A stretch of DNA of 64,000 nt from Crassostrea angulata (lineage: Eukaryota), in the NCBI RefSeq assembly GCF_025612915.1, contig NC_069115.1, forward strand, positions 25,599,757-25,663,756, in the 5' to 3' direction. Under the pieces are notes generated by a model. The model was not told the DNA's origin. It did not search any database and saw nothing but the letters and a program-made list of their open reading frames with translations. This document shows, in pieces, positions 1 through 64,000 of this stretch. Positions within the stretch are counted from its first letter, which is position 1. The number at the start of each line of letters is the position of its first letter. The translations under genes and the position numbers were made by a program.

Positions 1-1581
1 ATGGCAATTAAATTGTTTGGTTGAAGTTTGAATGCTTTTACTTAACCGCATTCATGAAATCCAAACTCAATTCAAACAAAAACTTTTCTACTGAGTAAAG
101 AATAGGTCAATCTGCATTTTATAATAATATTATATGATTTTTTTTAGAAAGGAAAATACTTTTGATATGATGGGAGAAGACAGTCTTATTCTGGCCAGAC
201 TTGTGTACACCTTAGGTGTCATTATATATGCAGCCATCAACACTCAGGTATGAGAATTGCTAACAGAATATCAGAGGCACATATTTCTACAATGAAGTTT
301 ACATAAATAATTAAGGGATCACTTTGGTATTGTTTTCACTATATAAAACTATAGGGATATAAAAAAAAGTTTTATCATTTTCTGAATGAAGTATTTAGAG
401 GAATTTTTTTTGTTTCCCATATCATCAGGTAACTTTTAAAAAGGGGCACCCTAAACAGCATTTTTTCTCAAAATATCGAGCTCCACACATTCCCCAAAAC
501 TACGTGTTTGGCATTTTAATGTAAGTGCCTTTGAAATAAGTCATCAAGATGGAATATGTTGGGTTGGTAAAGTTCATAAACATTAAGGATAAGTCAAACA
601 CTCACATTAATGGTGATATATGTACTATCAACATACAAAATGATCTGTTATATATAGTATGCTTTATGATGGTATATATTTTAATGAACTTTAATATTAA
701 TGTTCCTCGACACATCTAAAATTTATTTAATGGATCGATAGAAATCTTCTTTTGAAATATGATTCCACAAAAACAATCAATATCTACTTTCAGTTATTTT
801 ATATGACTTTTTTGTATTTTTTCAATGTCAGAACAGGTGAAAACTGTTTCGAGTACAAACAGGGTATTTTAGAGCTTAAAACGTTGTGTTGATTAATGTG
901 CAATATAATTATGAATAATAATATCTTTTGGTCAAGTATTCAATTTTTTAATTAAAAAATTATTTCTAAAAATAGAAATTGTAATTATTTTATATCTTTT
1001 TGATATATGGATAATTCTGAAGAATAAGATATGGTGACATAAAGTACTCTCTAAACAATAATATTTTACAAATAAATTGAAACAAAATGTGAATTTTTTT
1101 AGAAAATTGCTGTTTATCAAATTTAAACCGATCCCGATTGAAAAAAAACCCTGATCCTGTTCAGAATAATTCAAAATTGAAATTTTACAAAAATACTGCA
1201 GTTTATTCTGAGTAATTGATATTAATTCATAAAGTCAGTAAATTACCAACCATTTTACAGCTTAACAACCTGAATTTTTTAACAAAAATTGTGATACATT
1301 CTAACTTGATATGATTTCACCCTGGATCAGTTTATTTACAATTGGGATTGGTTCGATTTTAAAATTTTCCAATTTTCTTTAATTTCATCATAGACTCTTT
1401 CGCAATAACTGCGGTACAGCTCTCTTGCAGGGCAAATTGATAATTATACTTTGCCGAAGTTTTAGTAGGTAGATAATTAAATGATTTCTTGTTGAAAATG
1501 AATGTACAGCAATTGTTAAATGAGAGTAAATGTTAATTTGCAGTTTTTTACCTATAGATTAAAAATATCTCAGTTCTTGTT

Positions 1582-1585
<4 letters not shown>

Positions 1586-1659
<74 letters not shown>

Positions 1660-1670
1660 ATATATATATT
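1586..1670. repeat. Compound microsatellite (AT)n-(TG)n-(AT)n
   Basis: Uninterrupted AT dinucleotide run, then GTGTGT..., then AT again. Read directly from the sequence. Confidence 0.9.
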
Positions 1671-1941
1671 ACTAAAATGAATAAACACGAAGTCCGAGTA
1701 CAATATAAGCGCTTTCATATTCACCTGAGGTAAAAGCTCAAGCGAGCTATTCTGATCACATTTTTTCCGTCGTCCGTCTGTAAACTTTTTACATTTTGAA
1801 CTTCTTCTCTAAAACCGCTTGGCAAATAAATTTCAACCAAAGCATCCTCATAAGAAGGCGAATTTAAATTGCAGAAATAAAAGACCGATCTTTATTCAAA
1901 GCGGAAAAAAACATCGAAACTGAAGAAAAAGGGGCTGCATA

Positions 1942-1972
<31 letters not shown>

Positions 1973-2386
1973 TCAAATTCACCGTAATTTAGCATAAATC
2001 ATCCTTATGGGAAGGAAAATATAAATTGCAAAAATTAAGGGCTAATTCTGTTTCAAATTTGAGTAATTTACGAAAATAATAATAAGACAGAGAGAATGGG
2101 GGTCAATCAGTTTAACTTCAGGCTCGATATTTTATATATCGAAAACCGGTTTAGAGGACCAGTCTAAGTTAGAAGAAGCCATCTTGAAGTTGAACGGAGA
2201 TGAATTTAATTTGGTTGTTGTGCAACAGTTTATGTGCGAAGGGAATATTTGAAACATCCAAAATATATTTGTGCCGTTTATGTGAAGTAAATTGAGGTTT
2301 AATATTTCAGTGCGTTGACATTTTCATTTGTGACGGTCGTTTTTAGCTTGTTTTGATTTTTGTTTAGCATTTTTATGCCCCCCTTC

Positions 2387-2775
2387 GAAGAAGGTCCAAC
2401 AATATTTTCCGTTTATTTTCTTCGCAGAGGGTGCACTTATTGATATGAAATTTAGTATACAGGTTTATCATGATAATATCTACGTGAAGTTCGTTATTGG
2501 GTACTATCGAGCAATTTTCGACAGAGTTATGGCTCTTTGACGTAGAAAAATTCAGGTTATTTGCAGTTTCTGCTCATTTTCTTCACAGAGGGTGCACATA
2601 TTGATATGAAATTTTGTTTACAGGTTTATCGTGATAATATCTAGGTCAACTTTGATTATGGGTATGATAGAGCAACTTTCGACAGAGTTATCCCCCTTGG
2701 ACTTAGAAAAAGTCCAAAAATTTGCACTTTATGTTCATTTTCTTTGTAGATGTTTCCAAAGGAGGGGGTGGGCAT
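2387..2775. repeat. ~168-bp tandem repeat (about 2.3 units) bracketed by CCCCCC...GGAGGGGGTGGG motifs, inserted within R1 copy 1
   Basis: Units ATTTTCTTCGCAGAGGGTGCAC...GTTATGGCTCTTTGACGTAGAAAAATTCAGG repeat at 2407, 2576 and a partial third. The other R1 copies (10860-10900, 26288) do not contain this segment. Confidence 0.7.
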
Positions 2776-3529
2776 AAGTGTTTCACAAACATCTCTTGTT
2801 TTAACTTGAGAGGAACCATCGTCTTTATTTTACATGTAGACCGGTAAATCAGACAGCTGATTGATTAATAGCGCAAAATCTGATGCACTAACAACATATT
2901 TTAAAATACTATCCATTATGTTGGTGCATGTAATTCGGTACGATCTCTACATAATGGTTGATTAATACAACATGTTTTATTAAGATGCTCAGCAATTTTA
3001 ATCTAAACGGAGATAAGTCTCGCTGCTAGAAATACATAACTAAAGTATATATATGATGAAAAAAAGATTGAGCTTTTTCTTTGCTTTAGTGCAGTTTTCT
3101 CTTGTTTTAATTGTTTACAAATTTCTATAATTTTAGTAAGAGTCAAGCTTCGAGTTATAAGCAAGATACAGAGCTTTGCGCCTAATGCTACCATATGTTT
3201 GTACACAAAGCTGAGGTCATGCTTAAGTTCGTTTATATTTTAAATGCATCTATGCTGAATAGGAAATACCAAGTTTAAAAAATCTGTAGTTGAATGTAAT
3301 AAACTCATGTGAACAAAAACATGACTCAAATCAAGTTATGTATCTTGCTTATAATTCTACGATTGACGCTGAAATTTTGGTTGATCAATAGAAATGTCTT
3401 GCTAAAAGGATGATATGCTTTTTATATTGCATATGATCTTATTTTCGGTAAAAATGGTATTCCATAAAGGTAAATATGTCAAAGATTAAGTATATGCAAA
3501 ATAGGGGTAAAATCTTGATATTCATTTTT

Positions 3530-3553
3530 AGACGGGGTCACGTGACCCCGTCT
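3530..3553. repeat. Perfect 24-bp palindrome AGACGGGGTCAC|GTGACCCCGTCT with a CACGTG E-box core
   Basis: Self-complementary sequence read directly. It lies inside R1 copy 1. Confidence 0.8.
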
Positions 3554-4187
3554 ATTGGTTTACTGTCAGCCGAAGTCTCGAACCGGAAGGCAGAAAATGT
3601 TCATGCATTTCAATAAATATGTATTATAGAAACACGCATTAAATCTGTTTAAGTCCTCTGTGTATAAACAAAATTCTATTTAGAAATTAAACAAATAGTT
3701 TCATATATCAAAATATTCTTCCTCGTGTTCAAATGTGGAACGAGTTACGTAACTGAATGCACAGCGCCGATGACAATAAAGTTTGTGTACGAGCTCATTA
3801 ATCAATAGAAGAGGTTGATGGTGGAATCAAAATTAAATTTCCCAAACGCAATGTGCCATTTTTGAAAAGTTGTGAATTTTATTTTGGCAATCTTTCACCT
3901 TAATACTACCAAACTTCATGCGCAAGCCGAGTTTAAAATCGGGACAGGTTATACACAGATGTTTTACAAATTAAATAGGTGTTTCATTGGCTTCCAGTCT
4001 ACTTGCTATGGCTGCTGTTCGTCTCTAAAGGAATTTTGTACAAAGAAAATTTTTAAAAAAGTCTGAATTTGCCTTCTCGTTCGTTGGCTCTTTAGTTGAT
4101 TAAACTGAATTTAAATTTCAACAATGCATTGTAAGCAAAATCTATAATAGACTATACATTTTGGAAGACTTATACATTATATAAATA

Positions 4188-4310
4188 GTGCCTGTTTGGG
4201 AGGGTAACAGTTGAAATTGACACCCCGAGGAACCATTGTCAACCGACGCGAAGCGGAGGTTGACAATGGTTTTCGAGGGTTGTCAACAGTTATTCTCACA
4301 AACAGGCACT
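4188..4310. mobile_element. ~123-bp palindromic MITE-like element
   Basis: Terminal inverted repeats AGTGCCTGTTTGGGAGGGTAACAGTTGAAATTGACACCC / GGGTTGTCAACAGTTATTCTCACAAACAGGCACT. The flanks are A/T-rich (TAAAT|...|ATTTA). A partial second copy lies at 59535-59620. Confidence 0.55.
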
Positions 4311-5039
4311 ATTTATTTTATTATACTGCTTTAATATAAAAATGAAGTGAATTCCATGGCAAACCGTACGCGCATAATTTATGTTCATGTTCACTATCAG
4401 GTTCAAATTTAATGACTTATACAAGATTGATGTTGCACTTGTAGTTCTCAAAGTAAGGTTGGTCCCGTAACATTTACACGCTAATGGCGGAGTTGACAAT
4501 CTCTGTTATTTATGTCTCTGACTTTCGGAGTAGGATTTTTAATGAATGGAACGGTTGTATCGTAATTCGTGTAGGTGATGCACGAGTTTTCACAAAAAAG
4601 TGGTAAGTGGCGAACGGATTTATTTTTACCTATTAATTTTGCATGAATAGCAAATGAAGAAAATCGTATCAAATCTTTTTATTGTCAAAGTTCTTGGAAT
4701 CTTATTGTTAAAAAAAATATTTCTAATATCAGGTGCTTGTGTTTGTTATCGGTATAAAATGTTCCCTTTGTTTGTTAATTCAGCAGTTTTCGGGGTTTTC
4801 ATTAAACTTTTATTACGGATACCGTCCGACTTGTGGATTTTCCTTTGGATCACAAAATTGAACAAATCTAATGATTAATGTTATCTACTTATATAGTTGT
4901 TTGATATTCCCGGTTAGTTGTAATTTTTAAAATTTTCCTTGGTGTCTTATTTTACATAGTATACCGTTGTGTCAATTTTCTACAATTATAAAGGCCAGGA
5001 TTGAGTAAAATTTAGACGAAGTATCAGACAATTGCAAAC

Positions 5040-6340
5040 AAGAGGCCCATGGGGCCACATCGCTCACCTGAGCACCAATGGGCGTTCAAAAGATATTGTG
5101 CCTTATGGTCCCTCGGTAGAATAACAAAAAATAAATATTGTCAAGTATTCGAATTTTACACTTATTTTTGCATACACGTAATCTTTGACATTGTACCTTC
5201 TTGAGATGCTATTTTTTACCAGAATAAGAAAATCCTATGCAAGATATAAAACTAAGCATTTGGTAGGTGTACACTGTAAAGTTGTTAACTTCCAATTCCC
5301 TATATATATTCGTTCTGCCCCCCCCCCTTTGTAAAGCGATCAAAATATGTGAGAGCAAATAGGTACAGTTTTTTCATCAACTACTTACTAGTTATTGTAT
5401 TTTTAAAAAAAATAGTTATTGTATTTTATTTAAAAAATACTACGTGTATAGATGTGAAGAAGAAAATTGTACCTCAATGTCCTCAATTCCTCAAATTTAA
5501 AACATTCAAAAATTTAATTTGTCTTCTCCATTATAATTAAATGACTGTTATTTACCTCGCGTACAAACCAGGATAATTTTCCGCTGTGATATTTTCTTAG
5601 GAATAGCGATAATTACTTTATCCCCGCAACAGAAATGTGTCAGAACTATGGAAACTGTTTTAAAGATGTCGTTTTTTATTTACTCGTGTTAAAAAAACTA
5701 TCAAAATTGATGTAAATTTCACATTAATTATTGTATAAAGAGGGGGCCCCAGAGAGTAGGTATATACAGAATATCATTCTTTTATTTTGTTTTTATAAGT
5801 ATTTAACATACTCTAATTCATATAGAATTTCTAATGTTCAACCAAAAGTTCACCGTCAATCGTAGAATTATAAGCAAGATACAGAGCTCACAGTTCGCCT
5901 AGGTTTGAGTCATATTTTGTTCACATGAGTTTATTACATTCAGCTTAAAATTTTTAACTTGGTATTTCCTATTCAGCATTTAAAATGGAAAAAAAGAATG
6001 GTCTAAGATTTTCAATTCTTTTATTCACTCAAGACCAGTTCACTGGTATTTGAGGTTCAAAATCAGTTTATACAAATGTACATAAACACAGTCCAGGATC
6101 ACATGTACAGTAGGAGTAATAATGACGAAAAAAGGTTAAGTTTACAATACAATTAGTTGTTAAAGTTGGTTTCTGGAAGAACAGACTATGAAAATTTTCT
6201 TAATAAATATTGACAAACTTTTTACTTTTTTAATCTTTAGTTTTTAAGATCTGTGTACAAACATAGAATTGTGAGCAACTCTCTGTATCTTGCTTATAAT
6301 TCGAAGCTTAACACTCAAATATGGTTAGTAAATAGAAATT
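5040..6340 (-). mobile_element. Inverted partial copy of the R1 3' region plus an unrelated repeat segment (family D, 5995-6235)
   Basis: 5215-5300 and 5565-5760 are the reverse complement of 28180-28460. 5866-5995 and 6238-6340 are the reverse complement of 27760-27990. 5995-6235 is the reverse complement of 50440-50650. Confidence 0.5.
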
Positions 6341-6408
6341 GTAAACAATTAAACACAAGAAACATGCACTATAACAAATAAGGAACACAATTTATTTTTT
6401 CGAAATGA

Positions 6409-6411
<3 letters not shown>

Positions 6412-6465
<54 letters not shown>
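6412..6465. repeat. (AT)n microsatellite
   Basis: Uninterrupted AT dinucleotide run. Confidence 0.9.
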
Positions 6466-6467
<2 letters not shown>

Positions 6468-6729
6468 GTATATACCTACATATTTCCGTCAGCGATATCA
6501 AACTCTATTTAAACTGAATAAACTCGAGAAAATGCCGAGCATCTCAACAAAACCTATTGCATTAATCTACCATTACGCAAAAGATACTGCCGAATTACCG
6601 ATAGAATGAATTGTATTTCAGTACTTTTTTATACATCAGATTTGCTTAATTTGCGCAGGTAAACAATTAACTATTTGATTTACCGAAGTCTCTGTTTGAT
6701 TTGATACGTAAAAATCACGAAATACAGAC

Positions 6730-7499
6730 GATAGTTCCCAGGTTACAAAGCATAAATAATGAAAACGAAACGAAAATCAGAACAAGCTAACACCAACGTC
6801 ATGTGTGAAAACTGTCAACGCATTGAAATATTTAGCCTCAATTTACTTCACAAAATCGGCACCAATATATTTTGCATGTTTCAAAAATTTCCCTTCATAC
6901 GCAAACTGTTGCACAACAAGCAAATTCATCATAGTCAGATCGACCCTTTTTCGTATAATGTCATGGCTGCTTTAAACAAAGAACCTCGTTTTAGAAGTAT
7001 GGAATACGAGTCTTGGTAAAATGGGTATGCAAACCCGGGCCGTGGCAAAATAAAAGCCGGGGCAGATCGACAATCGTCAATTCCAAATACGCATTATTTT
7101 GTACAATATTTACAGCCAATACAAATATACTGGTCCATCAAATATCCTGAAATTTTAATGAGATTGGCAGATCAATAACTGCCAATCTTTTGTTTTGCCC
7201 AGACCAAGTTTTGCCTACCCATTATACCGGATGCCGAACGCGAAGCTGAAACACGCTTTTCCTTTATTATTATTTTCGTAATAACTCAGATTTGAAACAG
7301 AATTAGCACTTAATTTTTGCAATTTATATTTGCCTTCCCATAAGGATAATTTATGGTAAACTACGTTGAATTTGCCTCGGTAGTTCTTGAGAAGAAGATT
7401 TTTAAAAATGCACCCCCTTTTTCTACACTTTCAAGGTTTTTTCCGCTTTGAATACAGATCGGACTTTTATTTCTGCAATTTATATTCGCCCTCCCATAA

Positions 7500-7531
<32 letters not shown>

Positions 7532-7621
7532 ATTAGCGGTTTTAGAGAAGAAGTTCAAAATGTAAAAAGTTTACAGACGGACGGACAGACAGACGGACGA
7601 CGGACAAAATGTGATCAGAAT

Positions 7622-7650
<29 letters not shown>
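6730..7650 (-). mobile_element. R1 family copy in minus orientation
   Basis: 7560-7650 is the reverse complement of the R1 head (GACGGACGGACAGACAGACGGACGACGGACAAAATGTGATCAGAATAGCTCACTTGAGCTTTCAGCTCAGGTGAGCTAAAAA). 6760-7020 is the reverse complement of the R1 tail ...GCTTGTTTTGATTTTCGTTTCGTTTT. The ORF 6759-7019 is an artefact of this repeat. Confidence 0.6.
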
Positions 7651-7658
<8 letters not shown>

Positions 7659-7799
7659 CCGAATTAACATTGATTGTTACAACTAATTCAAACTCATAAA
7701 TTTTAGAAGCATATTCGAGGAAATCTAGGACAATAACAAATTCAAACTTTCAAGACCACGTGTTTCAGTACTCTCAGTACTTTGATTGGTTAATCTACC

Positions 7800-7875
7800 G
7801 AGGGGCCACATGGCACAATGTCCATTGAACGCCCATATAAAGCCAGTGTTGCTCAGGTGAGCAATGTGGTCCATT
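7800..7875. repeat. ~50-bp hairpin mini-element (TTGTTGCTCAGGTGAGCAATGTGGCCCC..TGG) adjacent to an R1 end
   Basis: The same motif occurs at 5041-5075 (reverse complement), 13545-13590, 28600-28650 and 37201-37230 (reverse complement). TTGCTCA/TGAGCAA forms a 7-bp stem. Confidence 0.5.
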
Positions 7876-8042
7876 TGGTCTCTTGTTGTATTATCATTTC
7901 TCAAAAATTATTCTTTATCGACCCATCAAATAATGCGTTGATGTGTCGAGCCACCGTAAACGGTACTATTTGGACAATCAAGCTGTAAAATGAAATTTTG
8001 GAAATCCACGTTTATTTATGAGGGAAAAAAGTATTTTTATAT

Positions 8043-8800
8043 TCCTGTTCCGAAGGAGAGGGGGTATACTGTTTTACCCTTGTGTGTCTGTCTGTCCGTC
8101 TCTCCGCCCGTAACAAAAATTTCTGTCGCATTTATCTCAGCAACTATTAATCGCAGATGCTTGACATTTTTACAGTGTTTGTTACGGCATGCCATATCGT
8201 GAGATATATTTCTGTACCAATCCGACGTCAACTTCCTGTTAAATGACGACTTTGCTTATTTTTTAACCAAAATTTTCAAACAAATTTTCCTCAAAAATTT
8301 CTTAGCATTTATTTATCGCAGATGTTTGGAATTTTTACACAATATTTGTATAGGCAAGTCATATCGTGGGATATATTTTTGTACCAATCAGACGTCAACT
8401 TCCTGTTAAATGACGACTTTGTTTATTTTTAGCCAAATTTTTCAAATTTCCGTCAAAGATTTCTCAGCAACTATTTATCGCAGATGCTTGAAATTTTAAC
8501 ACACTATTTGTTTTGGCATGCTATATTGTGGGATATTTTTTGTATCAATTGGACGTCAACTTCCTGTTAAATGAGTACTTTGTTTTATTTTAGCCAAAAT
8601 TTTCAAACAAATTTTCCTCAAAGATTTCTCAGCAGCTATTTATCGCAGATGCTTGAAATTTTAACACACTATTTGTTTAGGCATGCCATATTGTGGGATT
8701 TATTTCTGTACCAATCGAATGCCAGCTTTCTGTTAAATGTCGACTTTGCTTATTTTGCATATTCACATCAGAGCGGGGGTATTACTAGTGAGCATTGGCT
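8043..8800. repeat. Cassette of a ~165-bp tandem repeat (about 4 units) bounded by GAGGGGGTATACTG..(GTCTGTCC)n and GCGGGGGTATTACTAGTGAGC
   Basis: The motif ATCGCAGATG recurs at about 8150, 8318, 8477 and 8646. Each unit contains CGACGTCAAC (ACGT core). The end motifs are related to those at 17395, 19866 and 22590. Confidence 0.7.
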
Positions 8801-9519
8801 CACAGATACCTTCTTTTTTTTGCTCAATTATTTTTTGCTCATTCCATGAATATATTATATTGAACCATTTCTTTTCACATGTATTTCTTTTATTCAAAAA
8901 GTAAAAATATTTTCAGGCTGTTAAACAGATGGCAAACAGGCTACTTGAATTTCTCTGGATCATTAGATTCCATTCTGATGTGTAAGTATGTAATTACTAT
9001 CGTGAAATTCATGACTCTTACACTCAGGAGAAACTACAAAAAATAGAAAAATCGTTAATTAAGGTGTTCAGTTCCAACGGAAGATCTTCTTGTTATTGCT
9101 TTGTTTTGTTTCCCTTATTATTCTTCTTCTTTTTTTTCTTACGCATTTTTGTGCATACGAGTTCTCGGGAACGGCTTGGCTGATTTTAATGAAACTTTCA
9201 GAACTAACACATATTGATCTGAACCTTATTGGAAATTTTTATATTGATGACGTCATTTCCATTTTAGAGATATTGACGTTTTAACGATTTTTAGAGGGTT
9301 GGCTTGTCCGGTGATTTTTTTCTAAACGAAAACAGATATTTGATTCAAATTTTCAGGGTTTGTAGACCTATGATTGTGGATACGACAGAAGCATTTTCAT
9401 TGTTCAGTGACAAAAAACACCAAAGCTCACCTGAGCTTAAAAATTGAGTTCAAAAGCGTCATGATTTTTTTTGTGGTTTTCTTTGAATATCTCTTTTCTC
9501 AAAATTATTTTGTTAAGAC

Positions 9520-10230
9520 TTGTAGAACAAAAAAAACTTTAAAAGGCCAAGAGCTTTCATTTGACATCATGGAAAAGGAGCTGGCCCTTAAATTAAGGGC
9601 CGTAAGGGCTCTGAAGTATTCTAATAATATCTTTTTACTGTGAAATATTTTGTAATACTTTATAGAAGCAATTATGTTCATCGTAACGTTATGTACCTAT
9701 GCATGACAATTGTTTACTCCTTTGTTACGTAATTAGGGATATTAAGGGACCAGCAGTCCGAAATTTTGATCTTATATATCTGAAAATGAAGAAAAATTTT
9801 GAAAAGCAATGTTGAACAAAAGATGCTCCATATAATGTCGTTAACAATTTGCAACCATAATTTTTTTGTTATCCAGTCCCTAAAAGGAGTTATAGGGTCG
9901 GCCCCTAAAACGATCTCTTCCAGATATCTCTTGAACGGTACAAACTTTCTACATATTTGTTTAACAAAATGTGTTTGAAATGACAAGAGCTTTCTTTTCA
10001 CATCAAGAAAAAGGGGCTGGCCCTTCAAATTAGGGGCTGATAGAGATCTAAAGTCTTTTAATAATAACTTTTAATTGTGAAATATTTTGTAATACGTTAT
10101 TGAAGCAATTATGTTCATCGTAACGTTATGAACCTAAACATGACCATTGTTTATAGAGAAACATTTTGAAAAGCAGTATTGAACAAAATATGCTCATAAA
10201 ATGTGGTCAACAATATGTTACCATAACATT
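9520..10230 (+). repeat. Repeat family E (~400-bp unit), two tandem copies immediately 5' of R1 copy 2
   Basis: 9520-9930 is similar to 9930-10230. A third copy lies at 16720-17230. Confidence 0.5.
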
Positions 10231-11160
10231 TTGGCTCATCTGAGCTGAAAGCTCAAATGAGCTATTCTGATTGCATTTTGTCCGTCGTCCGTCTGTCCGT
10301 CCGTCTGTAAACTTTTTACATTTTGAACTTCTTCTCTAAAACTGCTTGGTGAATTTCAACCAAATTTGGCACAAAGCATCCTTATAGTAGAACGAATATA
10401 AATTGCAGAAATGAAATACTGATCTTTATTCAAAGCGGAGAAAACCTCGAAACTGTAGAAAAGGGGTGCATTTTTTAAAATCTTCTTCTAAAGAACTACT
10501 GAGTCAAATTCAACGCAATTTAACATAAATAATCCTTATGGAATGAAAGGAAAATATAAATTGCAAAATTTAAGGGCCAATCTTTTTCCGAATTTGAGTT
10601 ATTACGAAAAGAGTAATTGGAAGGGGTGGGCTTCGATCAGTTTATAACATCGGGTTCGGTATTCCATATCTCAAAAACCTCTTTGAAGCGGCCATTTTGA
10701 ACGTGTGAGAAATGGGTCAATCTGACAAAGATGAATCTGGTTGTTGTGTATATATTTGAAACATGCAAGATACATAATGCCAATTTTGTGAAGTAAATTG
10801 AGAAAAATTGAGTAAATATTCCAATGCGTTGACATTTTCACCTTTGACGGTGGTTTTAGCTTGTTTTGATTTTCGTTTCGTTTTCATGAATTACGGTTTG
10901 TAACTTAGGGGAACTATTACCTGTATTTTGTTATTTTTATGTATCAATAAAATATAGACATCGGTATATAAGACAGCTGACTGTCACGGTACTTTAAAAA
11001 CTAAAATGCAAATTCTTATGGTAATACGGCATGGTCTTTGCGTAATAGTTTATTACTGCAATGTGTTTAGGCTATTTGTCAGTATTTTCTCTAGTCTATT
11101 CAGTCTAAATGGAGATTAATTTTGCTGATGAAAATACTAAGTGTGTGTACATGGAGCAGA
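10230..11160 (+). mobile_element. R1 family copy 2 (5' part), continuous with the downstream tandem array
   Basis: The head TTTTGGCTCATCTGAGCTGAAAGCTCAAATGAGCTATTCTGATTGC..(GTCCGTC)n is collinear with copies 1 and 3. Confidence 0.6.
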
Positions 11161-11994
11161 GACATAAATGATTGTTAGCTCACCTGAGGTGAAATATACA
11201 GAGAAAAATCTTTAAAAATATTCTTCTCAAAAATCAATTGGCCAGAAAAGCTGTAACTTGTGTGGAAGCATCTTCAGGTACTGTAGATTCAACTTTTTTT
11301 GGCAAACCATGATCCCCGGGGGTACAGTGGGGTCACAATGGGGGGGGGGGGGGTCAAAATTTTTACATAGGAATACAGTGAAAAATCTTCTCAACAAAAA
11401 CAAGAAGGCCAGAAAAGCTGTTACTTGTTTGGAAGCATCCTCAGGTAGTGTAGAATCAAATTTGTTCGGGGGTAGGGTGCGGCCACAGTGGGTGGGTCGA
11501 ATTTTACATAGGAATACATAGCGAAAAATCTTTTTAAAAATTTCTTCTTTTAAAAAACCAGTTGGCCAGAAAAGCTGTGACTTGTGTGGAAGCATCCTCA
11601 GGTAGTGTTGATTCATTCTAGTTTGTCCAAACCATGATTTTTGGGGGTAGGGTGGGGCCACCATGGGGGGTCAAATTATGTTGGTGCGGGAAATTCGGTA
11701 CGATCTCTACGTAATGGCTGATTAATGCAACATGTTCTATCAAGGTGCTCAGCAATTTCAATCTAAACGGGGATTATTCTCGCTGCTAGAAATATATAAC
11801 TGAAGTACTAGTATATAGATGATGAAAAATAAATTAAGTTTTTTAGCTCAAGCCAAAGGCCCAAGTGAGCTTTTCTGATCACAAATTGTCCGTTGTCTGT
11901 CGTTGTCGTCGTTGTTGTAAACTTATCACATTTTCATCTTCTTCTCAAGAACCACTGGGCAGATTTCAACCACATTTGGCACAAAGCGTCACTA

Positions 11995-12025
<31 letters not shown>

Positions 12026-13400
12026 ATTAAAGGGGAGATAATTGAGAATTATTAAAAATTTGTTGGTACTTTTCAAAAATCTTCTTCTCAAAAACTATTC
12101 TGCCTAAAAAGCTTAAACTTGTGTGGAGGCATCCTCAGGTAGTGTATATTCAAGTTTCTTCAAATCATGGTCCCCGGGGGTAGGGAGGGGCCACAAGAGG
12201 GGGATCAAGTTTCACTTAGAAATATATAGAGAAAATCTTTTAAAATCTTCTCATCAAAAACTATTAGGCCAGAAAAGCTAAAATAAAAATGGAAGCATTC
12301 TCAGGTGGTGTAGATTCAAGTTTGTTCAAATCATAGTCCCTCAGGGTATGGTGGAGCCACAATGGGGGGATCAAGTTTTACTTAGGAATATATAGAGAAA
12401 ATCTTTAAAAATCTTCTTCTCAAAAACTATCAGGCCAGAAAAGCTCAAATTAAAATGGAAGCATCCTCAGGTGGTGTAGATTCAAGTTTGTTCAAATCAT
12501 AGTCCCTGGGGTATTGTGGGGCCACAATTGGGGGGATCAAGTTTTACATAGGAATGTATAGAGAAAATCTTTAAAAAATCTTCTTCTCAAAAACTATCAG
12601 GCCAGAAAAGCTCAAATTAAAATGGAAGCATCCTCAGGTGGTGTAGATTCAAGTTTGTTCAAATCATAGTCCCTGGGGGTAGGGTGGGTACCACAATTGG
12701 GGGATAAATTTTTATACAGGAATATATAGAGAAAATCTATAAAATAATTTCTTTTAAAAACTATTTGGCCAAGAAAGCTCAAATTAGCGTGTAACTATCC
12801 TCAGATAATGTAGATTCAAGTTTGTTAAAGTCATGGTCCCTGGGGGTAGGGCGGGGCCACAATGGGGGATACATTTTTATAAATAGAAAAAATCTTTAGA
12901 AAATCTTCTTCTCAAAACTATTATGCCAGGAAAGCCCAAATTTGAGTGTAAGCATCCCCAGATCGTATAGATTCAAGTTTGTTTAAATAATAGTCCAGGA
13001 GTAGGGTGAGGCCACAATGGGGGATGAATTTTTACATAGGAATATACAGAGAAAATCTTTAAAAATCTTCTTTTTAAAGACTCTTTGGCCAGAAAAGCTT
13101 TAACTTGTGTAGAGGCATCCTCGGTTAGTGTAAAGTCAAGTTTGCAAAATCACAGTCCCTAGTGGTTAGGCGGGGCCGTGATGGCGGTTTGAATTTTTAC
13201 ATAGGAATACCCGGTATATAGAGAAAATCTTTGAAAATATTCTGGGAAAGTTTTCGGTCCAAAACTCAGTACTTAGTGTGAAAGCACAGGTTATGCAGAT
13301 TTAAGTTTGATGAAACCATAATTCCCTAGAGAAAAGTGGGGCCACGAAATGGGGGGGGGGGGGGGTATATGGGAATAGAAAACAATCTTCTTACAGGTAC
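11160..13400. repeat. G-rich ~165-bp tandem array (about 13 units) bounded by poly-G tracts
   Basis: Units read ...AATCTTCTTCTCAAAAACTATCAGGCCAGAAAAGCT..GGGGGTAGGGTGGGGCCACAATGGGGGGATC... G13 lies at 11339-11352 and G16 at 13353-13367. The ORFs 11227-11664 and 11258-11521 are artefacts of the array. Confidence 0.8.
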
Positions 13401-15129
13401 AACAACAAAAGGGGCTTGGTATTTACCAAAGAAAGAAAAAGAAATGGATTAAAATTGGCAGATTTTTAATTTTTTTTAGCAAGATCTACTGTACTTAGTT
13501 GTCAAGATATTTTGATATTGTAATGCTAATTTGATCAGAATTAAGGCAATTGTTGCTCAGGTGAGCAATGTGGCCCCTGGGCTTCTTGTTCTTTGTTTTA
13601 GTGCAGTTTTCTCTTGTTTTGATTGTTTATAAAAGAACTACAGCTTACTCCACTTATATTGAAATCGTTTATTTTGAAATACCGCTTATTTTGAAATAGA
13701 AATAAATCCCCAGTTTTTGCCTCTCATTTTCTTTGCATTGATTTAACGGATGTAATGAAATCGGCTATTTTGAAATATCGCTTATATTGAAGCCACTGAT
13801 CGGTCCCCATATGGGATATATAGTTGTTTTTATAACGGTTATATTGAAGTACTCCCTGGCGGCTGTCGTCACGGTTGGTGACAGTAATTATGCCAGAGTG
13901 ACCGGTTGATATACAAAGGTGTGAATTGATAAGTTCTCATCATGTTTTTTTTATACTTCTTTTAAAAAGTAAAATTTATTCACTGTTGAATTTTTTGTTT
14001 TTACGCATACGGATGTATTGAGGCTAGACGTAATATGGAAACCCCACAGAAAAGAAAAAAACCTTATCTTCGGACACTTAATACGAACTAGTTATGGCTA
14101 TTGATAAAAGGACAAAGCCTGAATACGACATAGCTTAGGATTTTGAGATTATCGCGAGTACACTTACGATGATATACAAGCAGTGTACAGCAGAATTTGA
14201 AGCGTTTGAGTCTGGTGATTTTTATCTAAAACGTAAAAGAATGCGATCGGAGAGTATGATGATGTTTAAGATAGTAACAAAATGAAACTTACAAAACTTA
14301 CGGATATAATTTTAATCGAACTTTCAAGGACTAATATCCATGTAATCTGATCACTGTAATATAGATAAATGATGACCAAATAATTTGTTCGGGTTTGGTT
14401 TTCTATACTTACATCGGGACTGAGCTTTCAAATAATGGGGGCTTCACGTCAGTCAATTTCGCTTATATTGAAATACGGATATATTGAAATAATTTTCATG
14501 GTCCCCTGAATTTTAATATATCCGGAGTAGGCTGTATATATGATATTAGTCAAATTTGACCCCCAAAATTCGCTATTTTTAAAATGATTCAGGTACATTA
14601 ACTTGTTGTGTTATTTTAAAAAAGAGTTGACATGAAATATGTTTTTCACCCATTTATTTGATTTATATGCACTCACTGGCAGTATATGACGTCAGAAGTG
14701 ACGCTATTTTTATAATTCAATCAAAATCAACCAAAATTTGACATTTCTCTTACCTTTTTACGAATGGGAAATATAGAGCGACTCTTTGAACAAGAACGAA
14801 CTTTTTGTCACTTATAAGTATTGTACAGATACATCTTTGGTGAAAATATTTTGTTTATTCAAGCAGTCGCTCAATGTTTCCTTTAAGAAAAACTGCCTCA
14901 AAACAAGCCGTTTTATGCTAAAAATGAGAAAATGGCGGGAAAAGGTCAACTTTATGATGTCATATTTTTAAATTGTGGGCACTAAAATCAAAATGAAAAT
15001 TATGAAAAAACTTCTAATGTATATTTGTACAAATAAAACAAAGAATTACAGTAAAATGACAATGTTCATTTTAGGGGGCCATTTTAGGCTCAAACCATAT
15101 ATAGTCCTTTCTATAATAATTTTACTAAC

Positions 15130-15275
15130 CTGAGAGTAATGCTTCGAGTTATTATAAGCAAGATACAGAGCTTTGCGCACAATGCTACTATATGTTTGTA
15201 CACAAAGCTGAGGTCATGCTTTAGTTTGCTTATATTTTAAATGCAGCTATGCTGAATAGGAAATTCATTCTTTCC
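15130..15275 (+). mobile_element. R1 3'-region fragment
   Basis: Matches 3130-3270 and 27790-27900 (...GTTATAAGCAAGATACAGAGCTTTGCGC..GCTGAATAGGAAAT). Confidence 0.45.
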
Positions 15276-16439
15276 ATAAACTAGAGTTATCGTTACTGAA
15301 AGAGTTATCTGCCCCTTACAGCAAGTATGCTTTATTTCCGGGTATCCAAAGATGAGTAAGCAGTGCGGGAGTTTACAAATATTACAAGCTGTGAAAATGC
15401 TCAATGGTGCAAAAAATAAGTCAACAGTTTTTTGCAAGTTTGTGTTTAATTGCAATTAATTTTGTGGGGGTGGTGGTCATTGTATTTTGAATATAAAACA
15501 GTCCGAAAGAGAGTAGAATATCTGTAAATATTTGATCAAAAAACAAGTAAAGTCAACCGACGTTAAGGGTTATTCTTATTGTAAACTAAGAGATACACGG
15601 TTAGAAAATGATAACTTTGAAGAACTAACTTACATGTATGATTCTCGTACAAATGTGTGCAAATTAGATGTTAAGTGGTTCAGTGCCATTTTAAATTGTA
15701 AGGAGAAAGACACAAGAGACTAAGCATGATATAAAGATGGGGTATATCTATAAACTGTGCGTGTTTAAACTTGACGTCATGTTTTGAACGTTACCGTGCG
15801 CCGTGGTGACAAAACATGTTGTTTTTAAAAAGGGGTAACAAAAATACCGTTTCATCCAATGGACTAAAACTTCGCATATCAATAACATAAGCGTTGGTGC
15901 ACAGATTTATCTGTTAAGTATGACTTTCATGAAAAATATATGATAGACAGCCATATTGTCTTTGTATTTTTTAATTGACCCTCGTATCAACAGTTAATTA
16001 AAATTTGAAAACAATTAAAATCAGCATATTAAAAGAATGCAAAGAATACGTTTGATTACAATCAATAACATAACGTGATATACATATTTTTGATTAATCT
16101 ATAAACATTGAAAGACATTTTGATTCTAACTTATCGAACAGTTACTCCTTTTGTCAATTTTAGAGCTAACGGATGGATGATGGTTATGAATTCTCTGATA
16201 AAACAACCCTATTTAATACGCAGAAATGAAAGATGTTATGACTTAGAAAGAGCTGGAATGAAAATCGATTTTATTCTAGAAATCAAATATAGAAATATAA
16301 ATTTCTAACGAACTGTCCTTATTTTTTTCTATGGACAACTAGGGAAATTACGCATATATATAATTATGATGAAATTCATATATAAATGTACGACACCCCA
16401 ACTTCACGGACCTGGATTTTGGGAATTTGTGAGCTTATA

Positions 16440-16720
16440 TTGATTTTTTAAAATTGTTTTTCGTCATGATTTTAGGTCGGTATGCTCCCCCTCTCACGCA
16501 CACACTCTTTCAAAATGCAATGTTTGCGCTAGTCTGTTGAGATGCATTCGTTCGAAATGCCAGGCATTCATGAAACACATATAGACGCAGTGAGTATTGG
16601 TATCTCACCAGGCACCGACGGTCATCAATTCAAGCAGCTATACCTTTCATGTACGATGTTTATTCAAAGACAACCATTTGAACTCAACAAAACAGACTCA
16701 TTGTATTTAAAATGATCTTC
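16440..16720 (+). repeat. Repeat family C, copy 1
   Basis: Collinear with 59890-60180 (…CACACTCTTTCAAAATGCAATGTTTGCGCTAG..GGCACCGACGGTCATCAAT…). Confidence 0.5.
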
Positions 16721-17369
16721 TCCAGATATCTCTTGAACGGTACATACTTTCTAAACACTTATTGAACAAAATGTGTTTAAAATGAAAAGAGCTTTCTTTT
16801 CATATCAAGAAAAGGGGACTGGCTCTTCAATTAGGGGCCGATAAGGCTCTAAAGTCTTTTAATCATAACTTTTCATTGTGAAATATTTTGTAATACATTA
16901 CAGAAGCAATTATTTTAATCGAAATGTTATGTACATATACATATATGAAAATTGTTTACTCCTATGTTATGTAATAAGGGATTTTAAAGGGGCCAGAAGT
17001 CCGAATCTATTATCAACGTCCCAAAATTAAAAAAAATCAATTTTAAGAAGCAATATTGAACAAAATACGCAAAAAAAATGTGGTTAACAATCTGCAACCA
17101 AAACTTGTTTGTTATCCGTTCCCACGATCTTTTCCAGATATACCAAGAACGGTACAAATTTCTAAACTTTTTACACAAAATGTATTGAAATCAAAAGACC
17201 TTTTATTTGATATAAATAAAATGGGACTGATCCCTCAAGTTAAGAATCCAACGGGGTGTATAATACTTCATCCATCGCTTTTTTAGATCACATTTGCATT
17301 TCCCGATATGTTTCGTTGATGAAGATAAAGACAAAGTCATTTCCTCTTCTAAAATCGGACGGAAGACCC

Positions 17370-17394
<25 letters not shown>

Positions 17395-17402
<8 letters not shown>

Positions 17403-17500
17403 TACCCCCGCAAACGAAGTTTAGGGGGGTATATTGGTTTCACCCTGTCCGTCTGTCCGTCTGTCTGTCTGTCCGTCTGTCCGTCTGTCTGTAGACGCAA
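17395..17500. repeat. Perfect GC-palindrome TATACCCCC-GCAAACGAAGTTTAG-GGGGGTATA followed by a (GTCCGTCT)n microsatellite
   Basis: The hairpin has 9-bp stems and is read directly. About 10 GTCY repeat units follow it. The same module type bounds the cassettes at 8043, 19866 and 20488. Confidence 0.75.
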
Positions 17501-19060
17501 CATTGTCCCCCCTATAGAATTTTTTATTACTGCATGGAACAGTTTGAAAATTTGTACATATGTTGAACACCATCTGAAGATGTGCACCTGCAATTTTTTT
17601 TAAGATCAGACAAGATTTAATGATTTTATGACAGTATTCATTTTCCTTATTCTATATATTGTACACTAATGTTGAAAAGTAAGGGAGGTAATCCTTACAG
17701 ATTTTATTAATTAATTAATAGAAAACACTCTAAAATATTTTTATATAAATACATCCAGATGGATTTTTTTGTCTTTATGTCTTAATTAATAAAAAAATAA
17801 TTATTTTTTATAAGTATTCTATCAACTGACAATGCAAAGTTTTTGTTTGTCAATGATAAATTCTTAGGAGCTAATGAGAACATCAAAGACAAGTTTGGCT
17901 GAATTCATTTGTCCCAAGGGAGCCATTATCTGAGCCATGGCTCAGATGGAGCATGTGTTTAGGGGAAATTGATAATCTGTAAAATGGGTGATGGTTTTGG
18001 GGCTATTTTAAAACTGTTTCATGTAAACCAAAAGGTCTATCATTATAAGGAAATAAATAATATAATTATTAATAAAGAAGTTAAACTATTTTTAGAGGTT
18101 GTTTAAATTTATTTGTCAAGTAATTTGATGAAGTGACCCTATTGGGCATTAATTTAAATGAAATTCAAAATTACTGATATGATTGTAGTGTTTTGGCAAT
18201 TTTAAAATTGTTTGTAATATTAAATTTTCTTTTTTACATATTTTTACATAGTATGGTAATTATGGTAATGTTTTGGGAGTTTATTAAATTTAACAAGCTC
18301 ATCAAAGAAAATCATAGTCCTATGGGATCAATTTTCTGATATGGAGTTCAATTGTGCCATAGGAGAAAGTGAGGAAAATTTGAAACAACTAATTGCATCT
18401 GTCAAGACTCTTATTAGAAAGATATTGAAAGTTTTATCAACAGAAGAGCATTGCTTGGCTACCAGTATTTCTATTCACTGCAAAGGGAGGGGTTATTGTC
18501 ATTTTGTTGGTTTTTCTTTAAATCAATTAAATAAAAAAAATATATCATCAAATACATACATTTGTAAATGTATTACTGTTATAGATATGTATTTACAGTG
18601 AAATTCTGACAATTTTGATTTTAATTTTTCTTTGTTAACTATTTTTTTTTTTTTTACAATTCTAGAATTTTTTTTTTGGTATGTGTTCCAAACCTTAATT
18701 ATTATTCAATTCAATTATTTGTCCCATTTGAAATTAGCCTAGCGGGGGTATTAGTCCCATTAGGACAGTTCTAGTTATAATTATTATTTTCATTAATATT
18801 TGAATACAACAAATTAAAACATGAGTACAAAATCCCACTGAGTAAAGATTCTTCTGTCCGTTTTACGAAATCACCAATTTTCAGGTCAGGGGCTAATAAT
18901 ACAAATTGTTTTTCAGATGAGAATTTATTTCGATTTTTAAAGTAGCCTCAAAATTTCTGAGCATAGAAATATTTTTAAAAATTTTTACCTAATAAGTTTA
19001 CATAAAAGATAAGGTGTTATTAGATATACTTTTGAATGAGGTCTATATTTCTCTTTTTTT

Positions 19061-19177
19061 AGGAAGGTGCGTCATGCAGCATTATTTGCCATTTCAATGG
19101 TGATTTTGTCAGTCCCAGGACATATATTATTGGCAGATTTACAAAGTGAAGTCATGGAAACCAAGCGCTGGTTAGAA
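19061..19177 (+). other. Speculative exon (good acceptor TCTCTTTTTTTAG| and donor |GTACGT) encoding a hydrophobic ~38-aa segment
   Basis: Splice-site consensus on both ends and an open frame KVRHAALFAISMVILSVPGHILLADLQSEVMETKRWLE. No recognisable homology. Confidence 0.12.
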
Positions 19178-19865
19178 GGTACGTTTGTTGAATGGAAAGA
19201 AATCTTAGAATGCTCGAAGATGTGTGTGCATGAACGCAATTACCCACATATCTTAGATACACAGTCGTCCTGCTAAGGGGTTTGTTCAAACATGGTTATG
19301 AACACAATCATAATCCACTTTATCTCTGCTGAAACTGAGTGGAAACTGAATAGAAAGACTAAAAAGCTATATACTAATATTGTAAATTTCAAGACTCCTA
19401 AGGCAAGGGTCCTGATTCCAGAGCGGGGCTAAACTGGTCATACAGTATACTAGTTATTGTATATTATATTAAAAATTGGTTTTGCTTTAAACATACTCTA
19501 CCAAAAATGTAAAAGTGCAGATTTCGTAATCCTTGTTATAGGGTGTCTGACTCCCAGGTGGGGCCAAAATGTTGTGTAATATTTTGTAAATAATGTTTAA
19601 AAAATTCTATTCTTAATTTCTGTTGACATTGAATAAAATTTGACAATATTTAAAGATTTATGACACCAAAAACAGGGGTTCTGTCGTAAGGGCACCAATA
19701 CACAGTAAGAGGAGAGACTATATATCAAAATAAAGATGTTATTACTATTTGCACAGTCTCAGGTGATGGCATGGGGATCGACAAGGGCTAAATTCTGTTC
19801 TTTAAATATGTTCAAATTTGAATGAATATCAAATGCAATTTAAGAGAGGAAAGACAGTATGTCAG

Positions 19866-20590
19866 TTTTTATAGCCCCCGAAAACAAAGCTTGGGGGTAT
19901 ATATGAATCCGACCGTCCGTCCGCCTGTCCATCTGTCTGTGGAGAATTCGTGTCCAAGGTCATTTGGGCAAGGTCAAGGTCACTGGCAAAAAAAAAGTGC
20001 AAAATTCGTGTCCGGTCCATATCTTTCTTATGGAGAAACATTGGAAGTTCTTACTTTACACAAAGATTGCTTCTGACCTCAGGGTGTGTCATGACCTTGA
20101 CCCGAGGTCATTTGGGCAAGGTCACTGGCAGAAAAAGTGCAAAATTCGTGTCCGGTCCATACCTTTCTTATGGAGAAACATTGAAAGTTTTCACTTCACA
20201 CTAAGATTGCTTAGGTCTTAAGGGTGTGTCATGACCTTGACTAGAGGTCATTTTGGTAAGGTCAAGGTCACTTCCAGAAAAAGTGCAAAATTAATGTCTG
20301 GTCCATATTTTTTATGGAGAAACATTGCAAGTTCTTACCTTACACAAAGATTGCTTCTGACCTTAGGATGTGTCAAGACCTTGACCCGAGGTCATTTGGG
20401 CAAGGTCAAGGTCACTGTTAGAAAAGTGCAAAATTCATGTCCGGTCCATATCTTTCTTATCGACAAATATTGGAAGTTCTTTATTAGTCCCCTACCGGTT
20501 TCGCTGGAGGGGACTATAGCTTTCCTCTGCGTCCGTCAGTCTGTCTGTACGTCGGTCTGTCTGTCTGTCCCATTTCAGTTTTCCACACTT
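19866..20590. repeat. Cassette of a ~143-bp tandem repeat (about 4 units) rich in AGGTCA/TGACCT motifs, bounded by C5/G5 palindromes and (GTCY)n
   Basis: TGTGTCATGACCTTGACCCGAGGTCATTTGGGCAAGGTCAAGGTCAC recurs at about 20086, 20228 and 20372. The heads are AGCCCCCGAAAACAAAGCTTGGGGG (19870) and AGTCCCCTACCGGTTTCGCTGGAGGGGACT (20495). A degenerate unit lies at 22010-22140. Confidence 0.75.
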
Positions 20591-22879
20591 TTTCTTTATG
20601 CGTTTGAGGAATAATATGAAATTTGCTGAACAGCTTCAAAATGTCAAACTACAGATCAAGTTTACACTTTTGTAACGTCTGGTTGAATTATTTTGGAGAA
20701 AATTATTTTTTTATATTCCATTTTTAAGGCGTCGAGCTAATGCTCGGCAGCCTTCTAGCAATCGTCTGGATTGGCAATCGTCCAAATTCATGCTCTGCAC
20801 CGCCTTTTAAATGTACATAAGAAATAAGTTCCTTAAAGTATTAAAACGTATTACAAGATTTTTATTCCATTTATTAAACTAAATTGTGTACAAAAAAACC
20901 AACTTTGCCTACCTGGTTATTGACAACTCATTGCATAAGTATAAATTTGCTTAATCAAGAAATGGCGGATGAATACAATCAGGTGTAAAAATTCAATAAA
21001 TATTATTTTAGTTTATCGCATACATTTTAATTGGAGAGCGTGCCCGATAGAAATAAAATTTGCGATGTAAATTTATTTGTTATCGGGCACGGTCTCCAAA
21101 ATAAATGTAAGGGATAAACGTATCTAGTGATTTTGTTGCTCAAAATAAACACGATAATGTAGTTGGTCTGGTCGAGCATTTTAAATAGCACGTGTTGTGG
21201 ATTTGTTTGTAAACAACCGTACCATAGGGAATCTTGTTTCAAACGGGAATTGAAATAAATAAAAGTATGTTTTATTATTATTATTAGGGACATACTGTTA
21301 ATGTATTCAAATCATGAACCTGTGAAAATTGTTTAAAGAAAATAATTTATTTTTGAACTTTGAAATTTCTTCGAATTTTGTAACCATAATGAGTTATTGA
21401 ATTGTAAAAGCACCAATACCTATTGTATAAGAAAATAAACTTATTTTTGTTTTTAAAGCAGCACAAAACATAATTCATATACTTCTCTATTTTATGTCTA
21501 AAATTATTTGATATACGACTATTAAATTAACAGAAATTCAAATTATTGATATCATTCTATATAAAAGAAAATGTCAGTTCGACGCCTTTGTGGCCGTTCC
21601 GGCCTTTGATTTAATGTTCGGGTTCATTATCGGGTTCGGTGTGTACTGAATAAACGAGGAAAGTATGAAGTCATTAATAATATCGTGATTTACTTGTACC
21701 ATTCCTTTTATTGTTTCTAACAAACAAATGAGTTCAATCTGTAAAATAGTGTCAAGCATTGTGTTGTTAATTTAATCGATGGTTTTTTGTATTATTACAA
21801 TCGGGTTCGCTATCGGATTAGTTTGTTGATTCAGGGAACAGAAGACGGTAAGAAATGATATTCTGCATAACAGTGCATTGTTTTCATAAATTTCTACCAC
21901 CAAATACTTAATGGACTTGGCGAAATTACTGGAGATAAAATAAAGAGTATTATTTAATCCATTTTTATTTAATTTCTATATCGACGTCTATTGCTTATGC
22001 AATACTCTCAGAATGCTTGTTCACATAAAGATTGCTTATAACCTGAGGGTGTGTCATGACATTGGCCCAAGGTCAATTGAGGAAGTTTAAGGTCATTATT
22101 TTAAAAATGCTTAATTCCTGGTTGTGTCATGTCTTGTATTAATGGAAATAATTAGAAGCTAAAATTTGAAACAAAGCTTGCTTGTCTCAAACCACATACA
22201 ATTATTTTTTAGATTCTCATCCCCGTCTGTCTGAAAATAGCCTGCCCCGATGTAATTTTTTTTTGGAAAAAAAATTGTGTGGAACAAATTTTCGGAAAAG
22301 AATCAGGCTCAGTATACCAATAATTCAAAATGTTTATATTAAATGGCTGCTTGACATGTGGATTCTTGTTTGATTCGAGTCATGTTTGTTAACCTAAGGA
22401 TGCAAATGTCTTCATGCATCAACAGTTAACTTGAAATAAAATGGAATTTAAAGAATTGAAATATGTATTCATATTAGCATTAACAGTTTTAAAAAAAATA
22501 GAACAGTTGTTTATTTATAGAAAATGGACGGTGTAATAGATTCATCCAATATTTTCTATAATAGAAAAAATACATGAATTATTTTTTTTTCTTAGCGGGG
22601 GTATCAATTGTGAGCTTGCTCACTGTACCTCTAGTTTTTAAAGGTGTAAGTTCCTATTGCAGTTTTTGACATTAAATGAATGCTTAATACATTTTTGAAA
22701 ACTGTCTGAGAATTGTATATGCATATTTGCATTTTGGAAAAATCTGAAAATTTTGCACCCAATTCTCTGTTGCTAGATTTTAAGCTAGAGAGGTGGTATT
22801 GCCATATTTAAGATTTTATGGCCTCTGTAGCTAAGGTTTTGACTTCCAAATTTACCTTAAGAGTGTTGGATTGTCATGG

Positions 22880-23590
22880 GTTTTTAGCTCACCTGAACCG
22901 AAGGTTCAAGTGGGGTTTTCTGATCACCTGTTGTCCGTCGTCCGTCCGTCTGTCCGTCCGACTTTTCATATTTTTGACTTCTTCTCTGGAACCATTGAGT
23001 ACAATTTAACCAAATTTGGTACAAAGCATCCTTATGGGAAGGGGATTCTAAATTGTTAAAATAAAGGGCACAACCCTTTTTAAAAGGGAGATAATTGCGA
23101 AACTGCGAAAATTGGGTGGGTGTCTTAAAAAATCTTCCTTTTAAGAACCACTGCACCAGATATGCCAATATTTACCCCAGAGCTTGTATATATAGTGAAG
23201 ATTCTAAATTGTAAAAATCGCGATCCCCGGGGCAATACTGGGGTCCCAAGAAGGGTTCAAAGTTGATTAAAAAAAGACCAATTTAACATAGAAATATATG
23301 GGGGAAATGTTTTTAAAAATGTACTCTCAAGGACTACAGTGCTAAAATTAGTGATATTACTATACAAGTACCCTAAGATAGTGTAGATTCTAAATTGTGA
23401 AAACCGTGATCCCCGGACTAATACTACCTACGGCTCCAAAATATGTTCAAAGTTTAACATAGACTTCTATAATGGGAAAATGTTTTTAAACTCTTCTTTT
23501 TAAGAATTACAATGCTACAGTTTGTGAGATTACCATGCAATCATTCTAAGAAAGTGCAGATTCTAAATTGTTTAAATCATTTTTTATTAA
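22880..23590 (+). mobile_element. R1-variant head followed by three ~160-bp tandem units
   Basis: TTTTTAGCTCACCTGAACCGAAGGTTCAAGTGGGG..(GTCCGTCC)n is followed by repeats of ...GATTCTAAATTGT(G/A)AAAA(T/C)CG(C/T)GATCCCCGG... at about 23200, 23390 and 23560. Confidence 0.55.
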
Positions 23591-25452
23591 AAGAAGTATT
23601 AAATAAAAAAGAAATGTCCATGATAAGTTTATCATAGTTAAATTCTCTGGAAATACATGTGTATGTTTATCGACTAGTTTTTTTGTGTTTTTTTTTTTTG
23701 GAATTTCGATCCCGACATCAATTACTCACATATCGGGATCCAAGTGATTCGGGATCAAAGATCATAAATTCAAACAATGAGTTGCGACGAACTAAACAAA
23801 ATAGTTAAAACTCACATACGCACATAGGACTTCATCCCACAAAGTTTAGATGTTCAATTTTTTTTTCGCGGAACAGGAAATGGAAGAACGGATGTGAATT
23901 TTATAAACTTAAATAAGAAACCTCCAAATATTTTTATTTTCAATCTTTCCTGAAAATTTTAAGAAAATCGATTTCAAAATCTCTGAGAAATTCACTAGAC
24001 AATAAGGGAAAAAACATAATAATCAACAGTACAATCTCTATAAGATATTCCGCTGGAAAAGGAATACCTCAATGATTTCATTATCATTGTCATTATAATA
24101 CACATAGATATTCATTGCAAAAGCCACACTATAGTTACTCAGATGTCCAATTTGGCCCATGGGCCCGTTGTTCAAGTTGTCTGGCAAAACTCTGAGGGTT
24201 CTTGTAAGTTATATGCCTATCTTCATTCACTAGTAAACGATCAATTGCTATTGCAGTTGATAACAAAAGAGTTATATGTTTGTAGTTTACTGGTATTATA
24301 TGTCTTGTCCTGCCTTTATTTTTAAGATGTGATGGAGAGAGATGTAAATACAGAATCAAAGAAACTGGCAATACAGAGCTTGGTACTTCTCGAAAATGTC
24401 ATCAAACAGGCGAGTTCATGATCACTAACTACACGTACTTGTGATTTGGTTATTATCAAACAAAAAGCATTTGCAACTTACCAGTTTTCGATTTCATTTT
24501 TATATGCATTTCCATACTTAAGTCTTGCATGTAGTAACATATTCAATTTTACAATTCCTTTGGAATATAGTATCAGGGTATCTGTTAAAATATCATAAAA
24601 AATGATGGATAAAAATTTCAATAACCATATGATTTTAAAAAGATAATTTTTACTATTTAAGTATAGCTAAGAACTTGTTAAAAATAATTGCTTGGTGTAT
24701 TGGAATCTTGCAGGAGTTTACAAAAGGAGCTAATCTTACATGAGACAGCAAGATAACAACAAGTTATGACCTTTGTCCTTGAAATAATCCTTAACACCGA
24801 CAACTGTCAGAAATGAGAAAGAAAACTTTCACAGAGGATTCTATTTAACATGATAATTTGGAAGCACCAAGTTACATGCAGAGAGGATGTGTGGAAACAT
24901 CTCCTTGGAGAGTTTTGATCACCAGATACAGAGAGAGTTTTGATCAGAAAGAGAGGGGGTCTCCATTACAGAGATATTATAAAATTTCTGCTGTAACTAT
25001 TCTCATGAACAATTTTAAGTGACTTGTTTGTGCATTTTCCATTATTTTTAATTTCAATTAAATTTACCATTACATAATTAATTGCATAGTTGTTTTTTGT
25101 ACATGATATTCAACATGATAGAATACATGCATCTGTTCATGTTTTGTTTGAAGAGATTATCTAAACATCTAAACCAATCTTGTAACTAAAATATGTAGCA
25201 TCGAGAGAGCAATTAAGTTGAATATTTTTGAACTAATCTACTGCAGAAAACGTGAAAGTAATAAATACTTTGTATATTAATAATTACATAGTACTATTAT
25301 TTGTGGAAAAAACATTATGTACATATTTAGGTTTTTAGCTCACCTGAACTCAAAGCTCAAGTGAGCTATTCTGATCACATTTTGACCGTTGTCCGTCTGT
25401 CTGTGTCCGTCTGTAAACTTTTTACATTTTGAACATCTTCTCTAAATCGCTT

Positions 25453-25486
<34 letters not shown>

Positions 25487-26287
25487 TTATGGGAAGGCGA
25501 ATATAAATTTCAGAAATAAAGGCCGATCTTTATTCAAAGCGGGAGTAACCTAGAAACTGTAGAAAAAGGGGTTCCATTTCAAAACAATCCTCTTCTCAAG
25601 AACTACTGAGTCAAGTTCAACGTTATTTAACATAAATAATCCTTATGGAAAGGAAAATATAAATTGCAAAAATGTTAAGCTATTGCTGTGTCAAATCTGA
25701 GTTATTACGAAAATAATACATTGTAATAAAGGAAAGGCGAGTTTCAATCAATTTATAGCTTCAAGTTCGGTATTCCATACGAGTCGTGGTGAAATGGGTA
25801 AGCAAACCCGGGCCGGGACAAAATAAAAACAGATCGAGATTTTTCAATTATCCAATGTCATTTAAATTTTAAGGATATGTGTCAGACCGGTATATTTGTA
25901 TTCGCTGTAAATATTGATAGACAACAATGCGTATTTAGGAATTTATTGACGATTGTTGATTTCCAAGTTGGTAAAATGGGTAGGCAAACCCGGGTCGACA
26001 TTTTACGGGTTTTTGGACTTATTTAAGAATTAATAATTCATGTTTAATTCCATACTTCTAAAACGAGGTTTTTTGTTTAAAGCAGCCATGACTTATGATA
26101 AACGGGTCGATCTGAGAAAGATGAATTTGTTTGTTGTGCAACAGTTCGCGTGCGAAGGGAATCTTCGAAACATGCAAAATACATTGGTGCCGATTTTGTA
26201 AAGTAAATTGAGGTTAAATATTTCAATGCGTTGACAGTTTTCACATGACGGTGGTGTTAGCTTGTTTTGATTTTCGTTTCGTTTTTT

Positions 26288-27393
26288 GGGAGTTGATTTT
26301 AATCAACTCTCCTATGCAGTTAATCAGACAAACCGAAAGTGAAACAGTGTTTGGACCTCAGCACAAATCATCACTGCTGACAAGACTTAGTTCTTGAAAA
26401 TGATTGATGAATTCGATGTAATGTATGCTAAAGCATTGTTTTTCAAGGAAACTTATTTATAAATACCTTGAAAATAGTCAGATTTTAAATGGTACAATGT
26501 ACGAATAATTTAAATATTTTTTGTAGTCGTATGTATTCCTACGCCAGAGTTCAATATAGCCTCGTTCAAGGTATCACACCGGTAATCGGCCAATCAAAAT
26601 GAACTTGTCAATTGTAGTTCCATATATACTTCAGAATTATTTTTTTCCTTGACTGCATTTTTACATTTTCCTTTACTCAGTTATAAAAAATTGTGTACCA
26701 CTGAGTAGGATATTTCATGTATTTTGTTAGGTGATGATCTTTTTTCACAGGGACTACTTCTTTCAGGGCACATGCAGCAGCTTCCTGGGGAGTGTGCAGT
26801 CTGTTTAAATACAAATGGAAAACACGTGGTTTTGAGGGTAGACCTGTTTGGAGCTAGATATTTTGAGAAAACGCAGGTTCGCTTGCCCTTTTTATGGTGT
26901 TAGCTGATGAGATAGGTAACAAATAACATTTCCTCCGAATATTTTGTCATGAGGAATACAAACTGATTTTTAAGAATGTTTTCCCCTCTATAGTGCTATA
27001 TAGTGAAAACAATTACCGGTGTGATACCTTCAACTGGACGCTAGGCTGTCTCCGTAAATGCTTGTCGGAGATTTACGGTGTCAGCCGAGCGTTTGGTTGA
27101 ACGAGACTAGAGTTCAATATTGCTTGGATCCATACAATTTTTTAGAAATATTTTGTATTACTAATACATAGTTTGATTGAATTAATTTTACTCTAACTAT
27201 TATTTAACATGATTCATATAGGGGGTTCTCGACATTCTTGTCGAAAAAGTCCAAAAATTCATATTATAAAAATGTGCGTATTTCAAATACAAATTAGAAA
27301 CTACATGTACTTGTCAAGCAAAATAACATATCATTGATTTTAAGATAAACAAACATCGACAAAATCAACTCCCGTCAGTTCTTCAGTACTTTG
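26288..27393. mobile_element. MITE copy A (TIR GGGAGTTGATTTT / AAAATCAACTCCC) inserted into R1 copy 3
   Basis: The TIRs were read directly. A second copy at 58426-59057 shares the ends and the internal 37-bp hairpin module. The ends are marked out by comparison with the R1 copy that lacks this element (10860-10900). Confidence 0.65.
26570..27028. mobile_element. Second-order nested MITE (TIR GGTATCACACCGGTAATCGG / ATTACCGGTGTGATACC) with a TTCAA target-site duplication
   Basis: This segment is absent from MITE copy B. It is flanked by TTCAA on both sides (26565-69 and 27029-33). It splits the hairpin module of MITE A. Confidence 0.6.
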
Positions 27394-29822
27394 ATTATTA
27401 TTAATGCTTTGTAACCAGGGAACTATTGCCTTTGTTTTGTAATATTTACGTATCAAATTAAACAGAGACCTCGGTAATTCAGACAGTTGACTGTTTACCT
27501 GCGCACATTTAGCAAAATCGGATGTATAACAAAGTACTAAAATACAGTTCATTCTATCGATAATTCGGTATGATCTTTTGCGTAATGGTTGATTAATACA
27601 ATGTGTTTTTTAGATGCTCGGCATTTTCTTGAGTTTATACAGTTTAAATAGAGTTTAATATCGCTGACGGTAATATGTAGTATAGATATATGATCCATTT
27701 TGAAAAATAAATTGTGCTCTTTATTTGTTATAGTGCATGTTTCTTATGTTTAATTGTTTACAATTTCTATTTACTAACCATATTTGACTGTCAAGCTTCG
27801 AATTATAAGCAAGTTACAGAGCTTTGCTCACAATTGTAGTTTGTACACAGATCTGAGGCAATCTTTTGTTTCCATTTTTAATGCTGAATAGGAAATACCC
27901 AAGTTAAAAATCTTCAGCTGAATGTAATAAACTCATGTGAACAAAATATGACTCAAACCTAGCAGAATCGTGAGCTCTGTATCTTGCTAATAATTCTACG
28001 ATTTACGCCGAAATTGTTGATCATTAGAAATGTCTAGCTAGACGTTGAATACTTGTACAAAAATTTAAAAGATGATATGCTGTAACTACTCCCTGGGGGC
28101 TCCACTTTATACAATGAATAATATGAAATCTACATCAATTTTGATAGTTTTTTAGACACGAGTAAATAAAAACGTCACCGTTAAAACAGTTTCCATCGTT
28201 CTTGTACATTTCTGTTGCGGGGATAAAGGAATAATCGCTATTCCTAAGAAAATATTCAACGGAAAATTATCCTGGTTTGTAGCCATTTGTTATTTTTGAA
28301 TAAAGATGAAAATAATGGTTGGGCCTTAATAAGATAGAGTGATATGCCTGCCAATACAGTGATTTTTATAGCTCTTTAGAACGAAATATAGGGATTTGGA
28401 AGTTAACAGTGTACCCCTACCAAATGTTTAGTTTTATATCTTCCGTAGGTTTTTCTTATTCTCGGTAAAAATAGTATTCCATAAAGGTACAATGTCAAAA
28501 ATTATGTGTTGGCAAAAAATTTCGATACTTAACAATATTTAATTTTTGTTATTCTATCGAGGGTCAAATAACACAATATCTTTTTAACGCCCATTTAAAG
28601 TCATTGTTGCTCAGGTAAGCGATGTGGCCCCATGGACCTCTTGTTTATAAAATGAAATGTTGACACGTCCGACAATAGTCTTTGAACCTTGGGCTAGTAA
28701 CTTTGTTAAATTTGTAATTGCACACCCCAGGCGTTTGTTTTTTTTTATATTTAAAGCTGACATGAATTAATAAATATGTCACGGTGTGAAATTCAGTCTT
28801 TCGGACTGTTTTTAATTATTGTGTAAATTTTAACTTTTTTTCGGACTTTGTGTTAATTGTTACAAAAACTTTCCCTCTATTTCAGCAACTGTTTTAAAAA
28901 CGTTTCAAATTCCACGTAGCCTTAATCCCACCTGAGGCAGAATCGGTGATGGACAGCTAATCTTTTAATTGACTTCTATTTATGTTTATTGACACTTCTT
29001 TCATCTTATTAATCCTTTTATATAATTATGTATATGCTGCTAAAATGTCATGAATTACTCAATAGCTGTTCTTTAATTGATTTTCTTACTTCTGTACATA
29101 TTATGTTAATCCTTCATTGTGTTATTCCATTTGTCATTATATATAATTCTGAATTGTAAAATATGGTCAGTTGGAATCAACCTTCGGTACTGATGCATAC
29201 CAAACTCACGTAAATGTATATTTCATGTAAAGTCTATATAAAAGTCTGAAAACTAAAATGCGTGTTGGCTTGTTGGAGGTTTCGTGAGGCTGGGTCCAAC
29301 AACAAGAGAATAAACACAAGGTTGACCCAGTACTACATGTAGTCCTGTACGGGAGAGAGAATCCCGTAATAAATGCAAATAATGTCCCTTTTATCTCCGT
29401 ATACCGCCATATTAGTTGTCGATTTCTTTTGTCCTGCTCATCGCTACACACCCCCTATATAAGGCAGAGAGCGTTATCATGCTTTAACTCATTCAGAAAT
29501 TTCATACATCCGAACACGTTACCTTGGACGATAAGACGTGTAGACACGAGTTTTTTACAAAAATAACATGACAACCACTGCACTGGCAAGATATATCCAA
29601 TAAACGACGAAACAAAACAGACTGAAATCCAGGTGCAAATACTTCAAAAATACCATGATATTCATTATGTTCCAATTCGAACAATCTCAAACGAACATAA
29701 AATATTTACTACCTTATTCAATCATAACAACACAAAGACTAGCGCATTTCGAATGTAACAAATTAAAGAAAGGGGAAAAAGAAAAATTATGAACTATATT
29801 TGTTTTTACTTTATATAGATAA

Positions 29823-30341
29823 TCAAATATTCAAAGACTTGGACACAGACATTAATGACTTCACAATTTCATGCACATAACCATCTTTAGCATTGTCGGA
29901 ACGCCACCTGCCATGCTTCCTGAACAGTCTGTCACTCACACCAGAATTGGCAGCCGCGGTAGCGCCCCCAGACCTAAGACTATGAAGCCCGAATTTGGAC
30001 TTATCTACACCAACATTTTCTAATGCTTCAAGCAATAATACTCTAGCTCTACTAAACAACAATGGTCCAGAATCTCTTAATTTATATTCAACAGATTTCT
30101 TACAATAAGTAACTGCCCTGAAAATAAAACAATCAGAATCTGAAGAAATATCAGCAATTTTCAAATATAATTTTAACATATACGGACATGCTACTTTATC
30201 TGTCCTAGAAACAAAAACATTACTTCCAGTCTTGTATTTGTCCGTTTTGCTCTTAGAAATGAACAAAAAAAGATGATCCTCATAAAATACGATGTCAGAG
30301 TGTTTTAAGTTGACCAGTCCGAAAAACGCAAAAAGCTGCAT
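29823..30341 (-). pseudogene. Tyrosine recombinase catalytic-domain fragment (Crypton/DIRS-like); N-terminal half missing
   Basis: The 172-aa ORF contains ...GLHSLRSGGATAAANSGVSDRLFRKHGRWRSDNAKDGYVHE. This matches the box II HxLR motif, the downstream conserved region and the catalytic Y. A stop lies immediately upstream in frame, and no N-terminal core-binding domain is found. Confidence 0.6.
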
Positions 30342-30654
30342 AACTTAATAAACACATACATGAAATTCGAATGTCCGGTAAAATGCTACTTCCCGTCCCG
30401 TTACGTTTCACAATTTGCTGTAGAATATCGGAAGTTATTGGCTCTTTCTTGGTCACGGATTTTGCACTGTTTCAAAGAAGATGGGGGAATAAGATGGCGC
30501 AAATGCCCATTCGGTTTAGTAGTGAAATACAATTTTAAATTTATTTTTCCCCAATTAAACTCATTCAAATATATTATAATACAACTTTGCAAAAGTAAAA
30601 TTTCTAACTATATAGTCAGTTTTTAATATATTTAACAAAAATAAGAAAAAAAAT

Positions 30655-30745
30655 ATTGTCGGATATTCTGGTGGTATCGAACCCATAACATAAAAACCCT
30701 AGATATATAAGGTTAGCTTGTGCCAGGTACTCTAACCACTGAGCC
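30655..30745 (-). tRNA. tRNA-like sequence (A box GCTCAGTGGTTAGAG, B box GGTTCGATACC); probable pseudo-tRNA or SINE head
   Basis: Reverse complement: TGGCTCAGTGGTTAGAGTACCTGGCACAAGCTAACC.....ATGGGTTCGATACCACC. The anticodon arm is atypical and the stems are weak. Confidence 0.3.
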
Positions 30746-31189
30746 ATTTCAGACACAACAAAGTGGGCTTTTTAAATATTATGTGTGACTAAGGTCACGA
30801 ACTACCGGACTTGTATTATTTTTTCAAAACGTTCAGTTGTTGGGATACAAAATGATATTTTTAATGTATAGTGGGTCATCTCTCCACGTTTTTGTTGATT
30901 GAAATCGGTTTGTTTTCCAATAGACCTTATTTAGACTATGAGAAAAATATGGAGCACAGACCCACTCTATAAAAGAAAATGCCTTGAAGTTCTAAAAAAA
31001 ATGGCAATATTTGCAGGTTTTGATACGTATACGCCTGTTTGAGTCAACATATTCCAAGTATTGAACATACCTACAGGTTAAAATCAATGATTCGTTAAAT
31101 ATATATTGTTTTTAATGATTTCTAAAGAAGCCATCAGATTTATTGATACTTTAATTTTTCAATGGCCTGTCCGACCGTGTATGGGTATT

Positions 31190-31520
31190 TTACACGCCTT
31201 ATCCACCCATCTTCTTTGGGTAATTTACGAAAATAATATTAAGAATGGAGGTTTAAAATTTCGGGCTCGGTACTTCGTATATCGAAAACCAGGTTTTTTG
31301 TTTGATGAAGCCATGCTTGACACATGATAAATGGGTCAAACTGACAAAGATGAATTTGCTTGTTGTGCAACAGTTTACGTGCGAAGGGAATATTTGAAAC
31401 ATGCAAAATAACATATGCCAATTTTGTAAAGTAAATTGTGGTTAAATATTTCAATGCGTTGACAGTTCCACTGGTAACGGTGGTTTTATGTTGTTTTGAT
31501 TTTCGTTTCATTTTCGTTAA
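31190..31520 (+). mobile_element. R1 internal fragment
   Basis: Collinear with 2110-2390, 10640-10880 and 25990-26288. The ORF 31239-31511 is an artefact of this repeat. Confidence 0.5.
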
Positions 31521-33539
31521 TTATGCCTTTTAATGTGAGGGTAAATATCGCCTGTGTTTGGGATTATTTTATCAAATCAAAAACCAGACAGTGATTGTTT
31601 ACCTGAGCAAAATGAGCAAAATTGATGCACTATAAAATAATATTCATTCCATTGGTAATTCAGTACGATCTCTACGTTATGCCAATACAAAATTCCTGTT
31701 TCCTGCCCCCTGACCAAAAATATTAGGGTAAGTAGGTAGAAAAAATATTACTTTTAAAAAATATTTTATTTTTAAAAACTTGGAACATATGTGTGATAAT
31801 AAGAGGAAGAAGTATACTAGTATTCACAGTGTACGATACGTTAATGAAGATTTATTATTTCCAAAGGTCTTTGTGTCATTGATACGTGTAATTGTATAGT
31901 CAAAAACAGGCAAAGAAAAAAATAGATTTTTTTAAAATTAAGAATAAAACTTATCTTATTTGCAAAATTTAATCTACATGTGTATTAATATATTTATACC
32001 TTTAATGGATAAATATTTCTTCACTGTGTTAGGTACATGACAATATTTATTAAATCAGTCTCTGTACGTCTGGGTATTTGGGGTATTAGCCCAACCCTTT
32101 GACCCACATACCTGTACTACCGTACATTATGTAGGTGTTCTGTTTAATTCTCAAAATAATGTAGAAAACAGTTTTATAATAATTTTAACATTTGTTGCAG
32201 AGTGATTAACTAATAACAGGTTATTAACTAACTGTAATATCCGGATTAAAAGTAATAAACATCTTAAAATTACATCGCACAGTATGTCATTGCATCATCA
32301 GTATTTATAACTTCTAGAGATAATTTAAGGTAGTCGCAAGTTACTAACCCGTGGTTCATTTATGCAGTAAAGATGTCTGTAGATTAGTTTACCGTCATAT
32401 ACTGAGTGAAGCAAAGTAATATTATTCATTTTAATTTTATCTGGTTTATTTCTTTCTTTAACGTATGGACTTTGTTTACTAATTGATATTAACTCCTCAT
32501 CTCTGACCTAAATTGTATTAAATATGAAACGTGATTGAGGAGTTATTTTAAAGGGACATGGTCACGATTTTGGTCAAAAATTAATTTTTCGATTTTGATG
32601 TTTACAATGCTTCAGTAAGTCATTTTTAATAGGCAACCAAAATTTGAGTGTCATTTGATGAGTAATAATTAAGCGAGTTAAAGAGCTTACAATTCTTCGC
32701 TATGTAAACAAAGCGTTTGTTTACATTTCGAATGTTGAAGTGAAAATTCCAGTTTAAAACCTAAAATAAAAATGTTAATCGTTAGGAACCGTTTATTTAT
32801 GCTTTAAATGAATAATAAGATAGACGAACCAGCTTTAAAAAGATTTTTACTGGTTTATTGAGCCTATGTAAACAAAAACAGGGCACGAGTCTTGTTTACA
32901 AGACGAAGAATTGTGAGCCCTGTATCTTGCTTAAAACTCAACGACTGGCACCCAAATTTCATTTAAATATTAGAAATGCATTCTGAAAGCATTGAGAATA
33001 ATAAAAACAGGAAAATAAAATTTGACCAAAATCATGATCATGCACCTTTAAAGAGAGGAGTTGATTTTATTATTAGGAGTAAATTATGCACTTGATTGTA
33101 TAAAGGGAAATTGACTTAAAAGTTCAGTGCGATTGGTATTATCTTGCAGAGTAGTAGGATAGCAATTCAAAGTCGAATTGCACAAGTTTTGAATGAATTG
33201 GATGTAAGTAATTGCTGTGTTTATAAATGTATTCCTTGGATTACTACCTTTATTAAAATTGTGAGCTCAATGCAGGCTTATTCTTTGAAAAGCGAAAGAA
33301 ATAATGATTTGAAAATGAAATGACATGCTCGGAAAAACGTTGAGAAAATAGAAAGTTAAAACGCTACATGAGGTTAATTTACACGATTGTGAACTCAGAA
33401 GACTGAGCACCTTTACTTCTTTTTCTGAGGAAATTCTGGCGAAGTTACCGATCAACATCATGATCACAAAAAAACTTTTAGGATCGGATGGTAAAAGATA
33501 GGGTCGGTCGGGCGACAGGAAACAGGAATAATTTTGAGC

Positions 33540-33770
33540 CTAATCATTATGGTTGATTAATGCAACGTGTTTTGTTAAGATGCTCAACATTTTCAGTCTA
33601 TAAACAGAGATTATTATCGCTGCTAGAAATATTAAGGTATATTTATTGTGAAAAATAAATTATGCTCTTTCTTTGTTTTAGTGCATTTTTCCTGTGTTTA
33701 TTGTTTACAATTTTCTATTTACTAACAGTATCTGAGAGTCAAGTTTCGAGGTATAGGCTATGAAAGGCAT
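33540..33770 (+). mobile_element. R1 3'-region fragment
   Basis: Matches 2950-3170, 11715-11830 and 27570-27800. Confidence 0.45.
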
Positions 33771-35452
33771 TTTAACTGTGGTGAAACCTGTCCCTAGACC
33801 CAGATTATTCAAACTAAGCCGAGTACAGTGAAACTAGAGACGACCTCGTTGCAAGCAACGATTAGGTCTTCCGTCGTAGCTGCATCTTACTTGTGACGTA
33901 ATACAAAAATTGATACTTACATGGTACAATATTAGATGTATCGATATAAACACTGAGTAAAAGAAATAAAATACTATACTACATGTATATATTAAGCAAA
34001 TAAAGATCTTTTAAAGATGTCTAAAGTTTGATTCGCCGCATGTTGTTTTTGTACGTGCATTTTATTTTGAGAAACTTATTTAATCATCATAATTGACTCA
34101 ATATAGACAGAATATGGACGACGATTCACGCAGTGGGTATGCCCGGTATGAAGGTAAAAAGACCAAACATTTTACTCGCATTTTTTATCGAACGCAAGCG
34201 CCAATATATGCGGAGATCCTGGAAATTTTACGGGGGGTATTTGAAGAATAATTTTGGAGGGGGGGCATGCGCGGATCAGAAAAATTTTCCGGGATGGGGG
34301 TTGAGTGTCTGACGGTTATTTGAGTTTGCTACGGGATGTATGAGGCATATTTTAGTAATTTTATAATGTAAATGTAATTGAAAGAAATTTTGCGGGGTTG
34401 GGGTGGGGTCTGGAACCCTTCTCTTCTCCATGTAGATCCGCACATGGGGAAGACCGATGCCGGTATTTTACCCATTTTTTATTTAATTAATCATTTTCAA
34501 AATTATCCGAATTCCAATATTACCTTTAAATGCAGTTAAAACTTGAAATACAAACCATTTAGTTTCGGTGAGTATTTGGCCGGCATGCGTCCGCGTACGA
34601 AAGAAATGGCAATATTCAAGAAATTTTGATGGACGATCTGGGTCTTAGGTCATCCATCCAATTCTTTTTCAGACTAAGAGCTACAGACCTGCAGTTAGAG
34701 ATTGTCAAACTCTTATTGATTAAGTCAATTTATTTTGTCTCAAGGAATCGGTTGTTTTTTTTTAATCAAAAAAGTTTTACTAAGAAATCGGGCACAATTT
34801 TCAATGTTAGCATTTTACAATTTAAAGGTCTAATAAAATTTTGTATAATATGATTCAAGTTTTCATGTTTCAAGATATTACTCTTCATTGCTATATCCGA
34901 AACATTGCATTGATAAAAAATTTACATCGAATTTTTTAAATTACAAAAGGATACGCAAAATGAACTTAGATTAACCGCTAACAAACAAGCATAAAGAGAG
35001 ACTGAGAAATATTTTTTTTTTACATCAAAATAATTCAAGAAAAAAATTCCAAGAAAAAATAAAAAACATTTCTTTATATGGGTTAATGAAAACGTTGATC
35101 ACCAAGGGGTTGTATGTCGTGCAAGCACCTACTTAATAGATTGTTACACGGGTCTACAACGATGACAAATATCGAAAAGGCAATATTGTGGGTGAAGGAT
35201 GAATGTGCCGGATGTCTCATATGGACAGAACTAAGACCTACCAAAGCCCTTTGGAAAATTTTATAACTCTTCTTGTCTGCCCAGATTCCTGCCAATTCTA
35301 CATCTATTGGCTTACTTTATTTCCCTATATAGCCCACTTTCATTTCAAATACAGGCAACCATAACCCATTTGGCCGATTAGTCCAAACCTGAATAATCTT
35401 CATAATAATATCAATCTATAACAAACAAACAAAAATATCCAGTAGTGTATTT

Positions 35453-35458
35453 TTTATT
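35453..35458 (-). terminator. RPL24: AATAAA polyadenylation signal of RPL24
   Basis: AATAAA on the minus strand about 17-22 nt downstream of the stop. Confidence 0.5.
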
Positions 35459-35474
35459 TTTTCCTTTTCCAGAA

Positions 35475-35564
35475 TCAACGTTTTCCTCCCACTCTAGGCT
35501 TGGTTGCTGCTCCGCCTTTCATTGTTGGTTTAACCTTGGGTTGAGAAGTTCTGCTGGCCTGAGT
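35475..35564 (-). CDS. RPL24: 60S ribosomal protein L24 (eL24), last coding exon (TQASRTSQPKVKPTMKGGAATKPRVGGKR*)
   Basis: Acceptor TATTGTTCTAG|ACT in phase 0 and a TGA stop. The C-terminal ...PRVGGKR is characteristic of eukaryotic eL24. Confidence 0.75.
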   Translation of the reverse strand, partial: TQASRTSQPKVKPTMKGGAATKPRVGGKR

Positions 35565-35789
35565 CTAGAACAATAAAAATAATTTTTCAAGAAATATAGT
35601 ACAAAAGGAAGAAATCTATTTTTCTACGGAAGCTCGCTGACCACATAAAAATTATACCTTATCTGGCAAATGCAACTGCAGCTACATGATTTATCTGGCA
35701 GCCACCATATAATCTACATGGTAGCAGCCACCAAATAAAATTGAGGTAATAGATTTGTATGGACTGTGCTATTCTTTCTAAAAACAATT

Positions 35790-35960
35790 CTCTGGTTCAG
35801 CTAGAACCATCCAAATGAGACTTAACTCCCACAAGGCTAATTTGCCCTGTCTCAGTGTGACCACAGCAGGGTTTAAACTAGCGCTCTTTCGGTTCCTGAC
35901 CTGAGTAGCTTCACGCCTATGACCATTAAACAATGTGCTCCACTGAGCTATAGGTATATG
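35790..35960 (-). mobile_element. tRNA-derived SINE-like element inside an RPL24 intron
   Basis: Reverse complement: CCTATAGCTCAGTGGAGCAC (A box) ... GCTAGTTTAAACCCTGCTGTGG (B-box-like), followed by a unique tail. Confidence 0.4.
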
Positions 35961-36629
35961 CTCCTTAAGATTAAAGTAACTTAAATATAATGAAATAATC
36001 AAAGGCATGAAGGGCCTTAACAGTTACAGGTTTGATACGACGATATTTAAATGTATTGAGTATGATTCCCTCCATTTCTTACGGAAACTTTAGTTTATAT
36101 AGAGCTCTATAGAAAGTAACTAGTTAATTTATAGCTCTATAGAAACTAACAGGACCGATATCAACATGCCTCGTTTATTGATTGGTCGAACCTTAGTGGC
36201 CGAAACAGACAAAATTGAAATCTAGATGCATCTTTTATCAATTGGTTGAAACCACCATTGTTTTAAGGAAAATCAAGGACTGCATGAAATAATTCTTATG
36301 ATGTCAATGTCAAACTCTAATATTAGACAATTTGTTTCTTTCTTTTATCCAACGACTGAAGTACATTAACAGTAAATTCATTTAACGATAGAAGACACAA
36401 AAATGCTTTAAATCAACATGCTCTCAAATATAAGAATACCTTTTATTCCTACGCATTATGAACTGGTGCAAAAATGTCACGACGTTAGAGTTTTTAGCCC
36501 TTCTTTTTTACTTGACTTAAAATGTCGCTGTTGCCATTTCAGTGTTTTCCCCAGAAAATTGTTGATGCATGGGGGGAAGTTTGGCAGAGTTGGTGTGCAG
36601 TGCTATGTAACAGCACCACAGCCATAATA

Positions 36630-37150
36630 CACATCATCTATGCAAGTTTGGTGAAGTTCATCTTTCCAAGTCAAGGGTTTCTGATCCGCTTCGCTCTACA
36701 TAAACCCTTGACCGAAAAAGACAACACATATGCAGGTTAACGATTACGCCATCTAGTGAGAGTACTAATTTTTAAACTTTTGTGACCTCTTGTTCTGACC
36801 AATCAGAGAATGCTTTATAAACAGAAACAGTATAGCAATATGGCTGCTCCCATGAACAAAATCAAATTCGTAGAAAATATGGATTCACTCAGACTAAAAA
36901 CCGATATCAGTATGTCAAATACTTACTATTTGTCTCTAATTTATTTGACAACGGTTCAACATTGATCAATTCACAATTAACATCATTATTGAAACATCGT
37001 TTCTTCTTGGATCATGCAAACTTGTATGACACCAACCAACGTGGGAGGTTTCTAATCAAGTCAAACTCTGCCTATTCGGTCAAGGGTTTATGTACAGCAG
37101 AGCGGATCAGAAACCCTTTACTTTGGAAGATGGGTGAAGTTAGGACCAGT
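36630..37150. mobile_element. MITE-like element with ~80-bp terminal inverted repeats, each arm itself a hairpin
   Basis: 36668-36720 (CCAAGTCAAGGGTTTCTGATCCGCTTCGCTCTACATAAACCCTTGACCGAA) is the reverse complement of 37068-37130. Each arm contains TCAAGGGTTT....AAACCCTTGA. Confidence 0.5.
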
Positions 37151-38565
37151 AATAACTAAGATATAATCATCAGATGGCACCTGCTCTAAAACTCAGCTTA
37201 AAGAAGAGGCCCATCGCTCACCTGAACAACAATAGGTATGATAAAATCAGCTTAAGTTGGTTTGTCCAGTGTGAGACAGCAGTGTGAGATTTTACTGTCT
37301 TACACTGTATTACTACGCCGCTTTAAAACGTAAACAAACGTTTTCTGCTGTAGGGAAATGCAAAATGATTGATTGAGATTATTCATTAAGTAATTGTTTT
37401 GCTTAGTTAATTACAATTTATCCTATTTTTATCGATAAAACTGTTGTGTGCTCTCATTTTGACTTGTACTATTTGAAACACGCGGAGGGATAAACCGAAA
37501 GTAATCAAAGCGAACTTTTTTTTATTTTCCAAAAATATCCAAGCTTCATATATCAGCTATTTTTAGTCCGCCTAATATGAAAGTACAAAGATGGCAGAAA
37601 ACCTCGTAAAGTTGTCAAAACTGTTAGGAAGCTAAATCTGGAGTGTGGACAACTTTTGGATTACTTGTTTATGAAAAAGTAGTGTATATGAGACTAAAGT
37701 AATTTTAAAATTGTGCAACGCTCATATATCAAAATAACTTTGGATATGCGGTAATACATTGACAGATTGAATAAATTTTTAACCCTTATTCATGTTTCCA
37801 TTTAGTTGCAATGTATCGTGATATGTATCGTATCGCATCTCATGCATCATGATATGTACCAAATCGGCTAAGTTCAGTATCGTCCCAGCCCTAGCTCTGA
37901 TGGACAATTCTAGTTGCTTGTGGTATGTCAACCCATAGTAGTAGATATGCAGTTATTATTGATATGAAACAATCTTTGCGTGATAAATGTGCGATATCTG
38001 CCAAAGTATCCTCCAAATTTTGCACTAGTTCTATTGTAAGTAATACGGGAAAATTTGTCCAAAAGTTGACTGCTTGTTTCGATGTCAATCGGATGACTTT
38101 AATTTCTTGCCCGCTTCAACTTTTACCTATGGGCAATCTTCTAACCCTCCAATACTACAAAATGTTTGCTTTTTTTTTTTTACCTTTACTAGATTAAAAT
38201 CCCAAAAATATAAAGTTGTTGATTTGAACTGCACACGGTAGCGATTTACTGAAAGTCGTACATAAAATTACCGGAAATGTCTATTGTCAAGTCCGATAAA
38301 AAATTCATGTTTTAACTTTACCTTTTTACGATAATTCAAAAAATATTGATTCAATTGACTTGGAAATCAAAAGAGTTTGTCCTTTTACCATGCCAAAGAA
38401 GTGAACAAAGTCTGATGAATATTCAATGGAGGGTTTTCTTGGAATTTTGCTTAAGAGCTGACAATGGACATACACACACGCGCGCGCGCAGCAGCGATGC
38501 TATATCCCCCTCGCAACAAGTTGCCCGAGGGGATAATTCAGTGATATTTATGATATTATTCATAC

Positions 38566-38617
38566 CTTTTGTTGTTTCTTTAGAGCATCTTTAGCTTTCT
38601 GTTTCTCTTTTGCAGCT
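38566..38617 (-). CDS. RPL24: RPL24 penultimate coding exon, 52 nt, encoding (R)AAKEKQKAKDALKKQQK
   Basis: Acceptor TTTAATTTTTAG|A and donor AAG|GTATGA. The phase is compatible with the flanking exons (AG + A gives Arg). It matches the Lys/Ala-rich eL24 segment AAKEAKKAKQ. Confidence 0.7.
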
Positions 38618-39844
38618 CTAAAAATTAAAGAACAGAAACCAATAAGTGAATTTCACAAGTCTAAGTCAACATCAAATATTTCTACAAATGTTATCAGTGT
38701 TTTAAACTCTTCAAAAAACTAGCTAGACTCTCAGGGCTGACAGCTAGTATAATTTGTCAGCCCTGTTAAAATCAACCAGCCCAAAGAAAAAAGTTGACAT
38801 TTGTTTATTTCTTTTCATTAAAATATCTGTTTTAATTTCTTTCTGTCATAAACTCGTTAGGTTTTTTATTGTTCCCAGCGAGATTCTTTGAGACTAACAA
38901 AATTTGACTAAAGTTTCTTCCGGACTTCTGAGAGTATATTTGACCTTGACTGGAACTCTTAGGCATGAGGTGTGAATGCATATGGAAATGAATTTAAAAA
39001 AAACAACAAGTTCATATATTGTGGGATTAATACCATTAAACGTTAGGAAACTAACATTCAATGCCGATAGGGAAATCAAACGATGTTCAAAGTAAAAAGT
39101 TGAAACTAACATTCTACGATGATAGGGAAATCAAACGATGTTCAAAATAAAAAGTTGAAGCAGGCAGTTGATTTAATTCAGCGTATTTCTATCATAACAA
39201 CCGACAGAAGTTGGGATTCAGAGAAGACGCGTGTCAAAATTTTTCAGTCTCAAAGAATCTCGCCAAGTTTACCTATATTATTTCATAGCATGGGAACTCT
39301 ACCTTGCCATGCTCACGTGTCAAGCATAGTCTACATAAATTTAACACTTGTCTTGACTGGTGTTAAATGACCATACAAGGAAAGCAATAGTATGACAAGA
39401 ATCAGTTAAAATTTTTGAAACCCTGATCCCGATTTTATATACACTTGGCCCTAAAAAAATATACACGTCCAGTCAGGCATTCGTACAAACAAATTTTTTA
39501 GCCCCTGCCAAAAGTAATGTGCCTCAGGCTGTCCGGCAGTTGGTTTTTTCAAACACTGCTGTTATGTTGTTTTTGTGTTTTTGATTTCAAGTCAATAAGA
39601 AATAGATCTAAGTTACTAATATTGAAGTTTTTCAGTGTTTCAAGTGTTTGATATTAACGTACTATGATCAGGGACCAACTTAGGCAGCGACTTGGTTGAA
39701 ATACTTGCTTTATAATCATTTTTTTTATGCTGGAATTTCCTCCAAAAGAGAAGCTACCAACGAAATTTGACCCCCATGAACCAAGAAAATTTTGGCTACC
39801 TTTCAACATTGACCCCCACAAATAAAAATTATTCCACTGTACGC

Positions 39845-42805
39845 TGATGTAAAGAGACTTATGGAACGCCATGGCTGCCTTATAGCATTAGACTATAGGT
39901 ACATTATGTCAAATTACCATTACATTATGTCAAAGTCCATTACGTGGTGTGAATATATCTTTACGCTAGGTCAAATCGTTATTACGTGATGTCAAAAGCA
40001 CGTTAGGTGAAGTAAACATGTCTTTACATTATGTCAACTTTTCATGTTGTGATGTAAAATCATCCTTACGTTATGCCAACATTGTACAACCAAAGGTCAA
40101 TACATCATGACATTATTTCGACACTGTATTACATGGGGCGAATGTATCCTTACATTATGTCAACATTTTATTACATGCTTTCAATATATCCTTACATTAT
40201 ATCAACACCGCAGTACGTATTGCGATTCTATCCTTACATTATGTCAACATTTTATTACATGACATCAATGCATTTTTACATTTTATCAACACTTTATTAC
40301 ATGGTGTAAATATATCGTTTTATTATGTCAAACCTTTATAACTTGATATCATAAGTTTATGACGTTATGTCTAAACTTAATAACGTGATGTAAATAAGTC
40401 TTTGCTGTAGGTCAGTTCTCTATTTCATGATGTACATGCTCCATTACTTTAAGGTGAAACATCATTTCGTTACACGGGGAAACATCTGCCTTTCTATATA
40501 CAAGGATACGGTAAGCTTACCCAAATGTATCCAGGGGTTATTGAAACTTTGTGGAACAGAACGGAACCAGTAAAGGGTCATCCAATGGGAAAATAGAAAT
40601 TTAAAAATAATGATTTATTTTGTTTTTATTCATTTCATTTCAAAATAAGATTGATCTTTAATTTTATTGTTTAAATTCGTTGTTTAAAGAAAAATATACA
40701 TAATTATATTACTTACTACTCTAATATTAACATATTACAGTATTTTCACGGCAGAACTTACTAACTAGTTTAAGCTAGCAAAAAATATTCTCTATTAGTT
40801 AGAGATTTAAAACAAACGAAACGCATTCCAAAGCATACCATTTTTAAAATTACAATGTCAGCAGTACTTGACTTATTTGTAAGATTCTGGTTCCGTTACG
40901 TTCCGCAATATATTATTACCCCTGTGGATATTGGTATTCAACGGAACAGAACGGAATGAGCGTAAATTTCCTTCTCAACCTATTTTCACGCCTATTCTAT
41001 ACTTACAACGAAAATATATGTAACATGATTATACATTTAACTGTTTACAAAAACCAACACTCATGCTGTCGAATTATTTCATTTAATTAAAATTTAGTAA
41101 GTTACATGTATGGGGCAAACCCTGAAGACGGTACCGATTCTACCAAAAGTGTTTGCCTTTCTTTATAATAATTCTGAAATCGGCGAATACAGTTCCCCTC
41201 TCTTATTTGTGTGCGTTTTTATTATGACATATTTCTGATTTATACCCTCTGTCTGAACAATTACCTAAAACAAACATTTCATAAAAACATCTATATCAAG
41301 ATGGAGAAGGTCTTTAAAGGGGTTAAAGATCTCTTGTAATTTATTTGTAGACTTTATTTCATATAAGTTATCAAGTGCCCTCTTGGATGAAAAGGAGAAA
41401 ATTTATTCAGAGGAACGTAGCGTACCCCCTCCACAAACACCATTCCCACCCCCTCTGCAGCAATAAGAAAAAAATCATTTTCATAGCATAATAATTTTGT
41501 AGCAGAACGGCCATACCTACATGTGTAGTTAGGGTCAGTATCCTTAATTTAAGATAGCAATAGCAACGTTTACTTTTAACTACTAAATACTTTATTTTAA
41601 CTACAAAATACTTTGAGACTAAATTTTAGAAAATTAAATATGAACTGGGTGTCTGTGCCACGACATACAGGCTTTGGAACGATAAAGAACCCTGACTGCT
41701 AAATGACTGAGTGTGTAGTAACGAACGTAATTTGAATATTATTGAAGTAAAAAAAGTATAAATCAAAAATAAAATTTTAAACCCCCCCCCCCCAAAAAAA
41801 AAACCCAATGAAGGGGTTATTTTTAGATTTTATATCCATTTCATTTTAAATATTCAAGGGCCGATGAGCACGAGAAAACTTGGATTTTAAGTAAATGTTC
41901 ATTCACTCTCGAGAAATTAAATTGTCAGCAACTAAGTCTTTTACAGCTTTCAGAAGACCTATATATAGGCCTATATATATTTTCATTCTTGTATGATTAA
42001 ATCACTGCTTCTTACTAGTATCTACTGTTGGGGTTTTTCTGGGTCCATTTTGTTGGGGTTTTTCTGGGTCCATTTGGGTAAATCGGCGTACCGTTTCTAT
42101 ATAGTAAATTTTGTATTTAAAACATGACAAATATACAAAGACCAAGGATTTCGTGTTTGTATAACGGAATGATGTTTCAACTTAAAGTAATAGAGCGTAT
42201 ACATCACGGAATAGAGAATTTGCCTAATGTAAAGACTTATTTACATCAGGTAATAAAGTTTAGACAAAAAGTCAAGACATTTTCGTATCAAGTAATGTAC
42301 TTTTGACATAAAGTGATAAAGTGTTGACATAATGAAAGGATGAGTTAACACCATGTATTAAGGTGTTGATAAAATGTAAAAACGCATTGATATCATGTAA
42401 TAAAATGTTGACATAATGTAAGGATAGAATCGCGATACGTACTGCGGTGTTGATATAATGTAAGGATATATTGAAAGCATGTAATAAAATGTTGACATAA
42501 TGTAAGGATACATTCGCCCCATGTAATACAGTGTCGAAATAATGTCATGATGTATTGACCTTTGGTTGTACAATGTTGGCATAACGTAAGGATGATTTTA
42601 CATCACAACATGAAAAGTTGACATAATGTAAAGACATGTTTACTTCACCTAACGTGCTTTTGACATCACGTAATAACGATTTGACCAAATGTAAAGATAT
42701 ATTCACACCACGTAATGGACTTTGACATAATGTAATGGTAATTTGACATAATGTACCTATAGTCTAATGCTATAAGGCAGCCATGGCGTTCCATAGAGAC
42801 TCATT
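39845..42805. mobile_element. Foldback-like element with ~700-bp inverted arms built from ~33-bp subrepeats around a ~1.6-kb spacer
   Basis: 39845-40510 is the reverse complement of 42100-42805 (outer ends AGAGACTTATGGAACGCCATGGCTGCC / GGCAGCCATGGCGTTCCATAGAGACTC). The arms are tandem TCCTTACATTATGTCAACATTTTATTACATG-type units. The ORFs 40073-40309 and 42358-42582 are mirror artefacts. Confidence 0.6.
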
Positions 42806-44065
42806 TATTTGTCATTTACATAACAAAATTACAAAACTTTTCATCTATAAAATGTAAGAATACATCAAATCAATTCAGTTTAACAAATTTGAAAAGTTTT
42901 TAAAAAATTTACAAAGCTGTTTTATTTTACTATCAATAGATATTAGAACCATTTTAACAAAAGCTTGGACTTTGGGTAGTTGGTGTCAAACTGCAATGTG
43001 ACATAGGCCTGTCTATTTCATTGTAGGCCACTCAGCCATTGCTCTTTGAAATCAACAAGATTTGTCTGGCTTTTGAGCTAAGACTACTCAATCAGTGCAT
43101 ATTTCACCTGAAGCCAGCATCATTTTTAACTTGTTTTGACGAAAGAAACAGATAGTTATGTCCTACTGAAAGTCCAAGGCCTTGTTAAGGCGAGAGAAAT
43201 TTAATTTTTAGTTTTACGGATCCGCCAACCCAATTTATTCGATTTTGTAAAAAAAAAAAAATGAAAAAAAAATTGTATCTTCGGATATTTTTCCGGAATT
43301 TTCAAGTTTTACAGATATTGGTTTTAAAATTACTTTATTTTATTTGAAATCTGCAAAACGGTTGACAAAGAGAGCTTTTCAAATCAATTGTAAGCGTCTC
43401 TATAACATGGAGTATTTAAGATTGAGGTCAGCCATGCATGGTTTGGCTTAAAAGTTTTTATGAAAAGCAAAGAAAATGTTATCCTGAACAAGTTTAGTAA
43501 GGTTAATACCAATACCAAGTACACAGTGGATAGTGGACAAATTAAACTTAATCATATAAGTTCAAGCAAATAATATGTAATTTTGATTAATAAAAGTTTG
43601 CCCACTGGTTTTTTTTTCCCCCTCCTCCGACCCAAATTTTTTACAACAAAATCCGTAAAACTAAAAATTAAATTTCTCTCGCCTAAAATGGTTCTAGCAT
43701 TGTGCGGGTGTCCAATAATGGAAGTCTCCTTGATTTTTTAAACTTCCAATAAAATTCTGCTAGAGAATAAACAACTTAATATACGTAAAAGTGATAAAAT
43801 TAAATTAAAAAAATTTAGTTTTAAAATTATTTGTTATAAAATTATTCAACACAGACACTGGAATAAGAACTTTGTTGGTACATGATCAAATCTTTTGAGA
43901 AGCCCTTTAAGATTCTAGGATTTGATCATGTGACCAACCAAGTTCATATCTCAGTGAACTTTATAACTTGCTGCTTATTTCTTAGATAAATCCCATCAGC
44001 ATTCCAATAATTTTAATTTTTTATTCATGCCAGTATATAAAATCAAATCCTTGAAATTAACTAAC

Positions 44066-44313
44066 CTGATGGCCTGTTCTCTCTGTGCCTTCCTCACTTC
44101 TGGTTTCTGGTTTCGCTTTGCCTGAATTTCAGCAAGAGAAAGCCCAGTGACAGCACGTGTAAACTTGGTAGTCCTGCGAGTTCTCTTTTTAGCAATCTCT
44201 TCAAGATTGCCTTTCTTGTGCTTTCTTCTGTATAGCACTGTCCAATTAATCTCGCGTGGATTCCTCTTCATTTTGTGTGAAGCCTCGCATTTTCCATTGA
44301 GGAACTGGAAAAC
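44066..44313 (-). CDS. RPL24: RPL24 internal coding exon ([83 protein letters not shown])
   Basis: Near-identical to conserved eL24 ([36 protein letters not shown]...[17 protein letters not shown]). Acceptor TTGTAG|GTT and donor AG|GTTAGT. Confidence 0.85.
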
Positions 44314-47300
44314 CTACAACATGATGGTTACTATTATATATGAGAATTAGCACTCACAGAATTTTTAGTTGTTGAGCAAATAGAAAATTGAATAGATTCC
44401 TACTTTGACTCATCTTTTATTCAACATAAATATAAACTATCATTTTGAAACCCTCCCTTTCCTTGTATGTGTGTATGTATTTTTTTATTTATTTTTTTTC
44501 ATTATTTTCTTTATTACCTTTATATGCCCAAGAGGGCCCAGTATTAGAAATAAAGTATCTATCTATCTATCATCATAAAATAGAGAAAAATGGGCAACAA
44601 TACTCAATTGGTGGACAGTTCTAATACATCTCATTTTTTTAACATAAAACTTTTTAAAATAATCTTAAACTTGCAAAATATCTAATATTTTCAATGATTT
44701 ATCTCAGCAACAAAGCATTTTCTTTAATATGTTCTAAAACTGACAGGGCTCTACATAACTTATTTTCTCATTCATTCAGACAAATGGCCTCAAAAAGCTG
44801 CTATGTAGCTTAAATATATCAAAATCCATCAAAGTACTGTCTACCGTGATCTTAGTATGACATGTTTTTGTCTAATTTAATTTTTACTAATACTTCCGGT
44901 TTTTCTTATATCAGTTGCATATATAGTAATGCATAGGCCTTATATAGTAATAAGAAAGACCTTTTAACATCCAGATTTTACTCTGAAACACCAAAGAAAA
45001 CAATATATATCCGGAGGTGTCACTTAACTCTTAGGCTGCTGCTTTAACTTTCGCAAAGATGGCTGCCACTGCTGAATTAATTATTCACAATTAATGGTAA
45101 TTGACCATAGAGTTTAAAATAATATATCACAGCAACTATATATTTATTGCTACAGTTACCAAACTTTATATATATTTAAAATGCGAGAGAAAATATTGAA
45201 GATTTCAATGCAATGCTCATATTCCTCATTTATCTTGTATATATCAATCTAGGTATGTTCAAATGTAAAAATCAATTAAAATTAATGCCTTTCATTGTTC
45301 CATTCTTCAATTGTCATATTTGAGAACCCAAATGACTGTAAAAGTTCTTTAGTATATCAATAAGTCATACATTGTGAGATTCAATTTTATTCGTTTAATT
45401 TTGAAAATTGGGTAAACAATTACTGAAAAATAAAGAAATACATGAAACACTTTATCAATGCTTTTTTTTTTATGTTGTTCTGGTTTACATTCTCAGACTG
45501 CACAATCTCTCGGTAGAGATGTTGATCAATTAAACAACAATTTCCATAAACATAATATCATTAAAAATTTAATTTAGACACGATAAAGGTTCATAATCCT
45601 CCATTTAAGTGTTTAATTTTTCCTCTCTGGTGAATGGGATGGGATATTCAATGGCGGTGGATCAACACGCGACTAGCCTACCTCCAGATCGGCATCAAAT
45701 TCTCGGTCATTTCTTGGCACAAAGTTCATTAAAGACACATAAATCAATAAATTAACATCTCCTAAGTTATGTACTGCAGGATTAAATCCATCAACAGTAT
45801 TTTCGTCTTTGCTAACCCCGTGAAAAAAGTTCCAAAACTTGTGTCTCGTGGCTTCACTCTACTTTTGCCACTTTGGCTACAAATTCAAAACATTCTTTGG
45901 AAGTTTACTGCTCTATAGCCTTTATTTTAAACTCTGGAAAACTCTAGAAACCTTCCGAACACATCAATTGACCAATCATAGCCATCGTGTTTTTGCTCAA
46001 AGCGAGGCTTGTGGAAACCTTAGATAACTCGCTCTCGGAAAAACGACCATAGTCGCGCATAGCAGTGGCAGACCTGAAATTTCGGTGCGACAATTGTCAG
46101 GTGAGGCAGCTAAGGGTTAACAGGTGCACAGGTAATCCTCTAGTGTTGTTACGATAGTCGCCGAATATCGAAAAATCATCGCTGAAGGCAGCAGGTCGGT
46201 GACAATCGATAGTAAGTCGTTATCATTGATAGTCATGTGACAGATATCCTTTTATTATCCAATATCCATTAAAAGACTAAAGTATTATTATACAGTGACC
46301 AACCTAGAGGACGACTTGCTTTGTGATCGGCAACTTTGCCGGAGTTTCCTCCGAAAGAGAAGTTGAAGTCGCCCTGTATGCAGAGTTTACGATTGTGCTA
46401 ATTAATTAAACTCAAAGGCAATAAAATGATTATCATCAAATTCATAAGACGTTCTCACATGCTCAGTTAAACCCTTTTGTGATTAGGAACTTGCGACTGT
46501 CTTATCTTCATGGGTTATAAAAACAGGTGATACTGTGCATTGAAAATTACAACTGATGTTTATTACTTTTCATGCTGACATTACTATTAGTTTGAAACTT
46601 GTAATTAGTTAATAATACTGCCAAATTATTGCTAAAATAATTATAAAACCATTTGTTTACAGTTGTCTACAAAATTAAACAGAATCGCTACACAACGGTT
46701 GTAATTGGGTCAAAGGGTTGCACTAATGCCTCCAAAATACACAGAAGTACAAGGACTGATTTTTATTTGTCATTTAACTCACAGAATTACAAAACATTTA
46801 ATGTATAAAATGTGTGAATGTATCAGATCAATTAAATTTAATTTTTTGTCAAATTAACTTAATCAAAAGTTATTCATAGAGTAAATGGTATCAGCTATTA
46901 TGGGATATCCTGTACAAATGCCCTTTTAAAACAAAAGTATGATTGAGTAGCTATACTCTATCCCGAGCTTTTGCTTCCACCACTCTTCGCTTGATATTTC
47001 GAAAATAATAAATACCTTTGTGTTTAAACTACGTTCATCCACTAATAGAAAAATGGGGTGCGTCGATTTACCCAAATGGAACGTAAAATGACCCAAATAA
47101 ACCCAAATGGAAACTCAATTGGAAACAAATGGAAATTAAATGGCATAATTGAAGATTTTATGTAATAATTTCAATTATATGATGAAGAATCAATAAATAT
47201 GAATATTCTAAAACAACAATTTTCTTGTGTTGTTAATGATTGTTTATTGATATATGAATTTATATATAACTGTTAATATAACTATTGATATTTAATCATT

Positions 47301-49689
47301 TCAAGATACCTTTTTAATCATAACAATATAACTCAAATATTTATTTTCGATATTGGAAAATAAAGTACCATAGTTTTCTTCTAAATATAGATGTATATAA
47401 GTTAGTATTGTTTGCTTATACATGTACAGTATGTGGTTCATTTTCCATGCATCAAATTTTGAAGTACTTTTTGATTTCTAAAATAAATCGATGTTTGGAC
47501 TGAATTTTTTTAAGGTCATATGAAATTCTAAGTAACTATTATAATCATTTGAAAATACATATTTTATTTTTAAAACATAAAAATCTTTTTTTGGTCGGAA
47601 ATTATAATTTATATGTTTAATTTTTCAATTTATTCTTTTGGCTTTCAATATTTATTAGGATGGCCTCAACATGGCAAGAGCTTGACAACGTTATACTACT
47701 TATAACGGCTAACAATCCAATAAATAGATTCGAAAAAAAATATCTAAATCATGTATTTAAATCATGAAACTAATTGATAAGGCTACATTATCAAATTCTT
47801 TTTTCCATTTGGTCAGAAATTTTTCAATTAAAAAAACTCAATATATTTAAAATAATAATTGAAATTATTATATATACAATCTTCAATTATGCCATTCAAT
47901 TTCCATTTGTTTCCATTTGGGTTCATTTGGGTCCATTTGGGTCATTTTACGTTCCATTTGGGTAAATCGATGCACCAGAAAAATGTCTAGATTTTCTGTT
48001 TTGAAATGCCCCTTCTATCGCTTCAGGTTTCAATACATATCCCGAAATAGAAAGTCTACGGGGATTTTCATTGCATCAGCCATTAGTACTTCCGAATAGA
48101 GAAAAGATGCAAACATTTCCCATTATATATCTCCGTAAGAAAATTGTTTTCATTCCTATACACTTTTATGAGTGAAAATGGATAATTTGTCAATGAAGAT
48201 ATCTTGAATATTTTCCATTTCATCGATTTCAACTGTACTTCTTTCACAGGTATGTGTATTTTCATTACAAATCATCAAAAAGTGATGGAAGCAATAACTT
48301 GGGACAGACTATAAATAAATTCAGGTAGGTAAACAAAGCTATGTATTAAGCTACGTAGCTAATCTAGTAATTGTACTGGACCTGCTGACACACATTTTAC
48401 TCCAATAATGGCGTGAGATTTTTCACATAATAAAAATAACCATAAATTTCACATTGTTCTGAAACTGGAAACAAAATCAGCTCTTACCCTTCCGTCAACT
48501 TTTACGATACGTTTTCCGTGTCCTGGATATATTTTATACCCACTGTAAGAGCACAGTTCGATCCTTCATGAAAAATATAAGTTAAAACATGTAAATCATA
48601 CAATGATTGCTTACATTAACAATTTAATTCTTCGCGATGTTCCCAAAAAATATCAGAATTTTACAGATTATTGTCGGTATACAATATTTTCACTCACTTC
48701 ATGTTTGAGACCGGAAGTTGAAAGACCGAAAGTAGGCTTTCGGGATACCTCGCTCGATTCTTACGTATGTAGCGAAATTACTCGAGGTTTCCCGAAAGTG
48801 AAAAATTGCACCATGTTACATAGACCATGTAGACTGGCCCTCTGTCTCTATCGTATATCAGACAGGCATTGACAGTCTACATGTTACACGAATGAGGGTG
48901 CGTCGATTTACCCAAATGGACCCAAATGGAACGTAAAATGACCCAAATGGACCCAAATGGAGCACAAATGGACCCAAATGGAATCACAAATGGAAATAGA
49001 ATGGCATAATTGAAGATTTTATTTAATAATTTCAATCATTATTTTTAATAAATGAGTTTTTTTTATTGAAAATTTAAAAAAAAAACATTGAACAACATTT
49101 TTCTTATAATTCTACATCAAATATTTACAGCACTTGGTACCACTTAACTAATATATAAACGGTGTGACCGTTGGACCGAGCGCAGATTTCACACTGTTTA
49201 TATGAAACGCACACAGTAGGGTTCGCCTGGTTGCCTACTCAAATCATTAGCCAAAGTTTACTAAACGTCGCGTGCTCTGTCTACATTATGACGTCATTTT
49301 TCAGACGTAAAACGTACAACGTTTTGTCTTCGGAAATAGCCGAAGAGAGTTACGTTTATTATTCCGAACTTTTTTTAACTTCTTTTTTCATTGTTTATCG
49401 ATTTAATTCATATAAATGCCGCGGTAATAAAATTGAATACTTTATTCAGTATCTAAAAGATCAGTTCCTTGATGTTAATGTTTTTATTTTCCATCTGATA
49501 ATTTGATAAGACATACATACACCTAGTCGTGTTTCTTGATTAAAGCACTATTGGAACTTATCTGGTGTCCTCTTTTATTTCTTTTAATTAAAATTACCTT
49601 CCATTGAAACACTGGAACATTTTAATTGAGTTTAGGGGCAATAAACATCAATAAGTACCAGTCAATCAATGATCGAACTAACTTTTTAA

Positions 49690-51280
49690 AAACAAAAAGG
49701 CTGCCAATATGGTAGCAAGACTTTTAGGCCCCAAGATGTTTAGGCCCTTCATTGATAAGACGCTTAGGCCCCAACATGTTTAGGCCCCAAGATGTTTAGG
49801 CACCACTCTACATTTTTCTAAGTTAATTATAATTTTCATTTTATTTTTTAAATGAATAATGGTTTAGGCACCAGCATACATTTGTATAAGTTAATTATGA
49901 TTTACATTTTATTTTTTAAATGAATAAGGGTTTAGGCACCAGCATACATTTGTAAAAGTTAATTATAATTTACATTTTATTATTTAAAACTTCATTTACT
50001 TTAAAAATTATAAAGAAGTATAATCTGCATCTTATGCATAATTTATTATTTTTTAAATATCATATTATTTTGTCACATCATATTATTTTCTATAATTAAT
50101 TTTCTAATTAGAGATCAAAAAAACGGTTAAGACTTTCATTTACTTTGTGTATGACATGAATTAAATTGTTAAAACAACACCCCCACCGTATCATGCTCCC
50201 TCTGTAGATAGGTGCTAATTAGGAGAAGATAATGAAGAGATCCTCTAGTAATAAAATGAGGGTTTCACACCTCACTTTGGAAGTAAAATGAAGAGACGGG
50301 TCTCCAAAAGAAGACAGGCCAAATACATGTTAAGCTTCATTGGCAGAAAAATTACATAATTTGGGGAGATATCCTTTAATTGTACAAATATGATCACAGA
50401 AATAATATTTCACTCATGAATACTTTTAATGTAGAAAAACTTGTCAATATTTATTAAGAAAATTTTCAAAGTCTGTTCTTCCAGAAACCAACTTTAACAA
50501 CCTATTGTATTGTGATTTTAACCTCTTTTTTTCATTATTACTCCTACTGTACATGTGATCCTTGACTGTGTTCGTGTACATTTGTATATACTGATTTTGA
50601 ACCTCAAATACCAGTGAACTGGTCTTGAGCAAATAAAGAATTGAATTGAACTTGTATTTGGGTAATAAGTAGGTGAATTCTTTTGGGATATATAAGGGTT
50701 CTTAAAAATATTACGTATAAATCAGTTGCCATAAATAAGCTTACTGAACAATTTTATGACATTCAAGTGTTGTATAATTCCAATAATAGAAAAAAATACA
50801 ATAATTTGTTTCCTTTTCTTGAAATATCAATAATGAAAAACTTCCCCTTATATAACATTTGTTCGTTTCTTTGTGATGAAAGTATGATTTGATCACGGTA
50901 TTAACTGATTTAAAGCACGGACACATAACCATGCTGGATGAAACTTTCATTGATAACGTGTGCATGCAAGTTTATAGCATAATGTTTTTCGTGATTAAAG
51001 TTTTTCAAGAACTTGTATATAAAGTAAACAACGCCATGTTTGCGTAACGATTGTTAGTTTACTACAAATTAAAGTAAATTGCATTTATTGGCTCCAAAGT
51101 GCTTAAAAGCCATGTTCTTTCAACTATCAGTTATTATTATAAACAACAGGTGCCTAAACATCTTGGGGCCTAAACATCTTGGGGCCTAAACATCTTACCT
51201 GGGGCCTAACCGTCTTGGGGCCTAAACATGTTGGGGCCTAAACGTCTGCAATTCGCCAATATGGCGGCGCCCAGGGCTGG
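49690..51280. mobile_element. TIR-bounded element; the ~110-bp TIRs contain (GGCCCCAAGATGTTTA)n subrepeats
   Basis: 49690-49810 (GCCAATATGGTAGC..TTTAGGCCCCAAGATGTTTAGGCCC...) is the reverse complement of 51140-51275 (...GGGCCTAAACATCTTGGGGCCTAAAC..GCCAATATGGCGGC). The interior carries a copy of family D. Confidence 0.5.
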
Positions 51281-51394
51281 AAGAAATTATTTTGGGCCTT
51301 AGTACCCCTGATTCAACTTTCATTTTTCACTGATTTTCTTATATATACGTGTTACCATTAATCCTCGCTTCGCGAGGCGGGCTTCGCCCGCCTC

Positions 51395-51880
51395 TCGCTG
51401 CGCTCGGTATTAATAAAATCATATATTAACATTGTAACTACATCGTTGTAGAAACAGAAATAAGATTGTATTTAGAAACTGTTCCTATCGTGTTAAACAC
51501 GACGCCCTACCAGGGCCCGGACTCAGTTACCTCAAACAATCTTATTCTAAAACAATTTCATTAATAAGTTTTTATAGGTACCACTTTACTATTAATAACT
51601 CATATATTAACATTGTAACTACATCGTTGTACAAACAGAAATATCAGACTGTATTTAGAAACTGTTCCTATCGTGTTAAACACGACGCTCTACCAGGGCC
51701 CGGACTCAGTTACCTCAAACAATCTTACTCAAGAACAATTATATTAATAAGTTCTTTTATGAAAAAAGTCATAAATTGGTGTTTTTATTATTATAATGAT
51801 TTTTCACAAGTCACTATTTGGTTTATCACATTCGGTGGTATTTGGTTTGTCACATTTGATGTCACATATGATGGTTGAAT
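51395..51880. repeat. R6 ~190-bp tandem repeat, about 2.5 units; a further copy at 53080-53340
   Basis: ...ATTAACATTGTAACTACATCGTTGTA.AAACAGAAATA..CTGTTCCTATCGTGTTAAACACGACGC.CTACCAGGGCCCGGACTCAGTTACCTCAAACAATCTTA... repeated. Confidence 0.6.
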
Positions 51881-53821
51881 CAGATATTTCCATATGATTA
51901 TATATCAACAGTTATATTAATAGTTATATATAAATTCATATATCAATAAAGAATCATTAACAACACAAGAAAATGTCGTTTTAGAATTTATATTTATTGA
52001 TTATTCATCATGTAATTGAAATTATTAAATAAAATCTACGATTATGCCATTCAATTTCCATTTGTTTCCATTTGTGATTCCATTTGGGTCCATTTGTTTC
52101 CATTTGGGTTTCCATTTGTTTCCATTTGGGCTCCATTTGGGTGCGTCGATTTACCCAAATGGACCCAAATGGAACGTAAAATGACCAAAATGGAAACAAA
52201 TGGAAACAAATGGAAATTGAATGGCATAATTGAAGATTTTATTTAAAAATTTCAATCATTATTTTTAATAAATGAGTTTTTTATTGAAAATTTTCAACAA
52301 CAAAAAACATTGAACAACAATTTTTGACCAAATCGAAAAAGAATTAGATAATGTAGCCTTATAAATTTGTTTCACGATTTAAATGCATGATTTAATTTTT
52401 TTTAATCTATTTATGGGATTGTTTGCCGTTATAAGTAGTATAACGCTGTCCAGCTCTTGCCACGTGGAGGCCATAATTTTGAAATAAAAAATATTTAAAG
52501 CCAAAAGAACAAATTGAAATAATTACAAATAAAAATATTTAAAGTCAAAAGAACGAATTGAAAAATTAAACGTAAACATTATAGGGCCTAATTTCCGAGC
52601 AGAATATTAAAAAAAAAAATTTTTTTGTTTAAAAATAAAATATGTATGTTAAAATAATTAATGGTTACTTAGAATTTCATAAGACCTTAAAAAAAAATTA
52701 GCCCAAAAATCGATTTGAAAATCAAAAACTTAATTCAAAAATTGATGCATGAAAAATGAACCACATACTTTACATGTATAAGCAAACAAAAAACATAATA
52801 TCAAAACATGCACTACAGGATTGGTTTGAGCTACTATTTGAATGATTAAATGCACTATTAAAAGAAACAACAGAACAGCACTGTACATGTATTTACAGCC
52901 CCTAAATTATTTAACATGCATAACAATAATTTGCCATCTAACTAACTTATATACATTTTTACATCTATATTTAGAAGACAACTATTATTTATGCATATTT
53001 CCCTAGATAGAATAACATTTTTCTTATAATTCTACATCAAATATTTACAGCACTTGGTACCATTAAACTATTAATAAATCATATATTAATATTGTAACTA
53101 CATCGTTGTACAAACAGAAATATCAGACTGTATTAAATTAAGAAACTGTTCCTATCGTGTTAAACACGACGCCCTACCAGGGCCCGGACTCAGTTACCTC
53201 AAACAATCTTACTCAAGAACAATTATATTAATAAGTTCTTTTATGAAAAAAGTCATAAATTGGTGTTTTTATTATTATAATGATTTTTCACAAGTCACTA
53301 TTTGGTTTGTCACATTTGATGTCACATTTTATGGTTGAGTAAATCATCAATGTGGACACGGCGTTGAACAGGCAATCCCCATCACCGCTTGCCCTGACGG
53401 CAGTGTCGTTGGCATCTGGGAAGTAAAACTGGTGCAACAATCTGTCCGATATTTGATCTAGAACCATGTTGGCAATTGTTGCTGGTTCATTGTGGATTTA
53501 TTTAACCAATATCGAAAATAAATATTTGAATTATATTGTTATAATTTAAAGATATTTCGATATGATTATATATCAACAGTTTTATTTATAGTTATATATA
53601 AATTCATATATCAATAAAAAATCATTAACAACACAAGAAAATGTCGTTTTAGAATTTATATTTATTGATTATTCATCAAATAATGATTGAAATTATTAAA
53701 TAAAATCTTCAATTATGCCATTCAATTTCCATTTGTTTCCATTTGTGATTCCATTTGGGTTCATTTGTTTCCATTTGGGCTCCATTTGGGTCAATTTGGG
53801 TCATTTTACGTTCCATTTGGG

Positions 53822-55335
53822 TACCGGTGTCATATAATATTTTGAACCCCGCGATATATTGAACCCGGGTTCAAAATATCGCTGCGATATATTGAACCCC
53901 CCCCCCTCCCCATAAAATATTGAACCCGGGTTCAATATTTTATGGCCGCGATATTTTGAAACCCTCCCCTCTATTTTCATTGCTTTTGGAGAGGGGGTTC
54001 AAAATGTTATGGCTGCGAGATATTGAACCCCCTACCTATTTCTAATTCCCATTGGAGAGGGGGTTCAAAATATTATGGCCGCGATGTATTGAACCCCCTA
54101 CCTTTTTCCAATTCCCATTGGAGAGGGGGTTCAAAATATTATGGCCGCGATATTTTGAACCCCCCTCTTTTTTCATTGGTATTGGAGAGGGGGTTCAAAA
54201 TATTATGGCCGCGATATTTTGACCCCCCCCCCTCTCTATTTTCATTGCTTTTGGAGAGGGGGTTCAAAATATTATGGGCGCGATATTTTGAACCCCCTAC
54301 CTCTTTCCAATTCCCATTGGAGAGGGGGTTCAAAATATTATGACCGCGATATTTTGAACCCCCCTCTATTTGTCATTGCTATTGGAGAGGGGGTTCAAAA
54401 TATTATGGCAGCAATATATTGAACCCCCTACCTATTTCCAATTCCCATTAGAGAGGGGGTTCAAAATATAATGGCCGCTATATTTTGAACCCCCCTCTAT
54501 TTTTCATTGCTACTGGAGAGGGGGTTCAAAATATTATGGCTGCGATATATTGAACCCCCAACCTATTTCCAATTCCCATTGGAGAGGGGGTTCAAAATAT
54601 TATGGCCGCGATATTTTGAACCCCCCTCTATTTCTCATTGCTATTGGAGAGGGGGTTCAAAATATTATGGCTGCGATATATTGAACCCCCAACCTATTTC
54701 CAATTCCCATTGGAAGGGGGTTCAAAATATTATGGCCGCGATATTTTGAACCCCCCCCCCCTTTATTTTTTATTGCTTTTGGAGAGGGGGTTCAAAATGT
54801 ATAATGGCTGCGATATATTGAACCCCCTAACTCTATGTGTATTTCTAATTCCCATTGGAGAAGGGGTTCAAAATATTATGGCCGCGATATTTTGAACCCC
54901 CCTCTATTTTTCATTGCTATTGGAGAGGGGGTTCAAAATATTATGGCTGCGATATATTGAACCCCAACCTATTTCCAATTCCCTTTGGAGAGGGGGTTCA
55001 AAATATCGCGGCCATAATATTTTGAACCCCTTCTCCAAATGGAATTGGAAATAAGTAGGGGGTTCAATATATCGCAGTCATAATATTTTGAACCCCTTCT
55101 CTAATAGCAATAGAAAATAGAGGGGGGTTCAAAATATCGCAGCCATAATATTCTGAACCCCCTCTCCAAAGGGAATTGGAAATAAGTAGGGGGTTCGATA
55201 TTTTAGGGGGGGGGGGGTTCAATATATCGCAGCGATTTTTTGAACCCGGGTTCATAATATCGCATAATATATTGAACCCGGGTTCAATATTTCGCAGTAT
55301 CAAAATATTATATGACACCGGGTTAACCCGGCACC
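53822..55335. repeat. Foldback satellite: 65-bp monomers in a 131-bp higher-order A/B repeat (about 10 copies, direct) followed by a short inverted arm (55010-55335); monomers contain an internal 12-bp inverted repeat
   Basis: Monomer GGTTCAAAATAT-TATGGCCGCG-ATATTTTGAACC.... The outer ends CCGGTGTCATATAATATTTTGAACC (53825) and GGTTCAATATTTCGCAGTATCAAAATATTATATGACACCGG (55320) are inverted. The ORFs 54023-55436 are artefacts. Confidence 0.8.
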
Positions 55336-55339
55336 TGGT

Positions 55340-55445
55340 GAACTTAGTCTCGTTCAACCAGACGCTCGGCTGTCTCCGTAAAACTCCGACGAGCAGAGAG
55401 TCGGAGATTTACGGAGACAGCCGAGCGTCTGGTTGAACGAGACTA
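55340..55445. repeat. Standalone perfect hairpin module (37-bp stems AGTCTCGTTCAACCAGACGCTCGGCTGTCTCCGTAAA, palindromic loop)
   Basis: Read directly. Diverged copies of the same module are internal to MITE A (27030-27110) and MITE B (58680-58800). Confidence 0.8.
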
Positions 55446-57386
55446 CTGGTGAACTCGGCACCGAGAATAGTGAACTCGGCAGCCGGTTAACTCGGCATCT
55501 GGTGAATTCGGCATTTGTATATTATTCATTTATCTCTTTGTTTCTCATTCTAGACACACATTTTTGAAAAAATTGAATTTGTTACACAATGTACGACTGC
55601 ACCTTTATCATGGAAATGTCTGTTTATGAAGAAAGGTGAGTTTTTCAATGTAACTTATTACTTACGACCACATTTATCAACAGATACGAAATAATTCACT
55701 AGCTACTGGCTTAACATATATTTTGAATTGAATGAATTGATATAATTTATGTAAGAATTTATCTTTCTATGAAAATTTTATGAACATTTGCACATTTGGT
55801 TGTTATCGGTCCAGTCTAGTTTCATCTTGGCGAGATGATCTTCACATTCATCAATGAGCATATCAGAGGCGCTCCCCCAGCTAATTACGGAGAAAATAGG
55901 CCTAGTTAAAAGATGAATTGAGACAATTAATCCATATAACCATATTATTGCTAAATGTAGTAAAAATACTTACAATAATTACTATAGGCAGAAATAATTA
56001 AAGGAGACGGATTGAATATCAGAAATGATTAGTTTGTGGTTTTTAAATTATTTTCTTATCATGTTCTTAAGGTATCCCACTCCTCAATCTTCTTGTATCA
56101 AGAACTTCTTGAGAAGTATTCTATTGAAATCTGTAGACAAAACACACTTAAATAATACAAAGATAATGGGAGGTCAGTGTTCATCCCTCTGAGTTATGGT
56201 CAAATAAATTTGACCTTTTTGCACCTAAAATGCGATTTCAGCCTGATTAGGATTTGTTTCAGAATTTTCGATTAAGCAAACTCTTTTTTTTTTAAATGTT
56301 GCTTTTAATTATGTACAATGGTCACACTGAATAGAGGGATTACGAAAAAAAAAATTGCATGAACTGCATAAATGTTTGTATGACCTTTTTGCACTTAAAA
56401 TAGACAATTTTTATAATAGTTTTGAATATCAAGAATTTTAGAAGATTAATCCAGTTTGCCTACATATGTATTCAGTATCATTTTGACATAATAAAACATG
56501 GGGGTCAGTGATTTCAAATTTTAGATACATGGCTTCAAAGGTAAAATTATTGCAAAATTTGGCTTCAAAAAATTTAGACATTTTCTATATATTTGCATGA
56601 TTTTATGCTAAACGTCTACCACTCTCTCAAAATTTAGTTTAGTACAAGTCATAGAGAACCTATAGAACATGTCACAAACCTATCAAATGTTAAAAATGAG
56701 AATAATGAATAAAGTATTATAAAAAGAAAAGTATATTGAAAATTCATAAAATTGCTTGTTTCTGTCATTTTCGACTTAAAAACCTTCCGCACGAGAAAAT
56801 AGTTCCCCCCAAAACTTGTTCGTTTCTTGAATTCAAATGGATTTTCTTTACGAATGTTGTGTAATTATGAAATGATGATCTTTTTGTGAGGTTTAAATTA
56901 ATAAAATCATATTCATTTAAAATATAATGAACATCTGCGCAATGAAATCAAAACATGAGGAGTGATATACCTTAATTTCTTGCATTGTAGTATGTTTACT
57001 ACATTTTGTTTACCATTAAGGAGCAACTTTTTCACTTGCCACTGAAATTATTGATACTGTGTGAACTAAATTGCTTGTAGTTGTATTCAATTATTTACTC
57101 ATTTTGTAATTTTGTCTAAATTAAATTTAATTCATTAAAATCCTTTCAAGAACAACAACGATTATTATATTCTTAGCTACATCCACCTTTTTATTCATTA
57201 TGAATTTTAAACATAGGCAAAAAAATCTTTAACATGATACAACCAGTTTTTTGCATTATGTTTTTCGACTCAGTCATAAAGTGTTTAGTAGCAATGTTGA
57301 ATAATACAATTATTATGGTACAGTATTTTTTTTTACCAGAACTTAACTATATTGAACATTCTTTGGTACAGCAGAGGACAGCGTCC

Positions 57387-57602
57387 TTATTCAAGTTGAC
57401 CTTTTAACTCCCAAGATATGTTTACAAAAATCAAGATGAAGTTTCTCAATATATTAGGTGCTTTGAATGAACCCCATACCTCAGAAGCATAGTTAATGAC
57501 ACTGCCAACAAAGCAATCAAACAATGATAGCAAAGTATTATGATTAAGAAACATGTTTCTAATATTTTTTTTCAATACAAATAATGCCTTCCTACCTTGC
57601 AA
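57387..57602 (-). pseudogene. Non-LTR retrotransposon reverse-transcriptase C-terminal fragment
   Basis: The ORF contains ...TLLSLFDCFVGSVINYASEVWGSFKAPNILRNF.. This resembles the C-terminal 'LY.S.VRP.LEYAS.VW' motif of jockey/CR1/RTE-like ORF2 proteins. No upstream RT domains are present. Confidence 0.35.
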
Positions 57603-57719
57603 ACATACTTAATAAATAAATAATAACAAATAACAAACATACTTATTTTTACATTACAAGATGCACAATTTACGAAGGGGGACACAAGTGTCACGATATC
57701 AATATGAATCACATGTTCA

Positions 57720-58222
57720 AAGTTGGTGGTCCATAAATGGCAGCACGGCCCTTTAACAGTTCACTCGTGCTGATCGATCTTTCACAGTAGTCGTTCCAGA
57801 GCTTGAAGACATGACCTTCCACCTGTAAGGTCCTCTACCTTTGGAATCTCTGCATCTTCCCTTCAGACACCATCTTCATCTGCACTGTGATGTTGGTCGC
57901 TTCCCTGTGCAGAACAAGAAGAAGATGGTAGAAGGGAACCAATCCCCTGGTGGCAACACTGGTGTTTAGGCGGTTGTGCTATCCCTCCACATCATTGTTC
58001 ATCCGGATGGAAGTCATGAACACACTCCAGTGATCGATCTTGAAGACTGAAGAACGGATCCACGTCCTGTAAACAAAGTCCATCACTGGAGCAAGAACCT
58101 CTGGTGCACGACCATCCAGACGTAGGAAGGTCTCCTCAATGTGCTCAGGTGGGAGGATCAAATGGCAGGGCCAGGAGTTGGCGCACGAACTTGTAGACTG
58201 AGTGCTTCTTGTTATAGGCAGT
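57720..58222 (-). pseudogene. IS4EU/ISL2EU-like DDE transposase, 3' exon; the invariant W of the EGWH motif is replaced by a stop
   Basis: Acceptor TTCTTACAG|ACT. Encoded: ..LAPVMDFVYRTWIRSSVFKIDHWSVFMTSIRMNNDVEG*HNRLN..HLLLVLHREATNIT... This matches ...Y..TWIG...W.VY...RTNN.VEGWH..LN. The TAG at 57979-57981 sits where TGG is expected. Confidence 0.6.
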
Positions 58223-58425
58223 CTGTAAGAAATAAACATGTATGAGTATTTGTACCTTGAATAAAAATACTAGTACCATTTAATTCATTCATGGACAACA
58301 GCATTGCCATACCAAATTGCTAAAAACCAATTGCTTACATATTAAACCTAATAAATGCTATTTGTGCTGATAACAAATTTGTCTCAGTATATTTTCATTT
58401 TGCAAAGAAATACTGATTTTTTATT

Positions 58426-59057
58426 GGGAGTTGATTTTAATCAACTCTCCTATGCAGTTACTCTGGCAAACCGAAAGTGAAACAGTGTCTGGACCTATAA
58501 GCACAAGACTTAGTTCTTGAAAATAATAGAAAAGTTCAAAGTAATGTATGCTGAACCATTGTTTTTTAAGGAAACTTATCAATAAAACACTTTGAAAAAA
58601 GTCAGATTTTATATAATACGAAAAACTAAGATATTTTTATAGTCTCGTGTATTCCTACGCCAGAGTTAAATATAGCCTCGTTAAACCAAACGCTCGGCTG
58701 TCTCCGTAAATCTACGAGAAGCAGAAAGGCTCTCTTGCTTGTCGGAGATTAACGGAGACAGCCGAGAGTCTGGTTGAACGCGACTAGAGTTCGATATCAA
58801 TAGTGCTTGGATCCCTAACATTTTTAGAATTGCTTTAATTACTTATACATAGTTTGAAATCTATCTTTAAATATTGCACATGATTCATATGAGGTTTCTC
58901 GAAATTCTTGTCAGAAAAGTCTAAAATTCATTTAATAAAAAACTGTGTAATTCAAATACAGACTAGAAACTAATTGTCATGCAAGATAAGCTGATTTTAA
59001 AATAAATGATCATCGATAAAATCAACTCCCGTCAGTACTTCAGTACTTTGATTATTG
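58426..59057. mobile_element. MITE copy B (same family as 26288-27393) inside the transposase intron
   Basis: TIRs GGGAGTTGATTTTAATCAACTCTCC ... AAAATCAACTCCCGTCAGTACTTCAGTACTTTGATTATT. An internal hairpin module lies at 58680-58800. Confidence 0.65.
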
Positions 59058-59171
59058 ATGTATAGAAATCAAACAATATAACGTTTAATTTATGTTGATA
59101 AATACTGAATTATTAACTAAGTTTTACCAGTAGGAAATATTGCATTCAAGTGCATTAGAATTTACATTTAC

Positions 59172-59350
59172 CTGAAGTCCGTGCTCCTGGACTTTCCTAA
59201 CACCACCTGTGTCCAGTGGAACACACAGCCTTGGATGGGTGTTCCAGGGAACCGGTCCTTTAAGGCCTTCCACAGGGCTACTTCAAAATCTGCAATAAAT
59301 CCCTCCAAAGCAATGCTTTCTGGGAGTTGATGGTCAATGAACCGCAGCAC
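59172..59350 (-). pseudogene. IS4EU/ISL2EU-like DDE transposase, upstream exon (..FIADFEVALWKALKDRFPGTPIQGCVFHWTQVV..)
   Basis: Acceptor TGTTACAG|GTG and donor TTCAG|GTAAATGT. It contains the DFE...FP...GC.FH..Q signature of this transposase superfamily. The phase (ends on AG) matches the downstream exon starting with A. Confidence 0.6.
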
Positions 59351-59534
59351 CTGTAACATGCAACAAATATATATAGCCTCAACTTATAAGGTGTGTATAT
59401 AATTATATTGTGTATTGTTATAGAAGAAATACATATTGTCATCTTTATCAGCCTTGGTGGGAACTTTGCATAGCTCTATCCAGATTAAAGAGCATCGTAA
59501 ATATTGGTTTTGCAAAAGGTACAATCAGAGACAT

Positions 59535-59620
59535 TACCTGGTAGTAATCCGCGTCGGTTGACAATGGTTTTCTCAGGGTGTCAATTTCCACTGTTATCCT
59601 CCCAAACAGGCACTATATAT
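59535..59620. mobile_element. Partial copy (one arm) of the 123-bp palindromic MITE seen at 4188-4310
   Basis: CGCGTCGGTTGACAATGGTTTTCTCAGGGTGTCAATTTCCACTGTTATCCTCCCAAACAGGCACTAT matches the right half of 4188-4310. Confidence 0.45.
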
Positions 59621-59889
59621 ATATTGCTTAATTATTACATGTATTTGTTACGATATAAAAAAAAAAGAAGAAAGTTTTGGCGATTTTACCAACAAACTTA
59701 CTGAATACTTTTTTACAAAGGTGAAATTTCGCTATGTTTGCAATTTATCAAATTCCAAAGTTCCTAATATTGTGAAATAAAATATATTGTGGTTGGTAAT
59801 TTTTCACAATTTGTCTAGGTAACAGATCATATACAGAGGGTTCCGCTGAGGGTTTTCAGATAGAAAATGTGTGAAATGATTGTTTTAGT

Positions 59890-60180
59890 TTATTGTTTTT
59901 CGTCTTGATTTTCGGTTGGTCGGCCTGCTCTTCTAACCCCCCCCCCCCCCCGCACACTCTTTCAAAATACGATGTTTGCGCTAGCCTGTAGAGATGCATT
60001 CGTTCGAAATGCCATGCTTTCATGAAAAAAAATATGTATGTACACGCAGTGGGTATTGGTATCTTACCAGGCACCGACGGTCATCAATCAGGCAGCTGTA
60101 CCTGTCATGCAGGATGTTTGATCGACGACAATCATTTAAATATCTCAACAAAACAGATTTGTTGTATAAAATAGATACCG
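59890..60180 (+). repeat. Repeat family C, copy 2 (begins after a C16 tract)
   Basis: Collinear with 16440-16720. Confidence 0.5.
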
Positions 60181-61196
60181 GTATTATAGGGTTAATAGGA
60201 ATGACAGCATTGAAAATAGAGCTCAGTGCTTTTAAATGTAGATTTCATCGAAATTTGCAATTGAATTTGTCTTTGGTTTAAAATAAGAGATCCCTTTTCT
60301 TTTAAGTCTTTTAGGAGACAGCTTAAACAATTTTTTGTTTTACAATTAGAACCATTATAACACGAGCTTGGGTTTTCGGTAGGAGGTGACTATCTTGTTT
60401 GCGCAGCAAAACAAGCTGTCAAATACTGACATCGCTGATAGAACTAGCTACTCAATATTCATAAACTGACGAAACCTTCAACGCTTTTTTAAGTAATCAA
60501 AATTTTATTCCACATTCATTTCTACTTGGAAAATACAAAACAAAACAAAATAAACTCGGAAAAGGTACAGACTCCCGTATTTAGATCATAATTTATCTTT
60601 TCTTCGGTGGAAGGCACTGTGGAGATTCTAAAATTAAAAAAAAACAAGTCTTTAGTAAATTTATACGACTGAGATCTTTCATAGGCGTTAGTAAATAAGA
60701 AGTGTAGATTCCTGTGTTGATTTAGCGAAAAAATAAATTAGAGAATTGCCAGACCGTTGATTTAATAAAAAAATTGACTGATTGCTGTATTTAATAACCG
60801 GTTCTGACTGGTTTGATTTTGATCTAGCTGCAGGTCTGTAGCACCCAGTCTGAAAAAATAGGATGCATGACCTAGGAGGTAGTTTTTACGTGTTAAAAAC
60901 TTATAATTTACGGAGCACATAAACTTTCTATGATTTACCTTATTTTTACGCGAATTCTGTGAAAACAAAATAGCATCATTAAATTCTTCAAACAATTTAC
61001 TACAATTTATTACAATTTATTACAATTTTGAAACGAATTAATACACGGAATGTGTACGAAAATAAGATTAATCACATAATTATACCAAATTTTTGTGCGC
61101 CATATTAAATTGCAAGTTTTTAACACATAAGAAACTGTCAGAGGCGAGCGCCCAGGTTGTTCATCCGAATTTTGTCAGACCAGGAGCTATAAACCA

Positions 61197-61218
61197 TCTC
61201 TCTCTCTCTCTCTCTCTT
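61197..61218. repeat. (CT)n microsatellite
   Basis: CTCTCT... run, read on the minus strand as GAGAGA (the ERERER tail of the ORF). Confidence 0.85.
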
Positions 61219-61266
61219 GCAAACAGCAAACGTAAATTTTACAAAGATCTAAATTAAGTGTCTTAC

Positions 61267-61606
61267 CAGATAATCGCGGGAATTTCACTGCCATTAGCGA
61301 GTTGTATTCCAGTAGTCTCCCCGCTGGATTTGTTGAAGTACTCGCTATGGGAGATTGGGGGGCGTTGGCTTTGTCGTATCCTGCTATAATGTTTTCGAAT
61401 AGGGTGGATACTATTTCCAACTCCGCGGGGACTTTTCCTTTAAAATGCTTCTCAAGCTTTGCTAAATCAACGTTAACTGCAGCCGATTTAGGAATCACCC
61501 ATTCTGCCGTTGGTATAAGATATTTATTTTTGTTGCCATTTATGAGGTGTGTTCTTACTCTTTGTAAAAAGGACTGGGATGCACTGTTTTTCGCTTTTAG
61601 TCTCAT
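61267..61606 (-). CDS. Probable downstream coding exon of the same gene (ends at strong donor G|GTAAGA at 61267)
   Basis: A long open frame directly 3' of the first ORF, in a different frame. It is compatible with a short intron (candidate donor AG|GTATTG near 61824; the acceptor is uncertain). Read-through beyond 61267 runs into the (GA)n microsatellite. Confidence 0.25.
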
Positions 61607-61716
61607 TTCATATTCGTCTCTTTTATGTGACAATTCATTCACGTTCAAGCTTTTTTAGAGTATCGGCAGCGGAATCCACAATCAATTTTTGATCGGGATG
61701 TTTAATTGTTCAAATC

Positions 61717-62415
61717 TCAACATTGTTCAGAGGTAACGCATTTGTCGATTCGACATTGTCGAATATTGTGATCCAGTCGCAAATGACAGTTCGAGCACTG
61801 TTTCCATCGGCCCTGAACAACTGCACAATACCTATCCGTGAGTTCTGTCAGGCGCTCCTTGGCAGACTGGACTTGTACCCCCAACTGGTTCATTTCCTCC
61901 TCAATGTATTGAAGGGAATAATCAAGGGGGGATTTATATTCGAAGAAGTCAAACATACTTGCTTCAGAATCTTGTGACAATGTTGGGAAATCCAAGCCTT
62001 TTCTCGCTTGCGGTCCCGGATCTTGCTCAACATTTACGCACTTAGATTTAGACCTGTCGTCCGATATTCCAACTTTGTTTCCGGCTGGCGAAGAACCCTC
62101 AGTTACTTTAAGATTAACAACAGCGCGATCACAAATCTGAATTGATCTTACTTGTCGAATGAATTTCTTGAAATTGGTTTCCATCATATCAATAAAGTCA
62201 TTTTCATCATCCTTGTACATGATGCGCAAGACCGGCATCCGTCCCAGGTATCTTATCTGTGACTGAATAAGTCCTTCCAGGCCAACATACCCAAGGGATA
62301 GTAGTTCACGCAATGAAACTCCAATCATGGTGCATCTTTTTTCTCCGTAATAGTCGTAATGTATCTTAAAATCAATCTCTCGGTAATCATCGGACACAAT
62401 TTTTGATGACGACAT
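61717..62415 (-). CDS. Candidate host gene: protein with an N-terminal PB1-like domain (first coding exon, ATG at 62415-62413)
   Basis: MSSSKIVSDDYREIDFKIHYDYYGEKRCTMIGVSLRELL...VLRIMYKDDENDFIDMMETNFKKFI fits the PB1 pattern (conserved Lys in the first strand plus the acidic YKDEDGD-like OPCA motif). No repeat copies of this region occur elsewhere in the window. A C-x2-C-x5-H-x4-C segment lies near the C-terminus. Confidence 0.4.
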   Translation of the reverse strand: MSSSKIVSDDYREIDFKIHYDYYGEKRCTMIGVSLRELLSLGYVGLEGLIQSQIRYLGRMPVLRIMYKDDENDFIDMMETNFKKFIRQVRSIQICDRAVVNLKVTEGSSPAGNKVGISDDRSKSKCVNVEQDPGPQARKGLDFPTLSQDSEASMFDFFEYKSPLDYSLQYIEEEMNQLGVQVQSAKERLTELTDRYCAVVQGRWKQCSNCHLRLDHNIRQCRIDKCVTSEQC

Positions 62416-62494
62416 TTTCAATCTTGACTGATCTCCAGGACCGATCGAAATGTTTTGCGCGCTAAAAGTTCGTTGAAGTTACGCGCTTGATATC

Positions 62495-62530
62495 ACCAAC
62501 CAATCAAATTTCTCTTGATATATACACGAG
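62495..62530 (-). promoter_or_regulatory. Possible core promoter elements (TATATAT and an inverted CCAAT/ATTGG box) upstream of the PB1-domain gene
   Basis: Minus strand: CGTGTATATATCAAGAGAAATTTGATTGGTTGG lies about 80-110 nt 5' of the ATG. Motif-level evidence only. Confidence 0.15.
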
Positions 62531-63539
62531 CAAAAATACATGTAGATTTCCAGTGAGAGCTAGACGTGAGTACATAAATGTGTTTTGCATCGTATGTACA
62601 GTTAATTAATTTACTTTATATATGTACATACTGTTTAGAGATGGATCTATATTGATTCTGTAAAATATTATTTTGGGGTATGAGATGAATCATGAAAATA
62701 TACAACTATTTGATCTAATCCTAATTTTCATAATGAAATAAAAGCCAGAAAATTTTGTTGTCATTCCGTCCACCCCCCCCCCCCCCCGAAAACCAAAAAA
62801 CTAGCACTGATTCGCTTTGGTTCCGCACAGATCGCCAACATGGTCTAATCACGAATGATATTTATGATGTTTGATCAATGATTTAATTTAGACCTATGTC
62901 AGGATATATTAATTAAATGGAAGAGGGACACTCATACCCCCTATCAGGCAAATTAGGTACCCTAAGAATCGTTTGATAGAAGAATCCATTGTTACGAATT
63001 TCAATTTGGGATTTTTTTTTATCAGTTTATTAACTCTATTATTCTGTTTTTGCTAATGGATATTTGTTTCTTTATGTTTAATCAAATAGATATCTTAAGT
63101 TGATAAAAAAAATTTGAGGGTAGTTGCCCCCCCCCCCCCCCCCCAAATCGTGTATTATCTTAGAAAAAAAATTCGGTTAGTCTAAACCACAGAGCAAATG
63201 AAGTTTTTAATATATTGTACATAGATCCATAAATGCTTTACGTATACATGTAGTCTATAGATCTCTTAGATTATATTAATTATAAATTATAATGATGTAG
63301 TGCGTAGATTGGTGTCAGTTAAAAAAATAGATATATTTTTTAAATTGACGTAGTATAAGGCTAGCATTTTATTTGAAAAGAAGATAGATATACATGTATA
63401 TAAAAACATAATTTTATCGTCTTTTTAAATATATTTTTTTCTTCTTTCAGATCTGCATGTACAGTTTATTTTTAAATAGATTCCTTAAGCAAACAATGGA
63501 GATTGAATATTAATGGAAAATCTCTTTTTAGAGACATGA

Positions 63540-64000
63540 GAAATGCGACTTGATTAATGGCGGTGCTTCAGTGGGGGATCTCAAATGTCCTCGTGGTTTA
63601 GGCGCAAATTTGGCAAAAAAGTATAAAATTTCAAAATCGACTGTTTCAAATCTCTGGGCGAAATATAAAGAAAACTTTTCCATTTCTCCTCGTAAACCAA
63701 TGAACACAAAAGATTGGAAAATTGGAAATGAAGATCGTGAATTATCAAGGCATTAAAAAACGAAATACCTTCTATTCAGCTTCAAACAATTCGAGATGAA
63801 TTGCTCAAACATTCCAACACAATTACAAGCATCAGTATTTCAATTATGTTTTTAACAAAGATCCCTTCAGGCTGAATTCATGGACGAAATGGGAATAAGA
63901 CTTGCGGACGGGCAACCAACTTACGGTCATTCTGTAAGGGTTCAAAGTGCGTAGAAATGACCCGATACAGCAGAACTTCTAATTATACAGTTAACTTGTT
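63540..64000 (+). pseudogene. Tc1/mariner-like transposase 5' fragment (HTH region), frameshifted, continuing past the window edge
   Basis: The ORF ...LAKKYKISKSTVSNLWAKYKENFSISPRKP...NEDRELSRH resembles the Tc1 N-terminal paired-like HTH (..S.STV..I..KYK..G....RSGRPR.LS.RDER.L.R). After a frameshift, ..IRDELLKHSNTITSISISI.. resembles the second HTH (..AKDL...L...G..VS.STV.R.L). Confidence 0.45.

What the first reader, a model, noticed from the sequence alone, without database searches (positions are those of the whole stretch)
1719..28650. Modular family of satellite-carrying elements: GC-palindrome hairpin plus (GTCC/GTCT)n heads bracketing different internal tandem arrays
At least six loci share head modules and differ in their internal arrays. 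The loci are 2387-2775, 8043-8800, 10230-13400, 17395-17500, 19866-20590 and 22880-23590. The head modules are C5/G5 hairpins such as TATACCCCC..GGGGGTATA, AGTCCCCT..AGGGGACT and CCCCCG..GGGGG, each followed by (GTCYGTCY)n. The internal arrays are ~168, ~165, ~165 G-rich, ~143 AGGTCA-rich and ~160-bp units. One locus has no array at all. The larger R1 elements that host them start with TTTTAGCTCACCTGAGC and appear to end with TTGCTCAGGTGAGCAA..., which gives short inverted termini. This 'conserved ends plus variable tandem core' architecture is what is described for Helentron-associated HINEs ('pearl'-like elements) in bivalves. If it is the same here, this window shows satellite arrays being seeded and dispersed by a mobile element.
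Basis: partly seen in the sequence, partly recalled or inferred. Interest (0 to 1): 0.65.

Follow-up and report, generated by a model that had tools for sequence, protein, structure and literature searches.

The report
Known oyster Helentron satellite carriers
This stretch of Pacific-oyster-like DNA is packed with old copies of already described non-autonomous rolling-circle transposons (Cg_HINE / "Helitron-N" elements) that carry short satellite arrays, so the pattern is real but ordinary for this genome.

Summary
Eight (GTCY)n microsatellite loci (36 pattern hits against 0.3 expected) each sit just 3' of a hairpin.

The interpretation (Helentron-associated HINEs, pearl-like) is supported, but this is published biology. 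The window is Magallana (Crassostrea) gigas or a very close relative. The "R1" head and tail match the published Box1, Box3 and Box2 of Helitron-N2/N2C_CGi at 87-97% identity. The arrays match published satellites:
- 8135-8756 matches CgiSat08 (CL3, Cg_HINE_3) at 92%.
- 12124-12847 matches CgiSat01a at 82-91%.
- 23125-23264 matches CgiSat09 at 88%.

- R1 is not a host. It is itself a HINE with 5' subTIR, IR, microsatellite, body, 3' subTIR and palindrome.
- Arrays are bracketed by a head and a tail, not by two heads. I located the missing tails at 8775-8821, 18744-18776 and 22597-22639.
- The "array-less" locus is the head of a 1.38-kb element.
- The second head at 20485 belongs to an element nested in the 144-bp array.

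The seven elements whose two ends I could place show no target-site duplications and have T-runs at both boundaries. Copies are 70-86% identical, so they are old fossils.

One small extra: Box3 is collinear with the CgiSat01/09 monomer, so it may be a proto-monomer.

The parts
1721..3513 (+). N2-like HINE copy A ('R1'). It is 5'-truncated (partial Box1 at 1736-1760, eroded microsatellite at about 1767-1781, Box3-like units from 1782). No 3' tail was found.
   Evidence: Self-BLAST to copies B, C and D at 70-85%; Box1 and Box3 hits; head alignment.
2370..2802 (+). Nested small HINE (H5). Parts: 5' TTTTTATGCCCCCC; 161-bp x 2 array at 2406-2744; 3' subTIR GGGGGTGGGCATAA at 2764-2777; stem-loop TGTTT-CAC-AAACA at 2779-2791; end ...CTCTTGTTT. 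It has no microsatellite.
   Evidence: Empty-site alignment against four R1 paralogues that lack it; TRF; sequence.
5036..7657 (-). Complete N2-like HINE copy B, 2.6 kb. Parts: Box1 at 7653-7610; microsatellite at 7605-7575; two Box3-like units; about 2 kb of unique body; Box2 at 5074-5038.
   Evidence: head hairpin z = -4.15.
7786..7887 (+). Orphan N2-like tail fragment (Box2 at 7847-7874).
8034..8821 (+). Cg_HINE_3-like element (H1). Parts: eroded 5' subTIR TATATTCCT at 8038-8046; IR GGGGGTATA at 8060-8068; microsatellite at 8082-8105; CgiSat08 (= CL3) x 3.8 at 8135-8756; 3' subTIR GGGGGTATTA at 8775-8784; palindrome GTGAGC-ATTG-GCTCAC at 8788-8803; T-run end.
   Evidence: CgiSat08 at 91.5-92.6%; CgiSat08 = CL3; tail fold z = -3.7; sequence.
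9072..10229 (+). 5' part of a Box4/Box5-type HINE (Helitron-N3/N31-like). Parts: half of Box4 at 9072-9098 and about 1.6 CgiSat02 units at 9551-10231. It stops where copy C begins.
10230..11839 (+). N2-like HINE copy C. Parts: Box1 at 10234-10271; microsatellite at 10280-10306; Box3. It contains a head-deleted CgiSat01b-like block at 11176-11677, which starts with TAGCTCACCTGAGG. It has no tail of its own.
11840..13590 (+). Complete Cg_HINE_1/2-like element (C3), 1.75 kb. Parts: Box1 at 11851-11883; eroded microsatellite at 11889-11915; Box3 at 11919-12061; CgiSat01a x about 7.7 at 12069-13360; Box2 (3' subTIR GCTCAGGTGAGC plus GGCCCCTGGGC palindrome) at 13551-13589.
16759..17400 (+). 3' part of a Box4/Box5-type HINE. 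Parts: CgiSat02 units at 16759-17255 and Box5 at 17359-17400 (97.6%). It ends in CTAGT, directly abutting the next element's head.
17400..18776 (+). TATACCCCC-family HINE without a tandem array (H2), 1.38 kb. Parts: perfect hairpin at 17401-17433; (GTCY)11 at 17447-17490; 3' subTIR GGGGGTATTA at 18744-18753; stem-loop GTCC-CATTA-GGAC at 18754-18766; end CTAGTT.
19866..22639 (+). TATACCCCC-family HINE (H3). Parts: head at 19870-19901; microsatellite at 19911-19938; about 144-bp array at 19954-20481, resuming at 22020-22120; 3' subTIR GGGGGTATCA at 22597-22606; palindrome GTGAGC-TT-GCTCAC at 22610-22623; end CTCTAGTTTTT. Its flanks are related to H1 but its array is unrelated, which is the pattern published for group 2 (Cg_HINE_3/_6).
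20480..22019 (+). Element nested in the 144-bp array (H4). Parts: perfect hairpin TAGTCCCCT...AGGGGACTA at 20485-20516; microsatellite at 20531-20570; 3' stem-loop ATTGC-TTAT-GCAAT at 21990-22003. No matching 3' subTIR was found.
   Evidence: z = -4.2.
22881..23575 (+). Cg_HINE_10_13 / Helitron-N2C-like copy F, 3'-truncated. Parts: Box1 at 22885-22927; microsatellite at 22933-22963; Box3; about 2.7 degenerate CgiSat09 units.
25332..28646 (+). Complete N2-like HINE copy D. Parts: Box1 at 25336-25379; microsatellite at 25391-25406; Box2 at 28605-28644. It is interrupted at about 26286-27396 by an unrelated insertion whose 13-bp TIRs (GGGAGTTGATTTT) span 26289-27373.

Best explanation
The region 1.7-28.6 kb is a nest of at least 13 full or partial copies of non-autonomous Helentron-type rolling-circle transposons (HINEs). 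They belong to families already described in the Pacific oyster as Cg_HINE elements, named Helitron-N2/N2C/N16-N25/N3-N31_CGi in Repbase.

**Anatomy of each element.** A 5' T-run, an 11-12-nt subterminal inverted repeat (subTIR), a nearby complementary IR that forms a hairpin with it, a (GTCY)n microsatellite, an optional array of 140-170-bp satellite monomers, the 3' copy of the subTIR, a short terminal stem-loop and a T-rich end.

**Shown here.** The anatomy; sequence identity to the published boxes and satellites; absence of target-site duplications; T-rich boundaries; nested insertions; related flanks carrying unrelated arrays.

**Inferred from what is known of Helitrons and Helentrons.**
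- A Rep/helicase(-endonuclease) protein from an autonomous Helentron elsewhere in the genome nicks at the 5' end.
- It peels off a single strand until the 3' hairpin signals termination.
- It reinserts the strand at a TT site, carrying the internal array to a new locus.
- Array length then changes by slippage or unequal exchange.

The copies in this window are old and decayed.
For: - Published Box1, Box2, Box3 and Box5 and CgiSat01a/b, 08, 09 and 02 map onto the heads, tails and arrays at 72-98% identity.
- A published CL1 array is 77% identical over 411 bp.
- CgiSat08 = CL3 and CgiSat09 = CL10/13, by the authors' own statement.
- The structure matches the published HINE definition feature by feature.
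- The seven elements whose two ends I could place show no TSD and have T-runs at both ends.
- Empty-site alignment for the nested element at 2370-2802.
- The microsatellites are far above chance and are always 3' of a hairpin.
- The same hairpin-plus-microsatellite module recurs in 18 independent marine and other metagenome contigs. One of them (L103) has the same subTIR, palindrome and CTAGTTT tail.
- Species: 100% and 96% protein matches to Magallana gigas and a Logan contig; CgiSat24 at up to 95%.
Against: - No autonomous Helentron (Rep/Hel ORF) is in the window; there are only five ORFs of 120 aa or more. The published work itself could not link any autonomous C. gigas Helentron to the Cg_HINEs, so the mobilising enzyme is inferred.
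- The 161-bp and about 144-bp arrays and the TAGTCCCCT head could not be matched to a published consensus. The CL sequences are only in a figure, and exact 11-14-mers drawn from these two arrays do not occur in the satellite consensus file (Data S1), apart from one incidental 11-mer in CgiSat21.
- H4 lacks a 3' subTIR.
- The 5' junction of the nested element at 2373-2378 is ambiguous, because host and element share the 6 nt TTATGC.
Confidence: 0.9

Rival explanations
1. They are non-autonomous canonical Helitrons, as the Repbase names say, not Helentron derivatives. They would be mobilised by a Rep/Hel protein without an endonuclease and would insert at AT.
For: - Repbase labels the matching consensi 'Helitron-N*_CGi'.
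- The TATACCCCC and Box5 families end in CTAG followed by T, which resembles the Helitron CTRR 3' end.
- No autonomous partner has been identified.
Against: - The elements start with a T-run, not 5'-TC.
- The upstream host base is not consistently A.
- They carry paired subterminal inverted repeats plus an IR and a microsatellite, which are HINE/DINE-1 features and not Helitron features.
- The N2-like family ends in CTTGTT, not CTRR.
Confidence: 0.07
2. They are cut-and-paste MITEs (the original classification of pearl elements), mobilised by a DDE transposase that recognises the inverted repeats.
For: Short inverted repeats lie near both ends, the elements are small and they have no coding capacity.
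Against: - None of the seven elements whose two ends I could place has a target-site duplication.
- The repeats are subterminal.
- The ends are asymmetric: hairpin plus microsatellite on one side only, stem-loop on the other.
- The field has re-classified pearl as a HINE.
Confidence: 0.02
3. The association is chance or a local duplication. Either satellites and hairpin/microsatellite motifs happen to lie together, or the R1 copies arose by segmental duplication of this region.
For: All copies lie within 27 kb, and several are fragmentary or abut one another.
Against: - Copies are in both orientations with unrelated flanks and 70-86% identity.
- Order and orientation (head, microsatellite, array, tail) are constant.
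- The microsatellites are about 100-fold above chance.
- The same modules occur thousands of times genome-wide in the literature and in independent metagenome contigs.
Confidence: 0.01

Closest known systems
Cg_HINE elements of Crassostrea gigas (Vojvoda Zeljko et al. 2020, PMC7492417) and the Repbase Helitron-N2, N2C, N2d, N16, N25 and N3/N31-type _CGi consensi
   Same: - Same species or nearly so.
- Same module order.
- Same GTCY microsatellite.
- Same satellites: CgiSat01 = CL1/2, CgiSat08 = CL3, CgiSat09 = CL10/13.
- Box1, Box2, Box3 and Box5 at 87-98% identity.
- T-rich insertion sites and no TSD.
- 'Group 2' behaviour, in which related flanks carry unrelated arrays, is seen in H1 versus H3.
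   Different: Nothing essential differs. The long 2.6-kb N2-like form carries two Box3-like units and a unique body instead of a satellite array. The 161-bp and about 144-bp arrays and the TAGTCCCCT-headed element could not be assigned to a named Cg_HINE with the sequences available to me.
Pearl (CvA, CvE, CvG) of Crassostrea virginica, MgE of Mytilus galloprovincialis and DTC84 of Donax trunculus
   Same: Bivalve elements with conserved flanks, an ACGG/GTCC-type microsatellite and about 160-bp central repeats related to the Cg170 satellite family (my own knowledge for the microsatellite motif).
   Different: They come from different species.
DINE-1 / HINE of Drosophila and of the mite Metaseiulus (Thomas et al. 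2014, PMC4067079)
   Same: The defining structure is shared: 12-15-bp subTIRs, an IR next to the 5' subTIR, a microsatellite, central repeats, a 3' stem-loop 8-35 bp from the end, a TT target and variable T-runs at the boundaries.
   Different: There is no sequence similarity. For DINE-1 the autonomous Helentron partner is known (98% identity). For the oyster elements it is not.

Membership tests
HINE (non-autonomous Helentron) | An 11-15-bp subterminal inverted repeat a few nt from the 5' end, with its complement near the 3' end. | tested here: met
   - N2-like copies B, C3 and D: GCTCACCTGAGC after a 5' T-run, and GCTCAGGTGAGC about 33 nt from the 3' end.
- H1, H2 and H3: TATACCCCC paired with GGGGGTAT(T/C)A.
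- H5: TTATGCCCCCC paired with GGGGGTGGGCATAA.
- Not met for H4, which has no 3' subTIR.
HINE (non-autonomous Helentron) | A short IR complementary to the 5' subTIR, 1-22 nt downstream (DINE-1/Cg_HINE type). | tested here: met
   The 5' subTIR and IR fold into hairpins with z of -3.7 to -4.2 at 7612-7657(-), 17398-17436 and 20484-20520. They are eroded at 8040 and 19866.
HINE (non-autonomous Helentron) | A microsatellite after the IR, followed by optional central tandem repeats in a fixed orientation. | tested here: met
   (GTCY)n lies 10-20 nt after the IR at 8 loci plus 2 eroded ones. Arrays follow in H1, H3, C3 and F. H2 and the long N2-like form have none. H5 has an array but no microsatellite.
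HINE (non-autonomous Helentron) | A 5-10-bp palindrome (stem-loop) 8-35 bp from the 3' terminus. | tested here: met
   - GGCCC(C)ATGGGCC in Box2.
- GTGAGC..GCTCAC in H1 and H3.
- GTCC..GGAC in H2.
- TGTTT..AAACA in H5.
- CTCGTTGC..GCAACGAG in Box5.
HINE (non-autonomous Helentron) | Insertion at TT or T-rich sites with no target-site duplication. | tested here: inconclusive
   No TSD appears at any of the seven elements whose two ends I could place, and T-runs sit at both boundaries. Only one paralogous empty site was available. It shows a T-rich site, but its 5' junction is blurred by a shared TTATGC. The exact TT target needs genome-wide empty sites.
HINE (non-autonomous Helentron) | An autonomous partner that encodes Rep/Hel plus endonuclease and shares the termini. 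| not testable with these tools
   The window holds no Rep/Hel ORF, and so do the metagenome contigs that carry the head. The literature reports that the partner is unresolved.
Cg_HINE_1/2/10_13 (Helitron-N2/N2C_CGi group) | Box1 at the start, Box3 after the microsatellite, Box2 at the end, and CgiSat01 or CgiSat09 central repeats. | tested here: met
   Box1 at 87-94% in 5 full copies; Box2 at 92-97% in 4; Box3 at 85-89%; CgiSat01a at 82-91%; CgiSat09 at 88%.
Cg_HINE_3 (CL3 = CgiSat08) | Central repeats of CL3/CgiSat08 (166-167 bp, about 31% GC) and a GTCY microsatellite in the left flank. | tested here: met
   Four monomers at 91.5-92.6% to CgiSat08. GC is 31.9%, against 31.16% published. The microsatellite is at 8082-8105.
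Cg_HINE_6 (CL6, 147 bp), as the candidate for the element at 19866-22639 | Flanks related to Cg_HINE_3, with unrelated repeats of about 147 bp and about 39.6% GC. | tested here: inconclusive
   Head and tail are homologous to H1. The array is unrelated to CgiSat08. The period is 141-148 bp and GC is 41.1%. The CL6 consensus exists only as a figure image, so no sequence test was possible.
Canonical Helitron | A 5'-TC start, a 3'-CTRR end, no inverted repeats, and insertion between A and T. | tested here: not met
   The elements start with a T-run followed by AGCTC or ATACC, and they have subTIRs. The N2-like end is CTTGTT. Only the TATACCCCC and Box5 families end in CTAG followed by T.
tRNA-derived SINE or known structured RNA | A tRNA-like head or an Rfam family match. 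| tested here: not met
   ARAGORN finds 0 genes. Rfam at gathering thresholds gives 0 matches in the whole window.

The most novel reading that the evidence does not exclude
The Cg170/CgiSat01/09 satellite, the most abundant in the oyster genome, may not have been captured by the Helitron-N2-type HINEs. It may have been born inside them.

The conserved 'Box3' between the microsatellite and the array is collinear with the satellite monomer over its whole length, except for a 27-bp G-rich segment (55-61% identity; conserved blocks CTTCTTCTCAARAAC, AAGCATCCTNAGG and GATTCNAANTTTGT). The long 2.6-kb N2-like form keeps two such units in tandem. Box3 would then be a proto-monomer, and the long form an ancestral two-unit state.

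In addition, the 161-bp array element, the element with the about 144-bp array and the TAGTCCCCT-headed element may be Cg_HINE families beyond the 11 already named.
Probability: 0.35. Interest if true: 0.3.

Novelty: already known. Interest (0 to 1): 0.15.

Why it matters
HINE-borne satellites explain why oyster satellite DNA is scattered in thousands of short arrays instead of lying in heterochromatic blocks. That conclusion was published in 2020-2021 for this species, so the window adds only a well-resolved local example. It shows nesting, head-to-tail abutment, related flanks with unrelated arrays, and array-less and array-bearing relatives side by side. The one modestly useful lead is the Box3-monomer homology, which bears on whether the arrays are captured or generated within the element. 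The real open question in the field is which autonomous Helentron mobilises these elements, and this window cannot address it.

Tried and rejected
- **Exact k-mer look-ups for the 161-bp and about 144-bp arrays** in the satellite consensus file (Data S1) of PMC8268682. The only occurrence was an incidental 11-mer in CgiSat21. The CL1-13 consensus sequences of PMC7492417 exist only as a figure, and its Table S1 is stored only for CL1. These two arrays therefore remain unassigned.\n- **Placing the window on a named assembly** through the look-up of encoding contigs. P0003 is not on record, and P0001 gave only a 3.6-kb Logan contig.\n- **Looking for an autonomous Helentron downstream of TATACCCCC heads** in metagenome contigs. 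No long ORFs were found.\n- **Looking for a 3' subTIR for the TAGTCCCCT-headed element.** None was found.\n- **Testing whether the region after the C3 tail continues the CgiSat02 element interrupted at 10230.** No match was found, so a simple single-insertion model for 10230-16759 is not supported.\n- **Testing relatedness among the four array types.** None was significant.\n- **tRNA and Rfam scans.** Both were empty.

Full report
**1. What is in the sequence**

The window is AT-rich (GC about 0.33) eukaryotic DNA.
- 2415-2744: 161 bp x 2.
- 8135-8756: 165 bp x 3.8.
- 12075-13099: 166 bp x 6.2.
- 19957-20481: 140 bp x 3.6.
- (CTGTCCGT)n at 17445-17489.

A self-BLAST of the window extends the G-rich array to 12069-13360 and finds a second block of it at 11191-11677. 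Its copies lie at:
- 1721-3513 (+).
- 7657-5036 (-).
- 10230-11839 (+).
- 25332-28646 (+).
- Two shorter relatives at 11840-13590 and 22881-23575.

The motif GTCYGTCYGTCY (up to 1 mismatch) occurs 36 times at 8 loci, against 0.30 expected, and no shuffle reaches this count. Every run lies on the same strand as a hairpin and 10-20 nt 3' of it. Intact head hairpins fold with z of about -4 as single-stranded DNA.

**2. Whose DNA it is**

An ORF at 61717-62421(-) matches a UniRef protein of Magallana (Crassostrea) gigas at 100% identity over the part they share (56% of the query), and another protein at 96%. The 66-bp array at 53.9-55.2 kb is the published C. gigas satellite CgiSat24, at up to 95%. 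The window is C. gigas or a very close relative.

**3. Match to published elements**

Two papers describe exactly this system in this species. Vojvoda Zeljko et al. 2020 (PMC7492417) define 11 Cg_HINE elements:
- Left flank: 5' subTIR, complementary IR and a microsatellite (GTCY, GTCC or GTCK).
- A variable spacer.
- Tandem repeats of 140-180 bp.
- Right flank: 3' subTIR and a palindrome.
- T-rich (TT) insertion sites and no TSD.
- One group whose members share flanks but carry unrelated repeats.

Tunjic-Cvitanic et al. 2021 (PMC8268682) publish satellite consensus sequences and the conserved 'boxes' of the Repbase Helitron-N elements. BLAST of those sequences against the window gave the following.

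Box hits:
- **Box1** (start of Helitron-N2/N2C_CGi) hits five full R1 heads at 87-94%, plus the truncated head of copy A.
- **Box2** (their end) hits 5074-5038(-), 7847-7874, 13551-13589 and 28605-28644 at 92-97%.
- **Box3** follows each microsatellite.
- **Box5** (end of the Helitron-N3/N4/N31 group) hits 17359-17400 at 97.6%.

Satellite hits:
- **CgiSat08** covers 8135-8756 at 91.5-92.6%.
- **CgiSat01a** covers 12124-12847 at 82-91%.
- A **CgiSat01b**-like variant covers 11206-11672.
- **CgiSat09** covers 23125-23264 at 88%.

A published CL1 array is 77% identical over 411 bp to 12200-12605. The authors equate CgiSat01 with CL1/2/10/13, CgiSat08 with CL3 and CgiSat09 with CL10/13. **CgiSat02**, a 437-bp satellite carried by Box4/Box5-type elements, covers 9551-10231 and 16759-17255.

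**4. Corrected anatomy**

- **R1 is not a host.** It is itself a HINE of the Helitron-N2 group. Its order is:
  - A 5' T-run.
  - subTIR GCTCACCTGAGC, a 5-nt loop, then IR GCTCAAGTGAGC.
  - (GTCY)n.
  - Box3 and the body.
  - 3' subTIR GCTCAGGTGAGC and palindrome GGCCC(C)ATGGGCC.
  - The end CTCTTGTT(T).
- **The G-rich array belongs to an N2-type element.** The 166-bp array and the locus-6 units are the central repeats of such elements. 11840-13590 is a complete 1.75-kb example.
  - GGGGGTATTA plus GTGAGC-ATTG-GCTCAC at 8775-8803.
  - GGGGGTATTA plus GTCC-CATTA-GGAC plus CTAGTT at 18744-18776.
  - GGGGGTATCA plus GTGAGC-TT-GCTCAC plus CTCTAGTTTTT at 22597-22639.
- **The 'array-less locus' is the head of a full element.** The element spans 17400-18776 (1.38 kb) and truly has no internal array.
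- **The element starting at 19866 runs to 22639.** Its 144-bp array is interrupted at 20480-22019 by another element with a TAGTCCCCT...AGGGGACTA head. The array resumes at 22020. The 'second head bracketing the array' is therefore a nested insertion.
- **The element at 2370-2802 is truly nested in an R1 copy.** Four paralogous R1 copies lack it. It has a 5' TTATGCCCCCC, a 3' GGGGGTGGGCATAA and a stem-loop, but no microsatellite.
- **Related flanks carry unrelated arrays.** H1 (CgiSat08) and H3 (144 bp) have homologous heads and tails but unrelated arrays. This is the published 'group 2' pattern.

**5. Transposon hallmarks**

The seven elements whose two ends I could place have no target-site duplication and carry T-runs at both boundaries. 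This fits the Helentron/HINE definition of Thomas et al. 2014 and argues against cut-and-paste MITEs. The 5' ends are not TC, and the N2-like 3' end is not CTRR, so canonical Helitron membership is not met. There is no tRNA-like or Rfam-known RNA. Paralogous copies are 70-86% identical and monomers about 82%, so these are old insertions.

**6. Independent check outside the window**

- In 18 of them the hairpin is followed within 60 nt, on one strand only, by (GTCN) repeated at least 3 times. It is usually preceded by Ts.
- One locus (L103) also has the GGGGGTATTC, GTAAGC-CTTC-GCTTAC and CTAGTTT tail 360 bp downstream.
- Another (L078) carries N2-type heads and Box3.
- Another (L034) carries a CgiSat08-like array.

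These contigs are presumably from bivalves or related animals sequenced along with the samples. The head is therefore a conserved, portable module, consistent with the literature on pearl-like elements.

**7. Mechanism**

Shown here: the anatomy, identity to published families, absence of TSDs, T-rich ends, nesting, and modular flank/array combinations.

Inferred from established Helitron/Helentron biology:
- A Rep/helicase(-endonuclease) protein supplied in trans by an autonomous Helentron carries out the transposition.
- It displaces a single strand from the 5' end to the 3' hairpin terminator.
- It reinserts that strand at a TT site.
- Arrays then grow or shrink by slippage or unequal exchange.

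The autonomous partner is absent from the window and is unresolved in the literature.

**8. One small new lead**

Box3, described only as a conserved 156-bp segment between the microsatellite and the repeats, aligns collinearly with the CgiSat01/09 monomer over its whole length, except for the 27-bp G-rich block. Identity is 55-61%. The local alignment scores have z = 6 to 10 against shuffles. The long N2-like form carries two such units in tandem. This suggests that the Cg170-family satellite arose by duplication of the element's own internal module. Equally, Box3 could be a decayed first monomer. I did not find this stated in the three papers I searched, but I cannot exclude that it is known.

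**9. Verdict**

The phenomenon is already known, in this very species. Interest is low.

Noticed in passing
window 53867-55297: A long array of the published 66-bp satellite CgiSat24 (85-95% identity). Its units contain a palindrome. The array flips orientation at about 55000: minus-sense units at 53867-55006, then plus-sense units at 54998-55194. This makes a head-to-head inverted junction.
   Followed up: partly
window 39851-40475 and 42159-42805: Two 650-bp arms, 90% identical and in inverted orientation. Each is built of 21/42/84-bp tandem repeats. They flank about 1.7 kb. This looks like a foldback-like element or one with long TIRs.
   Followed up: no
window 47066-53800: Blocks of (ACCCAAATGG)n-type 10-bp repeats and 16-bp GCCTAAACATCTTGGG repeats occur in both orientations, with 84-95% identical segments repeated directly and inverted (for example 47066-47364 versus 53795-53497). 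This is a second complex inverted-repeat structure.
   Followed up: no
window 17396-17401: The 3' end of a Box5-type element (...GTGTCTAGT) abuts the 5' end of the TATACCCCC element and shares a single T with it. Either one rolling-circle element inserted exactly at another's 3' terminus, or the two were joined by read-through.
   Followed up: partly
window 9072-10229 and 16759-17400: The 5' part (half of Box4 plus CgiSat02 units) and the 3' part (CgiSat02 units plus Box5) of Helitron-N3/N31-type elements lie 6.5 kb apart, with the N2-like copies between them. This may be one old element split by later insertions, but the sequence after 13590 does not continue it.
   Followed up: partly
window 2373-2378: The 5' junction of the nested element shares the 6 nt TTATGC with the uninterrupted paralogous sites. 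The first bases of its apparent 5' subTIR may therefore be host sequence (microhomology at the junction).
   Followed up: partly
window 26286-27396 (related copies at 58420-59056): An unrelated insertion of about 1.1 kb with 13-bp terminal inverted repeats (GGGAGTTGATTTT / AAAATCAACTCCC, spanning 26289-27373) sits in N2-like copy D. Its site is within about 20 bp of the position where copy A carries its own nested element.
   Followed up: partly
window 29823-30341 (-): A 172-aa ORF with a weak, sub-threshold match to the Phage_integrase (tyrosine recombinase) family (E = 0.0018). It is probably a remnant of a Crypton/DIRS-like element.
   Followed up: partly
window 61187-64000 (-) and locus L001: ORFs here match M. 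gigas proteins, one named 'MULE transposase domain-containing protein'. A 3.6-kb Logan contig (SRR14864884) is 85-95% identical over 2.7 kb and also encodes a DDE_3 transposase. This is another transposon copy.
   Followed up: partly
loci L078, L034, L103, L046 and others (metagenome contigs): Public 'metagenome' contigs carry bivalve-type HINE heads, Box3 and a CgiSat08-like array. This means animal DNA is present in those metagenome assemblies.
   Followed up: partly

Follow-up and report, generated by a model that had tools for sequence, protein, structure and literature searches.

In bivalves, the introns of housekeeping genes are known to be swollen by non-autonomous DNA transposons, with exon positions remaining fixed and intron lengths differing by kilobases between haplotypes and genera. 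The gene for the ribosomal protein eL24 (RPL24) has a coding span of 10.4 kb in Ostrea edulis and 7.6–8.9 kb in Mytilus galloprovincialis, but the C. virginica span is far smaller, with ~294 nt for intron 2 and ~1300 nt for intron 3. An initial reading of the 64,000-nt stretch of DNA analysed here (the window) had treated its long ribosomal-protein gene as unusual, an expectation that fails among bivalves given these coding spans. In all of the bivalve eL24 genes compared, exon 1 ends after ATGAA. The five-exon layout found in the window is that of the O. edulis (XP_048768410.1) and M. galloprovincialis genes, and the first four exons are likewise arranged in C. virginica (XP_022291395.1, XP_078331540.1), the last exon of which lies outside the fetched flank; look-ups for the eL24 loci of scallop and Mya gave no records. 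The window protein shares 93–98% identity with the other oyster proteins and 67–73% with those of Mytilus. It is 79.5% identical to human RPL24 over residues 28–110, while its lysine/alanine-rich C-terminal tail (~125–150) has diverged from human RPL24 and from the eL24 of solved 80S structures, as it has among animals generally.

The locus extends on the minus strand from ~48724 to ~35438, and it is almost certainly a complete, functional, single-promoter RPL24 gene encoding the cytoplasmic large-subunit ribosomal protein eL24 of Magallana (Crassostrea) gigas or its close relative C. angulata. When the five exons are joined in phase at their gt/ag borders, they give an intact open reading frame of 156 aa in which no frameshift or stop was seen. 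The product is residue-for-residue identical to RefSeq XP_034331477.1 (60S ribosomal protein L24, Crassostrea/Magallana gigas), and also to XP_052710034.1 (C. angulata) and UniRef100_A0A8W8JIL6. The same protein is annotated on the M. gigas chromosome record OY970753.1 (locus L001 of our comparison set); the eL24 locus is an ordinary, annotated gene that was already known.

Residues 1–64 match positions 1–64 of the 66 in the Pfam profile Ribosomal_L24e (PF01246; E 6.7e-31, 106.8 bits against a cut-off of 27), which, together with the RefSeq identity, bears out the first-pass annotation in naming the gene eL24. Residues 1–156 align over their full length with solved eL24 chains, with E values from 1e-61 to 1e-66 among the matches listed; the best of these is 9eho_W (E 1.4e-66), and others include 7oya_W1 and 11iq_24. 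Of the 60 chains listed, 56 go under the names eL24, L24/L24e/RPL24 or TRASH domain-containing protein; two of the others bear the name uL24, another is called ‘large ribosomal subunit protein eL24z’ and the last ‘eL24’ alone. A protein search with the window product returned 1996 homologues, the best named matches being bivalve eL24 proteins. An alignment with seven bivalve eL24 sequences contains 86 invariant columns, all of which are kept in the window protein, and the family-invariant residues retained include C6 and the C-terminal PRVGGKR with which the product ends. Judged by its sequence, the gene can be assigned to the eL24 family, and its product is predicted to be incorporated into the 60S subunit.

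The first-pass annotation had placed three minus-strand exons at 44313–44066, 38617–38566 and 35564–35475, and had reported that the N-terminal exons were not found within 44314–64000. The three exons were placed exactly, with in-phase joins and ag|...|gt borders, and both missing exons are present in the window, 4.2 kb upstream of exon 3 (coding parts at 48702–48698 and 48563–48488). A tblastn search of the window with an eL24 protein, which the annotation had proposed, recovered the second of them: a human RPL24 query gave residues 2–28 at 48565–48485 (E 2e-9). Exon 1 (ATGAA) and the exact borders of exon 2 were obtained by reading the sequence. The earlier search by eye had overlooked a 76-nt exon and an exon with 5 coding nucleotides.

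Exon 1 (48698–48728, minus strand) comprises a short 5′ UTR and ATGAA, with the ATG at 48702–48700, and is followed by the donor gtgagt; 48728, the first base of the conserved block CGGTCTTTCAACTTCCGGT, serves as a provisional 5′ end. Intron 1 (48564–48697, 134 nt, gt...ag, phase 2) splits codon 2, and exon 2 (48488–48563, 76 nt) begins by completing this K codon. After intron 2 (44314–48487, 4174 nt) comes exon 3 (44066–44313, 248 nt), the encoded stretch of which ends in REQAI(R). Introns 3 (38618–44065) and 4 (35565–38565) measure 5448 and 3001 nt, in agreement with the 5.4 and 3.0 kb first given for them, and are separated by exon 4 (38566–38617, 52 nt), which encodes (R)AAKEKQKAKDALKKQQK. 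Exon 5 (35438–35564) holds the last 29 codons, the TGA stop (35477–35475), a 3′ UTR of ~37 nt and a poly(A) site at ~35439/35438. The AATAAA that had been noticed 17–22 nt past the stop was found at 35458–35453. The coding sequence of 471 nt is spread over a coding span of 13,228 nt, the introns adding up to 12.8 kb, and canonical GT-AG splicing of the five exons would yield an mRNA of ~0.53 kb.

Transcripts of the 5′-TOP type, typical of ribosomal-protein genes, start at a C that is followed by 4–15 uninterrupted pyrimidines. In the window, the pyrimidine run CTTTC at 48724–48720 sits inside the exon 1 block CGGTCTTTCAACTTCCGGT, which does not vary between M. gigas, O. edulis and C. virginica. 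From this we infer that transcription starts at the C at 48724, giving a leader of ~22 nt that would be of the 5′-TOP type, as in other ribosomal-protein mRNAs, with a putative ETS-type motif ACTTCCGG immediately downstream of the start.

Transcript evidence covers three of the four splice junctions as well as the poly(A) site, and the gene is expressed. A polyadenylated RNA-seq contig (L002) spans junctions 2/3, 3/4 and 4/5 at 100% identity, the last two being those of the originally proposed exons. Its nt 493–576 correspond to exon 2 (98.8% identity), nt 574–822 to exon 3, nt 821–874 to exon 4 and nt 873–1001 to exon 5 (100% each), after which the contig runs into a poly(A) tail where the genome shows GGATATTTTTG. 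Ahead of its exon 2 sequence, the contig agrees with exon 1 over just 11 nt, which leaves the exon 1/2 junction and the transcription start without a clean transcript match, and it does not carry the CTTTC leader.

The 5′ part of this contig raises the question of whether the gene, though complete, is normally transcribed with a different leader, distant or trans-joined, in place of 48728–48703; variants of this explanation invoke an alternative first exon outside the window, or a gene for an EF-hand-like protein that is fused to eL24 or joined to it by read-through. In its favour, nt 1–488 of the contig, upstream of AAACATGAAG and exon 2, are absent from both the window and the OY970753.1 locus, and an open frame within them runs for 139 codons and includes two D-x-D/N-x-D/N-G-C stretches resembling, by eye only, EF-hand calcium-binding loops. 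The 139-aa frame had no exact look-up match in the protein collection. However, the case for another leader comes from a single short-read contig, and De Bruijn assembly drops leaders shorter than k and can then extend into rare chimeric reads when an mRNA is very abundant. The 139-codon frame closes 70 nt short of the eL24 start codon and would give no fusion protein. Moreover, the genomic leader and ATGAA|gt are unchanged across three genera, and the CDS start annotated in OY970753.1 maps to the same ATG (48702–48700). We consider it very unlikely that another leader is the normal one, and the foreign 5′ part of the contig is probably an assembly chimera.

The gene with its own 5′ exon, as read from the genome, contains multi-kilobase introns that are rich in transposable elements, as had been proposed from the sequence. 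MITEs are elements of less than ~1 kb with terminal inverted repeats (TIRs), a target-site duplication (TSD), no coding capacity and several copies. Two such elements lie in the introns. That of intron 2 (47057–47976, 920 bp) has TIRs of ~108 nt that are 91–94% complementary and a 9-bp TSD, AGAAAAATG, with related copies or fragments at 48891–49159 and 51.4–53.8 kb. That of intron 4, earlier outlined at 36630–37150, occupies 36659–37132 (474 bp) and has 58-nt TIRs (90% complementary) and a 9-bp TSD, GGTGAAGTT, at 36650–36658 and 37133–37141; no second copy was found among the compared sequences.

Foldback-type elements have very long inverted ends composed of tandem subrepeats and a flanking target-site duplication. 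The element of intron 3 that had been delimited at 39845–42805 is of this type: it spans 39860–42795 (2936 bp), with 509-nt arms that are 95% complementary, 42/84-bp tandem subrepeats in both arms and a 6-bp duplication, GAGACT, and it contains no ORF of at least 90 aa and no transposase. Intron 3 harbours two further inverted-repeat elements, one at 43185–43687 (503 bp; 37-nt ends, 97% complementary; ambiguous target-site duplication) and a small one at 38878–39263 (386 bp; 31-nt ends, 90% complementary; no clear duplication). A search of the introns for transposase ORFs of at least 90 aa turned up only the read-through of exon 3 and one ORF of 90 aa, which bears no transposon signature. The intronic elements resemble the non-autonomous DNA transposons of oysters in being short and ORF-less with inverted ends, two of them having clean 9-bp TSDs. 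The 12.8 kb of introns is most probably non-coding filler that has accumulated as non-autonomous DNA transposons (MITEs and the foldback-type element) inserted in a lineage-specific manner.

The intron lengths of the compared genes are unrelated, intron 2 measuring 4174 nt in the window against ~5265 nt in O. edulis, ~294 nt in C. virginica and 2.1–3.5 kb in Mytilus; introns 3 and 4 of O. edulis are ~3360 and ~1160 nt long. The length of intron 1 is about the same in O. edulis and C. virginica. A sensitive blastn comparison of the gene region with the O. edulis and C. virginica loci aligned the exons only, plus intron 1 in C. virginica.

These comparisons bear on a second explanation, in which the long introns have been kept for the functional non-coding genes that they carry, such as snoRNAs, rather than being transposon filler. 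snoRNAs are common in the ribosomal-protein introns of other animals, which provides a general precedent, and a weak match to the C/D-box snoR117 is present at 44572–44637 on the gene strand (E 0.8; 22.2 bits, where the gathering score is 42). Yet Rfam at the gathering score yielded 0 matches in the whole window, permissive Rfam searches of 35000–49500 and 35400–40000 (E up to 10) returned chance-level matches only, no intronic block other than the alignable intron 1 of C. virginica is shared with O. edulis or C. virginica, and intron 2 has shrunk in C. virginica to the few hundred nucleotides given above. Intronic snoRNAs or structured RNAs, and conserved intronic elements, were accordingly rejected on the Rfam and blastn results, and retention of the introns for such genes is highly improbable.

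The weakest alternative, raised in the first-pass annotation, is that the locus is a partial, 5′-truncated or retro-disrupted copy with a functional eL24 gene elsewhere, for which the initially missing 5′ exons and the lack of clean transcript evidence at the exon 1/2 junction could be cited, but it has a negligible chance of being right, since both 5′ exons are there with canonical splice sites, the intact five-exon ORF encodes exactly the eL24 that RefSeq lists for C. gigas and for C. angulata, and a poly(A)-tailed transcript matches the exons of the locus at 100%, 3′ UTR included. Retrocopies lack introns and show flanking duplications and a poly(A) tract in the genome; frameshifts or stops are often present as well. 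A processed pseudogene was rejected, as the ORF is intact and the positions of the four introns recur in other bivalves (O. edulis, C. virginica and Mytilus). The identity of the five-exon product with RefSeq, the transcript support and the support for exon 1 together indicate a complete, expressed gene, and one that is a sound anchor, placing the window in M. gigas or C. angulata, although it matters little beyond such bookkeeping.

The window and OY970753.1 loci are collinear and 99.5–99.8% identical, but the coding span is 16,404 nt in OY970753.1 compared to 13,228 nt in the window, a difference attributed to three insertions in OY970753.1, for which the window carries empty sites: one of 460 bp lies upstream of the ATG, and introns 2 and 3 hold others of 994 and 2173 bp. 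At 48817–48820, OY970753.1 has a 460-bp MITE with 17-nt ends, GGTATCACACCGGTAAT, and the duplication TGTA; at 48340–48350, it has a 994-bp element with ends of at least 48 nt and a 9-bp duplication, CTTAATACA; and at 38788–38793, it has an extra 2173 bp with no clean duplication. Introns 2 and 3 are accordingly ~5166 and ~7627 nt long in OY970753.1, and intron 4 has the same length as in the window. Filled and empty sites are seen between the two assemblies for two further elements, and some of the transposons still segregate as presence/absence variants.

The 460-bp MITE, a 95.5%-identical copy of which is found at 26569–27029 of the window, lies ~116 bp upstream of the eL24 ATG and ~94 bp upstream of the putative transcription start. 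We give only a small chance to the idea that it is a segregating cis-regulatory variant of eL24 expression, or that the leader in the RNA-seq contig is a real alternative or trans-joined one. If true, the MITE would change how an essential, dosage-sensitive ribosomal-protein gene is expressed, and this polymorphic, promoter-proximal element is the only item at the locus with a potential biological consequence. In O. edulis and C. virginica, a divergent LRR/fn3 gene is located 0.4–0.75 kb upstream of eL24; tblastx of the flanks from these two species against the window for synteny of this gene gave a dispersed repeat only.

tRNA-derived SINEs possess a tRNA-like head with A and B boxes ~30–60 nt apart, a body and a tail, and occur in many dispersed copies. 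The introns had been thought to hold one, and the candidate tRNA-like head at 35870–35955 (minus strand) has an exact A box, TAGCTCAGTGG, at 35950–35940, with a degenerate B box (the best candidate having 3 mismatches). This assignment was not upheld by ARAGORN, Rfam or the B-box scan: ARAGORN at default settings found no tRNA in 33000–51000, Rfam gave no tRNA-clan match better than E 2.8, a B-box scan inside the gene had no match, and the A- and B-box scans were at chance level overall. Relaxed ARAGORN runs produced 26–193 calls, which were discarded as obviously spurious. No second copy of the candidate was found in the window or in the comparison loci L001–L006.

Pearl and Cg_HINE are Helentron derivatives of oysters (PMC7492417). 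The elements in the eL24 introns carry no 160–170-bp central repeats that would mark them as Pearl or HINE, their likeness to oyster transposons being one of structure and not of sequence comparison with named families. Elsewhere in the window, tandem arrays of 2.0–6.2 copies have units of 161–166 bp, a length typical of the Cg_HINE central-repeat monomer.

A tblastn search of the window with human RPL24 matched exon 3 of an eL24 gene (E = 1.8e-33) and, for residues 2-28, positions 48565-48485 on the minus strand (E = 2.2e-9). The latter match lies within 44314-64000, where the first-pass annotation had found no 5' exons, and both were read there from the sequence: exon 2 at 48563-48488 (ag/GATCGAAC...GGAAGG/gtaaga) and, 134 nt upstream of it, exon 1 (ATG at 48702-48700, ending ...ggtctcaaacATGAA/gtgagt). 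The three minus-strand exons already recognized have canonical borders throughout, and their joined translation is exactly the peptide first reported. The translation of exon 3 (44313-44066, tag/GTTTTCC...ATCAG/gttagt) ends ...REQAI, the 52-nt exon 4 (tag/AGCTGC...AAAAG/gtatga) reads correctly only when preceded by the last two bases of exon 3, and exon 5 (35564-35475 to the stop, tag/ACTCAGG) translates to TQASRTSQPKVKPTMKGGAATKPRVGGKR before the stop codon. An AATAAA is present at 35458-35453, 17-22 nt past the TGA. The five exons total 471 nt in frame and encode a 156-aa protein.

This protein matches Pfam Ribosomal_L24e (E = 6.7e-31) and aligns over its full length with the eL24 chains of solved 80S ribosomes (best E = 1.4e-66). 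Among its 1996 homologues, the top named ones are bivalve eL24 proteins, and it is 93% identical to that of O. edulis and, over the shared part, 98% identical to that of C. virginica. By exact-sequence look-up, it is XP_034331477.1 (60S ribosomal protein L24, Crassostrea gigas), XP_052710034.1 (C. angulata) and UniRef100_A0A8W8JIL6 (Magallana gigas), and the identical protein is annotated on the M. gigas chromosome record OY970753.1 (locus L001). The window is accordingly assigned to the Pacific oyster or its sister taxon. The proposed identity as eL24 is correct; the gene is already annotated and is nothing new in kind.

A 1027-nt contig from RNA-seq run SRR11285539 (L002), the sole transcript contig recorded for this protein, encodes it without introns. 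Its identity to the window is 98.8% in exon 2 and 100% in exons 3-5, and each match crosses the predicted junctions, including 44066/38617 and 38566/35564, both supported at 100%, so that a test of the gene by transcript support comes out in its favour. The poly(A) tail directly follows ...AATAAAAAATACACTACTGG, placing the poly(A) site at ~35439/35438.

The match of this contig to exon 1 is limited to AAACATGAAG, and support for the exon 1/exon 2 junction is weaker than for the others. The 488 nt upstream (L002:1-488) have no match in the window or L001, and contain a 139-codon frame, EF-hand-like by eye (DRDNNGCVSYAEF and DMDHDGCLDDIE), that stops 70 nt short of the eL24 ATG. The 5' part is probably an assembly or library chimera, since the leader, at 22 nt, falls below the assembler's k; that it is an alternative leader of the eL24 mRNA is the less likely reading. 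Independently of the contig, the exon 1 model is supported by the annotated CDS start in L001, which falls on the same ATG, by a canonical donor site, and by a block, CGGTCTTTCAACTTCCGGT..CAA.CATGAAGT, that does not vary among M. gigas, O. edulis and C. virginica, all sequence upstream of it being unalignable. Within the block are a CTTTC pyrimidine run, of the type that begins 5'-TOP ribosomal-protein mRNAs, and ACTTCCGG, which we take to be an ETS/GABP-type motif; from ribosomal-protein promoters in general, the two are predicted to act as a 5'-TOP start and an ETS/GABP-type site, respectively. With both 5' exons in the window and five exons in frame, the earlier suggestion of a partial or retro-disrupted copy falls away, and the central uncertainty is settled against a pseudogene: the locus is a complete, expressed, already annotated eL24 gene.

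Both the exon coordinates and the transposon picture of the first-pass annotation hold. The MITE it described is a 474-bp element at 36659-37132 whose inverted ends measure 58 nt and whose 9-bp duplication, GGTGAAGTT, is perfect, and its foldback element spans 2936 bp (39860-42795), with 509-nt arms, 95% complementary and holding 42/84-bp tandem subrepeats, and a GAGACT duplication on both flanks. A 920-bp MITE at 47057-47976 (ends of ~108 nt, 9-bp duplication AGAAAAATG) has relatives directly upstream of the promoter (48891-49159) and in the 51-54 kb region, and smaller inverted-repeat elements lie at 43185-43687 and 38878-39263. None of these five intronic elements contains an ORF of ≥90 aa; together they make up at least 5219 of the 12,757 intron bases.

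Comparison with L001 revealed three filled-versus-empty sites, indicating that the description of the introns as TE-laden is right and that some insertions are young enough to be polymorphic. L001 carries a 994-bp element in intron 2 (long inverted ends, 9-bp duplication), a 2173-bp insertion in intron 3, and, ~116 bp upstream of the eL24 ATG, a 460-bp MITE (L001:9423-9882; 17-nt ends GGTATCACACCGGTAAT, duplication TGTA) whose site is empty at window 48817-48820; window 26569-27029 holds a copy with 95.5% identity. The promoter region of this housekeeping gene thus varies by the presence or absence of the 460-bp MITE; this MITE and the odd 5' end of the transcript contig are the only items of mild interest at the locus.

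Introns 1-4 measure 134, 4174, 5448 and 3001 nt in the window (coding span 13,228 nt), ~134, ~5166, ~7627 and ~3001 nt in M. gigas L001 (16,404 nt), and ~135, ~5265, ~3360 and ~1160 nt in O. edulis (10,393 nt). In two M. galloprovincialis assemblies they are ~1.5, 2.1-3.5, 0.35-2.4 and 1.0-3.0 kb (8872 and 7636 nt). O. edulis and Mytilus share the five-exon layout, and the first four exons are seen in C. virginica (introns 1-3 of ~134, ~294 and ~1300 nt; intron 4 not recovered within the flank retrieved). An eL24 gene of several kilobases is thus unexceptional among bivalves, with exon positions fixed and intron size labile. The gene region matches the O. edulis and C. virginica loci on exons alone, plus intron 1 in C. 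virginica. In an annotated 133-aa eL24 isoform of C. virginica (XP_078331540.1), exon 4 reads into intron 4 (L004:5063-5137, ending ...KKQQKVNILIQ).

The tRNA-derived SINE reported in the introns was not confirmed: the best candidate inside the gene has an exact A box (35950-35940, gene strand) and a degenerate B box, with no ARAGORN or Rfam match and no second copy found. A better tRNA-like head lies downstream of eL24 at 30670-30750 on the minus strand, with exact A (TGGCTCAGTGG, 30746-30736) and B (GGTTCGATACC, 30683-30673) boxes 52 nt apart; it is possibly a SINE or tRNA relic, and within the stretch scanned ARAGORN at its defaults does not call it. Rfam returned zero matches at gathering score across the whole window, and only chance-level matches at permissive thresholds (the best, snoR117, scoring 22 bits where the gathering score is 42). 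Given this, and no conserved intronic sequence relative to O. edulis and C. virginica, intron-hosted snoRNAs find no support.

In O. edulis (L003:1-2618) and C. virginica (L004:1-2246), a gene for a ~1600-aa LRR and fn3 protein lies head-to-head with eL24, 0.4-0.75 kb from its ATG. This flank has no match in the 15 kb upstream of the window gene (48800-64000); in M. gigas L001, the first gene called upstream of eL24 is 8.4 kb away on the same strand. Window 53928-55196 holds a tandem array with 16.6 copies of a 65-nt unit and a 131-nt higher-order period, followed by 3 inverted copies (54991-55196); an inverted repeat, GGGTTCAAAATATT...ATATTTTGAACCC, lies within the unit. Its alignment with L001 is out of register, and copy number may therefore differ between assemblies. 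Further arrays, with 2.0-6.2 copies of 161-166-bp and 140-bp units, occur at 2415-2744, 8135-8756, 12075-13099 and 19957-20481. Monomers of these lengths have been reported in C. gigas from the central repeats of the non-autonomous Helentrons Cg_HINE / Pearl (PMC7492417); the likeness is one of unit length. Several copies of a dispersed ~200-bp repeat, present on both strands (7500-7670, 10200-10400, 11850-12000, 22870-23040 and 25330-25495), adjoin the 165-bp arrays. The same repeat occurs in the C. virginica sequence upstream of eL24 (L004:200-420), indicating a family common to Crassostrea and Magallana.

What the first reader, a model, noticed from the sequence alone, without database searches (positions are those of the whole stretch)
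57720..59350. Spliced IS4EU/ISL2EU-like DDE transposase gene killed by a single W-to-stop change in the EGWH motif, with a MITE in its intron
Two exons with canonical acceptor and donor sites and matching phase encode the hallmark DFE..FP..GC.FH..Q and Y..TWI...W...RTNN.VEG(W)H..LN blocks. The only obvious lesion in the conserved core is TAG at 57979-57981 in place of the invariant TGG. On the plus strand this is a C-to-T transition, CCA to CTA. A second stop lies further 3'. The 949-bp intron carries a 632-bp MITE (58426-59057), and a partial 123-bp MITE sits just upstream. This looks like a recently inactivated, intron-bearing transposase, possibly a domesticated copy.
Basis: partly seen in the sequence, partly recalled or inferred. 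Interest (0 to 1): 0.6.

Follow-up and report, generated by a model that had tools for sequence, protein, structure and literature searches.

The report
Dead Mutator-like transposase relic in oyster
This is a broken, front-truncated leftover of a Mutator-like (FLYWCH-MULE) transposon gene in a Pacific-oyster-type genome; it appears to be still transcribed and spliced, but it has at least five disabling mutations, so it is ordinary transposon debris and not a gene killed by one mutation.

Summary
The described sequence is real. Two minus-strand coding blocks (59350-59172 and 58222-57709) are separated by a 949-bp GT..AG intron that holds a ~628-bp MITE-like insertion. TAG replaces a nearly invariant Trp at 57979-57981, and a second TAG lies at 57835-57837. 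A 1001-nt intron-less public contig shows both introns removed exactly as predicted.

- **Family:** it is MULE/Mutator (Pfam PF10551). Full-length relatives are 500-650-aa FLYWCH+MULE proteins. It is not IS4EU/ISL2EU/Harbinger.
- **Extent:** the copy covers only residues ~406-630 of a 633-aa relative. The zinc finger and the first catalytic Asp are absent from the whole 64-kb window.
- **Lesions:** besides W-to-stop there is a 1-bp deletion (~59200) and a compensating 4-bp insertion (58158-58161) that scramble 34 codons. There is also Thr-to-Met inside RTNNDVEGWH, and Lys-to-stop.
- **Age:** a ~90%-identical paralog on another chromosome shares the same 2.2-kb truncated unit and has an empty site for the MITE. 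Non-synonymous divergence (5.8%) matches non-coding divergence (6.2%), as expected for neutral decay.

The locus is already annotated: RefSeq XP_065928484.1 (an earlier model of the same locus is LOC105345513) and UniProt A0A8W8JDP0, "MULE transposase domain-containing protein". It is ordinary and of low interest.

The parts
59538..59550 (-). Last 13 nt (..DYYQ) of the upstream MULE exon. This is the 5' limit of MULE homology in the window.
   Evidence: Homology to paralog L002 stops at 59550. The sequence GGATTACTACCAG|GT is shared with L002 and L003.
59551..59639 (.). Half copy of a 146-bp palindromic MITE (full copy at 4176-4321). Positions 59551-59614 are exonised in the transcript.
   Evidence: blastn 59550-59639 against 4250-4162 gives 86.7% identity. 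Inverted-repeat structure of the full copy. Transcript exon 59614-59536.
59351..59537 (-). Intron 1 (187 bp, GT..AG) at the YYQ|VLRF junction.
   Evidence: Removed in contig L005. The same position is an intron in L002 and L003.
59172..59350 (-). Exon A. It encodes VLRFID..DFE..GCVFHW, holding the second catalytic Asp (59290-59288) and the CxxH motif (Cys 59227-59225, His 59218-59216).
   Evidence: Pfam MULE positions 67-97 of 99. tblastn with homologs.
59199..59202 (-). 1-bp deletion (frameshift 1) in the AVFRKVQ codons.
   Evidence: DNA alignment to L002 and L003.
58223..59171 (-). Intron 2 (949 bp, GT..AG) at the GLQ|TAY junction. It is an ancestral intron of ~320 bp plus a nested insertion.
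   Evidence: Removed in L005. The same position is an intron in L002 (~321 bp), L003 (~151 bp) and full-length P0171.
58426..59053 (.). MITE-like non-autonomous insertion of ~628 bp. It has 14-nt perfect inverted repeats at 58426-58439 and 59017-59030. The right inverted repeat is subterminal.
   Evidence: Empty site in paralog L002. Other copies at 26288-27399 and L001 3114-3717. Inverted repeat I2.
58668..58791 (.). Palindromic ~120-bp element nested in the MITE (56-nt arms, 82% complementary). A second copy lies at 55340-55445.
   Evidence: Only sub-threshold miRNA-like Rfam hits.
57709..58222 (-). Exon B, the ancestral last coding exon through the original TGA (57711-57709). It holds the RTNNDVEGWH motif, with the catalytic Glu codon at 57987-57985.
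58158..58161 (-). 4-bp insertion (TTGA; frameshift 2) that restores the frame lost at ~59200.
   Evidence: DNA alignment to L002 and L003.
58000..58002 (-). ACG to ATG (Thr to Met) in the nearly invariant RTNN motif.
57979..57981 (-). TGG to TAG (Trp to stop) in EGWH. This is the end of the annotated CDS.
   Evidence: P0016, P0018 and P0183 all end in ..NNDVEG.
57835..57837 (-). AAG to TAG (Lys to stop) in QRKRTLQ.
55482..57708 (-). 3' non-coding part of the MULE-derived unit shared with paralog L002. Window-specific insertions interrupt it at 57219-57644 and 56071-56969. It ends next to short TGCCGAGTTCACCAG repeats.

Best explanation
The finding is the 3' third of a Mutator-like (MULE) transposase gene of the metazoan FLYWCH-MULE type, lying on the minus strand of a Magallana (Crassostrea) gigas/angulata chromosome.

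Shown:
- The ancestral element encoded a transposase of roughly 600 aa: a FLYWCH zinc finger, then a DDE core with a CxxH motif and the RTNNDVEGWH block. The gene had introns, two of which survive here.
- This copy is a 2.2-kb truncated unit (59550 down to 55482) that lost everything upstream of ..DYYQ, including the zinc finger and the first catalytic Asp.
- It then accumulated a 1-bp deletion, a compensating 4-bp insertion, Thr to Met, Trp to stop and Lys to stop.
- It also took three nested insertions: a ~628-bp MITE-like element in intron 2 and two more in the 3' flank.
- A public intron-less contig starts in other MULE debris ~9 kb upstream and passes through an exon made from half of a palindromic MITE. 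It is spliced at the two ancestral MULE introns and reads through the stop codons.

Inferred:
- The locus cannot make an active transposase. It evolves neutrally.
- Its 206-214-aa ORF is an accident of transposon debris, not a functional gene.
For: - **Family.** PF10551 MULE is the only Pfam hit of the fragment. It scores 31-49 bits (cut-off 27.6) in the complete and longer relatives, which also carry FLYWCH. The spacing from the second Asp to the CxxH His is 24 residues, as in Muta1 D283/H307 (PMC5225508).
- **Extent.** The fragment aligns to residues 406-630 of the 633-aa P0171 (54% identity, E = 1e-87). 73 relatives of at least 450 aa hit the window only between ~57600 and 59400.
- **Lesions.**
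- **Paralog.** The shared 2.2-kb unit is ~90% identical and has an empty MITE site.
- **Introns.** Positions are conserved, and the spliced contig L005 (SRR6150959_1870) maps at 99.3-100%.
- **Neutral decay.** dN = 0.058 against 6.2% non-coding divergence (85 of 1368 sites), both versus L002. Against C. virginica dN/dS is 0.08, so the constraint dates from the active-element phase.
- **Other dead copies.** Other M. gigas copies are also dead: P0010, P0012 and P0017 have Glu to Gly at the catalytic Glu, and P0056, P0064, P0043 and P0006 contain frameshifted stretches.
- **Existing annotation.** XP_065928484.1, XP_034331478.1 (LOC105345513) and UniProt A0A8W8JDP0 'MULE transposase domain-containing protein'.
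Against: - dN/dS between the window copy and L002 is 0.45 (17 synonymous and 28 non-synonymous differences; Fisher p = 0.015). Taken alone this would suggest some constraint. I attribute it to fast synonymous or CpG sites, or to divergence before decay.
- The locus appears to be transcribed and spliced, and the out-of-frame stretch stays open for 34 codons.
- No TIRs or target-site duplications of the MULE could be defined, because the 5' end is lost and no convincing TIR was found around the full-length C. virginica copy. Transposon status therefore rests on multicopy distribution and protein family.
- No Repbase consensus was available for direct comparison.
Confidence: 0.9

Rival explanations
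1. One reading: an IS4EU/ISL2EU (PIF/Harbinger-related, PHIS superfamily) transposase gene, recently inactivated by a single Trp-to-stop mutation.
For: It is a DDE-type transposase relic with a stop at a conserved Trp. The intronic MITE starts with GG, as ISL2EU TIRs often do (PMC4482050), but that concerns the MITE and not the gene.
Against: - No PHIS-type Pfam family (DDE_Tnp_4, Plant_tran, IS4-type DDE) is hit by the fragment or by 11 relatives at E <= 0.1. MULE is above threshold in 10 of the 11 relatives scanned (23.2 bits in the internally deleted P0014), and the only weak secondary hits are Transposase_mut, DDE_Tnp_ISL3 and ZSWIM RNaseH-like.
- Relatives carry FLYWCH, not the THAP/HTH domains described for ISL2EU.
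- There are four further lesions and a 5' truncation.
- ~10% divergence from a paralog that shares the truncation argues against recent inactivation.
Confidence: 0.01
2. A domesticated or newly born chimeric gene. The spliced transcript would encode a 206-214-aa protein made of upstream exons, a MITE-derived exon and a truncated MULE core. The host would use it, for example as a DNA-binding or transposase-inhibiting factor.
For: - An intron-less, cDNA-like contig has exactly these exons.
- RefSeq models exist in M. gigas and C. angulata with the same 214-aa ORF.
- The ORF stays open through the 34 shifted codons.
- dN/dS against the paralog is 0.45.
Against: - The product lacks the zinc finger and the first Asp, and it has 34 scrambled residues in the middle of the core.
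- dN equals non-coding divergence.
- RefSeq and Ensembl/UniProt models disagree on all 5' exons. Those 5' exons are themselves repeat-derived.
- M. gigas and C. angulata are too close (~1% divergence) for shared ORF integrity to mean anything.
- Many sibling copies are equally decayed.
Confidence: 0.06
3. The intron-less contig comes from a processed retrocopy elsewhere in the genome and not from RNA. In that case the locus would be silent debris, and the splice sites only appear to be in use.
For: The library type of SRR6150959 could not be checked here. Logan assembles DNA runs as well as RNA runs.
Against: The contig is 99.3-100% identical to the window exons. The RefSeq models use the same exon chain. 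This rival would not change the identity of the relic.
Confidence: 0.03

Closest known systems
Metazoan FLYWCH-MULE transposases (Mutator superfamily), for example Crassostrea virginica LOC144622949 (P0171, 633 aa) and LOC111132122 (P0169). The MULE-Cg, MULE-Mollusca and Phantom groups of Dupeyron et al. 2019 (PMC6446971) are the published mollusc and FLYWCH-bearing groups.
   Same: 54% identity over residues 406-630. Same DFE / GCxFHW / RTNNDVEGWH motifs. Same intron at GLQ|xAY. Same Pfam family.
   Different: The window copy lacks residues ~1-405 (FLYWCH and the first Asp), carries five lesions and three nested insertions, and has no definable termini.
Muta1 of Aedes aegypti, an experimentally active MULE (PMC5225508)
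   Same: DDE core with a CxxH motif 24 residues after the second Asp and a conserved Trp ahead of the Glu. Both are intron-containing transposase genes with an N-terminal zinc finger.
   Different: Muta1 is intact, has long TIRs and makes 8-9-bp target-site duplications. None of these features can be shown here. Sequence similarity to Muta1 itself was not measured.
ISL2EU (IS4EU) of the PHIS superfamily (PMC4482050)
   Same: Both are eukaryotic cut-and-paste DDE transposons that can be multi-exonic.
   Different: ISL2EU has a Harbinger-like DDE with THAP/HTH domains, a second ORF with a YqaJ exonuclease domain, AT target-site duplications and GG-initiated TIRs. The window family has a MULE core with FLYWCH and no PHIS profile match.
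Sibling relic in the same genome: XP_065935337.1 (P0001) on chromosome OY970745.1 (L002)
   Same: The same 2.2-kb 5'-truncated unit at ~90% identity, with the same two introns.
   Different: L002 keeps TGG, keeps the reading frame, has an empty site where the window has the MITE, and lacks the two 3'-flank insertions. It has its own lesions (Arg to Trp in RTNN and a C-terminal deletion).

Membership tests
MULE / Mutator superfamily transposase | The catalytic core matches the Pfam MULE domain (PF10551) above its gathering score. | tested here: met
   The fragment alone scores 20-21 bits (cut-off 27.6), because only model positions 67-97 of 99 survive. Relatives at 34-74% identity in alignment A1 score 31.5-48.9 bits over positions 2-98, and the FLYWCH-bearing full-length proteins (P0171 is 54% identical to the fragment) score 36-45 bits. 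Precomputed PF10551 is present for most of the 120 listed relatives.
MULE / Mutator superfamily transposase | A complete DDE triad. | tested here: not met
   The second Asp (DFE, 59290-59288) and the Glu codon (57987-57985) are present. The first Asp (WYxDGTF in relatives) is absent from the entire window. The copy is therefore a relic of the family, not a functional member.
MULE / Mutator superfamily transposase | A CxxH motif after the second Asp and a conserved Trp between the second Asp and the Glu. | tested here: met
   GCVFHW has its His 24 residues after the Asp, as in Muta1 D283/H307. TWI and HWSVF tryptophans lie ahead of the Glu.
MULE / Mutator superfamily transposase | [quoted passage not shown] | tested here: not met
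   FLYWCH (PF04500) is present in full-length relatives. No N-terminal homology exists anywhere in the window.
MULE / Mutator superfamily transposase | Terminal inverted repeats and 8-10-bp target-site duplications. | not testable with these tools
   The 5' end is lost at 59550 and the 3' boundary (~55482) is defined only against one paralog. No convincing TIR was found around the full-length C. virginica copy. This needs a whole-genome copy alignment.
ISL2EU / IS4EU (PHIS superfamily) | The transposase aligns with the PIF/Harbinger-type DDE core (criterion E < 1e-4 over the catalytic region, PMC4482050). | tested here: not met
   No DDE_Tnp_4, Plant_tran or IS4-type family appears at E <= 0.1-1 for the fragment or for 11 relatives.
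ISL2EU / IS4EU (PHIS superfamily) | THAP/HTH domains in the transposase and a second ORF with a YqaJ exonuclease domain. | tested here: not met
   Full-length relatives carry FLYWCH (and in one case a sub-threshold PHD match) and no THAP. A YqaJ ORF was not searched for specifically in the window.
ISL2EU / IS4EU (PHIS superfamily) | 5'-AT-3' target-site duplications and TIRs that begin with GG. | not testable with these tools
   The element termini are not recoverable (see above).
MITE (the intronic insertion 58426-59053) | Short, non-coding, multicopy, with terminal inverted repeats, and an insertion polymorphism against an empty site. | tested here: met
   ~628 bp with no ORF over 53 aa. 14-nt perfect inverted repeats. 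At least three copies in ~95 kb examined. Empty site in L002. Caveat: the right inverted repeat is 23 nt inside the right end.
MITE (the intronic insertion 58426-59053) | A clear target-site duplication that identifies the superfamily. | tested here: inconclusive
   The candidates ATT, or AATAA on the other strand, lie in low-complexity A/T runs and are not reproduced at the other two copies.

The most novel reading that the evidence does not exclude
The spliced transcript from this locus might encode a young, lineage-specific chimeric protein of 206-214 aa. It would combine exons from neighbouring MULE debris, a MITE-derived exon and a truncated MULE core lacking the first Asp, and would have been retained in M. 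gigas and M. angulata. One possible role is a transposase-derived regulator or inhibitor of related MULEs. That would make it a snapshot of gene birth from nested transposons.
Probability: 0.05. Interest if true: 0.4.

Novelty: already known. Interest (0 to 1): 0.1.

Why it matters
It matters little biologically. MULEs, MITEs and their decayed copies are abundant and well described in bivalve genomes, and this locus already has public gene models, one of them labelled as containing a MULE domain.

Its value is as a cautionary example:
- Two compensating frameshifts keep an ORF open across an intron, so both a sequence-only reader and the annotation pipelines treat a pseudogene as a nearly intact gene.
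- The DFE / GCxFHxxQ / RTNNxVEGWH motifs identify MULE transposases, not ISL2EU.
- A transposon relic can keep its ancestral splice sites in use and can pick up a MITE-derived exon.

Tried and rejected
- **PDB sequence searches.** The fragment gave only chance hits with E >= 0.26. The family profile A1 gave nothing at E <= 1.
- **Rfam scan of 55000-62500 at E <= 1.** Only hairpin-like miRNA matches far below gathering scores appeared on the palindromic repeats. Rejected as RNA genes.
- **TIR search around the full-length C. virginica copy L004.** It found only weak AT-rich or poly-G/C pairs, so no termini could be defined.
- **Search for N-terminal MULE exons in the window.** tblastn at E <= 10 with 64 homologs and at E <= 0.01 with 73 relatives of at least 450 aa found nothing outside ~57600-59400.
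- **C. angulata ortholog locus.** The look-up for P0183 was not on record, so I could not decide whether the window is M. gigas or M. angulata.
- **Possible reverse-transcriptase ORF.** A Pfam scan of the ORF at 57387-57602 returned no family. One attempt with raw DNA references failed on stop codons.
- **Upstream exons of the UniProt model (61268-62220).** There was no Pfam hit. Homologs occur only in oysters, are multicopy, and sit in unrelated contexts. I rejected them as genuine 5' exons of the transposase.
- **Considered and rejected for the intronic repeat.** Helitron (no 5'-TC or CTRR-3' ends), Spy (the flanks are not AAA|TTT) and ISL2EU MITE (the flanks are not AT).
Full report
**1. 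What is in the sequence**

All features below are on the minus strand.

- An exon runs from 59350 to 59172. It is preceded by ..gttacag and followed by gtaaatg.
- A second exon starts at 58222, after ..tcttacag.
- The interval between them, 59171-58223, is 949 bp.
- Exon A reads VLRFIDHQLPESIALEGFIADFEVALWKALKDRFPGTPIQGCVFHWTQ...
- Exon B contains ...YRTWIRSSVFKIDHWSVFMTSIRMNNDVEG*. The TAG is at 57981-57979.
- A further TAG lies at 57837-57835, and the original TGA is at 57711-57709.
- The window is AT-rich eukaryotic DNA, about 33% GC.

**2. Source and existing annotation**

- The corrected translation finds mollusc proteins at E values down to 2e-121.
- The Magallana gigas protein P0018 is UniProt A0A8W8JDP0, "MULE transposase domain-containing protein". 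It maps to the window at about 100% identity as five minus-strand exons: 62220-61831, 61564-61268, about 59606-59538, 59350-59172 and 58222-57982.
- RefSeq XP_065928484.1 (P0016) shares the last three exons but uses different 5' exons. So does its C. angulata counterpart XP_052710857.1. The older, shorter model XP_034331478.1 (LOC105345513, 143 aa) covers only the last two exons.
- The P0016 locus (L001) is on M. gigas chromosome OY970753.1, between a major-vault-protein gene and RPL24. It is 98.9-99.4% identical to the window.
- One residue (CHLILPP) matches the C. angulata model and not the M. gigas reference. The window is therefore from M. gigas or its sister M. angulata.

**3. Family**

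- The fragment's only Pfam match is the C-terminal end of PF10551 MULE: positions 67-97 of 99, 20-21 bits, below the 27.6-bit cut-off.
- Relatives that keep the whole domain score 31-49 bits.
- A search with one such relative returns hundreds of metazoan proteins of 500-650 aa with FLYWCH zinc finger plus MULE architecture.
- No Harbinger/PHIS or IS4-type family appears, even at permissive thresholds. The only weak secondary hits are Transposase_mut (IS256/Mutator), DDE_Tnp_ISL3 and the ZSWIM RNaseH-like domain.
- The motif logic fits published MULE features: a DDE triad, a CxxH motif after the second Asp and a conserved Trp before the Glu (PMC5225508). Here the His of GCVFHW is 24 residues after the Asp of DFE, as in Muta1 (D283/H307).
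- ISL2EU is defined by a Harbinger-like DDE with THAP/HTH domains, a YqaJ second ORF, AT target-site duplications and GG-initiated TIRs (PMC4482050). None of these is seen.
- MULE groups from molluscs, and FLYWCH-bearing groups such as Phantom, are already catalogued (PMC6446971).

**4. How much of the gene is present**

- The fragment aligns to residues 406-630 of the 633-aa C. virginica protein P0171 (54% identity, E = 1e-87).
- In P0171 the FLYWCH domain is at residues 176-235 and the MULE domain at 356-452.
- 73 relatives of at least 450 aa hit the window only between about 57600 and 59400. A permissive tblastn found nothing else either.
- The zinc finger and the first catalytic Asp (WYxDGTF) are therefore missing.
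- MULE homology begins at 59550 with GGATTACTACCAG (..DYYQ). Immediately upstream is half of a 146-bp palindromic MITE, whose full copy sits at 4176-4321.

**5. Lesions**

I aligned the window DNA with a paralog (L002, the gene for XP_065935337.1 on chromosome OY970745.1) and with a C. virginica homolog (L003). The differences are listed below.

| Position | Change | Effect |
|---|---|---|
| ~59199-59202 | 1-bp deletion | Frameshift in AVFRKVQ |
| 58161-58158 | 4-bp insertion (TTGA) | Restores the frame |
| 58002-58000 | ACG to ATG | Thr to Met in RTNN |
| 57981-57979 | TGG to TAG | Trp to stop in EGWH |
| 57837-57835 | AAG to TAG | Lys to stop |

- The two indels sum to +3.
- In that frame, 34 residues (VVLGKSRSTDFRLPITRSTQSTSSCANSWPCHLI) replace the ancestral AVFRKVQEHGLQTAYNKKHSVYKFVRQLLALPF.
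- In a 37-sequence alignment, R, T, N, N, D, V, E, G, W and H of RTNNDVEGWH are each at least 90% conserved. The Trp claim holds, but the Thr-to-Met change also hits the core.

**6. Introns and transcription**

- The junctions YYQ|VLRF and GLQ|TAY are also introns in L002 (intron 2 is about 321 bp) and in L003 (introns of 100 and 151 bp).
- The GLQ|RAY junction is an intron in full-length P0171. The introns are therefore ancestral to this oyster MULE lineage.
- A Logan contig, SRR6150959_1870 (L005, 1001 nt), has no introns. It maps to 59614-59536, 59353-59172 and 58225-57646 at 99.3-100% identity. Two further exons lie beyond the window end, at L001 10439-10486 and 10912-11036.
- This contig is most simply a spliced mRNA. 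I could not verify the library type.
- Its first in-window exon, 59614-59538, is the half-MITE plus 13 nt of MULE.

**7. Nested insertions and age**

- The window and L002 share one unit: window 59550 to 55482, matching L002 10581 to 12756 (2.2 kb) at about 90% identity.
- The window has three extra blocks:
  - 58426 to about 59053;
  - 57219-57644, against 113 bp in L002;
  - 56071-56969.
  - L002 has the uninterrupted site ...GATTTTTTATT|TTTGATGTATAG.
  - The element has perfect 14-nt inverted repeats.
  - Further copies lie at 26288-27399 and at L001 3114-3717.
  - A 120-bp palindrome is nested inside it at 58668-58791, with a second copy at 55340-55445.
  - Its target-site duplication is ambiguous.
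- Subtracting about 628 bp from the 949-bp intron leaves about 320 bp, which matches L002.
- Divergence between the window and L002:
  - dN = 0.058 and dS = 0.129, giving a ratio of 0.45 (Fisher p = 0.015);
  - introns and 3' flank differ at 85 of 1368 sites (6.2%), essentially equal to dN.
- Against C. virginica the dN/dS ratio is 0.08. Constraint acted while the element was active, and the copies have since drifted.
- Other M. gigas and C. angulata copies are likewise broken. P0010, P0012 and P0017 have Glu to Gly at the catalytic Glu, and several others contain frameshifted stretches.

**8. Mechanism**

- Established knowledge: an intact FLYWCH-MULE transposase binds the element ends through its zinc finger and cuts and pastes with the DDE core.
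- Shown here: this copy lacks the zinc finger and the first Asp, has a scrambled core, and terminates one residue after the Glu.
- Inferred: it is catalytically dead. It persists as neutrally evolving debris whose old splice signals are still recognised in read-through or chimeric transcripts.
- The alternative is a functional chimeric protein. I give it about 5-6%.
  - In favour are only transcription and an open frame.
  - Against it are the disagreement between the gene models, and 5' exons that are themselves repeat-derived: the P0018 N-terminus has only multicopy, oyster-specific relatives.

**9. Verdict**

- It is wrong on three points: the superfamily, the claim of a single lesion, and the claim of recent inactivation.
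- The feature is ordinary and already annotated, so interest is low.

Noticed in passing
window 53928-55196: A minisatellite with a 65/131-bp period (about 16 and 8 copies respectively). Each unit contains a palindrome (GGGTTCAAAATATT..AATATTTTGAACCC). It lies about 300 bp beyond the 3' end of the MULE-derived unit and gives the local GC peak of 0.40. Minisatellites after MULE ORFs are mentioned for Phantom and Rehavkus, but paralog L002 has no such array at the equivalent place.
   Followed up: partly
window 4176-4321 and 59551-59639: A 146-bp palindromic MITE (39-nt outer arms and 19-nt inner arms). A half copy is fused to the truncated MULE exon and serves as a coding exon (..CLFGRITVEIDTLRKPLSTDA..) in the RefSeq models and in contig L005.
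   Followed up: yes
window 58668-58791 and 55340-55445: A ~115-120-bp palindromic element nested inside the intronic MITE and present again near the 3' boundary of the MULE unit. It gives only sub-threshold miRNA-like Rfam hits (34.5 bits against a gathering score of 75).
   Followed up: partly
window 57219-57644 (ORF 57387-57602, minus strand): A window-specific insertion in the 3' flank. Its 71-aa ORF (..LFDCFVGSVINYASEVWG..) reminds me of the C-terminal region of non-LTR retrotransposon reverse transcriptases. That is recollection only; Pfam found nothing.
   Followed up: partly
window 61268-62220 (minus strand): Two long open exons that form the first 227 aa of UniProt A0A8W8JDP0. They have no Pfam domain. 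Homologs occur only in oysters, are multicopy (one cluster has 74 members), and in one case are fused to an SRCR protein. This is probably another repeat-borne ORF wrongly joined to the MULE relic.
   Followed up: partly
L001 10248-11521 (about 9 kb beyond the window's 64000 end, same strand as the relic): A cluster of further partial MULE copies. The first two exons of the spliced transcript and RefSeq model (L001 10439-10486 and 10912-11036) arise inside this cluster.
   Followed up: partly
window 8135-8756 and 12075-13099: Tandem arrays with 165-166-bp periods. The first is related to a long array in L002 (3409-7583) and the second to L002 12866-13096. These are common oyster satellites or transposon-borne repeats.
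   Followed up: no
window 17396-18417; window 59892-60172 and 16453-16713: Other dispersed repeats. The first is 92% identical to L002 8652-9666 and also matches L001. The second pair are 78.5% identical within the window.
   Followed up: no
P0010, P0012, P0017 (other M. gigas paralogs): These copies read NNDVGGWH. The catalytic Glu is replaced by Gly while the Trp is intact, so they were inactivated independently. They also share a different upstream exon (MRRLMKRPCQHMGF..).
   Followed up: no
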